A stretch of 64,000 nucleotides of DNA from an uncultured Gemmatimonadales bacterium (lineage in GTDB: Bacteria; Gemmatimonadota; Gemmatimonadetes; Gemmatimonadales; GWC2-71-9): assembly GCA_963833365.1 (NCBI GenBank), contig CAWHXS010000012.1, positions 166,767 to 230,766 on the forward strand, read 5' to 3'. Under the pieces are notes generated by a model. That model saw only the letters and a list, made by a program, of their open reading frames with translations, had not been told where the DNA came from and made no database searches. Position numbers and translations under genes: made by a program. Of this stretch, positions 1 through 64,000 are shown piece after piece. Each line of letters begins with the position of its first letter. The first letter of the stretch is position 1.

Positions 1-36
1 CAGCTGTGCATCACTCGTAACCTTAGAGGAGTCCCA

Positions 37-201
37 ATGAAGAAGGTTCTCACGCTGGCCGCCCTGCTCGCTCTGACGGCGTGCGGTCCGAAGAAGGCCC
101 AGACTCCGCCGGCCGACTCGACCATGGGTGCGCCGGCACCGGCCGACTCAGGCGCCATGAAGTCGGACAGCATGCCCCGCGACACCGCGCACTCGATGTA
201 A
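37..201 (+). CDS. small hypothetical lipoprotein (54 aa)
   Basis: ATG at 37 with AGGAG at 27-31. N-terminus MKKVLTLAALLALTAC gives a signal peptide plus lipobox (L-T-A-C). TAA at 199-201. Shorter than the 60-aa ORF-track cut-off. Followed by an intrinsic terminator. Confidence 0.55.
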   Translation: MKKVLTLAALLALTACGPKKAQTPPADSTMGAPAPADSGAMKSDSMPRDTAHSM

Positions 202-234
202 TCGCCGGGTCGCAATTGCTGAATCGCCACTCGG

Positions 235-262
235 GGGCCGCCACAAGGCGGCCCTTGTGTTT
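235..262 (+). terminator. Rho-independent terminator after the small lipoprotein gene
   Basis: GGGCCGCC (235-242), loop ACAA, GGCGGCCC (247-254), then the T-rich tail TTGTGTTT (255-262). Confidence 0.6.
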
Positions 263-281
263 CATGGAATGGTGATCTGGA

Positions 282-1271
282 TCACGCGAGCAGCAGGTCT
301 ACGTCGAAGGGCAGGGCGACGACGATGGCCGGCCGGCCCGACGCGGTCACGAATGACCCTGGTTCCACCTCGCGACGAAGCAGCGCGAGGGCCACGGATC
401 GGTCGGGGAGGAAGAGGGTGGAGCGCACCGTGCCGACTTCCTTGCCGTCATCGGTGGTAACCGAAGTCCCCGGAGGCAGGTCTCCCTCCTGCCAGATGAG
501 CCCGCGCAGCCCACGATTGGTATGGCCGCGGAAGTGCAACCGGGCCACTGTTTCCTGCCCGGTATAGCAACCCTTGGTATACGAGACCCCATCGAGTTCG
601 TCGTAGCGGACTTCCTGGGGCAGCGTCTTCTCTCCGATCTCGGCACCCAATGCGGGCCATCCCGCGAGGATCCGGGCGGCCGCCGTCTCCCGCTCGTCTC
701 CCACGGTTGCCCCGGCCCGGGTCAGCGCCGCGATCGCCTTCTCGATTTCCTCATTGGCTCCCGTCACCAGCGCTTGAAACGGTGCCTTGGGGTGGGGCCT
801 CGCAATCAGGAGTTCGGAGTCGGGGGCGCCCTCGGCGAGTCTGCCTTCGGCTTCCGGTACCGGTCCGATTCGGGAGAAGCGCAGGGTACCCAACACATTC
901 TCGCCGAACAGCCAGAGCACGCTCATTTGCCCGGTGAGATCCTCCATCCGGGCCAGTCGAGGCGGTAACTGGCGCTGGAAGAGATCGAGGGCGGCCTCGC
1001 GGCCATCGCGCTCCGCCAGCAGCAGGAATCCCTGCGGCCGCCGTAGCACCCAGAAATCCACCACGATCATCCCCTTCGGAGTGAGCAGCGCGCCATACAC
1101 CAGGCTGTGATCACCCGGTTTGACGAGATCGTTGGTAAGCAACCCCTGGAGACACTGGAGCGCCCCCATGCCGGTAACATTGAACGCCGCAGGCTCGGTC
1201 CGAACCACCACCGCTCCCTGGCGGAGGCGATCGAGTCGCGCGCGATCGAGGGAAACCCGGGGAGCGCTCAT
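282..1271 (-). CDS. ygfZ: YgfZ/GcvT-family folate-binding protein
   Basis: ORF 282..1319 trimmed to the ATG at 1271 (MSAPRVSL...). That ATG overlaps the TGA of the upstream HAD gene (ATGA). It carries the YgfZ signature YTKGCYTGQETVARLHFRG. Confidence 0.8.
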   Translation of the reverse strand: MSAPRVSLDRARLDRLRQGAVVVRTEPAAFNVTGMGALQCLQGLLTNDLVKPGDHSLVYGALLTPKGMIVVDFWVLRRPQGFLLLAERDGREAALDLFQRQLPPRLARMEDLTGQMSVLWLFGENVLGTLRFSRIGPVPEAEGRLAEGAPDSELLIARPHPKAPFQALVTGANEEIEKAIAALTRAGATVGDERETAAARILAGWPALGAEIGEKTLPQEVRYDELDGVSYTKGCYTGQETVARLHFRGHTNRGLRGLIWQEGDLPPGTSVTTDDGKEVGTVRSTLFLPDRSVALALLRREVEPGSFVTASGRPAIVVALPFDVDLLLA

Positions 1272-1927
1272 GCGGACCAGGGGAGTTCGTCGGCGGTGTG
1301 ACCCTGGAGATCCTGCCATACCAGGTCGGCACCCCGGAGATCAGTCGCCGAATGGGAAGTGGCGACCATCGCACAGCGAATCCCTGCGCGGCGGGCGGCG
1401 CCCAGGCCGGGAAGGGAGTCCTCGATTATCACGCATTGTTCGCACGACAATGCCAGCGTTTCGCGCGCCCGCTCGAAGCCCTGGGGATCGGGCTTGCAGG
1501 CATTCACGTCTTCCGAGGCTATCACCACCCCGAACAACTCCTGCAATCCGGCGAGCGACAGTACCAGCTCTATCTCCCGGCGTAACGCGCCGGAGACGAC
1601 GGCGAGACGGTAGCCTTTGCGGGACGCGTCCCGAATGAAGTCGGTTGAGCCTGGCACCAGCGTCATGGATTGGCGAATGGCCTTCTCGTACAGGGTTGCC
1701 TTGCGCTCGATCGCGTGATCGAGCACACCGTCATCGGCCCGAAGCCGGCTCCGCTCGAAGGCGAACCGGAAACACTCCCTGTCGTCGAAGCCGAGGTAAT
1801 CGCGATAGTAGTCGTCACGGCTGAGCGGGAGACCGTACTCAGCGAGGGTCGCGATCAGCGCGTCGCAATGCTGGGGTTCGTCATCGACGATGACCCCATT
1901 GAAATCGAAGAGGATGGCGCGGTCCAT
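1268..1927 (-). CDS. HAD-IA family hydrolase (beta-phosphoglucomutase-like)
   Basis: ORF 1268..2314 trimmed to Met130 (MDRAILFDFNGVIVDDE...). HAD motif I is DFNGV. The later motifs are VVSGA and IIEDSLPGLGAARRAG. Confidence 0.8.
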   Translation of the reverse strand: MDRAILFDFNGVIVDDEPQHCDALIATLAEYGLPLSRDDYYRDYLGFDDRECFRFAFERSRLRADDGVLDHAIERKATLYEKAIRQSMTLVPGSTDFIRDASRKGYRLAVVSGALRREIELVLSLAGLQELFGVVIASEDVNACKPDPQGFERARETLALSCEQCVIIEDSLPGLGAARRAGIRCAMVATSHSATDLRGADLVWQDLQGHTADELPWSA

Positions 1928-1974
1928 CCTGAAAAGTAGCAGGGACTGAAGAGAAAGGACTGAGGACCGAGCGG

Positions 1975-3234
1975 TCAGGCATAGACTCCGCCGACCTCGT
2001 ACGACCAATCCAGCAGCTCCACCGGGTGGGCCACCCGAATCGGGAGACGAGCCGCGCGTAGCCCGGCTCCGATTTGCATGTGACACCCTGGATTCCCGGT
2101 CGCCACGAAATCGAGCCGAGGCGTGGCCTCGGCAAATGACGAGATCTTGGTCTCCAGAACCGCTCGCGACATGGCGGGCTCCAGGGCGGAGAAGATGCCC
2201 GCGCTGCCGCAACAGCGGTCCGAGCCGGGCAGCACCCGGAGCCGGAGTCCCGGAACGGCGTTGAGCACGGCCAGCGGCGCAGCCTGAACTCGCTGGGCGT
2301 GTTGCAGGTGACAAGGGGCGTCGTAGGCGACCTCGAGTGAAAGCTCTCCGCCGGGGACAGGACCTGCATCGGCAAGGAGCTCCGAAACGTCACGCACCCG
2401 GTGGCCGAAGGCATCTCCCTCCGCCGTGCCCAGCAGATGCCCGTAGTCCTTAAGCAGAGCACCGCACCCCGCGCTGTTTACTACCACCGGTTCGGTGCCG
2501 GGCCCGAATGCCGCGAGATTGGCCCGGGCCAGACGAACCGCACCGGGGTGGTCGCCGGCATGGGCGTGCAGGGCGCCGCAACAGATCTGTCCTTCTGTCT
2601 CGACTACCTGATAACCATTTGCCTCGAGAGTGCGGCGAGTCGCCGCGTGAACGTGGGAGAACAATCCGTTCATGATGCAGCCGGTGAAGATGCGGACCGT
2701 GCCTCGTGAACCGCTCGGCACTCGGCGTGTCGCGAGGCTTTCCCGATGGACCGGTTTGGTCGCCGCGATCATCCCAAGGCCGAAACCGATCCGTCCGCTC
2801 CCACTCAACGAATCGGCCAGACCGAGGTTCCGCAGCGTCTTCAGCAGGAAGAAGAACGGCTTTCCCCAGAGCGAATTCCCGAATGTCCCGAGCAGGAGGC
2901 GCGCGAGCGGGGAGATGCCGTTCTGTTGCGCGAGGAGCTCACGGGTCGCTTCGAGGCCACGTCCGTATCCCACGCCAGAAGGACAGACCGGCTCGCAGCC
3001 CCGGCAGCCGAGGCAGGTATCGAGGTGTTGACGGGTAGCAGGATCATTCGCTGGAATCTCGTTTCGTTCCAGTGAGCGCATGAGCACGATCCGGCCGCGA
3101 GGACTGTCCGCCTCGTCTCCGGTGACCGCGTAGGTTGGGCATGCCGGCAGGCAGAATCCGCAGTGGACGCAGGGATCCAGCGATGTCAGATCCAGGGTCA
3201 CGAATCGCTGCCCTCGAGTGCCACCGAGAGGCAT
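1975..3234 (-). CDS. glcF: glycolate oxidase iron-sulfur subunit GlcF
   Basis: Two 4Fe-4S motifs, CVHCGFCLPACPTY and CLGCRGCEPVCPSG, plus C-terminal CCG domains. An alternative GTG start at 3201 would overlap the glcE TGA (GTGA). Confidence 0.85.
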   Translation of the reverse strand: MPLGGTRGQRFVTLDLTSLDPCVHCGFCLPACPTYAVTGDEADSPRGRIVLMRSLERNEIPANDPATRQHLDTCLGCRGCEPVCPSGVGYGRGLEATRELLAQQNGISPLARLLLGTFGNSLWGKPFFFLLKTLRNLGLADSLSGSGRIGFGLGMIAATKPVHRESLATRRVPSGSRGTVRIFTGCIMNGLFSHVHAATRRTLEANGYQVVETEGQICCGALHAHAGDHPGAVRLARANLAAFGPGTEPVVVNSAGCGALLKDYGHLLGTAEGDAFGHRVRDVSELLADAGPVPGGELSLEVAYDAPCHLQHAQRVQAAPLAVLNAVPGLRLRVLPGSDRCCGSAGIFSALEPAMSRAVLETKISSFAEATPRLDFVATGNPGCHMQIGAGLRAARLPIRVAHPVELLDWSYEVGGVYA

Positions 3235-4412
3235 CCACGCGGATCAAACGCTTCGCGTAGGCGTCCTACCAGTTGTCCCACGCCTTCCCGATACGCTCCG
3301 AAATGACCGACTGATTGGCGTACTCCCCATGGCGCCCGCTCCAGCGTTACCGGGATTTCGCGGGTCGCGGCAATGCGCCGCAGGGTAACAAGACGATCGG
3401 CGGGGACGTCGCCGGTCCAGCGAATGCTGCCGCTTCCCAAGCCCGCCGAAACAAGGCCTTCATCGAAGTGCTCCCGGACCAGATCGAGCGCGTCGTCCAT
3501 GCCATCGAACAGGACACCCAACCTGACAGTGAGCGGACCGGCGAGGGCTCCTCGCGATGCCAGTCCCCAAAAGGCACTCTCTCTCTGAGAGGCAACGGGA
3601 TCCCAGGTGAGCCCGGTCGCCTTGATGAGCCGTTCACGCTCTGCCTCTACCGCTGCTGTGGCTCCGACCAGGCGCGCGGCGAGCACCCACTCCGCGTCGG
3701 CCGCCAAGGCGGGCGAAAAGAGTTCCAGGGCCACGGCTGCCGACTGGGCTTCCCGTGCATCGCGCCCGACACGGACCATCGCATCCCTCGTCCCCCGGGT
3801 GAGCAGCGTGCTATCAGCCTCGGGCTGGGCGCGCAGTCGAAGGTGCAGCTCGGCGATGACGCCGAATCCACCGAAGCCGCCGACGTGAAGCTTGGTCAAG
3901 TCGTAACCGGCGACGTTCTTCACGACCCGTCCTCCGGCGCTGACCAGGCGTCCGTCTCCGGTCGCCGCGGTACAGCCCAGCACATGATCTCGCACCGGAC
4001 CGAATCCGAGCCGCAGCGGTCCGGCAGTTCCGGTCGCCACGATGGATCCGATAGTGCGCTCGGGTCTCCCCGGAGGATCCATGGCGAGCCACATGCCCTT
4101 CGCGAACAGCTCGCTCTGCAGCGCTTCGATCGGCATCCCGGGCTGCACCGTCGCGACCAGGTCGGCCGGATTCAAGGCGATCAGGCGATTGAGGCTTCTC
4201 GTGCTGAGGCTCAGATCGGCCGGCGCATCCGCGGAGAGCCAGGTGCCGGCTCCCTCGAGACGGAGCTTCCACCCCTCCTCGCTCGCGAGAGCACAGACCA
4301 TCGCTAGCGCGTCGTCGCTCTCGGGCACCGCGCGGGGGAGCCCCTTGGCGTCACGCTCGACACCGCCCGGTCCGAGCAACGCCTGAAGCCGAGTATATAG
4401 CGCCTCGCTCAT
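3198..4412 (-). CDS. glcE: glycolate oxidase FAD-binding subunit GlcE
   Basis: ORF 3198..4544 trimmed to Met45 (MSEALYTRLQ...). That ATG overlaps the glcD TGA (ATGA). FAD-binding PCMH-type domain, located between glcD and glcF. Confidence 0.8.
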   Translation of the reverse strand: MSEALYTRLQALLGPGGVERDAKGLPRAVPESDDALAMVCALASEEGWKLRLEGAGTWLSADAPADLSLSTRSLNRLIALNPADLVATVQPGMPIEALQSELFAKGMWLAMDPPGRPERTIGSIVATGTAGPLRLGFGPVRDHVLGCTAATGDGRLVSAGGRVVKNVAGYDLTKLHVGGFGGFGVIAELHLRLRAQPEADSTLLTRGTRDAMVRVGRDAREAQSAAVALELFSPALAADAEWVLAARLVGATAAVEAERERLIKATGLTWDPVASQRESAFWGLASRGALAGPLTVRLGVLFDGMDDALDLVREHFDEGLVSAGLGSGSIRWTGDVPADRLVTLRRIAATREIPVTLERAPWGVRQSVGHFGAYREGVGQLVGRLREAFDPRGCLSVALEGSDS

Positions 4413-5824
4413 GCGACTCCTGCCTGCCGCCACTCCCGGCAGGTGTGCAGTGGGAAGACCTTGCCGGGATTTGCCCGGGTATCGGGATCGAAGACCCGCC
4501 GTACCGCGCACATCGCTTCGAGAGACGCCGCGCTGAAGGCCCACGGCATGTAATCCATCTTGTCCGATCCTACTCCGTGCTCGCCGGTGATACTTCCGCC
4601 GGCGTCGAGACAGATCCGCATGATCTCCCGGCTGGCTTCCTCGACCTTCGCCGTGAGTCCTGGCTGGCGCCGGTCGAAGCTGATGCAGGGATGCAAATTA
4701 CCGTCGCCCGCGTGGAAGACGTTACTGATCTGAATGCCCAACCGATCCCGAATGCCCGCGATTCGGTCCAGGACATCGGGCAAGGCGGAGCGGGGCACCA
4801 CCGCATCCTGAACCGCGAGGTCCGGCGCCAGCCGTCCCAACGCTCCGAACGCCTTCTTCCTGCCTTGCCACAGCCGAGCCCGGTCGGCGGCGCTCGATGC
4901 GCTCCGCACGTCTCGCGCTCCGTTTTCCCGCAGCAGGCGCTCGATGATCGCCGACTCCGCCTCGACGGTGCGCTCGGAGCCGTCCAGCTCCACGAGCAGC
5001 ACCGCCGCCGCATCGGTCCGGGCCCCGGTGGCGTAGATCGATGCTTCCACCGCCGCGATGCAGGACTGGTCCATCATCTCCAGTGCCGCGGGAACGATTC
5101 CCGAGGAGACGATGGCGGTCACCGCCTCGCTCGCATCGCGCAGCGCCAGAAACTCGGCGAACACCGTGCGCACCGCTGGCGGGATCGGTTCGAGCCGAAC
5201 GGTGATGGCGAGGGCCACGCCGAACATCCCCTCGCTCCCGACAAACAGGCCGACCAGGTCTGGTCCCCAGGGCTCTCCATGCGGGGAACCCAGATGAACC
5301 GTGTCACCGCTGGGCAGCACGACCTCCACTTCGGTGACGTGGTTCGTGGTGACGCCGTACTTGAGGCAGTGGGGCCCGCCGGCATTCTCCGCCACGTTGC
5401 CTCCGATGGTGCACGCGCTCTGACTCGAAGGATCGGGCACGTAGTGCAGCCCGAATTTCTGGGCCGCCTCGGAGAGACGAAGGTTCACGACGCCGGGCTC
5501 GACCACCGCACGGCGCCGTTCCGGTTGAATCGCCAGAATCCGGTTCAAGCGAGTGAGGGTGATGAGCACGGTATCCGGATCGGCCAGAGCTCCGCCGGAG
5601 AGTCCAGTGCCGGCACCCCGGGCCACAAAGGGGACGCCGCGGTCCCTGAGCTCCCGCAGCACCTCGATCACCTCGGCCCGGGATCCCGGCAGCACCACGA
5701 GGCCAGGGGTGGATTCGTGAGTCGGGAGTCCATCGGCCCGGTACGTGGCAAGCTCGGCGGCCCGGGTTCGGACCCAGCGAGATCCGACGATACGACTCAT
5801 CCGCTCGCCAAGATCCGGCTTCAT
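4409..5824 (-). CDS. glcD: glycolate oxidase subunit GlcD (FAD-linked oxidase)
   Basis: 471-aa ORF with FAD-binding type 4 and FAD-oxidase C domains (GAGTGLSGGA, HAGDGNLHP). First gene of the glcDEF order. Confidence 0.9.
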   Translation of the reverse strand: MKPDLGERMSRIVGSRWVRTRAAELATYRADGLPTHESTPGLVVLPGSRAEVIEVLRELRDRGVPFVARGAGTGLSGGALADPDTVLITLTRLNRILAIQPERRRAVVEPGVVNLRLSEAAQKFGLHYVPDPSSQSACTIGGNVAENAGGPHCLKYGVTTNHVTEVEVVLPSGDTVHLGSPHGEPWGPDLVGLFVGSEGMFGVALAITVRLEPIPPAVRTVFAEFLALRDASEAVTAIVSSGIVPAALEMMDQSCIAAVEASIYATGARTDAAAVLLVELDGSERTVEAESAIIERLLRENGARDVRSASSAADRARLWQGRKKAFGALGRLAPDLAVQDAVVPRSALPDVLDRIAGIRDRLGIQISNVFHAGDGNLHPCISFDRRQPGLTAKVEEASREIMRICLDAGGSITGEHGVGSDKMDYMPWAFSAASLEAMCAVRRVFDPDTRANPGKVFPLHTCREWRQAGVA

Positions 5825-6468
5825 CCCTCGGCGACGATCTCGTGATGAGGGCCGCCCACCCCGTTGCTGGGCGCACGGAGATGGACCTCGACCCGGGTAC
5901 TCGCCTCGCGCAGCAACGGAGGGAGCACTTCGATGAGCACCTTGACTCGCGCGGTGGTGGAACGAGTCGCGAGCAGCCGCACCCGAATCTCGAGTGGAGC
6001 CTCAAGCAGTGCCGCGACCTGAAATGAGAGCGGGACTGGCTTGCTGGACCACTCGGCTGACTCACCGCCCCCGTCCATCAGCACTCGAAGCAACTCCCGG
6101 TAGCGCCCCGCGAGTTCGATGAGTGCGCTCTGGTCCTGGGGCGTGGGAGCGCTCTCGGGACGATCCTCATAGTCCTCGGTTTGACCCATCAGGTACGGAT
6201 GCTGGGCGGCTTCGATTGCGAGCAGCCTGAATCGCTTTTCTCCCATGACGACGATGTTGGACCTGCCGTCGGCCAGTGGCTGGGCCACCCGGATGTGGCC
6301 GATACAGCCCACTGCCCCCGGCTCCGCCTGCTCTCCGGGCACCAGGCCGAAGCGGCGGTCCCCCTCGAGACAGTCCGCCAGCATCTGCCGGTAGCGGGGC
6401 TCGAAGATGTGGAGCGGCATCGGGGCGCCGGGAAACAGTACGGTTGTGAGGGGGAAGAGAGGGAGCAT
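5821..6468 (-). CDS. LON peptidase N-terminal (substrate-binding) domain protein
   Basis: ORF 5821..6594 trimmed to Met43 (MLPLFPLTTVLFPGAPMPLHIFEPRYRQM). The upstream part of the ORF is read from a repeat arm. Its stop overlaps the glcD ATG (ATGA). Confidence 0.75.
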   Translation of the reverse strand: MLPLFPLTTVLFPGAPMPLHIFEPRYRQMLADCLEGDRRFGLVPGEQAEPGAVGCIGHIRVAQPLADGRSNIVVMGEKRFRLLAIEAAQHPYLMGQTEDYEDRPESAPTPQDQSALIELAGRYRELLRVLMDGGGESAEWSSKPVPLSFQVAALLEAPLEIRVRLLATRSTTARVKVLIEVLPPLLREASTRVEVHLRAPSNGVGGPHHEIVAEG

Positions 6469-6496
6469 GGTTGGAAAGTAGGTGGTGCCGGGGGGA

Positions 6497-6610
6497 GGGT
6501 AGTAGGTGGTGGGTAGTGGGGGGAGAAAACGAAACCCCCTGAGGTTACTCCAGGGGGTGCCATTCGTCAGTCCACTGTTGTTCTCTCCCACCACCCACTA
6601 CCCACTACCC
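6497..6610. repeat. heptamer-arm hairpin (GGGTAGT / CCCACTA family)
   Basis: The left arm GGGTAGTAGGTGGTGGGTAGTGGG (6497-6520) matches the reverse complement of the right arm CCCACCACCCACTACCCACTACCC (6587-6610) at 21/24 positions. The loop contains the rpoD terminator. Confidence 0.85.
6524..6557 (-). terminator. Rho-independent terminator of the sigma-factor gene
   Basis: On the minus strand: CCCCCTG-(9 nt)-CAGGGGG stem-loop (6557 to 6535) followed by TTTCGTTTTCT (6534 to 6524). It lies about 55 nt downstream of the rpoD stop codon. Confidence 0.6.
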
Positions 6611-6611
6611 A

Positions 6612-7513
6612 TTACGCCGCCACCCAGTGCCCTGCCAGCCCCTTCACATCCGGCGACTGGCGCAGCTTCTCGAAGGCGCGTTCGCGGATCTGGCGGATGC
6701 GTTCCCGGGTTACGCCCAGCAGCTCGCCGATCTTCTCCAGCGTCAGACGCCTCGGAGCCTTCCTCGAGCCCGTAGTAGAGGTAGAGGATCTTGCGCTCGC
6801 GTGGAGTCAGGTAGCGCTCGAAGATGCGATCGATGAACTCGCGAGTGAGCCGCGCGTCGGTCTTCTCCTCGATGTCGAATCCTTCGGCGCCCGGCGAAGC
6901 GCTCACCGAGCGTTCCCGCATTCTTGTCGCCCCGCTCCAGGGGAGCGTCAAGCGAAAGCTCCGCCGACGTCATGCGTCTGGCGGAGCGGATATTGTCGAC
7001 CGAGTCGTTCAGTGCCATGGCGATCTCTTCGTCGGTCGGCTCGCGTCCCAGCTCCTGCGACGAGGAAGGTCTCGGCGCGGCGACATCTTGATGAGCGCCG
7101 AGTTCTGGTTGAGCGGGATGCGTACGCTGCGAGTCTGTTCGGCAAGCGCCTTGAGCACCGCTTGGCGCACCCACCAGACCGCGTAGGAGATGAACTTCAC
7201 GCCGTGATCGGGATCGAATTTCCGGACTGCCTTGAGGAGCCCTTCGTTGCCGATCGCCACCAGCTCGGCGAGATCCAGACCGTGGCCCTGATACTTCTTC
7301 ACGTAGGAGATTACGAATCGGAGGTTCGCCGTCACGAGGCGTTCCGCCGACTTTCTCGACATCCCTTTTGCGACTAGCCGGGCCAGCCGTTTCTCCTCGG
7401 CGGGATCGGTGATCATCGGCAATTTTTGAATGTCCTGCAGATACTGGTCGAACGCGCCGGTGGCAACTGGACGAAAGAAGACCTTGCCCCGGCTCTCGTT
7501 GGAGTGACGCCAT
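6612..7513 (-). pseudogene. rpoD: primary sigma-70 factor, short Bacteroidetes/FCB type; at least 4 frameshifts as assembled
   Basis: The protein can be followed across three frames. The N-terminus is MASLQRE (ATG 7513). Next come ...FDQYLQDIQKLPMITDPAEEKRLA...ANLRFVISYVKKYQGHGLDL..EGLLKAVRKFDPDHGVKFISYAVWWVRQAVLKALAEQTRSVRIPLNQ. Then ...ELGREPTDEEIAMALNDSVDNIRSARRMTSAELSLDAPL. Then ...FIDRIFERYLTPRERKILYLYYGLEEG. The end is ...LTLEKIGELLGVTRERIRQIRERAFEKLRQ, with TAA at 6612-6614. Shifts are near 7490, 7070, 6900 and 6755. Confidence 0.8.
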
Positions 7514-7592
7514 AGACTCCCCGAGCGGAAGTGCTGCTGAGTTTTGTTCGGAAGGGAGGCGGCCCAGCGGTGGCCGTCAAAAAAGGTGTGCG

Positions 7593-7621
7593 AATATAGG
7601 ACGCCCTGGAGAGGCGGTCAA
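7593..7621 (-). promoter_or_regulatory. candidate sigma-70-type promoter of rpoD
   Basis: On the minus strand: TTGACC (7621-7616), a 17-nt spacer, TATATT (7598-7593). This is about 80 nt upstream of the ATG at 7513. Confidence 0.45.
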
Positions 7622-7631
7622 GCATTTTTAG

Positions 7632-7806
7632 TTTTCCACATCACAAATCGTTCAGCACCAGACGATTCCAAGTTTTGTCCACCTTTCCACAGCTTTCCAC
7701 AATTGCCGCGATTCAATACAATCTGGTAACTGATTGTCGTACAGTAGGTTACAAGAGGGGGAAAGGTGGAGAGCTGTGGAAGGCGTGTGGTGCGTTGTGT
7801 GAATCA
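7632..7806. promoter_or_regulatory. cluster of DnaA-box-like 9-mers around an AT-richer spacer
   Basis: Forward boxes: TTTTCCACA 7632-7640, TTGTCCACC 7675-7683, CTTTCCACA 7683-7691, CTTTCCACA 7693-7701. Reverse boxes: GGTGGAGAG 7765-7773 (weak), TGTGGAAGG 7775-7783, TGTGAATCA 7798-7806. Confidence 0.5.
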
Positions 7807-8898
7807 GCTGCGCTGGACCAAAACCTCCATGATCATCGTGCTATCCACCGGCACAGTCCACTGTCCGTTTGCGACGTGCATTCGACCCACATCTTCCGGC
7901 AATGCGAGATGAATCGTTCCGGCGCGATTTTTCTTGTCGCGCGTTAGCGCTTGCATGAGACGGGTGAGATCGCGCGGGCTCTGCAACTCGGTCGGCAGGC
8001 CGAGCGCGCCCGCGAGGCTGGAGATTTGTTGTGAGAGTCCGCTTCGAGCGATTCCCATTCGCTCCGCAATCTGGGTCTCCGCAATCAGCCCTAGGGCGAC
8101 CGCTTCACCGTGAGCCAGTTGAAAACCGGATTCGGTCTCCAGCGCGTGCGCCACGGTATGACCCGCATTGAGAATCGCGCGCCGCCCCGACTCCCGTTCG
8201 TCCGCGCTGACCACCTCGGCCTTGATCTCGACACTTCGCCGAATCAGGTCCACCAGGGTTTCCTTGGACCGCGCGACGAGGCCAGAGGCATGGTTGTCGA
8301 TCCAATCGAAATAGCCAGCGTCCGCGATGACGCCGTGCTTGATCGCTTCGGCAAATCCGGCGCGGTAGTCGGCTGCCGGCAGGTCCATCAGGGTAGCCGG
8401 ATCGGAGACGACGATCGCCGGCGGGTGGAAGGCTCCGATCAGGTTTTTCCCCTGCGGTGTATCGACCCCGACCTTCCCGCCGACCGAGGCGTCGAGCATC
8501 GCAAGCAGCGTCGTGGGGACCTGAGCATAAGGAACGCCGCGGCAGTAGGTGGCGGCCACGAATCCCGCCATGTCTCCCACCACGCCTCCGCCAATCGCTA
8601 CGATCGCCGAGTCGCGGCCGAAGCCCCGGGCGAGCAGCTCGTCGGAGAGCCGGGTCCAGGTCTCGCGGGTCTTGGATTCTTCCCCCGCGGGGAAGATGAG
8701 AGTGGCCTCGGCGCGCACAGCGTTTCCCTGAGCCCACTTGTCGTACAACGCCGCGACGTGGCTGTCGGTGATGATCGCCAGACGACGTTCTCCCCAGAGA
8801 CCGGCCAGCATCTCGGGAAGACCCGCCAGCGCCCCGACATCGACATAAACCGGATAGTTCCCCAGCGCGTGAGCGACCGGGATAGGAGGCCTCACCAC
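7804..8898 (-). CDS. aroB: 3-dehydroquinate synthase
   Basis: 364-aa ORF (GTG start) with GGGVVGDMAGFVAATYCRGVPYAQVPTTLLAMLDASVGGKVGVD and the metal-binding HTVAHALE region. Confidence 0.9.
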   Translation of the reverse strand: MVRPPIPVAHALGNYPVYVDVGALAGLPEMLAGLWGERRLAIITDSHVAALYDKWAQGNAVRAEATLIFPAGEESKTRETWTRLSDELLARGFGRDSAIVAIGGGVVGDMAGFVAATYCRGVPYAQVPTTLLAMLDASVGGKVGVDTPQGKNLIGAFHPPAIVVSDPATLMDLPAADYRAGFAEAIKHGVIADAGYFDWIDNHASGLVARSKETLVDLIRRSVEIKAEVVSADERESGRRAILNAGHTVAHALETESGFQLAHGEAVALGLIAETQIAERMGIARSGLSQQISSLAGALGLPTELQSPRDLTRLMQALTRDKKNRAGTIHLALPEDVGRMHVANGQWTVPVDSTMIMEVLVQRS

Positions 8899-9437
8899 TT
8901 CGTCTCTTGCACCCCTTCGCGGTGATTGGCCAGGCGGGCCAGCGTGAAAAGCAGGTCGGACAGCCGATTGAGATAGACTACGAAGAGTGGGGGCACCGCG
9001 GTGTCACGGGAAAGCCCCACGATGGAACGCTCCGCCCGCCGGCACACGGTTCGCGCGAGATGCAACGCCGCCGCCTTGGCGCTGCCGCCAGGAAGGACGA
9101 ACGCCGTGAGTGGAGGCAACTCGCGATCGGCCTCATCGATGGCTCGTTCCATCACGGCGACCCGCTCCTCCGAGAGACCCGCCTTTTCCAGCGCCTTACG
9201 CACCTTCTCCGGATCGGGACTCGCCAGCTGGCCCCCGATCGCGAAGAGGTCACGCTGGATGCTTTCGAGCAATTCATCGAACAGGGCAACCGGGGCCGCG
9301 GTTCGCGCGACGCCGATCGTGGAGTTGAGCTCATCCACTTCTCCGTATGCATCGACCCGGGGATCGTCCTTCGGCACCCGTCCTCCGCCAAAGAGACCGG
9401 TGTCGCCTTCGTCTCCCGTCTTGGTGTAGATCTTCAT
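8892..9437 (-). CDS. PduO-type ATP:cob(I)alamin adenosyltransferase
   Basis: ORF 8892..9608 trimmed to Met58 (MKIYTKTGDEGDTGLFGGGRVPKDDPRVDAYGEVDELNSTIG), the typical PduO/MMAB N-terminus. Confidence 0.85.
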   Translation of the reverse strand: MKIYTKTGDEGDTGLFGGGRVPKDDPRVDAYGEVDELNSTIGVARTAAPVALFDELLESIQRDLFAIGGQLASPDPEKVRKALEKAGLSEERVAVMERAIDEADRELPPLTAFVLPGGSAKAAALHLARTVCRRAERSIVGLSRDTAVPPLFVVYLNRLSDLLFTLARLANHREGVQETKW

Positions 9438-9453
9438 CCCGATTCCGGGTTCG

Positions 9454-9978
9454 TCATTGGCGCTCGATACGGTAGAGCAGGACCTCATCGATGTCCTCTT
9501 CCCACACCGTTGCGAATATCTCCATCCCGACTTTCTCGGCCACTCGGCGCGCCGGCCAGTTGTCGGGCGGGATGCTGGCGCAGACCCGGGTGACACCGGG
9601 CTGGGCAAGCGCCCATTCCACGAGCGCCCGGGTCGCTTCCGAGGCGTAGCCTTTCCGATCCGCTCCTTGATACGTGGAGTAGCCGATCATCACGGCGCCT
9701 TCGGGATCGGGCGGGCCGCCGAAGCCAAGGGCACCCGTCACCCGGCGCGAGTCCCGCTCCACAGCGAGCCAGGTCCACCAACCAAGGGTCGTCGGCGCGG
9801 CGCGAAGCCGGTCTCGCACCTCGGGGAGCAGCTCTTCCATCAACGGCGGCGGCCGAAGCGGTTCGGGAAACTCGAGTCCGGTGATTTCCCGCAATCGCCT
9901 CTGGTCCCGCGCCAGCAGCAGATCGATGGCATCGGGAGTGAAGGGAATCAGCTCGAGCCGATCGGTTCCAATCAACAC
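9454..9978 (-). CDS. GNAT family N-acetyltransferase (RimJ/RimL-like)
   Basis: 174 aa. Starts DRLELIPFTPDAI. The acetyl-CoA-binding region is YQGADRKGYASEATRALVEWAL. Confidence 0.75.
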   Translation of the reverse strand: MLIGTDRLELIPFTPDAIDLLLARDQRRLREITGLEFPEPLRPPPLMEELLPEVRDRLRAAPTTLGWWTWLAVERDSRRVTGALGFGGPPDPEGAVMIGYSTYQGADRKGYASEATRALVEWALAQPGVTRVCASIPPDNWPARRVAEKVGMEIFATVWEEDIDEVLLYRIERQ

Positions 9979-11063
9979 GGACCATCCACCTCCGCTGCGG
10001 CTACGACCGTATTGCTCCGTGGCTCCAGCACCGTCCAGAGTACCGCGTCATCGGCAACGTCCACCTGCTCCATCCAGAGATAGTCGCGCTGAAAGGCGAA
10101 TCCGCTCATTGCATCGAGCCGCCGCCAGAAGAAAGGAGGCCAGGACTTCCAGGGCCGAAGCCTTCCGTAGCGGAACTCCAGCAGAGTGGGAGCAAAAACG
10201 AATTGGCGCCAGACCAGGGAGGCGTCCCACACCATGACCGTCGCCGCCACGAGCGGGGTCCCCGAGCCGGTTCGGCGTTGTTCCCGCAGTGAGACAGCGT
10301 AGCGTACCCGGCCGTCCTCCAGCTGGAACGCCAGAACATCGGCCGCATCGATGTCTTCCAGGGTATTCACCTCAGGCCGGACTCCTGCGACCGACACGAG
10401 CGGCAGGTCCCGCGAGGAGAGCCGCGATTGAAGCACCGAATCCATTGCGGCGGCGGTCGCCGCGAGAAGCGTGTCCACGAGCGGGCCGTCCGGCTCGGTC
10501 GGTGGGCTGCGATACCCGTGATCTCCCTGCCAGCTGTCTCGCGAATCCCGGAAGGATCCGATTACCGGACCGCGGAGCGATGGATTGGAGCCGACCGGAT
10601 CGACGATGAATTCCACCTGAGTCCCGCGCCAGCCGCAGCGGCTGCCATGCAGCAGGATGGTCTCCAGCTGTACGGCGGTGTGGCCGTCGGGTGAGCCGGT
10701 CACCATCGGCTGGTTGGCGAGGATCGCATCGCGACGCGGATCCACGTTGATGGCGTAGGTGCCCTGACGGTCCAGCCACTCCCACACCGTTGAGCCCCGC
10801 TGGTTGACCGGGCGATAGCGCCTGACCAGAGCGGCGACCAGCCCCGTGTCGCTGGAGAGAAGATGGACCCGGCGGCTGGTGCCCTCGCCTACGAAGCTTC
10901 CCACGATGGCGCCGGTCGAATCCAGCCGGGCGTCGCTGGAAATTTCCGCTGCTTGAAGTGGAACCGGTGGTCTTTCCTTGAATACCTCTTCTACGAATTT
11001 TCCAAGATTGCTGCACCCCTGAAGCAGGACACCGCCGAGCAGAGCGAGTCTGATTGGCTTCAT
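9972..11063 (-). CDS. hypothetical lipoprotein
   Basis: 363-aa ORF. MKPIRLALLGGVLLQGC gives a lipobox. No family recognised. Its ATG overlaps the fprA stop (ATGA). Confidence 0.6.
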   Translation of the reverse strand: MKPIRLALLGGVLLQGCSNLGKFVEEVFKERPPVPLQAAEISSDARLDSTGAIVGSFVGEGTSRRVHLLSSDTGLVAALVRRYRPVNQRGSTVWEWLDRQGTYAINVDPRRDAILANQPMVTGSPDGHTAVQLETILLHGSRCGWRGTQVEFIVDPVGSNPSLRGPVIGSFRDSRDSWQGDHGYRSPPTEPDGPLVDTLLAATAAAMDSVLQSRLSSRDLPLVSVAGVRPEVNTLEDIDAADVLAFQLEDGRVRYAVSLREQRRTGSGTPLVAATVMVWDASLVWRQFVFAPTLLEFRYGRLRPWKSWPPFFWRRLDAMSGFAFQRDYLWMEQVDVADDAVLWTVLEPRSNTVVAAAEVDGPC

Positions 11064-12430
11064 CCGAGGGCCCCCATCATGTCGGCGACGGTGGTGAACT
11101 TGAGTCGGGGCCGGCCGAGGGCGGCTCCGCGCTCGCGCTCGATCTGATCCAGTTTTCGCCAGTCGTTCCAGGTCACCACCCGCACGCCGCGCTGCTCGAG
11201 CATGCGGTCTATTTCGTCCCGAGGGGAAAGGCTCCGCTCCAGCTTGCCTGCTGTGAAGTCCTCCAGCAGATGATCCGTGGTCTCCGTCGCGTCGGGCTTG
11301 TTGGTTCCGATCACCCCGGTAGGGCCCCGCTTGATCCAGCCCACGACGTACTCGCCCTGGCCGGCCGTGCCGGGAGCGGTCACCACTCTGCCTCCTTCGT
11401 TCGGCATGATGCCGCGCTTCGCATCGAAGACGACACCGGGAATTCCGGTGCCGAGATAGCCAACGGAGCGGAAGACGAGTCCGGCAGGGATGACCTCGGT
11501 TTCGCCGGTGGGTTCCGCGCGAAGGTCTCCATTGGCGGTCGCGACCAGGCGATTCCGGGCCAGTTTCACTGCTTCCACTCTGCCGTCGCCGTGCAATTCC
11601 AGCGGTGACAGCAGGAACCGCAAGTGGATCCGCATCGGCTTCCCTTCCTGCGGTTTCGAGGCGAAGGCCTCCAGTGTATGCAGGTTCTTCTCTGGTGTGC
11701 GCTCTTCGGCCCGGGCCAGGCTAGCCCGGCTCTCTTCATCGAGCACCAGCTCGTTCGGGAGTACGACGATGTCGGCGCCGGGCATCTCGCCCAGCTCTTT
11801 GAGCTCCGGATTGGTGAATGCCGCCTGGACCGGTCCGCGGCGGCCGATCATGTAGACGTTCTTCACCCCGCTGTTCCGGAGCGCCTCGAGGGCGTAGGGA
11901 GCGATGTCGGTCTTGGCCAGCTCCTCGGGCGTGCGCGACAGGACCCGGGTCACGTCCACGGCGACATTCCCGACGCCGATCACCACGACGTTTTCCTGCG
12001 AAAGGTCGAAGCTGTGGTCCTGGTAGTCGGGATGGCTGTTGTACCAGCCCACAAACTCGGTGGCGGCGTGGCTCCCGGCCAGGTGTTCTCCCGGGATGCC
12101 CAGGGCGCGGTCGCTCTGCGCCCCGAACGCATAAATGACGGCATGGTAGTGATCGAGCAATTCCTCACGGGTGAGATCCCGCCCGATGAGGACGTTGCCC
12201 AGAAACCGAACGCCGGGCAGCGAACCGATCTTCTCGTAGACCCGGGTAACCGACTTGATCTTCTGATGATCCGGTGCCACTCCGCCGCGCACCAGGCCAA
12301 AGGGAGTCGGAAGCCGATCGAAGAGATCGATTTCTACTCCTGGGTGCTTCTTCAGCAGATGTTCCGCGGCGTAGAATCCCGACGGCCCGGTGCCGACGAT
12401 CGCCACCCGCAATGGATTGGGGGAATTCAT
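11060..12430 (-). CDS. fprA: FprA/adrenodoxin-reductase-type NADPH-ferredoxin reductase
   Basis: 456 aa. Starts VAIVGTGPSGFYAAEHLL (FAD Rossmann fold). Contains FDRLPTPFGLVRGGVAPDH and a second NADP-binding motif, VVVIGVGNVAVDV. Confidence 0.85.
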   Translation of the reverse strand: MNSPNPLRVAIVGTGPSGFYAAEHLLKKHPGVEIDLFDRLPTPFGLVRGGVAPDHQKIKSVTRVYEKIGSLPGVRFLGNVLIGRDLTREELLDHYHAVIYAFGAQSDRALGIPGEHLAGSHAATEFVGWYNSHPDYQDHSFDLSQENVVVIGVGNVAVDVTRVLSRTPEELAKTDIAPYALEALRNSGVKNVYMIGRRGPVQAAFTNPELKELGEMPGADIVVLPNELVLDEESRASLARAEERTPEKNLHTLEAFASKPQEGKPMRIHLRFLLSPLELHGDGRVEAVKLARNRLVATANGDLRAEPTGETEVIPAGLVFRSVGYLGTGIPGVVFDAKRGIMPNEGGRVVTAPGTAGQGEYVVGWIKRGPTGVIGTNKPDATETTDHLLEDFTAGKLERSLSPRDEIDRMLEQRGVRVVTWNDWRKLDQIERERGAALGRPRLKFTTVADMMGALG

Positions 12431-12446
12431 GGCGGGGGAAGTTAAT

Positions 12447-12600
12447 AGCCGTCAGGCGTCAGCCGTCAGCCGTCAGCCGTCAGCCGTCAGCCGTCAGCCG
12501 TCAGCTATAAGCCGTAGGCCGAGAGCTGTTAGCTGTTAGCCATTATCCGCGGTACTCGTTTCTAGGTACTCGTTCCTAGGTACTCGGTACTCGGTACTAT
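12447..12600. repeat. 22 consecutive heptamer units in one register (AGCCGTC, AGCTGTT, GTACTCG families)
   Basis: AGCCGTC-type units run from 12447 to 12502. Degenerate AGCNNNN units run from 12503 to 12551. GTACTCG alternating with TTYCTAG runs from 12552 to 12600. The sixA stop (12597-12599) lies in the last unit. Confidence 0.9.
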
Positions 12601-13088
12601 TCCCCCTTAGGCCTCCAGAAGAACATCAGTCTTCCCGCGCCACCTTCGACTGTCTCGAGTTCGATCCCGATCACGCCGCTCTTGGGGAAATCGATCTGCA
12701 GCCGGGACGTACTGGAGGTAAGAAGGCGGGAGGCGAGCTCTCCCAGCCACGGCTCGTGGCCGACCAGGGCGATCATGGCCTCATCCCCTGGTGTGCCGAT
12801 GACCTCGGCGAACCGCTCGATCCGCGGCATGGTTGCCAACGGCTCGCAAGCCTCCGGCATTAGTCCTTCGTCCTCGAACTCCTGGGCTACGACCTCCGCC
12901 GTCTGCCACGCTCGAACCCACGGACTGCTGAGCAGGACCGTCGGGATGTAGCCGCGGCGGCGCAGCCGCTTCGCCATCTTCGCCGTTTGCCGGCTGCCCT
13001 GTTTGGTCAGGGGCCGCTCGGTGTCATCGGGCCACTTGGTCTCGTCGCGGGAGCCCGCGTCCCCGTGGCGGAGGAGGAGCAGAAGCAT
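12597..13088 (-). CDS. sixA: phosphohistidine phosphatase SixA
   Basis: 163 aa. Starts MLLLLLRHGDAG (RHG catalytic motif). Histidine phosphatase fold of SixA size, with LVGHEP. Confidence 0.8.
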   Translation of the reverse strand: MLLLLLRHGDAGSRDETKWPDDTERPLTKQGSRQTAKMAKRLRRRGYIPTVLLSSPWVRAWQTAEVVAQEFEDEGLMPEACEPLATMPRIERFAEVIGTPGDEAMIALVGHEPWLGELASRLLTSSTSRLQIDFPKSGVIGIELETVEGGAGRLMFFWRPKGE

Positions 13089-13106
13089 TCTGTTGTCCCT
13101 TCTGGA

Positions 13107-13175
13107 GCCATAAGCCTTAAGCCATAAGTGCGTGCGCGCCGGAAAGATTGTGGCTTATGGCCTATGACTTATGGC
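13107..13175. repeat. heptamer-arm hairpin (GCCATAAG / CTTATGG family)
   Basis: GCCATAAGCCTTAAGCCATAAG (13107-13128) pairs with CTTATGGCCTATGACTTATGGC (13154-13175) at 19/22 positions. The loop is 25 nt. Located between the dacB stop and the sixA start. Confidence 0.85.
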
Positions 13176-13185
13176 ACTGAACCTG

Positions 13186-14775
13186 TCACTTCTTCATCTT
13201 CGAGGCCGCTTTCGCAAGTGCAACGACCACGCTGTCAATCTCGGGCAACATCGTCTTCCCGCCCAGCACATGGTGATTCGCCTGCACCGAGAAGGTGTAG
13301 GTCTTGCCGTTGTTCAGCTCGAAATAGCCCGAGAGCGTGTTGACTCCGCTGATGCTGCCCGTCTTGGCCCAGACCTTCCCTTCGAGCGGTGTCGCGACGA
13401 ACCGGCGCAGGAGCGATCCGGTATTGCCGGATTGCGGCAGGCCGGCGACGAATGTCGGGAAATTTGGGTGGCTGCGCATGAAGAGCAGCAGCTTCGTAAA
13501 CGTGAGGGGAGAGACGAAGTTCACGCTCGAGAGACCGGAGCCATCGCTCAGGCTGAACTGGGTTGAGTCCGCTCCGATTGAGTCAATGAGAAAGCGGCGT
13601 TCGACCTCGATGCCTTCCGACCAGGAGCCCGCCTTCCCGAACTGCTTGCCCAGCTCCTTGAGCAGCATTTCGGCGTACCAGTTCTGGCTGGTGTTGAGGA
13701 TCGGGAAGACCCAGTCCCGCAGCGGGCGTGATTTGAGCTCGGCGAGGGGAGGCGCGGCCCGCGCACTGGCATACTTGACCGAGTCGGTCGTCGAACGGGT
13801 GGTCCCCAGGATGCTGATACCCGCCTCGTTCAGCATGCGGCGGAAAGCCCGCGCGGTGAACAGATTCGGATCGGGCATCGCGAAATATTCCGTTCCGCCT
13901 TTGCTGTCGGCCGCGACGTTGCCCTGGGCCCAGAGCGTCATCGAGTCGGGGATCCGGAAGAAATCGATGGTGTCGTCGCTGCCGGAGGCGCCGGTTTGAG
14001 TCCGGTTCTCCAGCGTGACGTCTCCGACATCCGGCGTCATGCTGATCGAAGCGGGGGCGGATTCCGCTCGTCCCGGCTCCCAGGCGAGGTCCACACTGTT
14101 GTCATTGAAGCCCAGCCCCGAGACCGGCGCCGCGTACCACCAGCTCAGGTCATAGCTCTCCCAGCCCGGGTGGATCAGCTCGCCGTCGAACCAGCTTCCG
14201 TCGCCGATGAGATCTCCATGCACCACCTTGAGCCCCCGTGCGCTGAGCGACTCCGCCAACGCGCGGTATGGAGCGAAGGGATCGCTATCGCAGACTCCGG
14301 GGAGGGTGCTGTCCGTCGCGTAGCAGCGAATCCCCGAGAACGGCGATCCACGGCCGTACAGAATGAGGTCTCCGTCCAGGGTGCCGCGGGTCATCGGCCC
14401 GCTCCCGTACACGCTGGTCGTGACCGTCCAATCGGGAGCCAACCGGGCCGAACCCACGGCACTCACAACCAGCTTGGTATTGCTGGCCGGGACAAAGAGC
14501 CGGTCGGCGTTTCTCCCGTAGAGCACCTTGCCCTTGTCATCCACCAGGGCAACGCCCCAGAAGTGCCGGTTGAATGGCGGCGTGTCGAGCAGGGCATCGA
14601 TGCGTTTGGTTTCCGACTTGGACAGCTGGCCAGAAAGGGTGGGCACGACGGACAGGGCGATCAGGACGGACAGGGCGGTCGCGACCAGCAATCTCTGGAT
14701 TGCGCTGTCCGCCCCGTCCGCCCTGTCCGCCTTGTCCGCCTCATTCAAACGCCAACCGTGGATCCGCTTTAGCAT
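13186..14775 (-). CDS. dacB: D-alanyl-D-alanine carboxypeptidase/endopeptidase (PBP4, peptidase S13)
   Basis: ORF 13186..15042 trimmed to Met90 (MLKRIHG...). Signal peptide LLVATALSVLIALSVVPTLSG. SxxK motif in PASNTKLV. Full-length S13 similarity. Confidence 0.85.
   Translation of the reverse strand: MLKRIHGWRLNEADKADRADGADSAIQRLLVATALSVLIALSVVPTLSGQLSKSETKRIDALLDTPPFNRHFWGVALVDDKGKVLYGRNADRLFVPASNTKLVVSAVGSARLAPDWTVTTSVYGSGPMTRGTLDGDLILYGRGSPFSGIRCYATDSTLPGVCDSDPFAPYRALAESLSARGLKVVHGDLIGDGSWFDGELIHPGWESYDLSWWYAAPVSGLGFNDNSVDLAWEPGRAESAPASISMTPDVGDVTLENRTQTGASGSDDTIDFFRIPDSMTLWAQGNVAADSKGGTEYFAMPDPNLFTARAFRRMLNEAGISILGTTRSTTDSVKYASARAAPPLAELKSRPLRDWVFPILNTSQNWYAEMLLKELGKQFGKAGSWSEGIEVERRFLIDSIGADSTQFSLSDGSGLSSVNFVSPLTFTKLLLFMRSHPNFPTFVAGLPQSGNTGSLLRRFVATPLEGKVWAKTGSISGVNTLSGYFELNNGKTYTFSVQANHHVLGGKTMLPEIDSVVVALAKAASKMKK
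14705..14740. repeat. 9-nt tandem repeat GTCCGCCNN x4 inside the dacB 5' coding region
   Basis: Units at 14707-14715, 14716-14724, 14725-14733 and 14734-14740. On the coding strand they encode (A-D-X)4, as in EADKADRADGADSA. Confidence 0.8.
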
Positions 14776-15166
14776 AGAGGAGATCGGTAAGAAGATTGAC
14801 CAGCACGAAAACGTGACAAAGAAAGAGGTGCGGAGCGCCGTGGTGTCCCCCGCCGAGTACGCCCGTGCCCCCTGAATTGGAAAGATCGGCCAGGCCCGTC
14901 GGCCCTTGAGAGTAGGATCCAGGGCCCGGAGGAAGTTCGCGGGCACTTGGCCGGCCGGACAGGCCGCCGGTAGTGGAACTTCTCGTTGGACCGCAGGTGG
15001 AATGTGTAATGCAGACCAGGGCGCATGACGCGACTTCACCACCAGTCCGCCCGGTGCGCCAAACCTCGTTGACTCTTTGGTCTAACTCCGCCAAACTACA
15101 GCACTTAAACGATGCCGTCAATCACGGTACGGACCCGTCCCGGGGCAGGCTCATCTGTCTGATTTT

Positions 15167-17266
15167 GTGACGCGCCTCTTCGGCATCGTCGGGTGCTTGG
15201 TGATGTGTACCGCTGTCTTGCAGGCTCAGGATACGGTCAGGGTCGTGCGCGGGTTGGACTTCGAAGGGAACAAGTCCATCGACGATTACTCGCTGAGCGC
15301 CGCAATCGGGACAACCAATTCGAACTGGTTTGCCCGCACCCCACCCTTCAAATGGATCGGGCTGGGCGAGAAGCGTGAGTTCGACGAGATCGAGTTCCGG
15401 CGTGACGTCCTGCGGATCATCCTGTTCTACCGGCAGAGCGGCTTCATGGAAGTTCAGGTCGACACTGTGGTCAAGCGGACTCCCACCAACGTGAAGGTGA
15501 AATTCCTGATCAAGGAAGGCCCTCCGATCGTCGTGACCTCGTTCACGATCACCGGTCTCGATTCCGTGCCGAACCGGAAGGACATCACCGACGAGCTTCC
15601 ACTGCTGGAGGGCAAGCCGTTCAACCGCTTCCTGTTTCAGGCCAGCTCCGACACGCTGCTCCAGCGCCTTCGAAACAAGGGCTACCCATCGGTTGAAGTA
15701 TTCCGCAACTACACGGTGGACCGGGTCGAGCGAAAGGCGACTGTCTCGGTCGGCGTGGTGGCCGGTCCCCGTGCCCGAATCGGTCCGATCGCGGTGCAGG
15801 GAAGCGAACGAGTAGACTCGGTCTTCGTTCGCCAGCTGCTGACGCTGCGACCGGGGGCCCGGTATTCCCAGGAGCGACTCTTCGAAAGTCAGCGAAAGCT
15901 TTACCAGACCGAATTGTTCCGGCTCGCCACCGTGAAGGTGGATTCCAGCAAGTGGCAGCCCGGCGACACACTGGTTCCCCTGACGGTGGACCTGCGTGAC
16001 GGGCTGAGGCACCGGATCCGCAGCAGTGTCGGATACGCCACGGAAGACTGCTTTCGCGGTGGAGTGGGCTGGACCGACCGCAATCTGCTTCGAACCGGAC
16101 GTCTCTTCGATATCAGCGGCAGAGTCTCCAAGGTGGGAGTCGGAACTCCCACCGACTGGGGTCTGGAGAATTCGATCTGTTCCGGCCTGGTGGATGACAC
16201 GATCGGCTCCTCCAAGCTCAACTACAACGTCACCGGCTCGGTCCGGCAGCCGCGCTTCGTCTCCCCGATTATCGCCGGAACCTTCGCCCTCTTCGCCGAG
16301 CGCCGGTCAGAGTTCGAGGTCTACCGGCGGGAGGAGATCGGCCTCAGCGCTACGCTGTTGCGGGAAGACTATCACCGGGTCCCGATCACCGTGGGGTACA
16401 AGCTCTCCTACGGACGCACCACCGCGAGCGCGGCCAGTTTCTGCGCGTTCTTCAACGCCTGTACGCCTCAGGATGCGCAGCGCCTCGCGGAGCGCCGGGT
16501 GCTCGGCATCTTTGGCGCGGGCATCGCCTGGCCCCGTTCCAACAATCCGCTGGATCCGACCCGGGGTCACGTGTACTCGATTGAGAGTGCGGTGAGCTCG
16601 CCCCTCACCGGGTCGGATGACTTCGAGGAATTCCTCCGGTTCACGGGAGACGGCTCCTGGTACAAGCAGGTCGGTCAAGTCGTGTTCAGCTGGCACCTCC
16701 GGGGCGGAATCATGTTTGCCCCATCGGTGTCGCTTGATAGTGCCTCGGGCAATTTCATTCCGCCGGAAGAGCGCTATTACGCCGGCGGGCCGAATGACGT
16801 CCGGGGCTACAATGTGAATGAGCTTGGTCCGGTGGTGTACGTGTACCCGGCCGATAGCCTGACCCTGGGGCTGCAGGACTCGCTGGCCCGTGGTCTGGTC
16901 CAGCCGAGATTCTCCGCCACCGGTGGAAACACCGTGACTATCGGGCAATTCGAGGTGCGGGTGCCGTCTCCGATCTGGTCGTCCCGAGTCCGGCTCGCCG
17001 CCTTCGTGGATGCCGGAAGTCTGTGGGAGCGGGGCAAGGGAAACCTGGCACCCTTTACTCTGCGGATCACGCCGGGGTTCGGTATCCGTATCGCGACACC
17101 GCTGGGGCCGGCCCGTCTCGATGTGGGTTACAACCATTACGACCGGCAGACCGGCCCGCTGTATCTCGAGCGGACTGACGGCACACTGGTGCTGGTGCAG
17201 GACGATTTCAAGCAGGAGCGGCCCAGCCATTTCACGTTTCACTTCACCTTCGGGCAGCCGTTCTGA
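15167..17266 (+). CDS. tamA: TamA/BamA-family outer-membrane protein (Omp85, POTRA domains)
   Basis: 699 aa with a signal peptide, POTRA repeats, a C-terminal bacterial surface antigen barrel, and a terminal aromatic residue (FGQPF). Its TGA overlaps the tamB ATG. Confidence 0.8.
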   Translation: MTRLFGIVGCLVMCTAVLQAQDTVRVVRGLDFEGNKSIDDYSLSAAIGTTNSNWFARTPPFKWIGLGEKREFDEIEFRRDVLRIILFYRQSGFMEVQVDTVVKRTPTNVKVKFLIKEGPPIVVTSFTITGLDSVPNRKDITDELPLLEGKPFNRFLFQASSDTLLQRLRNKGYPSVEVFRNYTVDRVERKATVSVGVVAGPRARIGPIAVQGSERVDSVFVRQLLTLRPGARYSQERLFESQRKLYQTELFRLATVKVDSSKWQPGDTLVPLTVDLRDGLRHRIRSSVGYATEDCFRGGVGWTDRNLLRTGRLFDISGRVSKVGVGTPTDWGLENSICSGLVDDTIGSSKLNYNVTGSVRQPRFVSPIIAGTFALFAERRSEFEVYRREEIGLSATLLREDYHRVPITVGYKLSYGRTTASAASFCAFFNACTPQDAQRLAERRVLGIFGAGIAWPRSNNPLDPTRGHVYSIESAVSSPLTGSDDFEEFLRFTGDGSWYKQVGQVVFSWHLRGGIMFAPSVSLDSASGNFIPPEERYYAGGPNDVRGYNVNELGPVVYVYPADSLTLGLQDSLARGLVQPRFSATGGNTVTIGQFEVRVPSPIWSSRVRLAAFVDAGSLWERGKGNLAPFTLRITPGFGIRIATPLGPARLDVGYNHYDRQTGPLYLERTDGTLVLVQDDFKQERPSHFTFHFTFGQPF

Positions 17267-20200
17267 TGCGGCGCCACGTCATCCGGCTGTTCGTCGCGAT
17301 TCTCCTCGGCACCGTCCCCGCGTTGCTCGGCGGCGCCGCGGCGCTCCTCTTCACCGAGACCGGCCGCTTGCTCACGGGCCGGCTGGTTGCCGGAGAGCTG
17401 GGACGGGTCATGCGCGGGCGCTTCGAGGTGGCGCGAGTCTCCGGCAATTTCTGGAGGACGCTCGAATTCGATAACGTCGTGATCCGTGATACCACCGGCG
17501 ACCTCCTGGCCGATATCCCCCATCTCGAGGTCCGCTACAAGTTCCCCAACCTCATGGCGGGCCGGATCATCCTCGAGGATCTCGACATAGACCGGGGGAC
17601 CATCCGGATCGTGAAGCAGAAGAACGGCCGGCTCAACTTCCAGGACATCTTCAAACTGGGAGAAGGAAAGGGTGGAGGGACCTCGCCGCTGATCGAGCTG
17701 CGCAACGCGAGGCTGCACGCGACGACTCTCGAAGCGCTGTTGCCCTGGAACCCGCCGGACACCGCGAAGACCGACGCCTCAAAAGCTTCAGCACTCGCCG
17801 CCGAACGGGCCAAGCCAGGCAGAGTCATCCTGGAGACCCGGCACGGATACCGAAAGCTCGTCACCCTCGACGCTCTGAATGCGAGACTCAGTCGCCTGCT
17901 GATCAGCTCGCCCACCCACGAGCCGCTGACCTTCGAGGTCGACTCGCTGTCCACCCGGATCAGCGACCCCGCGATCACCATCAATCAGCTGGACGCGAAC
18001 GGATGGACCCGCGCCGACACGCTCCAGTTCACGGTGGAGCAGGTGAAGCTGCCGAATACTCGCGCCTCGGGCAGCGGGACCCTGACCTGGCCCAAGGGTC
18101 CGGTGCTGTACGACTTCGCCATGGTCGCGACTCAGGCCGATCTGCGGGACTTCTGGTGGATCACACCCAAGCTCCCGCAGATGACGGGGAAGGCGCGGGT
18201 CGTGGCGAAGTCCCGCGACGAGACCTTCACGTCGTATGCGCTGCACGGTCTCCAGCTTCAGGGTGACGACGGTCGAATCACCGGTCAGGTCACCTTGCTG
18301 GTGAACAGCCGACGCGGCCTCGGCGCGGAAAACATGAAGCTGGATCTCGCGGCGGTCGACATGGATGTGCTCCGTCCCTTCCTCGACACCCTGCCATTCT
18401 ACGGGACTCTCACCGGCAAGATGTCGGGCCGCGGGTACCTCGATGCGCTGACGATCGACTACGACGGCATCTTCAGCGACTCCGCGGTCGAGGGTGGCGC
18501 CGAGAATCGCCTCAGCCTGGCCGGGCTGGTGCACCTGGGCGGGCCCCTCGGTGCGGTGTTCGACACCATGGAGCTGCGGGAGACCGACTTCGACCTCGCC
18601 ACGATCAGGAAGGTTTCGCCTTCGCTGCCTTTGCAGGGAAGGCTGTCACTGGTCGGGTCGCTCAAAGGGCCGTGGAAGAATGTGACCTTCTCCGGCACCT
18701 TACGGCATCACGATGATGGTCATCCCGAAACGATGGCGGAGGGAGTTTCCCGGCTCGATACCCGCGATTCGACCACGATGCGATTCGCCACCGACGTGCG
18801 CTTGGATCCTCTCGATTTCGATGGTCTCCGCACCAGCTTCCCCGCGCTCAAGCTTCCCGGGCGGCTGCAGGGACCGCTCAAGCTTTCCGGGACGATGGAC
18901 AGCATGCGGGTGGACGGAGACCTGCGTGGCGAGATCGGCCACTTTCGGGCGACCGGTGGCGTCCGGCTGACGCCCGGCAAGATGGGAGGGGACAGCCTGC
19001 TGGTGGACTTCGAGGGAGTAGATCTCGCTCAGCTCCGGCAGACACCGCCCAAGACCAAACTCACCGGAACCCTATTCGTGAACGGCACCATGGATTCGGT
19101 GACCGGTCCCCAGGGCACCTTCGCGATCTCGCTCGCGCACAGCACGGCCGCCGAGGTCCCGCTCGACACGGTCATCGCTACTCTCAGCGCCGAAAACGGT
19201 ATCCTCACCTTCGATACCCTGCTGGCGCGGCTACCTGGCGTCGCAGCCAACGGAGAAGGAACCCTGGGCTGGCGCTCTCCTTCGGACGGAGAAATCCAGG
19301 TCGCCTTTACCGCCGACAGTCTCGTCACGCTGGATCCCTTCCTGCGCGACACGGTCACACCGCCCAGCGACAGCGAGCCGCCGCATCCGGTCCAGGGCCG
19401 GGTAACCGGGACGCTTTCGCTGGCCGGTGCAGTGGACGCGCCGACTGTTCGGATCGATGCGGACGGACGCGCGCTGGAGTGGAAGGGCTTCAAGGTCCCC
19501 ACCGCGTCGGCCACGCTCGATTGGAGCCAGGCGGAGCGTTCTCAGCTCGGACTGGTGGTCACCCTGGATTCGGTGCGAAGCCAGACCTGGACCATGACCT
19601 CGCTCACCGCCGAATTGCGAGGCTACACCGATTCACTGCTCTGGAGTGGCTCCGCGAAGCTGGCGGACAGCGTCTCCCTTGCGGCCAGCGGACAATATTG
19701 GAAACACCCCCCGTCGCAGGTCGTTGCGGTGGACAGCGCCCGTCTGACGCTGCCCGAACACACCTGGCGATTGCACGACCCGGTTTCGCTGACTTTGGGA
19801 CGGGAGCACTTCGACTTCAGTCCGCTTTTCCTCGAAGCCTCGGACGGATCCGGCCTGGTCCACATCGAAGGCAGTCTTCCTCGCGAGCAGGAAGGGAAAC
19901 TGACAATCAGTGCCATCGGACTCGATCTGCGGGACGTCTATCTCGCCTTGCAGCGTGACACCACCAGAGTGGGAGGGACAGTGCAGGCCGATCTCGAAGT
20001 GGGTGGCACCGCCGCGGCCCCGACCTTCCAAGGCACGGCCTCGCTCGCGGATCTGGCACTTGGCGATCTCGCCTCGCCTTACGTGCAGGGCGTCTTCAAC
20101 TACGCCGACCGCCGGCTCGATGCCAATGTGCTGTTGTGGAAGACCGGTAACCCGGTCATGCGGGTCGAGGCGAAGCTTCCGATCGATCTGGCGCTGAAGA

Positions 20201-21682
20201 GCGTGCCGAAGCGACAGCTGCCGGGAGACCTGGTCGTGCGGGCAGTGGCCGACAGCACCGAAATGAGCGTGCTCGAGGCCTTCACCAATACAGTTCGGGG
20301 AGTCCACGGCACCCTTCGCATGGATGCGCAGGTCACCGGGAGTTGGGACAAGCCTGCCCTGGCCGGCTTCATCGATGTACGGGACGCCCAAGCCAGCGTG
20401 ACCTCGCTGGGAACGTCGTTCAGCGGAATCAATGGTCGCGCCCGACTAAATGGCGACTCGATCCAGATTGATACCCTTCGGGTGAACGGGGGCAAGGGGA
20501 GCATGGAGGTCGGCGGCGTGCTCCGGCTCGAGGAGCTCACCCGCCCGATTCTCGGCTTGAGGCTCCGGGCCAATCGGTTCCGCGCCATTGCCGACCGGCG
20601 GTTTCTCACCCTGGACGCTACCGGCAACCTGGAGCTGACCGGGCCGGTGATGCAGGCCCATCTCACCGGGCGTATCGTGGCGGACGAGGGCAATTTCCGC
20701 TTCTCCGACCTGATCACCAAGCGAATCGTGAATCTGGAGAATCCGGCTGACTCCGAGCTCATCGATATCTCGGAGCTCCGTGGGGAGCTGAGTGCCGCGT
20801 TCCAGAACCGGTTCCTCGACTCGCTCACCATCGAGAACCTCCGGCTGGTGATGGGCGAATCGTTTTGGCTCCGCTCCAGCGAGGCCAACATCCAGTTGGA
20901 CGGGGATCTCACGGTCAACAAGGTGCGCGACGTCTACCGCATGGACGGGACGCTCAGCGCGCTCCGCGGCACCTACAGCGTCAAGATCGGGTTCGTGGTC
21001 CGGGACTTCACGGTAGAAGAAGGGACGGTCCGCTACTTCGGGACGCCGGACCTAAATGCCGAGTTGAACATCACGGCCAAGTACCTCGCGGAAGACATTG
21101 ATACCAGGCAGGAGATTGAGATCATCGCCAAGATCACGGGCACGCTGCTGCAGCCGAAGCTCGCGCTGGAGAGCGATCAGCACCCGCCGCTCTCCGAGAC
21201 GGAGCTGGTCAGTTACCTCATGTTCGGCCGTTCCAGCTTCGCGGTGAATTCGGGCGGCGCCGCAAGCCAGAACCAATCAGCGGCGCTCGCCACCGGCATC
21301 TCTTACTTCTCGAGCGCCCTTTCCAGCGAAATCCAGCGGACGCTGATCAGCGACCTGGGTGTTCCGATCGACTACCTCGATATCCGGCCCGGCACCGTCT
21401 CCAGCGGGACGGTGTCGGCATCCAGCAGCGGCGCTTCTCAGGTGGCACAGGTCACCGCCGGCTGGCAGGTGGGCCGGAAGTGGTATCTCGGCTCTGCTGA
21501 CCGATGTCTGCACCAGCGGGACGACTTTCTACCCCAGCGCGGAGTACCGGCTCAACCGGCCGCTTCGCTTCAAGCTGGCGGTCGAGCCGACGACGCCCTG
21601 TACCTCAACACTTTCGATCCTTCGCAGAATCGAGAAGCGTTATCAGGTCGGTCTGGACATGCTGTGGTCTCTGGACTATTGA
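17266..21682 (+). CDS. tamB: translocation and assembly module protein TamB (DUF490); one apparent frameshift near 21495
   Basis: About 1470 aa with an N-terminal membrane anchor. The conserved C-terminus (...AEYRLNRPLRFKLAVEP...RYQVGLDMLWSLDY) is in the frame of ORF 21359..21682, not in the frame of the main ORF. Confidence 0.8.
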
Positions 21683-21683
21683 C

Positions 21684-22583
21684 GTGACCCGGGCGCTGCT
21701 CATCACCAATCCCGCGGCGGCACGGACCGAAGAGGTCGCGGCCCGGGCCGTGGCCGAGACACTCGAGCGAGGTGGCTGGAAGGTGGAGCTGTGTGCCACC
21801 GGCGGCCCGGGCGATGCGCGGCGTTCGCCGAGCAGGCGGTGTCGGACCACTTGGACGTGGTGACTGTGTTCGGCGGTGACGGCACCACGATGCAGGCGGC
21901 CGCGGCGCTGGTCGGAACCGACGTCGCACTCGGCGTCGTACCGGGCGGCACCGGCAATCTGCTCGCGGGCAACCTGCGAATCCCGATCCACCCGGTTCGG
22001 GCCGCGAAGGCGCTGGTAGCCGGCACGGCGCGTCCGCTCGACCTGGGACGCATGGAACGGAGCGACGGGACACATTACTTCGCGGTGGCCTGCGGGGCCG
22101 GTTACGACGCGCGAGTCATGGCCGGCACCAACCGTCGGACAAGCACCGCTGGCGTTTCGCCGCGTATGTCGCCACCACCCTCCGCCTGATGCCCGAGATG
22201 CGCAGCACGAGCACCTGATCACCGTGGACGGGGTGGAATACGAGGCGCAGGCCACGATGGTCCTGGTCGCCAACTGCGGCGAGGTCATCCCGCCTTACGT
22301 GCGGCTCCGGAGCGGCATCTCGCCCTACGACGGACTGCTCGACGTCGTGGTCGTTCGCGCCGACAGCTTCGTCGAGAGCGTGCGCGCGCTCTGGGAGCTG
22401 CTGCACGAGGGTGTTCCCGAAGGCAACGAGGGGCGGATCGGGTACGCCCAGGGACGCGAGATCCGGGTCGAGACCACCCCGGCCGAACCGGTGCAGCTCG
22501 ACGGCGAGCCCGGGGGAGAAACGCCGTTCGTCGTAACCGTGGTACCTGGAGCTGTTCGGGTTCTGGTTCCACCACTTTTGTGA
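21684..22583 (+). pseudogene. diacylglycerol/lipid kinase family protein (YegS/BmrU-like); at least 3 frameshifts as assembled
   Basis: GTG at 21684 (VTRALLITNPAAAR...). It continues as ...DVVTVFGGDGTTMQAAAALVGTDVALGVVPGGTGNLLA in the frame of 21791..22189. The C-terminus ...VQLDGEPGGETPFVVTVVPGAVRVL is in the frame of 22224..22583. Confidence 0.75.
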
Positions 22584-22698
22584 GCGTTGGTGCCGGGTCG
22601 GGGTCGGGGATTGCGTCCGTGACGCGCAAGCGCATCTTCGAGCCATCCTCCTACCAGGGCCATGGACCACAAGGTCACCCGTCTGACGGGAGTCGCTG

Positions 22699-24046
22699 AT
22701 GGCTGATTCCGTCCTGCTGATTGATGACGACGCCGACGTGCTGCGCACGGTCGGGACTTACTTCGAGCGCGTGGGCTGGGAAGTCGCGCGCGAACTGGAC
22801 GGCGAGGCCGGTCTCGCCGCCTACGACCGGCTGCGGCCGGAGGTCGTGATCCTCGACCTGCATCTCCCCGGCCTCGACGGAATGGAGGTGCTGGCGCGGC
22901 TTCGCGAGAGGAATGCCGCGGTCATCCTGCTCACCGGGCAGGGCGACGTCCCCACCGCGGTGAAGGCCATGCAGCTTGGCGCGGAGAACTTCCTCATCAA
23001 GCCGATGGACATGGAGCACCTCACGGCCGCGGCCACCAGGGTTTCGGACAAGGTGCGGCTCCGCCGGCTCAACGAGATGCTGCTGCTCCGCACCTCGCCG
23101 GGAGAAGGACTCGAATCGCTGGGCGACTCACCGGAGATGAAAGAGCTGACTCGGCAGATCGGTCTCGTGGCCCTGAGCGATCGCACTGCTGTGCTGCTCA
23201 AAGGCGAGAGCGGGGTCGGGAAGGCCTGGGTGGGGCGGATGCTGCACCAGCTGAGTCCCCGGGCCTCGGGGCCCTTCACCGAAGTTTCCTGCTGGGGACG
23301 CAGCTCCGCCGGACTGGACGCCGAGCTCTTCGGGGTCGAGCGGGCGACGCCGGCGGACGTGCGGGAACGCCGCCAGGGTCTGATGGAAATCTCCTCGGGT
23401 GGCACGATTCTCTTCGAAGAGATCGGAGACCTCCCGGCCGAGTTGCAGCCCAAATTGCAGCGGGTTCTGGAGACCCGGACCTTCCGCCGGGTGGGCGGAA
23501 CCCGCGACGTGGCGACTGATGTGCGCGATTCTCGCGGCGACCAGCCGCGACCTCGCGGCGGAAGTCGAGGCGGGGAAGTTCCGGGAAGATCTCTACTACC
23601 GCCTGAGCGTGATGCCGGTGACGCTGCCGCCGCTGCGCGACCGGGCACGGGAAGACCGGCTCACTCTGATGTCGGCGCTCCTCAACGAGCTGCAGGGCAA
23701 GGTTTCCGGGGTTCCCGCGGCACTCTCGCCCGAGGCGCTCGAGCGCATGCTGGGCCACTCCTGGCCGGGGAACGTCCGCGAGATGCGTAACGTGCTGGAG
23801 CGCGCGGTGATCCTCGCCCGGGGCCAGTCTCAGGTCGGCGTTGAGCATCTGCCCGGCGAATTCCGCGCCCGGCCCGGCCCGGGCGACCGTCGCCACACTC
23901 CGCAGACCCTGGACGATCTCGAACGGGTGCACATCGAGCGCACGCTGCGGCACCACGGCGGCAATCGAACCCGGGCGGCCCAGGAACTCGGCATCTCGCG
24001 GGCGACGCTGATCAATAAGATTAAGCGGTACTCCATTCAGGTTTGA
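22699..24046 (+). pseudogene. sigma-54-dependent Fis-family response regulator (NtrC-like); frameshift near 23520
   Basis: The receiver domain (LLIDDDADV...DLHLPGLDG) and AAA+ domain (GESGVGK...GGTILFEEIGDL) are in ORF 22699... The continuation ILAATSRDL..GKFREDLYYRL..WPGNVREMRN and the Fis HTH are in ORF 23399..24046. Confidence 0.85.
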
Positions 24047-24049
24047 GGG

Positions 24050-24133
24050 CTGTCAGCCGTCAGCTGTCAGCCATCAGTTATTAGCTTTTAGCTATTAGCT
24101 TTAGCTTACTAGCTAACGGCTGACGGCTGACGG
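24050..24133. repeat. heptamer-arm hairpin (CCGTCAG / CTGACGG family) with a YTWTTAG centre
   Basis: Four CNGTCAG units (24050-24077), about five YTNTTAG units (24078-24112), and three CTRACGG units (24113-24133). It starts 4 nt after the regulator stop codon. Confidence 0.85.
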
Positions 24134-24153
24134 CTTCGCATAAGGAGACCACC

Positions 24154-24327
24154 ATGGCAGAACTCAAAGAACACGACGCCATGATCTGCCGCGCCTGCGA
24201 GCGGGAGGAGCGCGCCTCGGAGGGTTATCCCTGCGACGGGTGCGGCACCTTCATCTGCCTGATGTGCACCTTCCGCGGGGTCACGCTCTGCAAGGCCTGC
24301 CAGGCGAAGGAGTGCGCGGGTCAGTGA
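24154..24327 (+). CDS. small Cys-rich zinc-ribbon-like protein (57 aa)
   Basis: ATG at 24154 with AAGGAG at 24142-24147. Four CxxC pairs: CRAC, CDGC, CLMC, CKAC. Its TGA shares one base with the next ATG (TGATG). Below the ORF-track cut-off. Confidence 0.5.
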   Translation: MAELKEHDAMICRACEREERASEGYPCDGCGTFICLMCTFRGVTLCKACQAKECAGQ

Positions 24328-25112
24328 TGGAGCCCTCATCGCGCGGTCCGGAGTGGCACCGGTCTGCCGCGAGCCCTCCCCCCGCGCCGAACAGGTCACC
24401 CAGCTGGTCCTCGGCGAAACCGCCCAGATCCTGGAAGAGGCAGAGCGATCTGGCGCCGGATTCAACTCGACGATGACGGCTATCAGGGCTGGGTTCATCG
24501 CGGCTACGTGCTGGAGATCGATTCGGAGACCGCGGTCGGAATGGCGGCGAAGCGGCCGACGGCTGGAGCGAGGGTGCGGTGGTGCGAGCAGGCTACCGAT
24601 ATCGTCCGGCTGCCGCTCCGCGCCCGGGTGGCCGGCTCGAAGGGCCGAGCTCGGCTTGCCGGACGGACGGCGCGGTTCGCTGATCGCGGGTTCGGTGGCG
24701 CCGTTCTCCAAAGCGCGGCGGCGAGCGGCCCGCACTCCTCCCGACCGCTGGGCGCTCAGGCCTTCGCCGGAACCCCTTACCAATGGGGCGGGGTGTCACT
24801 CCTGGGGTGTCGATTGCTCGGGGCTGGTGCAGACCACTTTCCGCGCCCGCGGGGTACGCACTGCCTCGCGATGCCTCCCAGCAGATCACCTACTGGTGTA
24901 TCGGTCGACGCCGGAGCAACGGCGGGCCGGGCGACCTGCTCTTCTTCGCGGAAGACGGCGACCGGGTGACCCACGTCGCGATTTGCGGAGCAGATGACTC
25001 GCTGGTCCATGCCACTCTCTCCTGCGGCGGATTCGTCAGGAGCCGTGGGGACCGGGAACCCGGGCGGAATTACTGCGGGACCGGCTGGTTCGCGGTGCGA
25101 CGGGTGAAGTAG
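24327..25112 (+). pseudogene. NlpC/P60 (C40) peptidase with N-terminal SH3-like region; at least 5 frameshifts as assembled
   Basis: Fragments lie in three frames: ...EPSPRAEQVTQLVLGETAQILEE; ...GYQGWVHRGYVLEIDSETA; ...AFAGTPYQWGG; ...VDCSGLVQTTFRARGV (catalytic Cys); ...LPRDASQQ...PGDLLFFAEDGDRVTHVAI (catalytic His). Confidence 0.7.
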
Positions 25113-25132
25113 ACCGTGCCGCAACGCATCTC

Positions 25133-25823
25133 GTGCTGTTCGACATCGACGGCACTCTCCTCGTGACCGCCGGCGCCGGGCGGCGCGCCATCACCACCGC
25201 ACTGCGCGACCATGTGAGCGACCCCGCCGCGTTCGATCGCATCCGCTTCGACGGAAAGACCGATCCGCAGATCGTGCGCGAGCTGCTCGACTGCCGGCGG
25301 GCATCCCCAGTGCGGCGATCGCGTCTTCGGTCGCGGCGTTGTGCCGCAGCTACGTGACGCCTTCTCGAGGTCGAGCTGCGGCAGCCCGCGGACCAGGACC
25401 CGCTCATGCCGGGCGTTCCCGCCCTTGCTCGACCGGCTGGAAGCGGAATCCGGAAGTCGTCCTCGGACTGCTCACCGGCAACGTCGGGCAGGGAGCGATA
25501 CTCAAGCTCAAGGCGAGCGGGATCGATCCGTGCCCGCTTCCGGGTCGGCGCCTATGGCTCCGACTCAGGCCACCGCCCCGACCTTCCCGCGATCGCCGCC
25601 AATCGCGCGGTCACACCACTTCGGGCGGGAGCCGCGGGGCACCGAGGTTGTCATCATCGGCGACACGCCCGCCGACATGACCTGCGGGCTGGGTATCGAC
25701 GCCCGTGCGATCGGAGTGGCGACCGGCTCGTACCGGTGTGAGGAGCTGACGGCGGCAGGCGCCTATGCGGCGTTCGCCGACCTGAGCGAGACCGATCGAG
25801 TGGTCGAGGCCATTCTTGGCTGA
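25133..25823 (+). pseudogene. HAD family hydrolase (phosphoglycolate phosphatase-like); at least 3 frameshifts
   Basis: VLFDIDGTLLVTAGAGRRA is in the frame of 25133. LGLLTGNVGQGAILKLKASGIDP is in a second frame. VVIIGDTPADMTCGLGIDARAIGVATG...EAILG is in a third frame and ends at 25823. Confidence 0.7.
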
Positions 25824-26425
25824 TGAGCTGGAGCTCAAAGCCGGTGGTGACCCGATCCAGCCCGGACTCCGAGCGACTGACGCGCGGCGGGTGCGACGCG
25901 AGGTGTTTCGCGGGATGATGCGCGACCGGCGCTTCGATCCGGCGGCCGGCTCGCGGCGCAGGACGAGGTGCTGCGGATCCGGAGCTACGAAGCCCGCGAG
26001 GCGAGCCGGCCCACGCGATGATCGGCTGGAAGGGACCTGCACGGCGGTCGCCGGATGGCTACAAGCTGCGCGAGGAGATCGAGTACTCGACTCGCGGACG
26101 GCGCGACGCGCCGCGCGGTTGCTGCGAGGCCCTGGGCTACACGCGTGGTAGCAGGCCATCGATCGCTACGTCGAGGTGTTCTCGCATTGCGCGGCGCCAG
26201 CGCGCGCCTGGAGTGGTATCCCCGAATGGATGTGCTCATGGAGATCGAAGGCACCGCCGCCGCCATCGAATCGGCGATCGCGGCCGAGCGGGTATCGCTC
26301 GCCAGGAGTTCCTGGCCGACCCGCTCGCCGCTTTCGTCGAGCGTTACGAGGCGCGGGAACCCGGCAGCCCGCGGTCGTCGCCGAGGCGATCTGGCGGGTG
26401 CGCCACCCGTCTGGCGTGGCCGTGA
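25816..26425 (+). pseudogene. CYTH-domain protein (CyaB-like class IV adenylate cyclase / triphosphatase fold); multiple frameshifts
   Basis: Fragments ELELKA..., ...DEVLRIRSYE..., ...GWKGPARRSPDGYKLREEIEY..., ...ARLEWYPRMDVLMEIEGTAAAIESAI... are scattered over three frames. Both boundaries are approximate. Confidence 0.5.
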
Positions 26426-27180
26426 GCTCGCCGGCGAGCATCCAGGTGAGCCTCGACGATTCCGGAACTCGGCCCATTTCTGGGCCGGCTGGTGGCGCCG
26501 CCGGTCATCGAGCTGGGCAGCGGCACTGGATCCCGCTGGAAGACATCCGCTACGACCTGGTCACCGCGGTGTTCGTCGCGCTCGGGCGAGGCGCGAGAAT
26601 GGAGCGCGGCCGACGATCCCGATCTCACCATCGCGACGCTGGGGCGTTCAGCCTGGCTCCCGACTCTGGGAACATGCGCTCAGCGCGGTGAGTCACCCGT
26701 GCCGTCACAGGCGATCAACGCCCGGCTCGACGCTGCGGCGGTGGAGTCGCGGATGCCGCGCCGCTTCCGGAACCGGCTGCCGCTCGGGCTCGGATGAGAC
26801 TTAATGCGCTGCACGGCGCGGCTCGATGCCGGGAGCGGTCCCTTCCGCGAAGCGTTCGACCGGCTCGAGGAGACCGGCCACGCGGCACGCGCGGCTCGCG
26901 GCGAGGGACCGGCGGCGGACGCCTGGGGCGCCGCGCTCACCACCGTCGCGCGCCGGCTCGAATCCGCCTGGCTCGCGCTGGAGGAGGCACTGGCGTCCGA
27001 ATGGGTCGCGCTGGGAGCGCGATGTGGAGGAAGTGCGGGCCTGGCGGCGGCCGCTCTGGCCGCTGGTCCTGATTTCGTCGTGCTCCTTTTCTGATCGCGC
27101 TCTACGCCGGTCTTCTGCTCGGTGGCTACCTCCCGGTGCCGGCGCCGCTCGAGCGCACCGGTCGAATGGATCTGGGACCG

Positions 27181-27582
27181 ATGGAGCTGATCGGGATCGG
27201 CATCGACCTGGTGGATATCGCGCGGGTGGAGCGAATGCTGGAGCGCCACGGCGATCGGGTACTCACCCGATTTCTGACTGATGGGCGAGCGGGAGTACGT
27301 GACCGGCCGGTTCCGTCCTGCGCATGCACATCGCGGCGCGCATGGCCGCGAAGGAAGCGGCGTACAAGGCGCTGCAGTCGCTGCCCGATGCGCGTGCCGT
27401 CTCGCTGGCAGGATCTCGAGGTCGAGCGGGCCCACGACGGGCGCCCGTCGCTCCGGCTTTGGGCCTCGCTGCTGAACTGGCGGCCAAACACGGACCCTTT
27501 CGCTATCGAGCTGTCGCTGAGTCACTCGGATCGGACGGCGGGGGCGGTAGCGGTGCTGGTGCGGGGGAAGCGTGAGAGGTGA
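27181..27582 (+). pseudogene. acpS: holo-[acyl-carrier-protein] synthase; 2 frameshifts as assembled
   Basis: MELIGIGIDLVDIARVERMLERHGDRVLTRFLT comes first. HIAARMAAKEAAYKAL is in the frame of 27324... Then ...WQDLEVERAHDGRPSL...FAIELSLSHSDRTAGAVAVLV. Confidence 0.8.
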
Positions 27583-27599
27583 GAGGTAAGAAGTGAGAG
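27572..27599. repeat. heptamer array GTGAGAG x4
   Basis: GTGAGAG GTGAGAG GTAAGAA GTGAGAG. The acpS TGA (27580-27582) lies across two units. The reverse-complement family occurs at 45239-45266. Confidence 0.8.
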
Positions 27600-27666
27600 G
27601 GCGGACGAGTGATCGCGCTCAGATGATGCAGGCCAAGAATCAATTAGGCGGACGCGACGGGCACTA

Positions 27667-28026
27667 ATGACGGTCCAATCGTCGGCCGAGAAGATGAATC
27701 TTTCCGAGTCATTGGTCTCGCGGCACCCATGGTTCGTGGCTTTTCTGCTGGCTACGGTGGCCACGCCAGCTGGCGTGATCTTGGGTTGGCTCGCACCACG
27801 TCCCCTGGACGCACTGGTGGCATTGCCGCTCGTGCTGGTCGATATGTGGGCGGCCTCCAACGGAATCACAGAGTTGGGAAATGCTGCCGGGAATGAAGCA
27901 CCCGTGCTGCGGCTGCTACTGCTCATACTTGGCATCGTGCTCACGTGGGTGTTCTACGTTCTCGCGGCACGCCTGGTGCTTTGGCGACTATCGCTGCATT
28001 CAGATGATGGAGTCGAGGCTGGCTAG
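27667..28026 (+). CDS. hypothetical membrane protein (about 3 TM segments)
   Basis: 119-aa intact ORF with hydrophobic stretches WFVAFLLATVATPAGVILGWL, ALVALPLVLVDMW and LLLLILGIVLTWVFYVLAA. No family recognised. The start could be Met10. Confidence 0.5.
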   Translation: MTVQSSAEKMNLSESLVSRHPWFVAFLLATVATPAGVILGWLAPRPLDALVALPLVLVDMWAASNGITELGNAAGNEAPVLRLLLLILGIVLTWVFYVLAARLVLWRLSLHSDDGVEAG

Positions 28027-28144
28027 GGCTGGCTTCGAGATTCACTTGGGGCGCCGCCTGACAAGCGCATGTAGCTGGCGGCGCGTCAGATCAAAGGAAC
28101 GTAGGGTAGTGCGCGAGCGGGCGGGTCGCACTAAGGAGGAGCTT

Positions 28145-29020
28145 GTGTCACATCGCGTTCCCCTCATCTCCGTCGTCGGCGTGATTGCGTTCAGTGCCAT
28201 GGTCGGACACCCTGCCTTGGCCCAGCAATCGGGGCCAGCCCAGCCACGATACGCCTTCTGCTGGACACCACCGACCAAGCAGCTCGTCTATATCAGCGCC
28301 CCGTTCGAGACCAGCGAGCCGAGTACCGCGAAGGTCGAGGCCGAGTTCAACGCCTTCGTCAAGAAACAGTACGGATATTCCGCCCATGACGGCCAATGCG
28401 CCGTAGACCTTACGGCCGCAACGAGGGACGGCAAGCGGGCTGCGGTGATCAAGCAGGCACAAAACGGCGAGATCACGCCGGTGACCTTCACGTACACGCC
28501 ACCGGCCCCGGCTGAGCCTGCTCCGGCACAGGCGGCCGCGCCGGTGGTCACCGCTAGCCTGAACCCCGGTAATCTCAAGGATCCCTGGCTGCAAAAGGCA
28601 AAGGATGAACTACCGAGCTCGAAAGGGTATTGCGAGACCAATATCCTGCTTCACCAGATTTTCGACTGCGAGTGCTTCGCGCGTCTGGTGTTTCAGTTCC
28701 GAGTCGCGCACGCCGGAGAGTACAAGGAGAGCAACCGCGAGGAAGGGACTGGCTGGGTTGGATACAGCAACGTCTTGATGGCGCCGGACTTTGTCTGTAC
28801 CGACTGTCTCGAGGATGCTCGGCTCACCCGGTACGTCCACGACAAGATCGCCCACAACCAGCAGCCCGCTCTGTCGACCGGCCACACCACCGAGGCCAAG
28901 GTGAAGGCCTATGCAGACTGCGTCGCACCCAAGTACATCGCCGAGTTCAAGGCCCATCCGCACGTGTACGAGGAGACGCCAAACTTCAACAGGGCGACAG
29001 AAGCTTGCCGGGCGCCTTGA
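28145..29020 (+). CDS. secreted Cys-rich hypothetical protein (291 aa)
   Basis: ORF 27881..29020 trimmed to the GTG at 28145, preceded by AAGGAGG (28133-28139). Signal peptide MSHRVPLISVVGVIAFSAMVGHPALA. A Pro/Ala linker is followed by a C-terminal domain with about 8 Cys. No family recognised. Confidence 0.6.
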   Translation: MSHRVPLISVVGVIAFSAMVGHPALAQQSGPAQPRYAFCWTPPTKQLVYISAPFETSEPSTAKVEAEFNAFVKKQYGYSAHDGQCAVDLTAATRDGKRAAVIKQAQNGEITPVTFTYTPPAPAEPAPAQAAAPVVTASLNPGNLKDPWLQKAKDELPSSKGYCETNILLHQIFDCECFARLVFQFRVAHAGEYKESNREEGTGWVGYSNVLMAPDFVCTDCLEDARLTRYVHDKIAHNQQPALSTGHTTEAKVKAYADCVAPKYIAEFKAHPHVYEETPNFNRATEACRAP

Positions 29021-29145
29021 TTCGCATTCAAGACGCGTCAGCGGCCTAACTCAGCCTGAGGCTGACATGTGTCTCCCTTCTCCGATCCCTTCCAAACCCG
29101 ACTTTCCCGCTCTAATTTCCTCGCGACACTAAGAACTGGTTGAGA

Positions 29146-31110
29146 ATGCTTCTCATTGCCGCGGGATCCCTCGCGATCTCGCTTCTCGTCTCGCCCGGAC
29201 CCGATCCGACTCAGGGTGAGGATCGTACTCCGGTCGTTCGGCGCATCGCCGCCACTACCGCACTCGCCGCCCAGGAGTATCGCGAAGGCGTGAAGGACGG
29301 AAAGGTCATCGCGCGAGCCGAGGTCGAAGAGGCCGAGCTGTTTCTCACCGAGGCCCGGCGCACCGCGGCCGGGTTGCCGCTCGATGTCAGCAAGTACCAC
29401 CGGTCGCACGAACTCGATCGGATTCTCGGCATGGTACGGCAGACCGCCGAGCCCGATTCGATCGACATCCGGGTACGCCAACTGACCGCGACACTCAGCC
29501 AGAAACTCGGCGTGTCGCTGGAGGAAATTCCCCCGCCCAGGTTCCGACGCTCGCCCGCGGTGCCGAGCTCTATCAGACCAATTGCGCCAGCTGTCATGGG
29601 ATGACGTGGACGCGGCGATGGACCGGCCGGCGTGTCACTCAATCCGCCCGCGCCCGACCTCACCGACTTCCGCACGCTCACCGATCGTTCTCCGCTCGAT
29701 TTCTATCGTCGCAGTCACCATCGGGGTCGCGGGCACCGCGATGCCCGCCTTCGAGACCCGGCTCTACGGCCGGAGGACCGGTGGGCCGCGGCGGTGTACG
29801 CCACGTTGCTCCGGTTGCCGGCCCCGCGAGGCGAAGTGCCCAATCGCTCTACGCGAGTTCGCCTCGACCGGTCGGATGACCGATAGCCGAGATCGCCGCG
29901 GCACTGGATCCAGATGCCGACCACTGTCACCTGCTACTCGCTCCCGGATCGCAGCGGTGCGCGGCTTTCAGGGCAACATCGCTACGGCCGATGCCAGCGG
30001 CGATGGTGTTCGCCCGGGTCCGGAGCCGAGCTCGATTCGGCGCAGATGCTGGCGGGGCAGGGGCAGGGTGCCGCGGCCAGCGGAACCGCGTTCGACGCGT
30101 ACATGACGTTTGAGCAGGTGGAGAACTGCGGTGCGGGTGAAGAACGCCGCACTGGCCGACCAGCTCGAGGCGGGCTTCGCCGCTTATCGCACTCGGGCCG
30201 CCGGCGGCGCCACCGCAGCAGGAGCTGCAAGGGGATTCAGGCCCACCTGCTGGCCGACCTCGAGAACGCCGAGCGGGTCATCGGAGACCAGCTGTCCCCG
30301 TTCAACCTGTTCCTCCAGTCGCTGATCATCCTGCTGCGCGAAGGGCTCGAGGCGATCCTGGTGGTCGGCGCGCTGATGGCGTTCCTGGTGAAGACCGGGC
30401 AACGTCCAGCGCAAGCGCGACATCCACGTCGGCGTCGGCGCCGCGGTCGTGGCCAGCCTGCTCACCGCCGTCGCGCTGGAGACCATCTTCCAGATCTCGC
30501 CGGCCCGGCGCGAGGCGCTGGAAGGCGTGACGATGATGGTCGCGACGGCGATGCTGTTCTACGTGAGCTACTGGCTCTTGTCGAAGATGGAAGTGGCCAA
30601 GTGGAATCGCTTCGTGCGGGGCCGGGTGCAGGACGCGGTGACCAGCGGCTCGGCGCTGGCCCTGGCGTCGGTGGCATTCCTCGCCGTCTATCGCGAAGGC
30701 TTCGAGACGGTGCTGTTCTACAAGGCGCTGTTCCTGACCGGTGGCGGCATCGCGCATTCCCATCGTGCTCGGCATGCTGGTCGGCTCGGTCGTCGCTGGT
30801 GGCGTGGTCTATGTCGCGATCAACCGTACGGCGTGAAGCATTCCGCTCAAGCCGTTCTTCGGCTTCACCAGCGCCTTCCTCTACTACATGGCGTTCGTCT
30901 TTGCGGGGAAGGGAATCGCGGAGCTGCAGGAGGGCGGTCTGGTCGGCACTACGATGCGTGCCGTGGGCGCCGCGCATTCCGGCACTGGGCATCTATCCCA
31001 CGGTCGAATCGCTGGCGCTTCAGGGAGTGCTGCTCGCTGTTGCTGGCCGGTCGGACTGGTCTGGACCTTCGTGATCGAGCCGCGCCGGCTCAAGGTCGAC
31101 CAGCGTCGAT
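29146..31110 (+). pseudogene. cytochrome c / FTR1-family iron permease fusion; at least 8 frameshifts, 3' end uncertain
   Basis: Signal peptide MLLIAAGSLAISLL. Haem motif in ELYQTNCASCHG...GTAMPAF. Two FTR1 REXXE motifs: LLREGLEAILVVGALMAF and AVYREGFETVLFYKALF. The pieces are spread over all three frames. Confidence 0.7.
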
Positions 31111-31303
31111 GGTGCCGGACGCCGCGAGGCCGCCCGGCGCAGCCCGCCATTCCGATCGAGCCGTCGCGCGTGGATCTCGACATGCATACGCTCGCTCGAG
31201 CGCATGGGTGCCGATCTGGCGGAGCTGCGGGCGGAGGTCGAGCGGCTGAAGCAGCTGCTGGCTCGCGCGATCGTCGCGGCGGTAGGCGTCGCGGCCACGT
31301 CGT

Positions 31304-32047
31304 CGCGACTGAAGTCGCGGCTCGGCAGACCGTGGCTCTGCCACGGGTGCGATGTGAATCTCCTTTGTAGATGCGGCGGCGGGTCGGCTGCGCCGCGGTG
31401 GTCGCGACTCTAGTCGCGTGCACCTTCGGCCGCGATGTTAGCCTCCCTCGCCCGTGCGGCCTCGCTTGCCACGTCGTACTCCGCCGCCTCGTCGCCACTC
31501 CAACCGGCAATCGCCTCCGCCGGATGGTGCTGCGGCTGCCCTCTCAGGTAGTGTCGCACTCGTTCCAGAATACGGGTGCTCACGCTGTGAACGCTGTACC
31601 CCTTTGCCCAGTAGAGACGACCCGCCGCCCCATAACCTCCCTGCGTGGCCAGCGCCGAGCTGGCTCCTTTCAGCCGCTTGAGCAGCTGGGCAATACTCGT
31701 TGTGGGATGCACCCGGACCAGCAGGTGCACGTGGGTCTGGACCATCCCAATTTCGAGGATGTAGCACCGCTCCTTGCGGGCCAGGGCGCGTAGGATCCGA
31801 CAGAGGAACCGGGCCAAGGCGGCGTCGATGAGCCGGGCGCGGTCGCGGGTGGTCCAGGCTACGTGGACGTAGAGTCGGGGAAACACGGCGGAGAATAACG
31901 CCAGGTTGCGCTGATTCGCTGATCAGATTCCCGCGACCCCGACCAGAGAAATGCAACGAGTCCACGGCTGCGTGCGTCGCGAAGGTCGCGACTAAAATCG
32001 CGTGTCGTCGCGAAGCGACGCCTTGCCGAGCCGCGACTTCAGTCGCG
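31304..32047. mobile_element. REPtron-like unit: a RAYT gene flanked by REP-like palindromes
   Basis: CGCGACT-NN-AGTCGCG occurs at 31304-31319, 31403-31418 and 32032-47. An imperfect copy (CGCGACTAAAATCGCG) is at 31987-32002. Related GC palindromes are at 31973-31993 and 32005-32020. Confidence 0.65.
31410..31886 (-). CDS. REP-associated tyrosine transposase (RAYT; IS200/IS605-like Y1 transposase)
   Basis: 158 aa. HUH motif in VQTHVHLLVRV. Catalytic Tyr region VRHYLRGQPQHH. No tnpB partner. Flanked by short palindromes. Confidence 0.75.
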   Translation of the reverse strand: MFPRLYVHVAWTTRDRARLIDAALARFLCRILRALARKERCYILEIGMVQTHVHLLVRVHPTTSIAQLLKRLKGASSALATQGGYGAAGRLYWAKGYSVHSVSTRILERVRHYLRGQPQHHPAEAIAGWSGDEAAEYDVASEAARAREANIAAEGARD

Positions 32048-32887
32048 TGCCCTGGTCTGAGAGAGGTAAGGGCCCGGGTCAGGCGAGGGACTGTGGCTGT
32101 ACTTCGCGATGAGCGTGGCGGCGATCACGATCAACACTATGCTCACCACCTGCGCCACGGTTAGAGGGCCGAGGAAGCGATCGTCCTTGGCCCGCAGGAT
32201 TTCGATCAGGAACCGCTCGACTCCCGCGAACAGCAGATAGACCCCGAACAGCCAGCCCACCGGTTTGTCCTTGAGCCGCCACCGCCACAAGAGGGCGAAG
32301 ACGGCCAGCATGATGACGACCTCGTACAGCTGCGTCGGATGCACCGCGAGCACGGTCTGGGGATCGGTGCCAGGCGGCACCGGAATGCCGAAGAGCGAGG
32401 TCATGTTCTCTGCGGTTGACGGCGGCAGTCCCTGGGGGAATTTGACTCCCCACGGGAGATTGGTCGGGCGGCCGTAGTCGTCGTTCACGATGAAGCAGCC
32501 GATCCGTCCCAGCGCATACGCCGCGGCGAGAGACGGGGCCGCGATCTGGAAGGTCCACCGGAGCGGAACTCGCTTGCGCCACCCGTTGATCATCACCGCC
32601 GCCGCTCCGCCGACAAAACCTCCGTACCACACCAGGCCACCGCGCGAGAAGAGGCTGCCGCCGTTCATCGCCCAGTACCACAGCTTGGCGCCGATGATGC
32701 CGCCGATCACCGCCGCGACGGTGATGTCCGCCGCGTACTCCTCGTGAAGCCCGCGCCGCCGCAGCTCCAAGGCGATCAGCCAGCCGCCCATGAGGAAGCC
32801 GACCATCATCATGATCCCGTAGCCGGTGATCTCGATGTGGCCGAGGAGGGGCACCGGGAAGCGCCAGACGAGGGGATAAACGTTCAT
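32039..32887 (-). CDS. lgt: prolipoprotein diacylglyceryl transferase
   Basis: 282-aa multi-TM protein with ITGYGIMMMVGF, LGRIGCFIVNDDYGRPTNLPWGVKF and HPTQLYE. Confidence 0.9.
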   Translation of the reverse strand: MNVYPLVWRFPVPLLGHIEITGYGIMMMVGFLMGGWLIALELRRRGLHEEYAADITVAAVIGGIIGAKLWYWAMNGGSLFSRGGLVWYGGFVGGAAAVMINGWRKRVPLRWTFQIAAPSLAAAYALGRIGCFIVNDDYGRPTNLPWGVKFPQGLPPSTAENMTSLFGIPVPPGTDPQTVLAVHPTQLYEVVIMLAVFALLWRWRLKDKPVGWLFGVYLLFAGVERFLIEILRAKDDRFLGPLTVAQVVSIVLIVIAATLIAKYSHSPSPDPGPYLSQTRARD

Positions 32888-33951
32888 CGGGGTGCGCCTG
32901 TGAGGGCAGCGGGAATGGTGAGACCGGGGAATGGCAGATCGGCTCTGGGCTCGAGGTCCCAGCCGCTCGATTCTCCGCGGCTCAGGTGCCAGGCGCCGGC
33001 CGCGGCGATCATGGCCGCGTTGTCGGTATTGAGCCGGTTCGAGGCGACGGCCACGGTGGCGTCTCCCGAAAGCATGGAGCGGACCCGCTCGACCAGAACC
33101 TGGTTGCAGGCGACACCGCCACCCAGCATCACTCGAGAGTAACCCAGGTTGACCGCGGCATCGGCCGTCTTCGAGGCCAGCACTTCGACCATCGCGTCCT
33201 GGAATCCTCGCGCCATGTCCGCGCGCTCGGCCTCGAGGTCCCGGCTGGCCCGCACCGCGCGAAGTACGGCGGTCTTGAGCCCGCTGAACGAGAACGCGTA
33301 GCGATCCGGCCCCTCGCGGTCCAGTTCCTTGAGCAGAGGCCGCGGGAAGTTATAGCGGCCGGCCTGGCCCGATTGCGCGAGACGCTCGATCGCGGCCCCG
33401 CCGGGATAACCGAGGCCGAGGAGTGTGGCCACCTTGTCGAAGGCTTCACCGGCCGCATCGTCACGCGTGCTCCCCAGCAGCCGGTAGTCTCCCCACGCCG
33501 GTACCTCCAGCAGCAGAGTGTGACCTCCGCTCACCAGCAGCGCCACGAATGGCGGCGCGAATTCGGGTTGTTCCAGGGTCGGCGCGAAGAGATGGCCCTC
33601 GAGATGGTGAACGCCGATTAGCGGAACGTCGAGAGACAGGGCCATGGTCTTTCCGAACATGACGCCCACCAGCAACGCTCCCACCAATCCCGGTCCCGCG
33701 GTCACGGCAACGGCGTTCACTCCATTTTGAGTGATCCCGGCCTCCGCCAGCGCCCGCTCGGCGACATCACCGATGGTCTGGAGGTGAGCCCGGCTCGCCA
33801 GCTCCGGGACTACTCCGCCGAATATCCGGTGGACGTCCTGCGAAAGGATGACGAGACTGGCGAGGCGCCGCTTGTCTCCCTCGACCGAAAGCACTGCCGC
33901 CGAAGTTTCGTCACACGACGTCTCGAAGGCGAGAATGTTCTGGGCCATCAC
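32884..33951 (-). CDS. tsaD: tRNA N6-adenosine threonylcarbamoyltransferase
   Basis: ILAFETSCDETSAAV, GVHHLEGHL and GGVACN motifs. ATGA overlaps on both sides. Confidence 0.9.
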   Translation of the reverse strand: MMAQNILAFETSCDETSAAVLSVEGDKRRLASLVILSQDVHRIFGGVVPELASRAHLQTIGDVAERALAEAGITQNGVNAVAVTAGPGLVGALLVGVMFGKTMALSLDVPLIGVHHLEGHLFAPTLEQPEFAPPFVALLVSGGHTLLLEVPAWGDYRLLGSTRDDAAGEAFDKVATLLGLGYPGGAAIERLAQSGQAGRYNFPRPLLKELDREGPDRYAFSFSGLKTAVLRAVRASRDLEAERADMARGFQDAMVEVLASKTADAAVNLGYSRVMLGGGVACNQVLVERVRSMLSGDATVAVASNRLNTDNAAMIAAAGAWHLSRGESSGWDLEPRADLPFPGLTIPAALTGAPR

Positions 33952-34622
33952 TGACCCTCTCGCTTGCCGGTGTCGGGCAGGACTTCGAAGCTGATCATGA
34001 CCTCGGGCGGGGAAACCTTCACCGTGCCGAATCCTTCCGTATCGATCGCGACCGAGCGCTCGAAGACTCCCTCGACTTTTTCGACGCGCAGCGGGACGGT
34101 TTTCACGGAGTCGATTCTAGCCACGAGGTCGGCAGGGCCGGTGAGGCGTACCGTTCCCGGAAATACCTGGACCGCCCGCATCAGCCTGGTTCCCGAGTCC
34201 AGCTCCAACCTCAGGTCAGGATGAACCGGGACCGAGCGAAACACCACAGGATCGAGCTGAAGGGTGACCTGGCGGGGCTGGATATCCTGCACCCTGACTT
34301 CACCGCCTCGCGGCACCTCGACTTCCGAAGGCAGCAGGTCCAGCGTGACTGCGCGCCCGGTGATCGTGTCGGGAAGAATGCGGGTCAGGGTAAGGTGGGC
34401 GCCGGTGAGCTTGATCAGCTCGCGCCGGGGACCGACCACGAGGGCGGTTATTGGCGGAGGATCTCCGGTGAACGAACGGCCTGCGGGTCCCTGGGGAGCC
34501 AGCGTTACCGGAAGAACCGTGCTGGCCGGCTGCTCCGCGGTGGCGACCACCCAGAGCATGACCGCCAGCAGGAGAGAGGTGATCTTGAGCGGCCAATTCC
34601 TCGCCAGCGCGCCGAGCTTCAC
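33948..34622 (-). CDS. YbbR-like domain protein
   Basis: 224 aa. N-terminal anchor NWPLKITSLLLAVMLWVV followed by repeated beta-rich YbbR-type modules. Confidence 0.6.
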   Translation of the reverse strand: MKLGALARNWPLKITSLLLAVMLWVVATAEQPASTVLPVTLAPQGPAGRSFTGDPPPITALVVGPRRELIKLTGAHLTLTRILPDTITGRAVTLDLLPSEVEVPRGGEVRVQDIQPRQVTLQLDPVVFRSVPVHPDLRLELDSGTRLMRAVQVFPGTVRLTGPADLVARIDSVKTVPLRVEKVEGVFERSVAIDTEGFGTVKVSPPEVMISFEVLPDTGKREGQ

Positions 34623-35161
34623 GAGTCCGGAGATTCCGCGAGGAGCCTGGCGACCAGCGCTCGATTCACCGGGGAGTTCCAGTCCTGTGCCCCGATGAGG
34701 CGTTTCACGATCACGCCCTTCTTGTTAACCAGGAAGCTCTCGGGAACACCGGTGGTCTGATAATCCTGCTGGATCTGGCCGTCCCGATCCTGCAGGATGT
34801 CGAAGGTGAGATGCAGATCGTCGGCGAACTGGCGAACCTCCTGGGGGCCGACCACGTCCACGCTCACCGCCGCGATCTTGAAGCCCTTCCCGCTGAGCGA
34901 GTCGTACAGGGCCTGCATCGCCGGCATCTCGACCTTGCAGGGGATACAGTAGGTGGCCCAGACGTTCACCAGGGTCACGGTGCCCTTGTAGTGCCGCCGG
35001 AAGCTGACGCTATCCTGGTTCCGGAGGTCGTACACCTTGAAGTCGGGCGCTGGCGCACCGATCTGGACCGCTGTGACATCGGGACCGAACCAGAGCACTG
35101 CGCCGACCGCCAGGCCCAGCCCTGCAACGATCGATCCCACCCAAAACCATTGTCTATTCAC
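34619..35161 (-). CDS. TlpA/ResA-family thiol:disulfide oxidoreductase
   Basis: Signal anchor plus a thioredoxin fold with WATYCIPC (CxxC). Confidence 0.8.
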   Translation of the reverse strand: MNRQWFWVGSIVAGLGLAVGAVLWFGPDVTAVQIGAPAPDFKVYDLRNQDSVSFRRHYKGTVTLVNVWATYCIPCKVEMPAMQALYDSLSGKGFKIAAVSVDVVGPQEVRQFADDLHLTFDILQDRDGQIQQDYQTTGVPESFLVNKKGVIVKRLIGAQDWNSPVNRALVARLLAESPDS

Positions 35162-35167
35162 GATTCC

Positions 35168-35833
35168 TTAAACCTGCTGGAGACAACGTCTCTTTAACGC
35201 CCGCACCGCCCCACCCGGATCTCCCGTTCCGAAGACCGCGGTTCCCGCCACAAAAGTATCGGCTCCGGCGCGCCATGCCGTCTCGATGGTCTCGACCGTG
35301 ATCCCGCCATCCACTTCCAGCGCGGCACGGGAACCTTCGCTGTCGAGCAGGGCGCGGGCCCGCTCAATCTTCCCAGTCGCCGCCGGAATGTAGGACTGGC
35401 CGCCGAATCCGGGGTTTACACTCATGATGAGCAGCAGGTCGAGATCGTCAACTACCTCGGCGACGGCCTCGAGCGGTGTCGAAGGCACCAGTGCCAGACC
35501 GGCCATCATGCCGCGTTCCCGGACATGGGCAAGATGTCGCTGGACGTGCACGGTCGCCTCGGGATGGAAGGTGAAGACCGTGGCGCCCAGATCGGCGTAC
35601 TCCATGATGTAACGCTCGGGTTCCTGGACCATGAGGTGCACGTCGAGCGGCGCGTTGGTGAATTGCCGCAAGGCGCGAAGCACCGGGGCGCCGAAGGTCA
35701 GGTTGGGCACAAACCGGCCGTCCATCACATCGATGTGGAGCCACTCGGCTCCGCCGGCCAAAGCGGCCTCGACCTCTTCCTTCAACCGGCCGAGGTCGGC
35801 GCTAAGCAGGCTGGGGGCGATCCGCACCGTCAT
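35168..35833 (-). CDS. rpe: ribulose-phosphate 3-epimerase
   Basis: IAPSLLSADLGRL, HIDVMDGRFVPN, MSVNPGFGGQ and VDGGI motifs. Confidence 0.9.
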   Translation of the reverse strand: MTVRIAPSLLSADLGRLKEEVEAALAGGAEWLHIDVMDGRFVPNLTFGAPVLRALRQFTNAPLDVHLMVQEPERYIMEYADLGATVFTFHPEATVHVQRHLAHVRERGMMAGLALVPSTPLEAVAEVVDDLDLLLIMSVNPGFGGQSYIPAATGKIERARALLDSEGSRAALEVDGGITVETIETAWRAGADTFVAGTAVFGTGDPGGAVRALKRRCLQQV

Positions 35834-36606
35834 GGAGAGGCCTTCCGTGAGAGGACCAGATCCACCTTACTACCTCGCGAGCTCAAGGTACCCGGTGCGG
35901 GTTGCTGTTCCACCACGATGCCGTCCGGCTTTCCCAGGACAGTGCGTGACGATGTTGAGCCGAGCGTAAGGCCCGCCAGCTCCAGCCGCTCCCGCGCCTG
36001 TTGCGTCGTCATTCCGATCACGCCCGGCACGCTGATTTCGGCGGGACCGCGGCTCACCACGACGTCAACCGGGGTTCCCGGATCGCGACCGACTCCCGCA
36101 CCCGGACGGGTCGCGACCACGACGCCAGGATCCGCCGCCGAGGGCAGCGAGTCGGTGACGCCGATCGTGAGCCCGGAAGCCTGGAGAACCTTGACCGCCA
36201 GGTCCGCGTCGAATCCGACCACGTCAGGCACCGCGATCGGGGCGGGACCATTGCTCAAGGCCAGGGTGATCGGCGAGTTGGGCGGCAGCACGACACCGGG
36301 CGCCGGGTCCTGCCAGACCACCGTTCCCTTGGGCGCCTTGGGATGGGCCATATCCGGGTCCAGCTTCATCCGGAACCCTGCCTTGGTGAGCCGTGACTTC
36401 GCCTCCGTGACCCCCAGGTCGAGGAGCCGCGGCACCGCGTGATCGGTCGAGAACAGCTTGGACGGGAACAACCAGAGCACGGTGAGAAGGTAACCGATAA
36501 GGAACGCGCCAAGGACGACGGCAACCTGGAGGACCAGTCTGCGTCCGGCAATCGTCTCAAGCATCGGCTGGAACAGCGGCTGGCCCTCATGGCGCCGGAA
36601 GCGCAT
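35830..36606 (-). CDS. PASTA-domain membrane protein (no kinase or PBP domain)
   Basis: N-terminal TM segment (LVLQVAVVLGAFLIGYLL) followed by three PASTA-like repeats (VPRLLDLGVTEA..., VPDVVGFDAD..., VPGVIGMTTQQA...). Confidence 0.75.
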   Translation of the reverse strand: MRFRRHEGQPLFQPMLETIAGRRLVLQVAVVLGAFLIGYLLTVLWLFPSKLFSTDHAVPRLLDLGVTEAKSRLTKAGFRMKLDPDMAHPKAPKGTVVWQDPAPGVVLPPNSPITLALSNGPAPIAVPDVVGFDADLAVKVLQASGLTIGVTDSLPSAADPGVVVATRPGAGVGRDPGTPVDVVVSRGPAEISVPGVIGMTTQQARERLELAGLTLGSTSSRTVLGKPDGIVVEQQPAPGTLSSRGSKVDLVLSRKASP

Positions 36607-37961
36607 TAGGCGATTCTCCTGAGGCGGGCTGCGAAGGCCCCATCCATGCCGTGCCGCTGAGGGAGCAATTCGAGGTCTCCCTTGTCGGAGAGCAGCTCAG
36701 AAGTCAGGCCGGCGGGCGGCTCACGACGGAATTCCGCCGAGCCCGCAAGGAAGTGATCGATCTGCTCGGCGTTCTCCTCCGGCTCGAGGGAGCAGGTAGA
36801 GTAGACGAGCAGGCCGCCCGGCGGTATCAGCGCGGCACACGCGGTCAGCAGACCTGCCTGGCGCCGCCTCAGGCGATCGAGAGCTTCAGGATTCACCTTC
36901 CACCGGGCGTCGGGATGCCGGGCGAAGGTGCCGGTGCCCAGGCAGGGAGCGTCCAGCAGAACCGCGGCGCATCGCTTGAGCGGAGGGCGACTCGCGTCCG
37001 CCGCCACGATGAACGCAGGCCCTGACCCGGCGCGAGCGAGATTCTCAGCCAGTCGCGGCAGCCGCGAGGGCCGGGCTTCGCCCGCGATCACCGAACGGAC
37101 GCTGCGGCCCATGCGCGATCGTCTTGCCGCCCGGGGCGGCACAAGCGTCGTACACCATGGCATCGGCGGGGAAGTCCGCGAATCGTACGACCAGAGCCTG
37201 GGCCGGATCCTGAACGATGAAGGCGCCTACGGCGTATCCCGGCAGATTGGCGGGAGACCGTCCCGTCACAATCAGCCCCGCACCGAAGGGCGCAGGCTCA
37301 AATTCGATTCGATTCTCCTCGAACCGGTTACCGATCTGAGTTTCGCTCTCCCGGCCGGGCTGCACGACAAGAACGGGGCGCCGGTTGTTCCACGCGAGAA
37401 GCGCCTCGGTGTCTTCCGAGCCGAATCGCGCTACCCAACGGGCGATGAGCCAGTCGGGGTGGGAGTAACGGGTGGACAGGTCGGTCAGGACGGACGAGGC
37501 GGACGGGTCGGACAGGGCGGACGGGATTTTCCCGTGCTAGGCCCGGGGTTTCCCGCCTCTCCCGCCCTCCGCAGCACCGCGTTCACGAACCCCGCGGCCT
37601 TCGCTCCAGCCACTTCGCGCGCCAGGTCCACCGATGTGCTGACGGCGGCGTGAGGTGGCACCCGGTCCAGCTGATCCAGCTGGTACACGCCGAGGCGGAG
37701 CACGCCGCGAATCAAGGGGGGCACTGAGCCGAGTCCCCGGGGCACGTGCCGTTCCAGCCGGGAATCGAGCTCGGTCTGACGCCGCAGGACTCCGGCCGCA
37801 AGCTCATGAGCCAGCCGGCGATCGGCCCCTTCCAGCCCCTTCATGCTCAACTCCAGCGCCGCATCCATCGGCAGGCCACGACCTGCCCGCTCCAGGATTC
37901 GGAGCGCGGCGCGGCGTGGCGCGAGGCCGGGTGGTGAAAGGTCAGTGGATGCGTCGGTCAA
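36606..37961 (-). pseudogene. rsmB: 16S rRNA (cytosine967-C5)-methyltransferase RsmB; frameshifts near 37530 and 37110
   Basis: The NusB-like N-domain is in ORF 37485..37961. ...LSTRYSHPDWLIARW...FIVQDPAQALV...DACAAPGGKT is in the frame of 37045..37365. ...LLDAPCLGTGTFARHPDARW...LVYSTCSLEPEENE is in ORF 36606..37163. Confidence 0.8.
37488..37527. repeat. 9-nt tandem repeat GGACNNGNC x4 (reverse complement of the GTCCGCC family) in the rsmB linker
   Basis: Units GGACGAGGC, GGACGGGTC, GGACAGGGC and GGACGGGAT (37492-37527). In the methyltransferase frame they read IPSALSDPSASSVL without a stop. Confidence 0.75.
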
Positions 37962-38076
37962 TGGTCGATGGTCGATGGTCAGTGGTCTTGGGTCTTGGGT
38001 CTTGGGTCTTGAGACTTTATTCCTCGCCCTTCTCCCTTCTCCTGTCTCCCCACTCCCCCACTCCCTACTCCCTACT
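37940..38076. repeat. composite heptamer array (GGTCNNT x6, GGTCTTG x4, CCCTTCT/CCCCACT/CCCTACT x7)
   Basis: The 7-nt register is nearly continuous from 37940 to 38076. The thiG stop (38065-38067) and its last codons lie inside the CCCTACT units. The rsmB TTG start (37961) lies inside the GGTCAAT unit. Confidence 0.85.
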
Positions 38077-38889
38077 CCCCAGCATCCCGCTGACGGGACT
38101 CGACGGCACCGCCACCTCCCGCCGAGGCATCCGACCCGCCAGGAACGCGAGGCGGCCTGCTTCGACGGCGTAGCGCATCGCGAGGGCCATGCTCACCGCG
38201 TCTTCGGCCTCGGCGATGGCGGTGTTCATGAGAATGCCGTCAACGCCTTGCTCCATCGTGATGCATGCATCGGAGGCGGTGCCGACCCCGGCATCCACCA
38301 GCACCGGCACCTTGAGCCGCTTCTTGATGGTGCGAATGCTGTAGGGATTGAGCAGGCCGAGTCCGCTGCCGATCGGAGATGCGAGCGGCATGACGGCGGC
38401 GGCGCCGGCGTCCTCCAGTCGCAACGCAGTGATCAGGTCATCGTTGGTATAGGCCATCACCTGGAATCCCTCGGCCGCCAGCGTCTTCGTGGCGGAGATG
38501 AGGCCGGCGGTGTCGGGAAGCAGGGTGTCTCGGTCCCCAATCACTTCCAGTTTGATGAAATCGTTGAATCCCGCTTCGCGACCGAGCCGGGCGTAGCGGG
38601 TCGCTTCGTCCGCTGTATAACAGCCCGCGGTGTTGGCGAGCAGAAAATACCGGGTGGGATCGAGGTGATAGAGCAGTCCCTCTTCCCGGGTGCGATCGAG
38701 GTCTACCCGACGCACGGCGACCGTTACCACCTCGGCGCCGGACGCCTCGATGGCGCGGACCATTTCCACGTTGCTGCGGTACTTCCCGGTGCCAACCAGC
38801 AAACGGGAACGAAAAGATCGTCCACCCACCGTGAGCGGCGGATCGGTCAAGGTTTGTTCCTGTATTGTCGTTGCCATATTCCGCCTCAT
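38065..38889 (-). CDS. thiG: thiazole synthase
   Basis: LTVGGRSFRSRLLVGTGKY, full-length ThiG. The ATG at 38889 overlaps the thiS TGA (ATGA). An alternative Met5 is at 38877. Confidence 0.9.
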   Translation of the reverse strand: MRRNMATTIQEQTLTDPPLTVGGRSFRSRLLVGTGKYRSNVEMVRAIEASGAEVVTVAVRRVDLDRTREEGLLYHLDPTRYFLLANTAGCYTADEATRYARLGREAGFNDFIKLEVIGDRDTLLPDTAGLISATKTLAAEGFQVMAYTNDDLITALRLEDAGAAAVMPLASPIGSGLGLLNPYSIRTIKKRLKVPVLVDAGVGTASDACITMEQGVDGILMNTAIAEAEDAVSMALAMRYAVEAGRLAFLAGRMPRREVAVPSSPVSGMLGSRE

Positions 38890-39095
38890 CCTCCACCAAC
38901 GAAGTGCACCAACTCGACCGAATCACCATTCTGGAGTCCGGTATCTGCAAGGCGCGGGCGGCGAACGATCTCCCGATTGAGCTCCACCACGACCATGCGC
39001 GCGTCCAGATCGAGCTGGTGCAGAAGATCGGCGAGGGTTGCCGGGCCTTCGATTGCTCGGGGTTCGCCGTTCACCGTTAGCGTCAGTGTCATCAT
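38886..39095 (-). CDS. thiS: sulfur carrier protein ThiS
   Basis: MMTLTLTVNGEPRAIEGPATLADLL...GDSVELVHFVGGG with a C-terminal GG. It lies in frame with, and without a stop after, the thiE reading frame. Confidence 0.75.
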   Translation of the reverse strand: MMTLTLTVNGEPRAIEGPATLADLLHQLDLDARMVVVELNREIVRRPRLADTGLQNGDSVELVHFVGGG

Positions 39096-39723
39096 GTCTG
39101 CCTCGAGCCAGGGCGCCAGCAGCGCCAGCGCTGCCGCGGCTGGATCCCGCACATGCCATGCGGCGGTGATGGCGGCGATCCCATACGCGCCCGCCTCTCG
39201 CAGCTGCCGGCTCCGCTCGGGAGTCACTCCGCCGATCGCGATGACGGGCCGGCCGAGCCTTGCCACTTCAGTCACCAGTCCCGGTCCGGCCGCGGGTCGG
39301 TCGGGATGGCTGGTGGTGCTGTAGATCGGGCCCACGATCAGAAAATCCGCTCCTGCTTCGAGCGCCGCCCGCGCTTCCTCGGGTGAGTGCACCGAGCTTC
39401 CAATCCAACCCGACCAACTGCCCAGCCGCCAGACGCGCATCGCCCGGGAGCAGATCTCCCGCCCCAAGCTGCACACCCTGGGCGCCCAGCGCCGCGGCAA
39501 TATCGGGCCGTCCGTTCACGAACACCGCCGCCTCCGGTGGCCGGGCCAGCGACAGGAAGCGTCGTACCGTCGCCGTCAGCTTCTCGCCTGTGGCGGTGCG
39601 GTCACGCGCGTGCAGCGCCACGACCGATCCGGTCGAGGCCAGCGCGGCGGCCCGCACGCCCAGATCTTCCAGTTCCAGCACGGCCCGATCGGTTATCGCG
39701 TGCAAGCGAGGCAACGGCCTCAT
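39096..39723 (-). pseudogene. thiE: thiamine-phosphate synthase; frameshift near 39420; reads through into thiS
   Basis: The ATG at 39723 overlaps the fmt TGA (ATGA). MRPLPRLHAITDRAVL...VFVNGRPDIAAALGAQGVQLG comes first. Then ...IGSSVHSPEEARAALEAGADFLIVGPIYSTTSHP...IAIGGV is in the frame of ORF 38886..39500. Confidence 0.75.
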
Positions 39724-40644
39724 ACCAGCCGGTGACCGGGCTCCACGCGGTGGCCTCGAGTCCAGGCGCCAACCGCCATGCGAGTCTTCCCCGCGGGCTG
39801 GACCTCTGCCACCTCCACGGCACCCACGCCTGCGGCGACATGGAGCGTCTGGCCCGCTTCCAAGCACGGTACCCGGCTCACCACTCCCGTTCACCGCGCG
39901 GCCACCGAACAGCTTCAGCTCCATGTTGTCCAACGACGTCCAGGCTCCCGGTTCCGGATCGAAGGCCCGGATGGTTCGAGCGACAGACGCCGCATCCCGC
40001 CCCCAGTCGAGCCGGGTTGTGTCGCGATCGATCTTGGGGGCGTACGTGGCGCGGCTGTGGTCCTGCGGCTCGAGTTTGGCTGCGTCCCCCGCGACCATGG
40101 TGAGGGCCTCCACCAGTGCCGCGGCTCCCAGCTCCGCAAGGCGCTCGAGCAACTCACCACCGGTCTCGTCCCTTGCCACCTCGGTTTCGATGCAGTGCAG
40201 GACCGGTCCGGTATCCAGCCCCGGCTCCAGCTGCATGATGCTGACGCCGGTCGTCTCGTCTCCGTTCAGAATGGACCACTGAACCGGCGCGGGGCCGCGG
40301 TGCTTGGGCAGCAGGGAAGCATGCACGTTCAGCATGCCGCGCCGCGGAATGGCCAGGATCGCCGGTTTGAGGATGTGCCCGTAGGCGACGACGACGCCCA
40401 GCTCAGGATCGTAACTGCGCAGGGCCGACTCGAACTCTTCTCCGAAGGGGCGCTCGGGTTGCAGGATGGGCAGATCCTCTTCCAGCGCGGCAACCTTGAC
40501 GGGCGGGGGAATGAGCGTGCTGCGGGAGCGTCCCACCGCGCGGTCGGGCTGGGTGACCACCAGCGCCACGTCGAAGCCTTCCTCGACCAGCGCCCGCAGT
40601 GATGGAACGGCGAAGTCCGGCGTACCGAAGAACACGAGGCGCAT
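39720..40644 (-). pseudogene. fmt: methionyl-tRNA formyltransferase; frameshift near 39870
   Basis: MRLVFFGTPDFAVPSLRAL...NVHASLLPKHRGPAPVQWSI... The C-terminus EAGQTLHVAAGVGAVEVAEVQPAGKTRMAVGAWTRGHRVEPGHRLV is restored by removing one base. Confidence 0.85.
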
Positions 40645-41175
40645 CAGATCGTCCCCGCGGACGCGGGCCCCACCTCCGAGACGAAGCTGTCGCCTTCGTG
40701 TTCCTTCTTCCACTTCGACAGGATTCGCTTCCGCTTCAGGAGGCCGAGGTGATCCACGAAGAGAATGCCATCGAGGTGGTCGATTTCGTGCTGGACCGCC
40801 CGGGCGGCGAGACCGTCGAGCGTCTTGGTGTAGCGGTTTCCCGTCGCGATCCGTGGCTTCCAGCACGACTTTGCTCGGGCCGGGTCACGTCGGCGTAGAC
40901 CTTGGGAATCGACAGGCAGCCTTCTTCGGCCGTGTCTCGCCCCTCGGCATCGAGGATCACCGGGTTGATCAGGACCAGCTTCTCGTCCTCGGTTTCCACC
41001 ACGGCGACGCGGCGCGCCACTCCGACCTGGTTGGCCGCCAGCCCCACGCCCTTGGCGGCGTGCATGGTCTCGAAGAGGTCGTCCACGAACTGGCGCACCT
41101 CGTCGTCGATCGCCGAGACCTCGGCGCTTCGCTCCCGCAACACGGGAGAGCCAAGCAGGTGGAGCGGCAGCAGAC

Positions 41176-41179
<4 letters not shown>
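40644..41179 (-). pseudogene. def: peptide deformylase; two frameshifts near 40885 and 40850
   Basis: Motif 1 is GVGLAANQ and motif 2 is EGCLSIP, both in ORF 40736..41179. Motif 3, QHEIDHLDG, is in ORF 40644..41210. The bridging VVLEATDRDG is in the third frame. Confidence 0.85.
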
Positions 41180-42843
<1,664 letters not shown>

Positions 42844-42853
<10 letters not shown>

Positions 42854-43872
42854 AACATTGCATCTCCGTACGAGTAGAACCGGTATCTCTCCGCAACGCC
42901 GTGCCGATACGCGGCCATGGTGAGATCATAGCCCGCGAAGGCGGAGACCAGCATCAACAGAGTTGAACGGGGGAGGTGGAAGTTGGTTAGCAGGTGATCA
43001 ACTACCCTGAATTGAAAACCCGGTGTGATCATAAGCTGGGTTTCCGCGCTGCCCGACCGCACCAGGCCACCTTCCGCACCAGCGCTTTCGAGCGCTCTCA
43101 CCACCGTGGTACCGACCGCCCAGACGCTGCCCTTCGTTTTGCGAACCTCCGCGATCGCGGTCGCCGTTGCCTCGGGGATGTCAAACCGCTCCGGATGCAT
43201 GTGGTGCCGAGTGAGATCCTCGACTTCGACCGGCTTGAAGGTCCCGGGGCCGACTTCGAGATCGAGTCGCGCGATGCGCACGTCCCGCTGCTCAAGCTCC
43301 TTGAGGATCTCGGCGGTGAAGTGCAGACCCGCGGTCGGCGCGGCGACACTCCCTTCCTGCTCCGCGTATACCGTCTGATATCTGATCTCGTCGTTCGAAT
43401 CGGGGTCCCGCTCGATGTAGGGAGGGAGCGGCAGCCGGCCCAGGCGTCGAATCGCTTCTTCCGCAGTAGCCCCGATGAATCGGATCTCGCGCTGGCCATC
43501 CTCCAACTCCGCGACGGTTTCCACCTCGATGTCCGGTGCCAGACGGATCCGCTTGCCAGGCTTCATCGCCGAACCGGGCCGGCCGATCGCGATCCATGCA
43601 CCCTCGGTACCCGGATGCAGCAACAACACCTCCGCGGGCGCGCCGCTCGGCCGAGTCCCCAGAAACCGCGCGTGCCGGACCCGAGTGCTATTCAGGACCA
43701 GCAGGTCTCCGGGAGGGATGAGCTGGGTCAGATCGCCGAAGCTTCGGTCTTCCAGCTCGGCATAATACCGCCTAACTACGAGCAGCCGGCTGGTTCCGCG
43801 CTCGGCGATGGGATACTGCGCGATGAGCTCGGGTGGGAGGGAGTAGTCGAAGTCGGAGGTGTGGTAGGGCAC
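42844..43872 (-). CDS. queA: S-adenosylmethionine:tRNA ribosyltransferase-isomerase
   Basis: ORF 42844..43956 trimmed to the GTG at 43872 (MPYHTSDFDYSLPPELIAQYP, compare E. coli MRVTDFSFELPESLIAHYP). The upstream part of the ORF is read from a repeat arm. Confidence 0.85.
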
Positions 43873-43886
43873 GGGGTGGGAAAAGC

Positions 43887-43977
43887 AGTAGTGGGTAGTG
43901 GGTTGTGGGTTGTGGGGAATGCGATCGACGCTTCCGGTTTGACTACTCCCCACCACCCACTACCCACAACCCACAAC
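43887..43977. repeat. heptamer-arm hairpin (GGTAGTG/GGTTGTG vs CCACTAC/CCACAAC)
   Basis: Left arm 43887-43917, 25-nt loop, right arm 43943-43977. About 6 of 7 positions are complementary per unit. Located between the ruvB stop and the queA start. Confidence 0.85.
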
Positions 43978-43988
43978 CCGCCCCGCTC

Positions 43989-45011
43989 CTACTCAAACAT
44001 CGACGGCTGTGAAGCAGGCATCTTCATCCCGAACCGCCGGTAGGCATGTGCGGTTGCGACCCGGCCCCGTGCGGTGCGTTCGAGGAAACCCTGCTGGATC
44101 AGGTACGGCTCGTAGACTTCCTCCAGGGTCCCGCTGTCTTCGCCCACCGCCACGGCAACCGTGTTGAGACCTACCGGCCCGCCGCTGAACTTCTCGATGA
44201 TGGTCTTGAGTATGCGCGCGTCCATGTCGTCGAGACCGAACTCATCCACGTTGAGCCGGCTCAGGGCGTCGCGGGCAACCTGTGCCGTGATGATTCCGTT
44301 AGCCCGCACCTGGGCATAGTCCCGCACCCGGCGCAACAGGCGGTTGGCCACGCGCGGTGTCCCGCGGCTTCGCTTCGCCAGCTCTTCGGCTCCCTCTTGC
44401 TCGATCGGAACATTGAGGATCTGCGCCGATCTCTCGACGATGGTCTTGAGCTCATCGGCGGGATAGAAATTCAGCCGTTCCACCATTCCGAAGCGGGCTC
44501 GCATGGGTGGAGTCAGCAGACCAAACCGGGTCGTGGCGCCGATCAGGGTAAAGCGCTCGATCGCCATCGGAATGGTCTGGGCGTGGGGTCCGTCGGCGAT
44601 GCGCACCTCGACCCGATAGTCCTCCATCGCGGGGTAGAGGAACTCCTCGAGTACGGGACGGAGGCGATGGATCTCGTCGATGAAGAGCACGTCGCCCGGC
44701 TGCAGGGTGGTCAGCAGGCTCACCAGATCGCCTGGCTTTTCGAGAACCGGCCCCGACGTGGTCCTGAGCTGAACGCCCATCTCGCGGGCGAGCAGTGTCG
44801 CCAGCGTCGTCTTACCGAGTCCCGGCGGACCGAAGAAGAGGGTGTGATCGAGCGGCTCTCCCCGGGCCTTCGCGGCATCGATCGCGATCTGGAGCGAGGC
44901 CTTCACCTGCACCTGCCCCACGAACTCGTCGAGCCGAGAGGGCCGGAGCGCCGCTTCGGCGCCGGTCTCCTCGGGGAGGACGTCGGGGGTGGTGATCTCC
45001 AGGCGGCTCAT
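43989..45011 (-). CDS. ruvB: Holliday junction branch migration DNA helicase RuvB
   Basis: GPPGLGKTT Walker A, DEIHRL, full-length RuvB. Start taken at Met9 (ATG 45011), which shares one base with the TGA of the upstream small ORF. The GTG at 45035 is an alternative start. Confidence 0.9.
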
Positions 45012-45187
45012 CAATCGATCGATCTGGCGTCCCACCGCACCGGCCGGTCACCAGGCTGGACCATGTGCTTCACGTGGCAGTGAATGCAACGGTCTTCCGC
45101 TTCCCGGGTCCCGGAGGCAAGCAGCAGGCGATTGGTGCTCCCGCATCGGGTGCAGAGCCATTCGGCGGTTGTAGCTGCGACAGTCAT
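45011..45187 (-). CDS. small zinc-ribbon-like protein (58 aa)
   Basis: ATG at 45187. [41 protein letters not shown]... has two CxxC pairs. Its TGA overlaps the ruvB ATG (TGATG). No clear RBS. Below the ORF-track cut-off. Confidence 0.45.
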
Positions 45188-45238
45188 GGAGTCTCTAGGT
45201 GAGTTCCGAGTTTCCGCGTACTGAGTCCCGAGAGCAGC

Positions 45239-45266
45239 CTTCTCACTTCTTACTTCTCACATCTCA
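45239..45266. repeat. heptamer array CTTCTCA x4 (complement of the GTGAGAG family)
   Basis: CTTCTCA CTTCTTA CTTCTCA CATCTCA, lying 8 nt beyond the ruvA stop codon. Confidence 0.8.
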
Positions 45267-45273
45267 CGCTTTT

Positions 45274-45864
45274 TTAGCGCTTCCCCGCCAGCCTCTGCAG
45301 CGCCTGCTTGATCAGCTGCGCCGTATCCGAGGAGCCGTCGGCGGCCAGCGCGTCGCGCACCGCGCTCTCGGCCTGCGCGGGAGGATAACCGAGCCGTGTG
45401 AGGGCGGCCAGCGCCTCCTCGCTTGGCCCCATCGAAGCGGGCGGCAGCTCGCCCCCAACCTCCTCGAACCGGTCGTGCAGCTCCAGCACCAGTCGCTCGG
45501 CCTTCTTCTTTCCTATGCCGCTCACCGTGCTGAGAGCCGCGATGTCCTTCTGCCGGATACTCCGCACGGTGCGATCGGCCCCCAACGTCGACAGCAACGC
45601 CAGCGCCAGCCTGGGGCCGAAGCCACTCGCGGAAAGCAGTCGCTGAAAGACGAGGCGTTCCGCCGGGCGATCGAACCCAAAGAGGGCCCAGCCATCCTCC
45701 TTCACCACCAGCTCGGTGTGGAGCTGCACCTTGGAGCCGACCGCCGGCAATCTTTCCACGACGCCGAGCGGGAGGGTGATGCTGTAGCCGACTCCGCCCG
45801 AAGTCTCGATCAGAACGGTGTCGCCATCCCGCGAGCGAAGGATTCCGGCAACCAGCGCGATCAT
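45274..45864 (-). CDS. ruvA: Holliday junction DNA helicase RuvA
   Basis: ORF 45274..46281 trimmed to Met140 (MIALVAGILRSRDGDTVLIETSGGVGYSI...). HhH motifs are present (VSGIGKKKAERL). Its ATG overlaps the ruvC TGA. Confidence 0.9.
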   Translation of the reverse strand: MIALVAGILRSRDGDTVLIETSGGVGYSITLPLGVVERLPAVGSKVQLHTELVVKEDGWALFGFDRPAERLVFQRLLSASGFGPRLALALLSTLGADRTVRSIRQKDIAALSTVSGIGKKKAERLVLELHDRFEEVGGELPPASMGPSEEALAALTRLGYPPAQAESAVRDALAADGSSDTAQLIKQALQRLAGKR

Positions 45865-46370
45865 CCGCGGCGTCCCAGGAAGGGGGCGAGGCTTTTCGGG
45901 GCGGTGCGCAGCAGATGGGTGAGCGCGATGGCGACTCCATCGGCTGCGTCGGCGGGACGGGGAGCGCTCTTGAGCCGGAGCAGCTGCGCCACCATGAAGC
46001 CCACCTGAGGTTTGAGCGCTGCTCCGCGGCCTACGACCGTCTGTTTGACGACGGCGGGCGAGTATTCGGTGACCGGCACTCCCCGCAGCGCTGCCGCCAG
46101 CAGGATTGCTCCCCGCGCGTGACCCAGCACCAGCGCCGATCTCACATTGCGGGCCGCAAAGATCCCTTCGACAACGACACTCTCGGGGGACAGACGGTCG
46201 ATGAGGCCGAGCAATTCGTCGTGGATCAGTCGCAGCCGTTCCGGCAGGGGATCCCGGGGCAGGGTCTTGATGACCCCGCACTCGATTAATTGCGGGGCCC
46301 GGCCAATCCGGGCTTCGACGACACCGTAGCCCGTAATCGCGGTGCCCGGATCGATGCCGAGCACCCTCAC
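45861..46370 (-). CDS. ruvC: crossover junction endodeoxyribonuclease RuvC
   Basis: ORF trimmed to the GTG at 46370 (MRVLGIDPGTAITGYGVV, compare E. coli MAIILGIDPGSRVTGYGVI). Conserved acidic residues are present. Confidence 0.85.
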   Translation of the reverse strand: MRVLGIDPGTAITGYGVVEARIGRAPQLIECGVIKTLPRDPLPERLRLIHDELLGLIDRLSPESVVVEGIFAARNVRSALVLGHARGAILLAAALRGVPVTEYSPAVVKQTVVGRGAALKPQVGFMVAQLLRLKSAPRPADAADGVAIALTHLLRTAPKSLAPFLGRRG

Positions 46371-46383
46371 GGGAGGTGACGGC

Positions 46384-47139
46384 TCAGGCCGATGTCTCCG
46401 CCTCCGCCATCGCGGCCGCGTCGATGTCGAAGTTGGAAAAGACCTTCGAAACGTCGTCCAGCTCTTCCAGCGTTTCCATGAGCCGGAGCATCTGCTCCGC
46501 CTGCTTGCCCTCGACTCGCACCGTGTTCTTGGGGACCATCGCAAGCTCGGCAGTTTCGATGGTGTAACGCTTGGCCTTCAAGGCGTCCTGCACCGCGTGG
46601 AAGCTGTGCGGGGTGGTGGATACCACGTACTGCTCGCCATCGCGGACGAAGTCTTCGGCCCCGGCGTCGAGTGCGGCCTCGAGTGCCGTGTCTTCATCGA
46701 ACTTGGTTGCGTCGATGTAGATCTGGCCTTTGCGCTCGAACATCCAGGCCACCGAATTGGTGGCGCCGAGGTTGCCGCTGTTGCGGCTGAACGCATGGCG
46801 GATCTCGGCCACCGTGCGGTTCGCGTTGTCGGTGGTCGCCTCGATCAGGATCGCGGCGCCACCCGGCCCGTAGCCCTCGTAGGTGACTTCCTCGTAGACC
46901 GCGCCCTCGAGCTCTCCGGTTCCCTTCTTGATGGCCCGATCGATGTTGTCGGCCGGCATGTTGACGGCCTTGGCGGCGTCAATCGCCGTGCGAAGGCGGG
47001 GATTACCGCCCGGATCGCCACCACCGGCCTTGGCCGCCACGGTGATTTCGCGGATGGCCTTGGTCCAGGAGGCGCCGCGTTTCTGGTCGGCGATCGCCTT
47101 CTTGCGTTTGATTTGTTTCCACTTGCTATGGCCAGCCAT
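46384..47139 (-). CDS. yebC: YebC/PmpR-family DNA-binding transcriptional regulator
   Basis: MAGHSKWKQIKRKKA... full-length 251 aa. Confidence 0.9.
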   Translation of the reverse strand: MAGHSKWKQIKRKKAIADQKRGASWTKAIREITVAAKAGGGDPGGNPRLRTAIDAAKAVNMPADNIDRAIKKGTGELEGAVYEEVTYEGYGPGGAAILIEATTDNANRTVAEIRHAFSRNSGNLGATNSVAWMFERKGQIYIDATKFDEDTALEAALDAGAEDFVRDGEQYVVSTTPHSFHAVQDALKAKRYTIETAELAMVPKNTVRVEGKQAEQMLRLMETLEELDDVSKVFSNFDIDAAAMAEAETSA

Positions 47140-47218
47140 GCCGCGGCTCCTGGATTCTGCTCTGGCGAGATCTGACCGGATAATACAGCGGAGGCCAGTT
47201 GGGGGGGAGACAGTCTTC

Positions 47219-47324
47219 GGCCATAAGCCTTAAACCACACGCATTAAGCCCGTCCCCGACCACGAAAGAGGACCAGAAAGCGTGAATCGCTTACGCTTTA
47301 TGGCTGACGGCTGATGGCTGACGG
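47219..47324. repeat. heptamer-type imperfect hairpin plus a CTGACGG array
   Basis: CCATAAG CCTTAAA CCACACG CATTAAG (47221-47248) on one side. CTTACG CTTTATGG CTGACGG CTGATGG CTGACGG (47290-47324) on the other. Confidence 0.7.
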
Positions 47325-47373
47325 CTTCCCGGCCATTGACCCCCTAGGGGCCCACCACTAATCTCCGCCGCCT

Positions 47374-47760
47374 ATGCGTCCACAACTTCTGGCTGTCGCG
47401 CTGGTTCTTGCTCTGGCCTGCAAGGAAGACCGGCCCAAGATGCCTCCGATCGCCGAGACCATTCCCGAGCTCCCGGTCCCACCCGACGGAGAAGCCATCT
47501 CCCATGCCGGCGGTGAGGATGCGACTCAGATCCGCTTCAAGAGCTCCGAGGGTCCGGAGGAGATCGCGACCTACTATCGCAATTACTTCAGCAAGAACAA
47601 CTGGCGACTGGTGAGCGACATCAAGACCCGTGAAGGCGTCATTGTGATGTACGCGGAAGGAGTGAAGCGGCCCCTCTGGGTCACGATCACCAAGGTCAGC
47701 GGGGAGGATGGAAGCCTGATCGATATCGCCGGGGCTAAGGCTCCGTCGTCAGTGCAATAG
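47374..47760 (+). CDS. hypothetical lipoprotein
   Basis: MRPQLLAVALVLALAC lipobox. 128 aa. No family recognised. Confidence 0.6.
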   Translation: MRPQLLAVALVLALACKEDRPKMPPIAETIPELPVPPDGEAISHAGGEDATQIRFKSSEGPEEIATYYRNYFSKNNWRLVSDIKTREGVIVMYAEGVKRPLWVTITKVSGEDGSLIDIAGAKAPSSVQ

Positions 47761-47766
47761 GAAGAA

Positions 47767-48645
47767 TTATCTCCCCGGTTCGACCATATCCTCGAACCGC
47801 AGCCATTCGTGGTAGAAGTAGAGGTCGACGAAACCAGTCGTGCCGTTGCGATTCTTGGCCACGATGAGCTCTGTCGCTCCTTCGACCCCACCCGCCGGCC
47901 GGTACATCTCTTCGCGGTAGATCGCCAGGACCACATCCGCCACTTGCTTCACCACTCCCAGGCCACCCAGGTCTTCGAGCGAGGGGCGGGGATCCCGTCG
48001 ACTGGGCTTGAGGCCCGGTAGCTGGGCCAGGACCAGTACCGCGACATCATGATCCAGCGCCAGTGCCTTGAGTGCTCGAGCCGCACCTGCCACCGCTTCG
48101 TCAGGCCCATTGGCCGAGGTCGGCGGTGCGGTCATCTGCAACGAATCAATCACCAGAAGCGCTCGGCGGGGCACCGTATCCAGTGCCTCCGACACCTCGG
48201 TGAATCGCTGTCCGCTGAGCGACCGGACCTGCAGCGGAAGGTCACGGAGCCGGAGCGCCGCCGCACCGACCGAGGCACGGCTCACATCGTCGAGTGCTCC
48301 GCTTCGGAGCGCGTCTACCGGCACCCGGGCCTCGAGGGCCAGGGCCCGTTCCATGAGGCGATCTTCCGTCATCTCCCCCGACAGGAAGACCGTGGGCACT
48401 CCAGACTGGGCACCCCGGATGGCCATCGCGAGTCCCAGCGACGACTTCCCGCTTCCCACATCACCCGCCAGAACGATCAGGTCCTGACGCCGGAACCCGC
48501 CTGCGAGCATCCGATCAAGCGAGGGGAAGCCGGTCGGAACGGTATCGGTCGCCACCGTGCCGTCGCTGCGCGCGTCCATTCGCTGGACCAGCGCCTCGAC
48601 GGTGGTGGAAGGTTCCTTGTTATGAGAAGGGCGGGGGCGTTGCAT
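47767..48645 (-). CDS. DnaB-helicase C-terminal (RecA-like) domain protein lacking the DnaB N-terminal domain
   Basis: TGFPSLDRMLAGGFRRQDLIVLAGDVGSGKSS (Walker A), ALLVIDSLQ (Walker B-like), and IVAKNRNGTTGFVDLYFYHEWLRFED (typical DnaB C-terminus). Only 292 aa. Confidence 0.7.
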   Translation of the reverse strand: MQRPRPSHNKEPSTTVEALVQRMDARSDGTVATDTVPTGFPSLDRMLAGGFRRQDLIVLAGDVGSGKSSLGLAMAIRGAQSGVPTVFLSGEMTEDRLMERALALEARVPVDALRSGALDDVSRASVGAAALRLRDLPLQVRSLSGQRFTEVSEALDTVPRRALLVIDSLQMTAPPTSANGPDEAVAGAARALKALALDHDVAVLVLAQLPGLKPSRRDPRPSLEDLGGLGVVKQVADVVLAIYREEMYRPAGGVEGATELIVAKNRNGTTGFVDLYFYHEWLRFEDMVEPGR

Positions 48646-48666
48646 GCCTCAATTATACGCCTTTGG

Positions 48667-49056
48667 TCAGCGACCGAGGGGATGCAATGCCTGACGAGCA
48701 GTCCTTTCGGCCTTGCGGACGGCTTCGGCCGCCTCCTGGCCCGCAGCTTCCCGGGCCGGGGCGACCAACGCATTGAGGATGCCGGGCACCGATTCCCGCG
48801 TGGCGTCGCGCAACTGGTGCAGGGCTGCTGTGAGGGCCCGCCGGAGCGGGGCGGGGACGGTGAGGCTGGACATGCGCGACTCGAGTGCCGTTATCCGACG
48901 CCGTACATTGCGCTCTGTGAGCGGTGGCTCGAGTTGAAGGTCCTGCGCCACCCGAAGCGTCAGCCACAATGCGAAGAGTCCCTCGCGCCGGGGGCCCCGG
49001 GCACTGCGGGCGAGGAGTGAAATTAGCTCGATTGCCGCCGGATCCCAGCCGTTCAT
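48667..49056 (-). CDS. hypothetical protein (129 aa)
   Basis: ORF 48667..49167 trimmed to Met38, whose ATG overlaps the GT9 TGA (ATGA). Helical, Arg/Ala-rich. No family recognised. Confidence 0.45.
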   Translation of the reverse strand: MNGWDPAAIELISLLARSARGPRREGLFALWLTLRVAQDLQLEPPLTERNVRRRITALESRMSSLTVPAPLRRALTAALHQLRDATRESVPGILNALVAPAREAAGQEAAEAVRKAERTARQALHPLGR

Positions 49057-50066
49057 GCGCTCAGCTCGGTGAGAGCGAGTTCGACTTCTGCAGGCGTGAT
49101 CTCCTTCAGGCAACGATGGTGCACCAGGGGACACCGTGGAGTGCCCTTGGCACTGCAAGGACGACATCCCAGGTCGCGTTGCAAAACCGTCGCCCGCGCC
49201 CGGTAGGGAAAGAACCCGAAGGCCTGGACGGTGGGGCCGAACAGGGCAACGACCGGCGTGCCGATCGCAGTAGCCATGTGCATGACCCCGGTGTCTCCGG
49301 TAACTGCAACCGCCGCGCGCGCCAGCACCGCCCCCGATTCCTGGAGTCCCAGTTGGCCGGCGGCCGAAGCCGCCAAGCCGTTGCCAGCCGCGGCCACGCC
49401 GGCGCAGAGAGCATCATCCTCCGGGCCGCCGATCACGGCGACCCGGGCTCCGGAGCCGGTTACCGACTCTACCAGCTTGCGCCAGTGATCCTGCGGCCAG
49501 CGTTTGGTGGCATGGGCCGCGCCGGGGGCGACGACCAGAAGCTTCCGGTCTCCATTCAGGCCATTCTCGGACAACCAGCGTGCCGCATTCTCTTTGGCCG
49601 AAGGATGCAGGTGCATTTCGGCCGGCGCCTGGTCCGGTGTCACGTCGAGGTCTCGGGCAGCCTCGAAGTAGCGCTCGGGTACCGGCAGGATGTCCCGGTA
49701 GAGGTTGCGTTTGTAGCGGATCAGGGCGCGACGCTGGCGCCGGCGGGCATCGAAGCCGCTCCACCGCCCCGGCACCAGCAGCCGAAGAACCCGAGACCTC
49801 AGGCTGCCGTGCAGGTCGAGGAGATGAGTGTAGTTCCTGAGTCGAAGCTCCCGGGCCATGGCCGCGATCGAATCCTGGGGGTCCAGGGTCAGCACATCGT
49901 TGAGATGCGGGTTATCGGAGAGCAGTGGAGCAAATGCGGACTTGGTCAGCGCCGTGATGGTCGCCCCTGGATGCCGGGCACGCAAGGCCCGGAGCAGAGG
50001 AGTGATGAGCAAGACGTCGCCGATGGAGCTGAAACGGACGGCCAGGATTCGCGGGTCGCTGGGCAC
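49053..50066 (-). CDS. glycosyltransferase family 9 (heptosyltransferase-like)
   Basis: ILAVRFSSIGDVLLITPLLRALRARHP is the typical GT9 N-terminus. The C-terminal region is GDTGVMHMATAIGTPVVALFGPT. Confidence 0.8.
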   Translation of the reverse strand: MPSDPRILAVRFSSIGDVLLITPLLRALRARHPGATITALTKSAFAPLLSDNPHLNDVLTLDPQDSIAAMARELRLRNYTHLLDLHGSLRSRVLRLLVPGRWSGFDARRRQRRALIRYKRNLYRDILPVPERYFEAARDLDVTPDQAPAEMHLHPSAKENAARWLSENGLNGDRKLLVVAPGAAHATKRWPQDHWRKLVESVTGSGARVAVIGGPEDDALCAGVAAAGNGLAASAAGQLGLQESGAVLARAAVAVTGDTGVMHMATAIGTPVVALFGPTVQAFGFFPYRARATVLQRDLGCRPCSAKGTPRCPLVHHRCLKEITPAEVELALTELSA

Positions 50067-50120
50067 CGGAATAAGCTAGCCTGACTCCTGCCCACCCGCC
50101 CGCCGGGGTGCGGCCTTGCC

Positions 50121-50126
50121 TATAAT
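50121..50126 (+). promoter_or_regulatory. perfect TATAAT -10 hexamer 6 nt upstream of the regulator ATG (possible leaderless mRNA)
   Basis: TATAAT at 50121-50126 and ATG at 50133. No SD sequence and no recognisable -35 element. Confidence 0.3.
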
Positions 50127-50132
50127 TCATCC

Positions 50133-51701
50133 ATGCCTCGCCCGAAACGAATTCTCTGGGTCGACGATGAGGTCGAGACCCTTACGTCGCATACCATGTT
50201 CCTCGAGCAGCAGGGCTTCGTCGTGGACAAGGCGGCCCACGGAGACGACGCTCTCGTCCTGCTGCAGCGCCAGCCCTACGGCGTGGTCCTGCTCGATGAG
50301 CACATGCCGGGTCGCCGCGGCCTCGAGCTGCTCCAGGCGATCCGGGGAATCGATCACGCCATGCCGGTCGTGATGGTGACCAAGAGCGAAGAAGCCGGCA
50401 CGCTCAAGGACGCGATCGGGTCCGAGATCGCCGACTACCTGGTCAAGCCGGTCAATCCTCGGCAGATCCTCAGTGTCGTGACTCGGCTTCTGGACGGGGA
50501 CAGGATCCGCCAGCAGCGGCTCTCGCGAGACTTCGCGACCCGTTTCCGGGATCTGGAATCCCGTCGCGGTGCCCCGATGGCGTGGAGAGAGTGGATGGAG
50601 CTCGCCGCCGAGCTGGCGACCTGGGAGGTCCGGCTGGGCGAGGCGGACGAGCCCGGTCTCTCCGAGGCTCTGCGCACCCTGCAGATCAGCATGCGGCAGG
50701 ATTTTTCCCGGTTCATCGAGCAGCACTATCCCCGGTGGCTCAAGGAGGGTGGGGGAGACCGGCCACCACTCAGTGTAGACATCGGCGCCGAGTTCCTCCT
50801 GCCGCTGTATCGCCAGCACGGCAAGGCGATGCTGGTCGTGGTGGATTGTCTTCGGCTCGATCAGTGGGAGGCCATTCGCCCACTGGTCAGCTCCCGCTTC
50901 GATATCGAGACGGCCTACTACTTCTCGATCCTCCCCACCGCGACTCCCTTCGCGCGGAACGCAATCTTCAGCGGCCTTTTCCCTTCGGAGCTTGCCACCC
51001 GCCACCCAGCATGGTGGAAGGACAGCGACGACGCGAGCCTCAACGCGCACGAAGCGGAGTTGATGACCGAGCAGCTCAAGGACCTGACGGGCAAGCCGGT
51101 GCCGGTGCACTATGAGAAGGTCTTCACTGCCGCCGACGGTGAGGCCCTGTTGACTCGACTTCCCGCGCACCTCGCGCACGATGGAGTGACGGCGCTGGTC
51201 TTCAACTTCATTGATCAGCTGACCCACGGTCGGACCGAGAATTCGACACTGTTCGAGGTGGCGCGGGATACCTCCGCCCTTCGCAGTCTGACCCGGACCT
51301 GGTTCGAGCGTTCCTCCCTGTGGCACGCCTTGCGGGAAGCCGAGCGTCGCTCCGTGCCGGTGCTGCTTACCACGGATCATGGGTCGATCCACTGTCACAC
51401 TCCGGCCACGGTCTACGCTCGCCGGGACGCGACGGCGAACCTGCGCTACAAGTTCGGGGAGGATCTTCGAGCCCAGGAGCGGGAGGCCGCGATTGCGGTG
51501 GACGACCTGACTGCGTGGGGCCTCCCGCCACGCACACCGGGAACCCGGATGCTGCTCGCCACCGGCGACCGGTTCTTCGTCTATCCCACGAAGCTCAGGG
51601 AGTATCAGGCACGCTACCGGGGCGCGTTTCTTCATGGCGGCGTGACTCCGGAAGAAATGGTGCTCCCCATCGCGCTGCTCCAGCCCCGCCGTGGCTCGTA
51701 G
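50133..51701 (+). CDS. PorX-type response regulator: receiver domain fused to a PglZ/alkaline-phosphatase-superfamily domain
   Basis: The receiver domain is ILWVDDEVE...VLLDEHMPGRRG...LVKP. The PglZ-like domain is LVVVDCLRLDQWE, TPFARNAIFSG and LTTDHGS. Confidence 0.8.
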   Translation: MPRPKRILWVDDEVETLTSHTMFLEQQGFVVDKAAHGDDALVLLQRQPYGVVLLDEHMPGRRGLELLQAIRGIDHAMPVVMVTKSEEAGTLKDAIGSEIADYLVKPVNPRQILSVVTRLLDGDRIRQQRLSRDFATRFRDLESRRGAPMAWREWMELAAELATWEVRLGEADEPGLSEALRTLQISMRQDFSRFIEQHYPRWLKEGGGDRPPLSVDIGAEFLLPLYRQHGKAMLVVVDCLRLDQWEAIRPLVSSRFDIETAYYFSILPTATPFARNAIFSGLFPSELATRHPAWWKDSDDASLNAHEAELMTEQLKDLTGKPVPVHYEKVFTAADGEALLTRLPAHLAHDGVTALVFNFIDQLTHGRTENSTLFEVARDTSALRSLTRTWFERSSLWHALREAERRSVPVLLTTDHGSIHCHTPATVYARRDATANLRYKFGEDLRAQEREAAIAVDDLTAWGLPPRTPGTRMLLATGDRFFVYPTKLREYQARYRGAFLHGGVTPEEMVLPIALLQPRRGS

Positions 51702-53601
51702 TTCCTCCGCGAGGCATTCGCCCCGGCGCGGCTCGACTCGCCGGCTGCTCGGGTACCTGAGGCCTTATCGCCTCCGCTTCTCCCTGGGTCTCCTCACCAC
51801 GACGCTGGCATCGCTGCTGGATGGCGTCACGCTGGTCATCCTCATTCCGCTCCTGCAACAGATCTTCGCGTCGGCTCCGCCCCCCGGTGGTGGGACCAAG
51901 CTCGAAGCTCTGGTGGCCAACGTCCTCTCGCCGTTGTTGACTGGCGTTTCGCCGACGGCGGCGACGGTACGTCTGGTTCTGCTCCTTCTCGTAGCGCTCG
52001 TGCTCAAGAATGCCCTCGCTTATGTCTCCGGGCAGATCAGCGTGCAGATCCAGGAAAGCCTCGTGCGCGACCTTCGCACCCAGCTTTTCGACCACCTGCT
52101 GCGGCTTGATCTGGGTTTCTTCGAGCGGACCCGGAGTGGGCAGATCAGCTCCCGGGTCATGCAGGACGCCGACGCATCCAAGGGGGTTGTGAGCGCCGGT
52201 CTGGCGTCGTTTTTTCAGAATCTCGTGGTCATCTGCACCACGCTCCTGGTGCTGACCCAGATCTCCTGGCGCCTCACCTTGATCGCGCTGGCGGCCGCCC
52301 CGGTTCTGCTGGTGACCATCCGGGCGCTGCTCAAGCGGCTGAGACGCTACTCCCGGGCGCGGGCGGATGAAGCGGGAGAGATGACCGCAAGTGTCGCCGA
52401 GCGACTGGGCGCGGTGAAACTGGTGCGTGCGTTCGGCGGGGAAGAACGGGAAAGCAGGCGATTCCGCGAACAGGCCAGCCGGTACCGGCAGCGGACGGTG
52501 AGGGCCCAGCGCCTGGCCACGTTGACTGCTCCGCTGAGCGAGTTGTTCGGAGGACTCCTGCTGGTGCTCTTGATTGGAGTCGGTGCGACTCCGGCCTTCA
52601 GCGGTGGTGGTGCTCTAAGCCCTCAGGCGCTGATGGTATTCCTGGTTGCCGCGCTCAAAATGATGGCGCCGCTCAAGGCGCTCACTCAGTTTCCCAACCA
52701 GATGGCCGTGGCACTGGGGAGTGCGGAGCGGGTATTCGAGGTGCTCGATTTACCCCTTCCCGAGGCCGAGCCGCCGGGCTTGGGCGAGGCGCGATTCGCA
52801 CGGGCGGTCGTTTTCGACGGGGTCTGGTTCGAGTATGGCCGGTTGGGACGAGCTTCCGCGGCGCCGCACTGGGTGTTGCAGGACGTTTCCTTCGCCTTGC
52901 CGCGCGGCTCGATCGTCGCCCTGGTGGGACCATCGGGGGCGGGGAAGAGCACCATCGCCGAACTGTTGATCCGCTTTCGGGAGCCGACTCGGGGACGCAT
53001 TCTGATGGATGATGTGCCGCTCGATACCTTGAGCCGGAGCTCGGTGCGTTCCCTGATGGGTGTCGTGGGACAGGATGCGGTGCTCTTGCACGATAGCGTG
53101 CACGCCAACATTGCCTACGGCCGTCCCGGAGCCAGCCGCGAGGACGTGGAGGAGGCTGCAAGAGCGGCGAACGCCCACGACTTCGTCGCCCAGTTACCGA
53201 TGGGCTATGACACTGTCGTGGGGGAGCGCGGAGCCCGGCTCTCGGGTGGTCAGCGGCAGCGGATCGCGATCGCGCGGGCCCTGCTCAAAGACCCCCCCAT
53301 CCTCGTGCTCGATGAGGCGACGAGCGCCCTCGACCCCGAGTCGGAACGACTGGTGCGGGAGGCGATTGACCGGTTGATGCAGCACCGCACCGTGCTGGTG
53401 ATCGCCCACCGGCTGTCGACCATCCGCCACGCGGATCTGATCCTGGTGCTGGAGCACGGCCAGATCATCGAGCGCGGTACCCATGACTCGCTCCTGGCCC
53501 AGGGCGGGCGCTATCGTGACTTGTACGAGGGCCACCGACTGGAACGTTCCGTGCGACGCACCGGGCGTCCGTCAATCCCGAGTCCGGAGTTCACTTCGTG
53601 A
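51691..53601 (+). CDS. msbA: ABC transporter permease/ATPase (MsbA-like lipid exporter)
   Basis: Six-TM ABC type-1 domain plus an NBD with GPSGAGKST, LSGGQRQRIAIARAL and LVLDEATSALD. Confidence 0.8.
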   Translation: MARSSSARHSPRRGSTRRLLGYLRPYRLRFSLGLLTTTLASLLDGVTLVILIPLLQQIFASAPPPGGGTKLEALVANVLSPLLTGVSPTAATVRLVLLLLVALVLKNALAYVSGQISVQIQESLVRDLRTQLFDHLLRLDLGFFERTRSGQISSRVMQDADASKGVVSAGLASFFQNLVVICTTLLVLTQISWRLTLIALAAAPVLLVTIRALLKRLRRYSRARADEAGEMTASVAERLGAVKLVRAFGGEERESRRFREQASRYRQRTVRAQRLATLTAPLSELFGGLLLVLLIGVGATPAFSGGGALSPQALMVFLVAALKMMAPLKALTQFPNQMAVALGSAERVFEVLDLPLPEAEPPGLGEARFARAVVFDGVWFEYGRLGRASAAPHWVLQDVSFALPRGSIVALVGPSGAGKSTIAELLIRFREPTRGRILMDDVPLDTLSRSSVRSLMGVVGQDAVLLHDSVHANIAYGRPGASREDVEEAARAANAHDFVAQLPMGYDTVVGERGARLSGGQRQRIAIARALLKDPPILVLDEATSALDPESERLVREAIDRLMQHRTVLVIAHRLSTIRHADLILVLEHGQIIERGTHDSLLAQGGRYRDLYEGHRLERSVRRTGRPSIPSPEFTS

Positions 53602-54590
53602 GCAGCTTCAGGGGAACGCGGGTCCTCTTCATCGGTCGGCAGGATGACAGCGTCCACGCCCACAATGGCTTGCGCTGTCGCGCCCTCGAACGACTGGGCT
53701 GTGCGGTGGCCACCCTCGATCCGGAGCAGGCCGGCTGGCTCGAACGGCTGGCCGGACGGGACTTCGAGGCGCGACTGGTGAAAGCGCTCGACAGCCACAA
53801 GCCGCAGCTGGTGATCGCGATGGGAGGCTTCGGGCTCGACGCCGTCTCCATCCGTGCAGTGCGAAGCGGATACTCCGCGCGATGGGTGAACTGGTTCCCG
53901 GGCGATCTGCGGGTGGTGAATCCTGCCCGACAGCTGGCGCCGGCCTACGACCGCATGTACCTGACGGGGACCGATGTGACCGAGGAGGTGCAGCGAGGGG
54001 GCGTGACCCCGGCTGTATTCCTGCCTCTGGGTTGTGACCCTTCGGTGTACAAGCCGATGCGTGCCAAGGGCCCATTCCGCGCCAATGTGGTCTTTGCCGG
54101 CGAGGCGACTCCTCGGCGGGAAGCGCTGCTCAATGAGGTGGTAGAATTTGGCCTCGCGGTCTGGGGGGACAGCTGGAAAAAGACTTCGCTCCGGGACTAC
54201 TGCCGGGGAGACCTGCCCACCGTGGAGGACTACGTGCGGGCCTATGCCGGGGCCACGGTTGGGATCAATGTCCACCATGCGCTGGACGACGACCCCGCCC
54301 ACCAGGGTCGAGGGTGCAACCAGCGCCTCTTCGAGCTCAGCAGCATCGGAGTGGCTCAAGTCGTGGATGCGCGAGCGGACCTTCCGCTCCATTTCGAGGA
54401 CGGGCGGGAGGTCCTGGTCTTCGAAAACCCAGCGGAGCTCAAGGGCCAGGTCAAACGCGCCTTGCAGCAGGACACCTACCGGGACCGGTTGGCGAATTCA
54501 GCTCGCCAGCGCTCCCTTTCCAACCACACGTACATGCACCGTATGTCCGCCATGCTTGCCGACGCCTTGCAGGAGTCGCCGAAGAGTTGA
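53598..54590 (+). CDS. CgeB-family glycosyltransferase-like protein
   Basis: 330 aa. The GTG start overlaps the msbA TGA (GTGA). The C-terminal region NQRLFELSSIGVAQVVD...FENPAELKGQVKRAL...R..ARQRSLSNHTY is typical of CgeB/DUF3880-type proteins. Confidence 0.65.
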   Translation: MSSFRGTRVLFIGRQDDSVHAHNGLRCRALERLGCAVATLDPEQAGWLERLAGRDFEARLVKALDSHKPQLVIAMGGFGLDAVSIRAVRSGYSARWVNWFPGDLRVVNPARQLAPAYDRMYLTGTDVTEEVQRGGVTPAVFLPLGCDPSVYKPMRAKGPFRANVVFAGEATPRREALLNEVVEFGLAVWGDSWKKTSLRDYCRGDLPTVEDYVRAYAGATVGINVHHALDDDPAHQGRGCNQRLFELSSIGVAQVVDARADLPLHFEDGREVLVFENPAELKGQVKRALQQDTYRDRLANSARQRSLSNHTYMHRMSAMLADALQESPKS

Positions 54591-54596
54591 GTCCGC

Positions 54597-55547
54597 TCAG
54601 GTCGTCTCGTATCCTTTCCCTCTGAGAATCAGTTCCACGCGGTGCGCGTAGGTATGACGGGCCAACGCGTGCGCCCGCCCCGCTTTTGCGATGTCTCTTC
54701 GCTCCTCTGCTCTCACCAGAAAGTGACTGATACGGGCCAGCATCTCTTCGGTTGAGTGGAACCACGCACAGTGCTTGCCATCGCGCGCGAACTGCTCGAT
54801 TCCCGTGCTGTACTCTCCCAGGAAAAAGCCTCCTGCTCCCAGGACCTTCCACATCCGGTTGGAGCTGGAATACCCGCCCAGAGCCTGTTCCGGATAGGCG
54901 TGAAGGCCGAGGCTGATCGCCGCCCCTGCGGTGGCTTGAGTGAAGGGGAGGCCTCGGGTCTCTCCTCCAACGACAGGAATTCCCACTGGTGGGGGTGTCC
55001 AGCCGGGTCCGCGCACCTGGAGCCGTGCCGACCCCGCGATTCTCCGAAGCGGTTCATGCCGCGCCAGGTACTGGCCCGACCCTATGAACGACACCTCACA
55101 GACAAATGATTCCGGAACTTCATCCGGAGGTCTGTCGACCTCCGGGTCTACACCCTGAGGCATGAAATGGACCTTGCCTACTCCTGCCGCTCCCAGATGG
55201 CCGACATGCTGGGTGGAGCTGACGAAGGTGGTTCCGGCGAGCCGGGCCACTTTCACGGCGTCGGGGGTGAGCAGGTAGTCGAAATACCAGAAGGCGGTGG
55301 GGAACCGTTCGGTGATGCGGGTGAGGTAGTGCTCTCCGAGACGAATCGCGCGGACTGTCAGGATCACGAAGTCGGGACGAAACCCTGCCATCCGACGCCA
55401 GAGCAAAGGCGGCGCAAGCGGACCGAGCCACTGGCTCGTACCCGGCACGTTGAGATGGAGTGTCTCGCAGCCGAGGCTTCGGCAGGCGCGCGTGATGGAT
55501 GCCTCGGTCTTGAGCGGGCTCCCGGCCCCGACAACCGCCACACGCAT
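54597..55547 (-). CDS. CgeB-family glycosyltransferase-like protein (second copy, convergent)
   Basis: ORF trimmed to Met24 (MRVAVVGAG...). The C-terminal region is NRMWKVLGAGGFFLGE...FHSTEEMLARISHFL...AGRAHALARHTYAHR. Confidence 0.65.
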   Translation of the reverse strand: MRVAVVGAGSPLKTEASITRACRSLGCETLHLNVPGTSQWLGPLAPPLLWRRMAGFRPDFVILTVRAIRLGEHYLTRITERFPTAFWYFDYLLTPDAVKVARLAGTTFVSSTQHVGHLGAAGVGKVHFMPQGVDPEVDRPPDEVPESFVCEVSFIGSGQYLARHEPLRRIAGSARLQVRGPGWTPPPVGIPVVGGETRGLPFTQATAGAAISLGLHAYPEQALGGYSSSNRMWKVLGAGGFFLGEYSTGIEQFARDGKHCAWFHSTEEMLARISHFLVRAEERRDIAKAGRAHALARHTYAHRVELILRGKGYETT

Positions 55548-55566
55548 GCGGTATCTTACCGAACCC

Positions 55567-56712
55567 ATGCCCCAGATGCGACCTGTCGCTGACTCTGCTC
55601 GCGAGCCTCCGCGCACCTCGGGAGACGGGTTAAGAGTCCTTCAGGTCATCCAGCAGCCCGGCGGCACCGGAGCCTCGCTCTCGACTCTCCATCTCAGCAT
55701 CGGGCTTGCCGAGCGGGGCGTGAAGATTCGATTCGCTTGTCCCGTCGGTTCGGAATTGGAAGAGGATGCGCGAAGCGCCGGACTCGAGGTGGACGCGCTT
55801 CCCTTTGCCCGCCGCGGCCGGCGCCACAACGCGGCCCTGCTTCGCGATCTCCTCGCCCGTCATCCGGTGGACGTGGTCAACTCCCATTCCGCTCGAGACC
55901 GGAAGGCGCTGACCTGGCTCGGTCTGAGTCGCCGTCTCACGGCTTCCCTGGTTGTCACCCGCCGCCAAATGCCGCGAAGTTTTTACCTCGAGAACTGGCT
56001 CTCAGGCCGAGTCGCTTCCCGAGTGATCGCCGTGAGTCCTGCCGTTGCCGAAGCACTCGCCCGCCGGGGGATTCCGCGCCGAAAGATCGCCGTGGTGCCC
56101 AATGGCCTGATCACCGCACGGGTGGACCGTCCGCTATCGACCGCTGAGGTGGAGGCCTGGCGGGGCCGCATCGAGTGGGATCCCAATCGCCGAACGGTTC
56201 TTATCGCGGCCCGGCGCAAGGCGCAGGATGTAGTCCTTCGCGCCCTTCATTCGGTGACGGCGCCGGTGCGACTCGTCATGGCCGGCGCCGGCGAGGATGC
56301 TTTTTCTCATCTCGTTGCGAAGGTGCCCGACCGCCACGCAGTCGTTTCCTTCAACTTCGAGCGGGACATCCGCCCGCTCTACGAGTTGGCCGACTTGGCC
56401 CTTCTGCCTACTTGGGACGAGGGCTTGTCCCAGGCTCTGCTCGAGGCGCTGGCTTTAGGATGTCCGGTCGTGGCCTCGGCGGTACCGGGTAACGCCTACG
56501 TCCTGAAGGATGGGATAAACGGAAGGTTGCTCCCGCTCGACTCGCCAGAGCGATGGGCTCAGGCGATTGACGAGCTACTGGGAGATCAGAACCTTCGGGA
56601 ACGGCTTGGCGCAGCCGGCCGCCGCACCGCTCGGGAAGATTTTTCGCTGGACCGCACGGTTTCAGGAACGCTCGCCGTCTATCGCGACGTTCTTGGCCAG
56701 GCCGGCCACTGA
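55567..56712 (+). CDS. glycosyltransferase family 4
   Basis: GT-B fold with the EGLSQALLEALALGCPVVASAVPGN motif. Start uncertain (ATG at 55567 or 55576). Confidence 0.75.
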   Translation: MPQMRPVADSAREPPRTSGDGLRVLQVIQQPGGTGASLSTLHLSIGLAERGVKIRFACPVGSELEEDARSAGLEVDALPFARRGRRHNAALLRDLLARHPVDVVNSHSARDRKALTWLGLSRRLTASLVVTRRQMPRSFYLENWLSGRVASRVIAVSPAVAEALARRGIPRRKIAVVPNGLITARVDRPLSTAEVEAWRGRIEWDPNRRTVLIAARRKAQDVVLRALHSVTAPVRLVMAGAGEDAFSHLVAKVPDRHAVVSFNFERDIRPLYELADLALLPTWDEGLSQALLEALALGCPVVASAVPGNAYVLKDGINGRLLPLDSPERWAQAIDELLGDQNLRERLGAAGRRTAREDFSLDRTVSGTLAVYRDVLGQAGH

Positions 56713-56719
56713 GGCGTCT

Positions 56720-57901
56720 CTGGCTCGCACTCTCCTTCTCGCATACGACTTCCCGCCCATGTCGGGGGGCATCGCCCGGTGCCTTTCGGAAATCGCGCGG
56801 CATTATCCCCCGGATGAACTCCTCGTCTCGACCGGTGATGCCCCCCATAGAAATCAAGCCGTCGAGGATGGAATCGATCGCCTCGAGGTGCCGAGCGATC
56901 GGCTGCGGACACTCGCCGGGTTGCGACGCTGGTCGTCCCGAGTGCTCGCGTTGAGTGACCGGGAAGCGACTCGCTTCGTCTGGGTCGGAAACCTGAAGCC
57001 AGCCGGCTATCCCGCGCTGTGGCTCCGGGCACGGAGGGGGATCCCTTATGGCGTCATCCTCTACGGGCTCGATCTGCTGTTGATCGAGAGACAAACGCGA
57101 CGATCGCCGATGAAACGGGCGATAGCCCGTCGCTTGCTCGGGACGGCATCCGCCCTGGTAGCAATCAGCGGCTGGACTCGTGCTCGGGCGGCCAGCCTCT
57201 GCGATTCACTCGGTCTCTCGGTTCAGGACCGCTTGCACGCTGTCCCTCTGGGAGCGGATCCCAGGCGATTTCACCCCGGGATCGGGACGGAGGATCTGCG
57301 GCGCCGTTTCGGCTTGGGCGAGAGGCGATGGCTTCTCACCGTTACCCGGTTGGTCGAACACAAGGGAGTGGACACGGGGATTCTGGTCCTCGAACGGCTG
57401 GCGTCGGAATTCCCTGACCTCGGCTATGCGATCGCAGGCACCGGTCCCGCAAGTGACGCGCTTTCGGCTGAGGTTGAGCGGAAGGGGTTGAAGGATCGAG
57501 TGCGGTTCCTGGGAGAAGTATCCGACGAAGACCTGCCGGCGCTCTACTGCACTGCGTCTTTGTATCTGGGTCTCTCCCGCGAGCTGCCGCTTCAGGTCGA
57601 GGGATTCGGATTGTCGCTGGTCGAAGCCTCAGCGTGTGGCGTGCCGGTCGTAGCATGCCGCAGCGGTGGAATTCCTGATGCGGTGCAGGAGGGAGTGACT
57701 GGTCTACTGGTTGAGCCGGGGAACCTCGAGGCGGCTACCCAGGCGGTCAGGCAGGTAATGAATGACGAGGATCTTGCGCGAAAACTGGGCGCCGGAGGAC
57801 GACTCGAGGTCGAGCGTCGCCTCAATTGGGACCGGGTAGTCGAGGATCTCCTTGCGATCGAAGCCGGGATCACACTCCCGGCGGCGCCAGCCGGACGCTG
57901 A
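56720..57901 (+). CDS. glycosyltransferase family 4
   Basis: LLLAYDFPPMSGGIA N-terminus and EGFGLSLVEASACGVPVVACRSGGIPD. Start unresolved: there is no ATG/GTG/TTG between the upstream stop and ATG 56759, so CTG 56720 is only a placeholder. Confidence 0.7.
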   Translation: MARTLLLAYDFPPMSGGIARCLSEIARHYPPDELLVSTGDAPHRNQAVEDGIDRLEVPSDRLRTLAGLRRWSSRVLALSDREATRFVWVGNLKPAGYPALWLRARRGIPYGVILYGLDLLLIERQTRRSPMKRAIARRLLGTASALVAISGWTRARAASLCDSLGLSVQDRLHAVPLGADPRRFHPGIGTEDLRRRFGLGERRWLLTVTRLVEHKGVDTGILVLERLASEFPDLGYAIAGTGPASDALSAEVERKGLKDRVRFLGEVSDEDLPALYCTASLYLGLSRELPLQVEGFGLSLVEASACGVPVVACRSGGIPDAVQEGVTGLLVEPGNLEAATQAVRQVMNDEDLARKLGAGGRLEVERRLNWDRVVEDLLAIEAGITLPAAPAGR

Positions 57902-58922
57902 TCGCATAGGTGGGACAATTGCGAACGTAGGCTCCATCGAGCGGAGACCAGGTCTGAACCGGTGCGATGACCTCGGCGCGCTGGTCATCGGCCATCCGGA
58001 ACACGGCGGGCGAGTGCATCGCACACATGCCGCAGCCGATGCAGCGGGAGCGGTCAACCCGGACCTCGACCCGCTTCTTGGGATAGATGCCTCCTTCCAT
58101 CTGGTCGCCCAGCGAGTCGAGCACGCCCGCGGTTGCACGGTATCCTTCATCGATCAGCTCGCGGTTGTGGCCAAACGCGAAGAGCGACATGTGCTCGACC
58201 CTGGGATGGACCAGCACCAGCGTCGGGTGTCTCCACTCCCGGAGCCGCGTCTCCATCAACGTTTGCATCACGATCTCATAGCCTCTGAGATACGTCGCCG
58301 CGAAGCCTGCTTCCTGGACCTCGGCTCGGAGCGCGCCCGAGCCTCCAACGTCTACCGCCAGAACTAACGAGGTGCGCTGGACCGCCGCGATCTGGACCGG
58401 CAGGTTTTCGATTACCGCACCGTCCACGTAGTGGCGACCCTGGATCTCGCGTGGTGGGAGGATGCCGGGCAGGGCGCAGGAGGCGAATACCGCGTCTGCT
58501 ACCCGGACCTTGCGAAGACCGGGAAGTCCCCAGAGCACCTGGGCTCCGGAATTGAGCTCCACTGTGTTGACCAGGAGGGGACGGTCCAGGTCTTCGAAGG
58601 TGCGGTCGCCAGCCAGGCTCTGAATCAGGTTGTCGAGCGGTTCCCGCCGGTAGACCGCAGGCGACTGCATCCGCTTGAGCGCCATGTCCACGTGGGCCAC
58701 CTGGAAGATGTCCCGCCGCTTGACCCGGAGCCCGCGCTCGGTCATCTCGCCGATTGGCATCCCAGTGGCCCACGCGGCGGCGACCAGCGAACCCATGCTG
58801 GTTCCGACCACGAGGCTGGGGACGAGGCCCCGCTCCTCCAGCGCCCGGAGTACTCCGATGTGCGCCAGCCCTTTGAGACCGCCGCCACTTAGTACCAGGG
58901 TGAAGGGCCCGCTAAAGCTCAC
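57870..58922 (-). CDS. patatin-like phospholipase fused to a C-terminal ferredoxin-like 4Fe-4S domain
   Basis: Patatin motifs are LSGGGLKGLAHIG and GTSMG (the GxSxG serine), plus a DGA-type Asp region. The C-terminal roughly 65 aa, VDRSRCIGCGMCAMHSPAVF...VRNCPTYAISV, gives a CxxCxxC...CP pattern. Confidence 0.75.
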   Translation of the reverse strand: MSFSGPFTLVLSGGGLKGLAHIGVLRALEERGLVPSLVVGTSMGSLVAAAWATGMPIGEMTERGLRVKRRDIFQVAHVDMALKRMQSPAVYRREPLDNLIQSLAGDRTFEDLDRPLLVNTVELNSGAQVLWGLPGLRKVRVADAVFASCALPGILPPREIQGRHYVDGAVIENLPVQIAAVQRTSLVLAVDVGGSGALRAEVQEAGFAATYLRGYEIVMQTLMETRLREWRHPTLVLVHPRVEHMSLFAFGHNRELIDEGYRATAGVLDSLGDQMEGGIYPKKRVEVRVDRSRCIGCGMCAMHSPAVFRMADDQRAEVIAPVQTWSPLDGAYVRNCPTYAISVRLAPPGV

Positions 58923-58979
58923 GTGCTTGCCGGATCGGTGGAGTTCGGGGTAACGTAGCGAGCCGGTCAGACGCAGAGA

Positions 58980-59007
58980 AGCCGTTAGCCGTTAGCCGGT
59001 AGCCGTC
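58980..59007. repeat. heptamer array AGCCGTN x4
   Basis: AGCCGTT AGCCGTT AGCCGGT AGCCGTC, in the divergent intergenic region between the patatin gene and the aminotransferase gene. Confidence 0.8.
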
Positions 59008-59050
59008 AGCGAACTAAGTCCCCAGCGCTCGGTGAGGAAGGACTTCAGGA

Positions 59051-60250
59051 TTGACTGACACCATACCAGCTCAGGATCCCGTTCCCCTTCCCGTTCGCCG
59101 GTCACCCGGCTACGACGTGGAAGCTCTACGGAAGGAGGAGTTTCCCTGGAGCCGGGAAACCATCTACCTCGATCACGCGAGCATCGGACCCCTTCCCGAA
59201 CGGACCCGCCGGGCGGTCGATGAGTTCACCCAGAAGCGCGCCAAGCCTTACCTGCTCAAGCACGACGACATGTTCGGCGCCTTCGCGCGGGCACGGGAAC
59301 TCTGCGCCCGGCTCATCAATGCGGAGGTGGATGAGATCGGCCTGGCGACCAATACGACGTTTGGATTGTCGGTCGCCGCGCGAGGGCTTCCTTTCCGCTC
59401 AGGCGATATCGTCCTGGTGAGCGACCGGGAGTTCCCCGCCAACGTCTACCCTTGGCTTGCCCTCAGAAACCTGGACGTCACGTGTGAGATGGTTCCGGTG
59501 ACGGCTCAAGGCTGGCCCGACGAGGAACGGCTGCACGCCAGGCTCACCGATCCCAAGGTTCGGGCGATCGCCGTCTCGTGGACCCAGTTTGCTACCGGTT
59601 ACACCATCGATCTTCCTCGCCTCTCGGCCGCGACCCGCCAGCTCGGCAAGTGGCTGGTCCTCGATGCGATTCAGGGTGTTGGGCAGATGCCACTCGATGT
59701 CCGCGAGACGCCGGTGGATGTCCTCGCCTGCGGCGCCCAGAAGTGGCTCCTGTCTCCCTGGGGCTCCGGGTTCGTCTACGTCCGGCGAGACCTGATCGAG
59801 CAGCTGAATCCCGCAATGACCGGCTGGATGGCGTATCAAGGCACCGATGATCTCTCCCGGTTGACCCGATACAATCCGCTGCTGCGCGGGACTGCTCGAC
59901 GCTACGAGATGGTGACCCTCCCCTTCCAGGACTTTTTCGGGATGAACCGTTCGGTGGAGCTGCTGCAGTCACTCGGCATCGAACACATCGAACGGCATCT
60001 GCGCGGGGTGCACGCGCCCGTGGTCGAATGGGCCGAACGCCGCGGCGTCCCGATCGCCTCACCCCGCGGGCCTCGTGGATCGGCGATCATCAGCGTCTCA
60101 CCGCCCAACCTGTCGGCCGCGTATCACGCGCTGCGCGAGGCGGGGATCTACTGCAGTCTGCGCGAAGGTGTGATTCGGCTGGCGCCGCACTGCTACAATA
60201 CGGTGGAAGAAATGGCGAGGGTGGCGGAGGTGCTGGATCGTGCCATGTGA
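59051..60250 (+). CDS. aminotransferase class V-fold PLP enzyme (cysteine desulfurase/SufS-CsdA-like)
   Basis: 399 aa with a TTG start. IYLDHASIGPLP, and ACGAQKWLLSPWGSGFVYV containing the PLP lysine. Confidence 0.8.
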   Translation: MTDTIPAQDPVPLPVRRSPGYDVEALRKEEFPWSRETIYLDHASIGPLPERTRRAVDEFTQKRAKPYLLKHDDMFGAFARARELCARLINAEVDEIGLATNTTFGLSVAARGLPFRSGDIVLVSDREFPANVYPWLALRNLDVTCEMVPVTAQGWPDEERLHARLTDPKVRAIAVSWTQFATGYTIDLPRLSAATRQLGKWLVLDAIQGVGQMPLDVRETPVDVLACGAQKWLLSPWGSGFVYVRRDLIEQLNPAMTGWMAYQGTDDLSRLTRYNPLLRGTARRYEMVTLPFQDFFGMNRSVELLQSLGIEHIERHLRGVHAPVVEWAERRGVPIASPRGPRGSAIISVSPPNLSAAYHALREAGIYCSLREGVIRLAPHCYNTVEEMARVAEVLDRAM

Positions 60251-60258
60251 GGTCGCCT

Positions 60259-61803
60259 ATGCCTCAATCTCTCGCTGACGTCCTGAAGTCTGGCTACGGC
60301 TTCACCGATGCATCCATCGTCTTCGGTGCGGCTCTCGATGGCGCTGCGCTGATTCCGGAGCCGAAAGTTCGCGTCCCTCTCGCCATGACCAATCGTCATG
60401 GTCTCATCGCGGGCGCGACCGGGACCGGCAAGACCAAGACGCTCCAACTTCTCACCGAGCAATTCTCCGCCGCCGGCGTCCCGGTATTTGTCGCCGATAT
60501 CAAGGGCGATCTCTCGGGTCTCGCCATGCCCGGTGAGTCGAATGACCGCGTCGCGCAGCGAGCGAAGGAGACCGGATGGGCCTGGAAGGCGGGGAGCGTG
60601 CCGGTCGAATTCGTGAGCCTGACCGGCAAGCTGGGTGTTCAGCTCCGCGCTACCGTGAGTGACTTCGGCCCCCTGCTTCTCGCGAAGGTGCTGGGACTCA
60701 ACGACACCCAGGCCAGCGTGCTCACCCTGGTCGTCAAGTACTGCGACGACAACCAGCTCCCGCTCCTCGATTTCGAAGACCTGCGGGCGGTGCTGCAGTT
60801 CCTGACTTCAGATGCCGGGAAGGGAGCACTCGCGGGGTATGGCGGAATGTCGGAGGCCACGGTCGGCGTGCTGCTCCGGAAGATGATCGAGCTCGAGGCT
60901 CAGGGTGCACAGGCCTTTTTCGGCGAGCCGCAATTCGATGTCCACGACCTGCTGGCCAGGACCTCCGATGGTCGCGGTGTCGTCACCTGTCTCGAGCTGG
61001 CCGACGCGCAGGACAAGCCGCGGCTCTTCTCCACCTTCATGATGTGGCTGCTGGCCGACCTGTATCACAACCTGCCCGAAGCAGGAGATCTCGACCGCCC
61101 CAAGCTCGTGTTCTTCTTCGACGAGGCGCACCTCCTCTTCCAGGATGCTCCCAAGCCCTTCCTTGAGCAGGTCGAGCAAGTGGTGCGGCTGATTCGCTCG
61201 AAAGGCGTCGGCGTGTACTTCGTCACCCAGACCCCCAAGGACGTACCGCCGGACGTTCTGGCCCAACTGAGCAACCGGGTGCAGCATGCCCTCCGGGCCC
61301 ACACCCCGGATGACGAGCGTCTGCTGGCCGCCACAGCCCGCACCTACCCCAAGGCTCCTTATCTCGATCTGGAGGAGGTGCTCACCTCGCTCGGCATCGG
61401 AGAGGCGGTCGTCACCGTACTCGATCCGCGCGGGGTTCCCACTCCCGTCATGCCGACTCGATTGATTCCTCCCGCGTCCCGGATGGCACCTCTCACACCG
61501 GATGAGCTTCAAGCCGACATCCGGCAGTCGGATCTCGTGAAGGCCTACGGCACCACGATCGATCGGGAGAGCGCCCGGGAGATCCTCGCCTCGCGGCTGG
61601 CCAAGACCGCGCCTGAAGCGCCGGCACCGGAGGCCAAACCCGCGGGAAAGGTTGGAAAGTCGGTCGGGGCGGTTGTCGGGGGAGCGGTGCTCGGAGCCCT
61701 GGGTACTACCATCGCGAGAACGGTGGGGAGGGAACTGGTACGCGGTGTGTTTGGTATGCTGGGCGCCCGGTCGCCCCGATCGACGAGACGGACCCGGTGG
61801 TAG
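60259..61803 (+). CDS. HerA-like helicase domain / DUF853 (YjgR-type) P-loop ATPase
   Basis: ORF 60028..61803 trimmed to Met78. NRHGLIAGATGTGKTKTLQ Walker A, KLVFFFDEAHLLF Walker B, and a basic/hydrophobic C-terminal tail. Confidence 0.8.
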   Translation: MPQSLADVLKSGYGFTDASIVFGAALDGAALIPEPKVRVPLAMTNRHGLIAGATGTGKTKTLQLLTEQFSAAGVPVFVADIKGDLSGLAMPGESNDRVAQRAKETGWAWKAGSVPVEFVSLTGKLGVQLRATVSDFGPLLLAKVLGLNDTQASVLTLVVKYCDDNQLPLLDFEDLRAVLQFLTSDAGKGALAGYGGMSEATVGVLLRKMIELEAQGAQAFFGEPQFDVHDLLARTSDGRGVVTCLELADAQDKPRLFSTFMMWLLADLYHNLPEAGDLDRPKLVFFFDEAHLLFQDAPKPFLEQVEQVVRLIRSKGVGVYFVTQTPKDVPPDVLAQLSNRVQHALRAHTPDDERLLAATARTYPKAPYLDLEEVLTSLGIGEAVVTVLDPRGVPTPVMPTRLIPPASRMAPLTPDELQADIRQSDLVKAYGTTIDRESAREILASRLAKTAPEAPAPEAKPAGKVGKSVGAVVGGAVLGALGTTIARTVGRELVRGVFGMLGARSPRSTRRTRW

Positions 61804-61809
61804 AGAAGC

Positions 61810-61919
61810 GGGAGACGGGAGACGGGAGACGGGAGACGGGAACAGCAACGACCCTCTGGTCCTTTCAGTCTCCCTCGTCTCCCGTCTCCCGTCTCCCGTC
61901 TCGTCTCCGTCTCCCGTCT
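61810..61919. repeat. heptamer-arm hairpin (GGGAGAC / GTCTCCC) between convergent genes
   Basis: Four GGGAGAC units (61810-61840), a 27-nt loop, then about seven GTCTCCC units (61868-61919). It begins 7 nt after the DUF853 stop and ends on the mscL stop codon. Confidence 0.9.
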
Positions 61920-62202
61920 ACTTCTTCGCCACCATCTCCTCCTTCAACACCTTCTTGGCAAACCAGTACACCAGAAAGGCGACGACAAGGAAGTTGAGTA
62001 GCGCCGCCAGGACTGACCCGATGGCGAAGGGACCAAGCATCCACTTCTGCCAGTCTCCGCCGGGCAAAACCATCCCGACGATGGGCATCAGGAGCCCGTC
62101 CACGATCGCCTTCACCAGCTCCCCGGCTTTCCCTCCAATGATCACCGCGATGGCCAGGCCGATGACTCCGTACTCGTTGAGGAACCGCGTGAAGTCGCTC
62201 AT
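61918..62202 (-). CDS. mscL: large-conductance mechanosensitive channel
   Basis: MSDFTRFLNEYGVIGLAIAVIIGGKAGELVKAIVDGLLMP...; 94 aa. Confidence 0.85.
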   Translation of the reverse strand: MSDFTRFLNEYGVIGLAIAVIIGGKAGELVKAIVDGLLMPIVGMVLPGGDWQKWMLGPFAIGSVLAALLNFLVVAFLVYWFAKKVLKEEMVAKK

Positions 62203-62242
62203 CGTGGAGATCTCCGGAAACGGGGGAACGGCTGGAAGGAGT

Positions 62243-63509
62243 CTAGGATTCCGCTACCAGTAGCGCGTAGTTCTTCTTGCCCTTCTGCAACATTGCATGT
62301 CCGCCGGCCAGCAGGTCTGCTTCGCCCAGAATGCGGTCCACGTCACTCACCGGTTCAGCGTTGAGGGAGAATCCCTTCCCCTGAATGCCCCGGCGAGCGT
62401 CGCTCTTGGAGCTCGCCAGCCCGGCCTTGACCAGCAAATCGATCAACGAAAGTCCCTCCACCTCGGCTCGCGCCATCCGCAGAGTCGGAATCTCATCGGC
62501 CAGGGTCTGGAACACCGTGGCCTCGGCTGCCCGGAGATCCTGTCCACCAAAGAGCAGGCGGCTCGCGGCGACCACCCGCCTGGCCGTGTCCGCCCCGTGC
62601 ACCCGGCTGGTCAATTCCTCGGCGAGGAGCCGATGAGCCGCGCGCTGGCCCGGATCGCTCGCCTGCTGGTCCATCACGCGACGGATCTCCTCGAGCGACA
62701 GGAAGGTGAAGAACTTGAGGCACCGCTCCAGGTCCCTGTCGTCGGTGTTGAGCCAGAATTGGTAGAACTTGTACGGGCTCGTCTTCGCCAGCATCGAGCC
62801 AGACGTTCTCGTCCTCGCTCTTCCCGAACTTGGCTCCTGACGCCGTGGTGATGAGCGGGAAGACCAGGGCGTGCGCACTCTTGGCCTCCCGCCGCCCGAT
62901 CAGCTCGGTGCCCGCGGTGATGTTGCCCCACTGGTCGCTACCACCCATCTGCAGCTCGCAGCCATCGGTGCGGAAGAGGTGCCAGAAGTCGTACGCCTGG
63001 GTCAGCATGTAGCTGAATTCGGTGAACGAGATTCCCGTCTCCATCCGGCTCTTCACCGATTCCTTCTGCAGCATATAGCTGATGGTGAAGTGCTTCCCGG
63101 TGTCGCGGAGGAAATCCAGGAGCCGGATCGGTCGCAGCCAGTCGGCATTGTTCCTCATCCTCGCCGCGTTGGCGCCCTCGAAGGTGAGAAACCGCTCCAG
63201 CTGCGTCCTGATCGCCTGGGCGTTGGCATCGATGCGCTCGACCGAGAGGATCGGGCGCTCTCCCCGCTTCCCGCTGGGATCTCCCACCATGCCGGTGCCG
63301 CCGCCAATGACCACGATGGGCGTTCCTCCGGTCCGCTGGAGCCAGGCCAATCCCATCACCGGAACCAGATTTCCGACATGCAGCGAATCCGCTGTCGGAT
63401 CGAACCCGACGTATCCCGTAATCGGCCCCTGCTGCAATCGGTCGGGCAGACCCGGGGTCGCGTCGTGAACGAATCCACGCTCGCTGAGAAGGCTGAAAAG
63501 GTCAGGCAT
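62243..63509 (-). pseudogene. tyrS: tyrosine--tRNA ligase; frameshift near 62795
   Basis: [17 protein letters not shown] (HIGH-type) and KFGKS (KMSKS-type) are in ORF 62493..63509. ...[16 protein letters not shown]... and the S4 domain are in ORF 62243..62878. Confidence 0.85.
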
Positions 63510-63558
63510 GGGCGCGGAATGTTAGGGGTGGCCTATTGGTCGGGCAAGAATAGACAGT

Positions 63559-63716
63559 TGGTGATGGGTAGTGGGTAGTGGGTAGTGGGGTGTAGGGAAA
63601 GCTTCGTGGCGCTCCCGTCTCCCGTCTCCCGTCTCCCGTCTCCCGTCTCCCGTCTCCCATCTCCCGTCTCACTCTCCCATCCACCCCACTCCCCACCACC
63701 TACTCCCCACTCCCTG
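63559..63716. repeat. composite heptamer array (GGGTAGT x3, CTCCCGT x8, CCCCACT-type x6)
   Basis: GGGTAGT units at 63566-63586. An unbroken 7-nt register runs from 63612 to 63716 (15 units). Located upstream of the tyrS start (63509, minus strand) and the PBP1A start (63737, plus strand). Confidence 0.9.
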
Positions 63717-63736
63717 CATCCATCTAGATTCCAATC

Positions 63737-64000
63737 ATGCTTGAGACGCTCAGCCGCTGGTGGTTTACCCCCCGGATCCGTAGCAACGTCATCACCGGCG
63801 TACTCGCCACCGTGATGCTCCTCGCCGGGCTCGTGTTCGGTTCGTGGCGGCGCGCCTGCGCGGGTGCCGCTTGCCCATCCACCGCGAGCCTGGTCGACAA
63901 GGGCTACGATCCCCAGCAGGCATCCAAGGTGTACGCCGCCGACGGGCGGCTCATTACCGATCTCGGGCTTCAGCGCCGGACCCTGGTTCCGCTGAGCCAG
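63737..64000 (+). CDS. mrcA: penicillin-binding protein 1A (5' partial, runs off the window)
   Basis: ATG at 63737. TM anchor ITGVLATVMLLAGLVF, then ...YDPQQASKVYAADGRLITDLGLQRRTLVPLSQ, the typical start of a class A PBP glycosyltransferase domain. Confidence 0.7.
   Translation, partial: MLETLSRWWFTPRIRSNVITGVLATVMLLAGLVFGSWRRACAGAACPSTASLVDKGYDPQQASKVYAADGRLITDLGLQRRTLVPLSQ

Follow-up and report, generated by a model that had tools for sequence, protein, structure and literature searches.

Features of the window

The stretch of DNA analysed here (64,000 nt, referred to below as the window) derives from a soil bacterium of the Gemmatimonadales; its best relatives are Gemmatimonadales, within the FCB group, in keeping with the original prediction of a high-GC FCB-type genome. 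Tandem arrays of 7-nt units occur in it at 14 loci (A to N), listed below with array coordinates mostly from TRF.

Locus A, 6497-6615: inverted arms GGTAGTG (6497-6520) and CCCACTA (6587-6615), lying between the stop codon of sigma-70 (6612) and the Lon-N-domain gene, with Sigma70_r4 in frame at 6612-6806; RNA fold -70.4 kcal/mol, z -5.1. A terminator scan places a canonical terminator-like hairpin with a T tail in the loop (6534-6558, minus strand)
Locus B, 12447-12598: mosaic of three direct arrays, AGCCGTC (8.4 units, 12447-12505), AGCTGTT (2.4 units, 12524-12540) and a GGTACTC type (7 units, 12550-12598); read on the minus strand, the first TAGTACC unit opens with the sixA TAG stop (12597-12599)
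Locus C, 13106-13175: inverted arms AGCCATA (13106-13128) and TGGCTTA (13151-13175), in the spacer bounded by the peptidase S13 stop and the sixA start codons; fold -32 kcal/mol, z -5.1
Locus D, 24049-24135: arms GTCAGCC (24049-24077) and GCTGACG (24112-24135) around an inner TTAGCTT array (24078-24114), beginning 2-3 nt past the TGA stop (24044-24046) of an NtrC-like gene; fold -52.2 kcal/mol, z -7.8
Locus E, 27572-27600, plus strand: lone GTGAGAG array (4.1 units) containing the stop codon of an acpS-like ORF (27580-27582)
Locus F, 37956-38081: mosaic filling the thiG-rsmB spacer, with arrays GGTCAAT/GGTCGAT (37956-37987), GGTCTTG (4 units, 37984-38011) and CCCTTCT/CCCTACT (38027-38081); the thiG frame terminates at a TAG within the array, and folding against shuffles gave no hairpin (z +0.6)
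Locus G, 42090-42179, minus strand: inverted arms GGTCGAT and ATCGACC (coding strand), in frame within tgt, with TRF arrays at 42098-42125 and 42146-42164; fold -52.6 kcal/mol, z -6.7
Locus H, 42731-42854: arms AGTACCT/AGTACCG (42731-42787) and TACTAGG (42828-42854), occupying the 127-nt queA-tgt spacer, with the TAG stop of queA embedded in the stem and the start codon of tgt 14 nt off; fold -58.7 kcal/mol, z -4.8
Locus I, 43888-43979: arms GTAGTGG/GTTGTGG (43888-43916) and CCCACAA/CCCACTA (43949-43979), occupying the ruvB-queA spacer; fold -59 kcal/mol, z -6.1
Locus J, 45239-45267, minus strand: lone array GTGAGAA/GTAAGAA (minus-strand reading), from 6 nt past the ruvA stop and upstream of a 58-aa zinc-ribbon ORF (45011-45187)
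Locus K, 47219-47326: degenerate GCCATAA run (47219-47248) and GGCTGAC array (3.6 units, 47300-47326) in the spacer separating yebC from a divergent plus-strand gene; weak fold, z -2.2
Locus L, 58980-59010: lone AGCCGTT array (4.4 units) in the divergent spacer between patatin-like and aminotransferase genes
Locus M, 61809-61919: arms CGGGAGA (4.7 units, 61809-61841) and CGTCTCC (6.7 units, 61876-61919) where the HerA-like gene (stop 61801-61803) and mscL (stop 61918-61920) converge; fold -78 kcal/mol, z -8.2
Locus N, 63565-63716: outer arms TGGGTAG (63565-63589) and CCCCACT type (63684-63714) with an inner CTCCCGT array (9.7 units, 63612-63678), in the spacer separating trpS from a divergent plus-strand gene; fold -52.7 kcal/mol, z -3.2

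TRF recovered arrays at practically all positions where they had originally been read; the exception, 47219-47248, is present as a weak and degenerate GCCATAA/GCCTTAA run. Three arrays (AGCTGTT at 12524-12540, TTAGCTT at 24078-24114 and CCCTTCT at 38027-38049) were absent from the earlier list. Arrays of up to 22 units had been described, however, the largest single array in the window has 9.7 units and the figure of 22 fits only the composite locus at 63565-63716; the mode of array length, according to TRF, is about 4 units. The gene labelled nusB proved to be the N-terminal domain of rsmB.

Number and distribution of the arrays

The arrays are real, specific to period 7, intergenic and inverted. 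A detector of our own, separate from TRF, counted 20 period-7 arrays in the window against a mean of 0.07 in 30 dinucleotide shuffles, and 0-1 arrays for each of the other periods from 4 to 12. Non-coding DNA makes up 9.7 % of the window and holds 17 of the 20 arrays (P = 5e-15), the array loci accounting for about 18 % of it. Lag-7 autocorrelation is higher in non-coding than in coding DNA (0.353 vs 0.264), an excess that disappears when the 14 loci are removed. The proposed location at gene boundaries is not upheld as a rule: 42090-42179 lies inside the tgt frame, and three loci occupy divergent 5' spacers instead of gene ends. Many intergenic units carry a stop triplet, and the units within tgt, read on the coding strand, carry none.

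The features first described for these arrays (eight unit families, complementary arms, loops that are not conserved and contact with stop codons) are all borne out. At least eight unrelated unit families occur within 64 kb, and 7 pairs of loci have a unit class in common, where 0.27 would be expected by chance. Inverted array pairs at eight loci fold into stems of 20-35 bp (-32 to -78 kcal/mol, z -3.2 to -8.2). Seven of the eight, with z between -4.8 and -8.2, were more stable than all 200 shuffled controls; the exception is locus N, which was matched by one shuffle in 200. In 1.9 Mb comprising the window and related loci, adjacent arrays sharing a unit are inverted in 23 cases and direct in 1 at period 7, and inverted in 9 and direct in none at period 8, with 0-1 cases at periods 6, 9 and 12. 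Stems start between -6 and +10 nt relative to the stop codon, each loop is unique, and the genes flanking the arrays share no common function.

Comparison with strains and sister species

Five short-read contigs of the same species (L081, L082, L164, L165 and L166), obtained from other samples and assemblers, match the window at 99.06-99.95 % identity and reproduce loci B (in part), C, F, I and J. Corresponding positions in sister species and in numerous further MAGs carry arrays as well. This evidence refutes the suspicion that the arrays are artefacts of assembly or sequencing, for which one could cite probable single-base indel errors in the window (six 1-nt gaps against L165 and several frame-split genes) and the frequent ending of short-read contigs at arrays. 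L081 and L082, for instance, break off within the locus B arrays; both alignments span locus C gap-free.

Unit number varies between strains, and units turn over between species in both arms together. At locus F, strain contig L165 (99 % identity) has three GGTCTTG units where the window has four, a difference of one 7-nt unit; the other loci are unaltered among contigs that are 99.6-99.95 % identical, locus I being aligned gap-free with L166 at 99.6 %. Locus J is the same in L164 (99.8 %) and altered in L163 (97.9 %) and in sister species L084, the arrays of locus K are missing from L163 (98 %) and L084 (92 %), and the junction corresponding to locus L in L167, a 95 % relative, holds a single CCGGCT copy. 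In the sister species (~91 % identity) the flanks are conserved, and copy numbers and units differ at orthologous sites: GTGAGAC replaces GGGAGTA at locus F of L083, both arms of locus I consist of other units in L084, and at loci G, H and I a species-specific unit is common to both arms. The same small set of units is reused in these species at other sites. The unit-number polymorphism and the quick turnover agree with the suggestion, made at the outset, that the arrays are prone to slippage.

An in-frame hairpin array within tgt

Locus G codes for an insertion of about 27 residues in the tgt product, as seen from its translation and alignment with relatives, and such an in-frame hairpin array recurs across the order, where most of the tgt loops have a repeat period of 8. 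The Pfam TGT profile spans the entire ORF including the array; the product has 35 residues at a point where 4 are present in solved TGT structures. The window and L083 share the outermost units (GGTCGTG...CACGACC) and differ in the inner ones, an indication that the array was altered where it stood and not inserted anew. For the hairpin in tgt, 26 of 38 cases have their better fold on the antisense strand (P = 0.003; the lineages are related and not independent), the reverse of what would be expected under selection for a stable mRNA hairpin.

Origin of the arrays

We consider it probable, at roughly 0.58, that the arrays are slippage-driven heptanucleotide microsatellites of the LSSR/STRR kind with quasi-palindromic arms, filling the space that selection leaves. 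Replication slippage would add or remove entire 7-nt units, and unit variants, born by point mutation, would then spread through the array. Two facing arrays of one unit would make a quasi-palindrome, whose complementarity could be kept up by copying between the arms, through template switching on the hairpin or inverted-repeat gene conversion; a repeat stem, being able to pair in many registers, may in turn promote stalling and further slippage. An array displaces the reading frame, 7 and 3 having no common divisor, and a unit with a stop triplet would close all three frames within 21 nt, so purifying selection would let arrays persist only in spacers, where they might extend to or over the upstream stop codon and, at the other end, finish some 15 nt short of the following start codon. 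Survival within a gene would be confined to tolerant protein loops, with a stop-free unit and a total length that is a multiple of 3, as may be the case in tgt.

This slippage proposal is supported by what genomes of 95-98 % identity show at loci K and L, namely gain or loss of arrays and a local seed present in one copy. Against it counts the period of 7, for which it does not account, and the clustering of lengths around four units, not obviously predicted by free slippage. The recurrence of units across loci and the set shared with the sister species count against purely local, independent seeding, and the recurrence calls for an exchange among loci, a mutational 'attractor' or selection acting on the unit sequence. 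At locus I the orders of variant units in the two arms are not mirror images, therefore arm-to-arm copying there was not recent or was out of register.

It is possible, though we doubt it, that slippage merely supplies variation and that the hairpins are selected RNA elements, intercistronic or 3'-terminal, which protect the upstream mRNA from 3'-exonucleases, set relative operon expression or control translation termination and re-initiation, the last being conceivable because the base of the stem joins the stop codon and the next start codon. Each of the six hairpins located behind a gene has a strong stem that begins no more than 10 nt from the stop codon, orthologous sites keep the hairpin architecture despite sequence turnover, the sense fold is slightly better than the antisense in 4 of 5 intergenic hairpins, and like roles have been proposed for cyanobacterial STRR hairpins (PMC2670836). 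However, roughly half of the loci (B, E, F, J and L) form no hairpin, the three loci in divergent 5' spacers do not fit, arrays come and go between genomes that are 95-98 % identical with unaltered flanking genes, and the tgt hairpin is weaker on the sense strand. Arms in relatives can be very unequal, as at locus H of L084 with 3 vs 10 units. That the hairpins are intrinsic terminators of this lineage, with long stems and no U tract, is highly improbable, even though they lie directly past stop codons, locus M separates convergent genes and canonical terminators are scarce in the window. The terminator scan of the window found a T tail at none of the array stems and terminator-like sites no more often than in shuffles, the locus A loop has a canonical terminator of its own, and one hairpin lies within tgt. 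Loci H and I sit inside the conserved ruvA-ruvB-queA-tgt string, about 15 nt from the next start and with no room for a promoter, and in relatives L021 and L009 the queA-tgt spacer measures 3-8 nt and is hairpin-free. The option of a terminator helper, raised earlier, is therefore not upheld.

Units common to several loci, a unit set that sister species share and place differently, and a two-arm architecture resembling REPINs might suggest non-autonomous mobile elements (REPIN, MITE or RPE type) copied in trans, for example by the palindrome-flanked Y1 (HUH) transposase encoded in the window (31410-31886). The in-frame palindromic insertion in tgt also recalls the Rickettsia palindromic elements. 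Such an origin is nevertheless unlikely: there is no conserved element sequence, terminal inverted repeat or target-site duplication, self-BLAST between loci matches nothing except repeat units, and the loops are unique, that of locus A holding an apparent native terminator. The transposase palindrome (GTCGCGAC-N4-GTCGCG) is unlike every heptamer unit and nearly restricted to the transposase gene, and the protein scores as IS200/IS605, reaching 26.6 bits against a cut-off of 80 as a REP-associated transposase. Growth in place is indicated by the shared outer tgt units and the local seed at locus L, and the Xanthomonas arrays likewise show no association with mobile elements (PMC4692102). Quite improbable, too, is that the arrays function by forming G-quadruplexes (GGGNNNN units) or by offering a binding protein a multi-site platform. 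Loci A, F, I, M and N do contain 9-10 of the 14 canonical G4 motifs of the window, lengths cluster at about four units as in Xanthomonas (PMC4692102), and unit recurrence between loci is compatible with binding sites; however, 9 of the 14 loci have no G3 run in their units and yet the same length mode, and a G-rich arm may pair with its C-rich partner in competition with a quadruplex, as was raised for Xanthomonas. The many unrelated unit families and the unit changes in sister species misfit one sequence-specific binder, and the flanking genes are functionally unrelated.

On the slippage reading, transcripts would bear very stable stem-loops no more than 10 nt from stop codons; to judge from REP elements, these should hold up ribosomes at termination and keep 3'-exonucleases from passing. 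Work attributed to Newbury and Higgins (1987) and to Liang, Rudd and Deutscher (2015) reportedly found that REP stem-loops stabilise upstream mRNA and that those lying about 15 nt or less from a stop codon reduce translation. We regard such RNA-level effects as a side effect and not the cause of the arrays' existence.

Relation to known repeats

The arrays are not REPs, MITEs or canonical terminators, and the kind of repeat is already known. The Mrazek 2007 survey, as relayed in PMC4679880, found heptanucleotides to be the commonest class of long SSR in most of the repeat-rich bacterial genomes that it covered and put forward polymerase slippage as the cause. Hairpin-forming 7-bp STRR arrays occur in the hupS-hupL intergenic region of cyanobacteria (PMC2670836). 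In Xanthomonas, GGGAATC arrays likewise form convergent inverted pairs, 70-75 in number, most of which overlap a stop codon or lie no more than 50 bp from one; array length differs among close relatives while the single or inverted type is retained, and their mode of about four units has been tied to the four G-tracts of a quadruplex, with G4 folding shown in vitro (PMC4692102). Given these precedents, the novelty of the architecture is not borne out. What is new here is the phylum, the density of the arrays, the many unit families within one genome and the in-frame hairpin array in tgt.

Occurrence and authenticity of the heptanucleotide arrays

Tandem Repeats Finder returned about 35 rows of period 7 or 14 in the window, recovering the arrays of the original prediction with the exception of one weak segment, 47219-47248, which is a degenerate run only. 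The remaining loci of that prediction are real, although three small arrays had been missed and the longest single array has 9.7 units, not the 22 given as a maximum. Our own simple detector found 11 (strict) or 20 (lenient) period-7 arrays in the window, against 0-1 arrays for each of the periods 4-6 and 8-12 and a mean of 0.07 period-7 arrays in 30 dinucleotide-preserving shuffles. Base identity at lag 7 is 0.353 in the non-coding and 0.264 in the coding sequence of the window (background ~0.275), and since this excess is gone once 14 array loci are masked, these loci account for the whole signal. With at least about three head-to-tail copies of a 7-nt unit, above chance and above other unit lengths, the arrays qualify as heptanucleotide repeats of the LSSR/STRR type.

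Array loci of the window (A to N), with near-perfect runs and the stops of adjoining genes identified by Pfam
6497-6615: locus A; sigma-70 region 4 ends at 6612
12447-12598: locus B; near-perfect run (AGCCGTC)8 at 12447-12505; His_Phos_1 (sixA-like) ends at 12597
13106-13175: locus C
24049-24135: locus D; NtrC-like C-terminus ends at 24046
27572-27600: locus E; ACPS (weak match) ends at 27582
37956-38081: locus F, thiG-rsmB spacer; ThiG ends at 38065
42090-42179: locus G, inside tgt
42731-42854: locus H, queA-tgt spacer; QueA ends at 42844
43888-43979: locus I, ruvB-queA spacer
45239-45267: locus J
47219-47326: locus K, divergent spacer
58980-59010: locus L, divergent spacer
61809-61919: locus M; near-perfect facing runs (CGGGAGA)4.7 and (CGTCTCC)6.7; HerA-like gene (former DUF853) ends at 61803 and MscL at 61918
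63565-63716: locus N, divergent spacer by trpS; near-perfect run (CTCCCGT)9.7 at 63612-63678

The original prediction had left it to raw reads or an independent assembly to show whether the arrays could be artefacts. Contigs found by exact-protein look-ups, which were assembled by others from other samples, reproduce them. Such look-ups gave no match for the 370-aa QueA start, TGT, the HerA-like protein or TrpS, and yielded no DNA for the 342-aa QueA. Hairpin C and part of locus B are crossed without a gap in contig L081 (99.95 % identity to the window), hairpin C likewise in L082 (99.8 %) and hairpin I in L166 (99.6 %); array J is identical in L164 (99.8 %), and the mosaic of locus F is spanned in L165 (99.06 %) with one unit fewer. 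The artefact reading is thus contradicted by at least one direct test. Short-read contigs of the species, among them L081, L082 and two Logan contigs, often stop at or inside arrays, and the end of L082 is a chimeric join of two different AGTACC array loci; such breaks and joins are expected of genuine multi-copy repeats in a de Bruijn graph.

Several reading frames of the window are split, namely those of sigma-70 regions 3 and 4 (6612-7513), the NtrC-like regulator (22699-24046), an FTR1 permease (29914-31249) and rsmB (36621-39498). Six single-base gaps in 2.9 kb separate the window from short-read contig L165, and the stretches of L081, L164 and L166 are gap-free against it. The frame splits are likely single-base indel errors of the window assembly.

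Genomic context and placement

The best matches of the QueA and TGT proteins are in MAGs of the Gemmatimonadales, an order within the FCB group, at 68 % identity in species representatives and up to 91 % in metagenome contigs. Gene names in the original prediction are borne out by Pfam at the stops listed, weakly for acpS. A gene labelled 'nusB' proved to be the N-terminal domain of rsmB. On our own gene map, 17 of the 20 arrays fall within the 9.7 % of sequence that is non-coding (P = 5e-15), and array loci make up ~18 % of all non-coding bases; the stretch at 24.1-31.4 kb, where gene calling by GC3 and a codon model is unreliable, was left out of these coding and non-coding statistics.

The arrays fill their spacers, and the upstream stop codon is either part of the array or lies 0-11 nt before it, the stops concerned being those of sigma-70, sixA, peptidase S13, the NtrC-like regulator, acpS, thiG, queA, ruvB, ruvA, the HerA-like gene and mscL. 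At loci C, H and I the array ends 14-17 nt before the next start codon. Nine of the 14 loci follow a stop codon in a string of same-direction genes, a count that includes loci D and E, for which the downstream gene falls in the stretch of unreliable gene calls at 24.1-31.4 kb; one other is placed between convergent genes, three in divergent 5' spacers and one inside a gene. No curated structured RNA was matched in the window at the Rfam gathering threshold, and ARAGORN detected no tRNA or tmRNA in it. The interval from ruvA to ruvB contains a zinc-ribbon-like ORF of 58 aa (45011-45187, minus strand) in which the CxxC motif occurs twice; missed by our own gene caller, it is ~97 % conserved in the sister species L084, and its stop codon overlaps the ruvB start region.

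Inverted pairs and hairpins

Inverted pairs, i.e. neighbouring arrays (arms) with reverse-complementary units, are present at eight loci (A, C, D, G, H, I, M and N), where RNA folding gives stems of ~20-35 bp at -32 to -78 kcal/mol. For seven of these the fold z lies between -4.8 and -8.2 and none of 200 shuffles is as stable, and for locus N z is -3.2 with 1 of 200 shuffles as stable; loci F and L fold no better than shuffles. In 1.9 Mb, comprising the window and the fetched loci, same-unit period-7 arrays at most 150 nt apart are inverted in 23 cases and direct in one. The corresponding figures for period 8 are 9 and 0, with 0-1 cases for periods 6, 9 and 12. The excess of 23:1 and 9:0 indicates that the inverted layout belongs to these arrays and is not due to chance.

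Hairpin arrays within genes

Locus G is contained in a 404-aa TGT reading frame, the whole of which is spanned by the Pfam profile. Its units carry no stop triplet on the coding strand, and through the array the protein gains ~27 residues in a loop for which solved TGT structures show a length of 4. In a set of ~80 Gemmatimonadales tgt genes, loop length varies from 13 to 56 residues, with a fold z below -3 for 59 % of 41 long loops as against 3 % of short loops. What the long loops add at the DNA level is almost always two tandem arrays in inverted orientation, with unit sequences unrelated between lineages. The period is 7 in the window, L083/L084, L094, L096, L108, L143 and L033, 9 in L101 and L103, and 8 in most other lineages; a hairpin was noted in the window, L083, L084, L086, L088-L090, L094, L096, L101, L104, L108, L116, L120, L136, L143 and L033. 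In all, the tgt-loop hairpin, of period 7, 8 or 9, extends over ~40 lineages with TGT proteins down to ~53 % identity to that of the window. The loop thus retains its architecture while its sequence turns over. Among the fetched loci, period-8 arrays number 41 in the tgt loop versus 27 elsewhere, and period-7 arrays 11 in the loop versus 95 elsewhere.

The outermost tgt units (GGTCGTG...CACGACC) are common to the window and L083 and the inner units differ, which points to change in place. In 26 of 38 cases the antisense strand of the hairpin has a better fold than the sense strand, with P = 0.003 being only indicative, as relatedness of the lineages inflates the significance of the tgt statistics. 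Selection for a stable hairpin in the tgt mRNA would give the opposite asymmetry, so the result argues against such selection and for a process at the level of DNA that keeps the arms complementary.

Inverted 9-nt arrays were also seen in rsmB, where the linker between the NusB-like and methyltransferase domains is encoded by arrays at 37468-37525 with 37551-37570 (unit types CGGACGGGG / TCCCGCCTC); the gene is intact in short-read contig L165 (1621-2865), whereas in the window its frame is split. Such arrays also lie at 14647-14678 with 14705-14740, in the part of the peptidase S13 (PBP4-like) gene that encodes the N-terminal region, one arm encoding EADKADRADGADS and the other a hydrophobic stretch, ATALSVLIALSVV, that looks like a putative signal-peptide core.

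Turnover between strains and species

Polymorphism in unit number and presence, for which the original prediction had proposed to look, is evident among relatives of the window as a one-unit indel at 99 % identity, while at 98 %, 95 % and 91 % the copy number, the unit or the very presence of an array varies. Contig L165 (99 %) has 3 CAAGACC units where the window has 4 (37984-38011), a difference of exactly one unit, and the other loci compared are unchanged at 99.6-99.95 % identity. In L163 (GCA_035472975.1, 97.9 %) array J is different and the K arrays are missing. In L167 (95 %) the array of locus L is replaced by a single CCGGCT beside the same flanking TCTCTG, which looks like a local seed or relic. 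Over 8-10 kb of conserved synteny in L083 and L084 (~91 %) the flanks align cleanly, yet the arrays have other copy numbers and frequently other units; at hairpin sites, the species-specific unit is present on both arms.

Array units at orthologous sites of the window and two sister-species contigs
Site; window; L084; L083
queA-tgt spacer (H); AGTACCT; AGTACCT; GGAGTAA
ruvB-queA spacer (I); GGGTTGT; GGGAGTA-type; not covered
thiG stop (F); GGGAGTA; not covered; GTGAGAC

Different loci of the window have a unit class in common in 7 locus pairs against 0.27 expected, and self-BLAST links A-I, A-N, B-D, B-H, B-K, E-J, F-G and M-N. Beyond the repeat units, self-BLAST of the window showed no similarity between loci save one unrelated 24-nt inverted repeat, which pointed to a Y1 transposase.

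Array density is ~0.3 per kb in the window and 0.3-0.9 per kb in its closest relatives (L083, L084, L086, L088 and L094), and in most of the more distant Gemmatimonadota arrays are absent or rare. Single loci with other units, often inverted pairs, occur in L071 (Holophagae), L047 (Geobacter), L049 (Betaproteobacteria) and L068 (Pirellulales). The distribution is patchy, like that of long SSRs in general. The units in the Holophagae contig are AT-rich at a GC content of 66 %. Some Gemmatimonadales, with L103 and L025 noted here, have intergenic inverted pairs of 8-nt arrays, e.g. GACGCAAG / GCGTCCTT in L103.

Alternative identities

A Rho-independent terminator has a GC-rich stem of 5-20 bp and a short loop, followed by a T/U run. 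No array stem in the window is followed by a T tail, and scans of the window for terminator and promoter consensus gave no excess over shuffles. Within the array loci the sole strong terminator match falls in the loop of locus A, where a canonical terminator-like hairpin (6534-6558, minus strand), distinct from the array stem, has a 9-bp GC-rich stem and then TTCGTTTTCT; the heptamer arms of this locus look as if they flank a native sigma-70 terminator. G-quadruplex formation does not serve as a general explanation, since the sequence motif (at least four G3 tracts, 1-7 nt apart) is found in 5 of the 14 loci only (A, F, I, M and N), where quadruplexes may form, and is absent from the other nine. 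A CRISPR array has repeats of 24-48 nt with unique spacers of similar length, whereas the units here are of 7 nt and directly adjacent.

REPs are palindromes of 20-40 nt that share a conserved consensus and bear a GTAG or CGTC tag. They influence the stability of mRNA and, where a stop codon is near, translation as well; REPs near stop codons were reportedly the subject of Liang et al. in 2015. The arrays resemble REP, BIME and REPIN sequences in their extragenic position near gene 3' ends and, as in REPINs, in their double-arm hairpins, and the window holds a Y1 transposase gene with palindromes. However, the arms consist of tandem 7-mers, a single arm is not palindromic and there is no common consensus or conserved 20-40 nt palindrome; units alone are common to loci and the loops are unique. 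The Y1/HUH transposase (158 aa, IS200/IS605 family by NCBIfam; gene 31410-31886, minus strand, within 31302-32047) has on its flanks the palindrome GTCGCGAC-N4-GTCGCG in four copies as well as inverted arms of 42 nt, a layout that resembles that of a REP-associated transposase. This palindrome is unrelated to the heptamer arrays and almost confined to the Y1 gene. As a driver of the arrays or a cognate RAYT the transposase was rejected because its flanking palindromes are not heptamer arrays and it scores below the cut-off of the REP_Tyr_transpos model. MITEs are recognised by terminal inverted repeats, a target-site duplication and conserved internal sequence; the array loci show no similarity to one another outside the arrays, and orthologous sites show in-place growth, either from a local seed or from common outer units. 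At least one direct test speaks against each of the remaining readings, namely mobile elements, G4 or binding sites as a general account, and terminators.

Relationship to known heptanucleotide repeats

Cyanobacterial heptamer arrays have been on record since 1990, with later reports from Xanthomonas, Geobacter and Beggiatoaceae. The arrays of the window belong to this known kind (LSSR/STRR/Xanthomonas-type) and are not a new kind; the novelty of architecture that the original prediction implied for a high-GC FCB-type genome is not supported, given the Xanthomonas and cyanobacterial precedents (PMC4692102, PMC2670836). In Xanthomonas, ~185 arrays in 5 Mb consist of one dominant G-rich heptamer genome-wide, GGGAATC, with 70-75 convergent inverted pairs per genome as potential stem-loops (Rehm et al. 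2015, PMC4692102). Most of them overlap a stop codon or lie within 50 bp of one, and the commonest array size is ~4 units. Among close relatives their length and sequence vary while the single or inverted type persists, and they have no mobile-element link and no known function (PMC4692102). The window is alike in its tandem 7-nt units, non-coding bias, inverted pairs, stop proximity and mode of ~4 units, and it has both the convergent same-unit arrays and their position within 50 bp of, or overlapping, a stop codon. It differs in having at least eight unit families at ~0.3 arrays per kb in a different phylum, and in that most of its units cannot form G4; the Xanthomonas report has no in-frame hairpin in a conserved enzyme, whereas the window has one in tgt.

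Cyanobacterial STRR of 7 bp form hairpins between hupS and hupL, for which roles in transcript stability or translational coupling were suggested (PMC2670836). Several 7-bp unit families, intergenic position and some hairpins between genes of one operon are features common to both, although the STRR come from filamentous cyanobacteria, whose genomes are richer in AT. Few of the Nostoc GGGGAYT arrays form inverted pairs (PMC4692102), as against 8 of 14 loci in the window. Heptanucleotides are the most abundant long SSR class in most genomes rich in 5-11 nt repeats, with a patchy phylogenetic distribution, and polymerase slippage with a ~7-nt footprint was proposed as their cause (Mrazek, Guo and Shah 2007, as summarised in PMC4679880). 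As summarised there, the survey lists Burkholderia, cyanobacteria, Actinobacteria and Xanthomonas, with Gemmatimonadota not covered, and that summary makes no mention of the inverted-pair architecture seen in the window. The non-coding bias, the dispersal of a unit over several loci and the variation between close relatives that mark LSSR/STRR are all present here.

Geobacter metallireducens has 49 elements of four heptanucleotides, and 'Maribeggiatoa' (Beggiatoaceae) has 169 sets of TAACTGA, mostly just upstream of start codons. These too are dispersed short 7-nt arrays, often of ~4 copies, but unlike the window they have one unit per family genome-wide and are mostly direct, and the Beggiatoaceae repeats occupy ribosome-binding positions whereas the arrays of the window are at stop codons. 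Ogata et al. in 2000 reportedly described Rickettsia palindromic elements as in-frame palindromic DNA that adds a peptide in a tolerated loop of a conserved gene. The likeness is limited to the tgt insertion, and those elements are dispersed copies of 100-150 bp with conserved sequence, whereas the tgt insertion is a tandem-repeat hairpin with a different sequence in every lineage. No published description of heptamer repeats in Gemmatimonadota was found in a search that largely covered literature outside subscription.

Origin and maintenance of the arrays

The arrays fit best with slippage-prone microsatellites filling space left free by purifying selection, in which facing arms would stay complementary through copying between arms. 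As 7 is coprime to 3, a stop-bearing unit closes all three frames within three units, so that an array can overwrite the native stop codon together with a few dispensable C-terminal residues, and the contact of arrays with stop codons follows from this frame arithmetic. Two cases illustrate this: the C-terminus of ThiG reads GML* in L083 and GMLGSRE* in the window, and in both sixA and queA the stop codon is the TAG with which a TAGTACC unit begins. Slippage leaves unexplained the period of 7 or 8, the clustering of lengths near four units even for units unable to form G4, and the spread of a few same units over many loci.

A role in RNA, with the hairpins acting as an intercistronic stabiliser or a modulator of translation termination, is plausible for the hairpin loci. 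It is also conceivable, though we regard it as quite improbable, that the 7-8 nt repeat hairpins are the product of a dedicated lineage-specific DNA transaction and not of generic slippage. A hairpin-acting enzyme would write or copy short units symmetrically on the two arms and carry a limited repertoire of them from locus to locus, and the tgt hairpin would have been kept across Gemmatimonadales, in spite of complete turnover of its sequence, because the structure is itself maintained or used. If true, such an enzyme would imply a new class of self-renewing, structure-defined genetic element.

Implications

Within the one 64-kb window of the genome considered here, arrays of a known kind reach an unusual density (~0.3 arrays per kb, ~18 % of intergenic DNA) with many unit families. 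Relatives at 99.8 %, 99 %, 98 %, 95 % and 91 % identity allow gain, loss, unit turnover and joint change of arms to be traced site by site. In practical terms, the arrays fragment short-read assemblies of this lineage and will mislead gene callers at stop codons. The in-frame hairpin of tgt constitutes a natural experiment in which upkeep of a hairpin at the DNA level is separable from function at the RNA level, and it shows arrays creating new protein sequence in conserved enzymes, as the 9-mer hairpins of rsmB and of the putative peptidase signal peptide likewise do.
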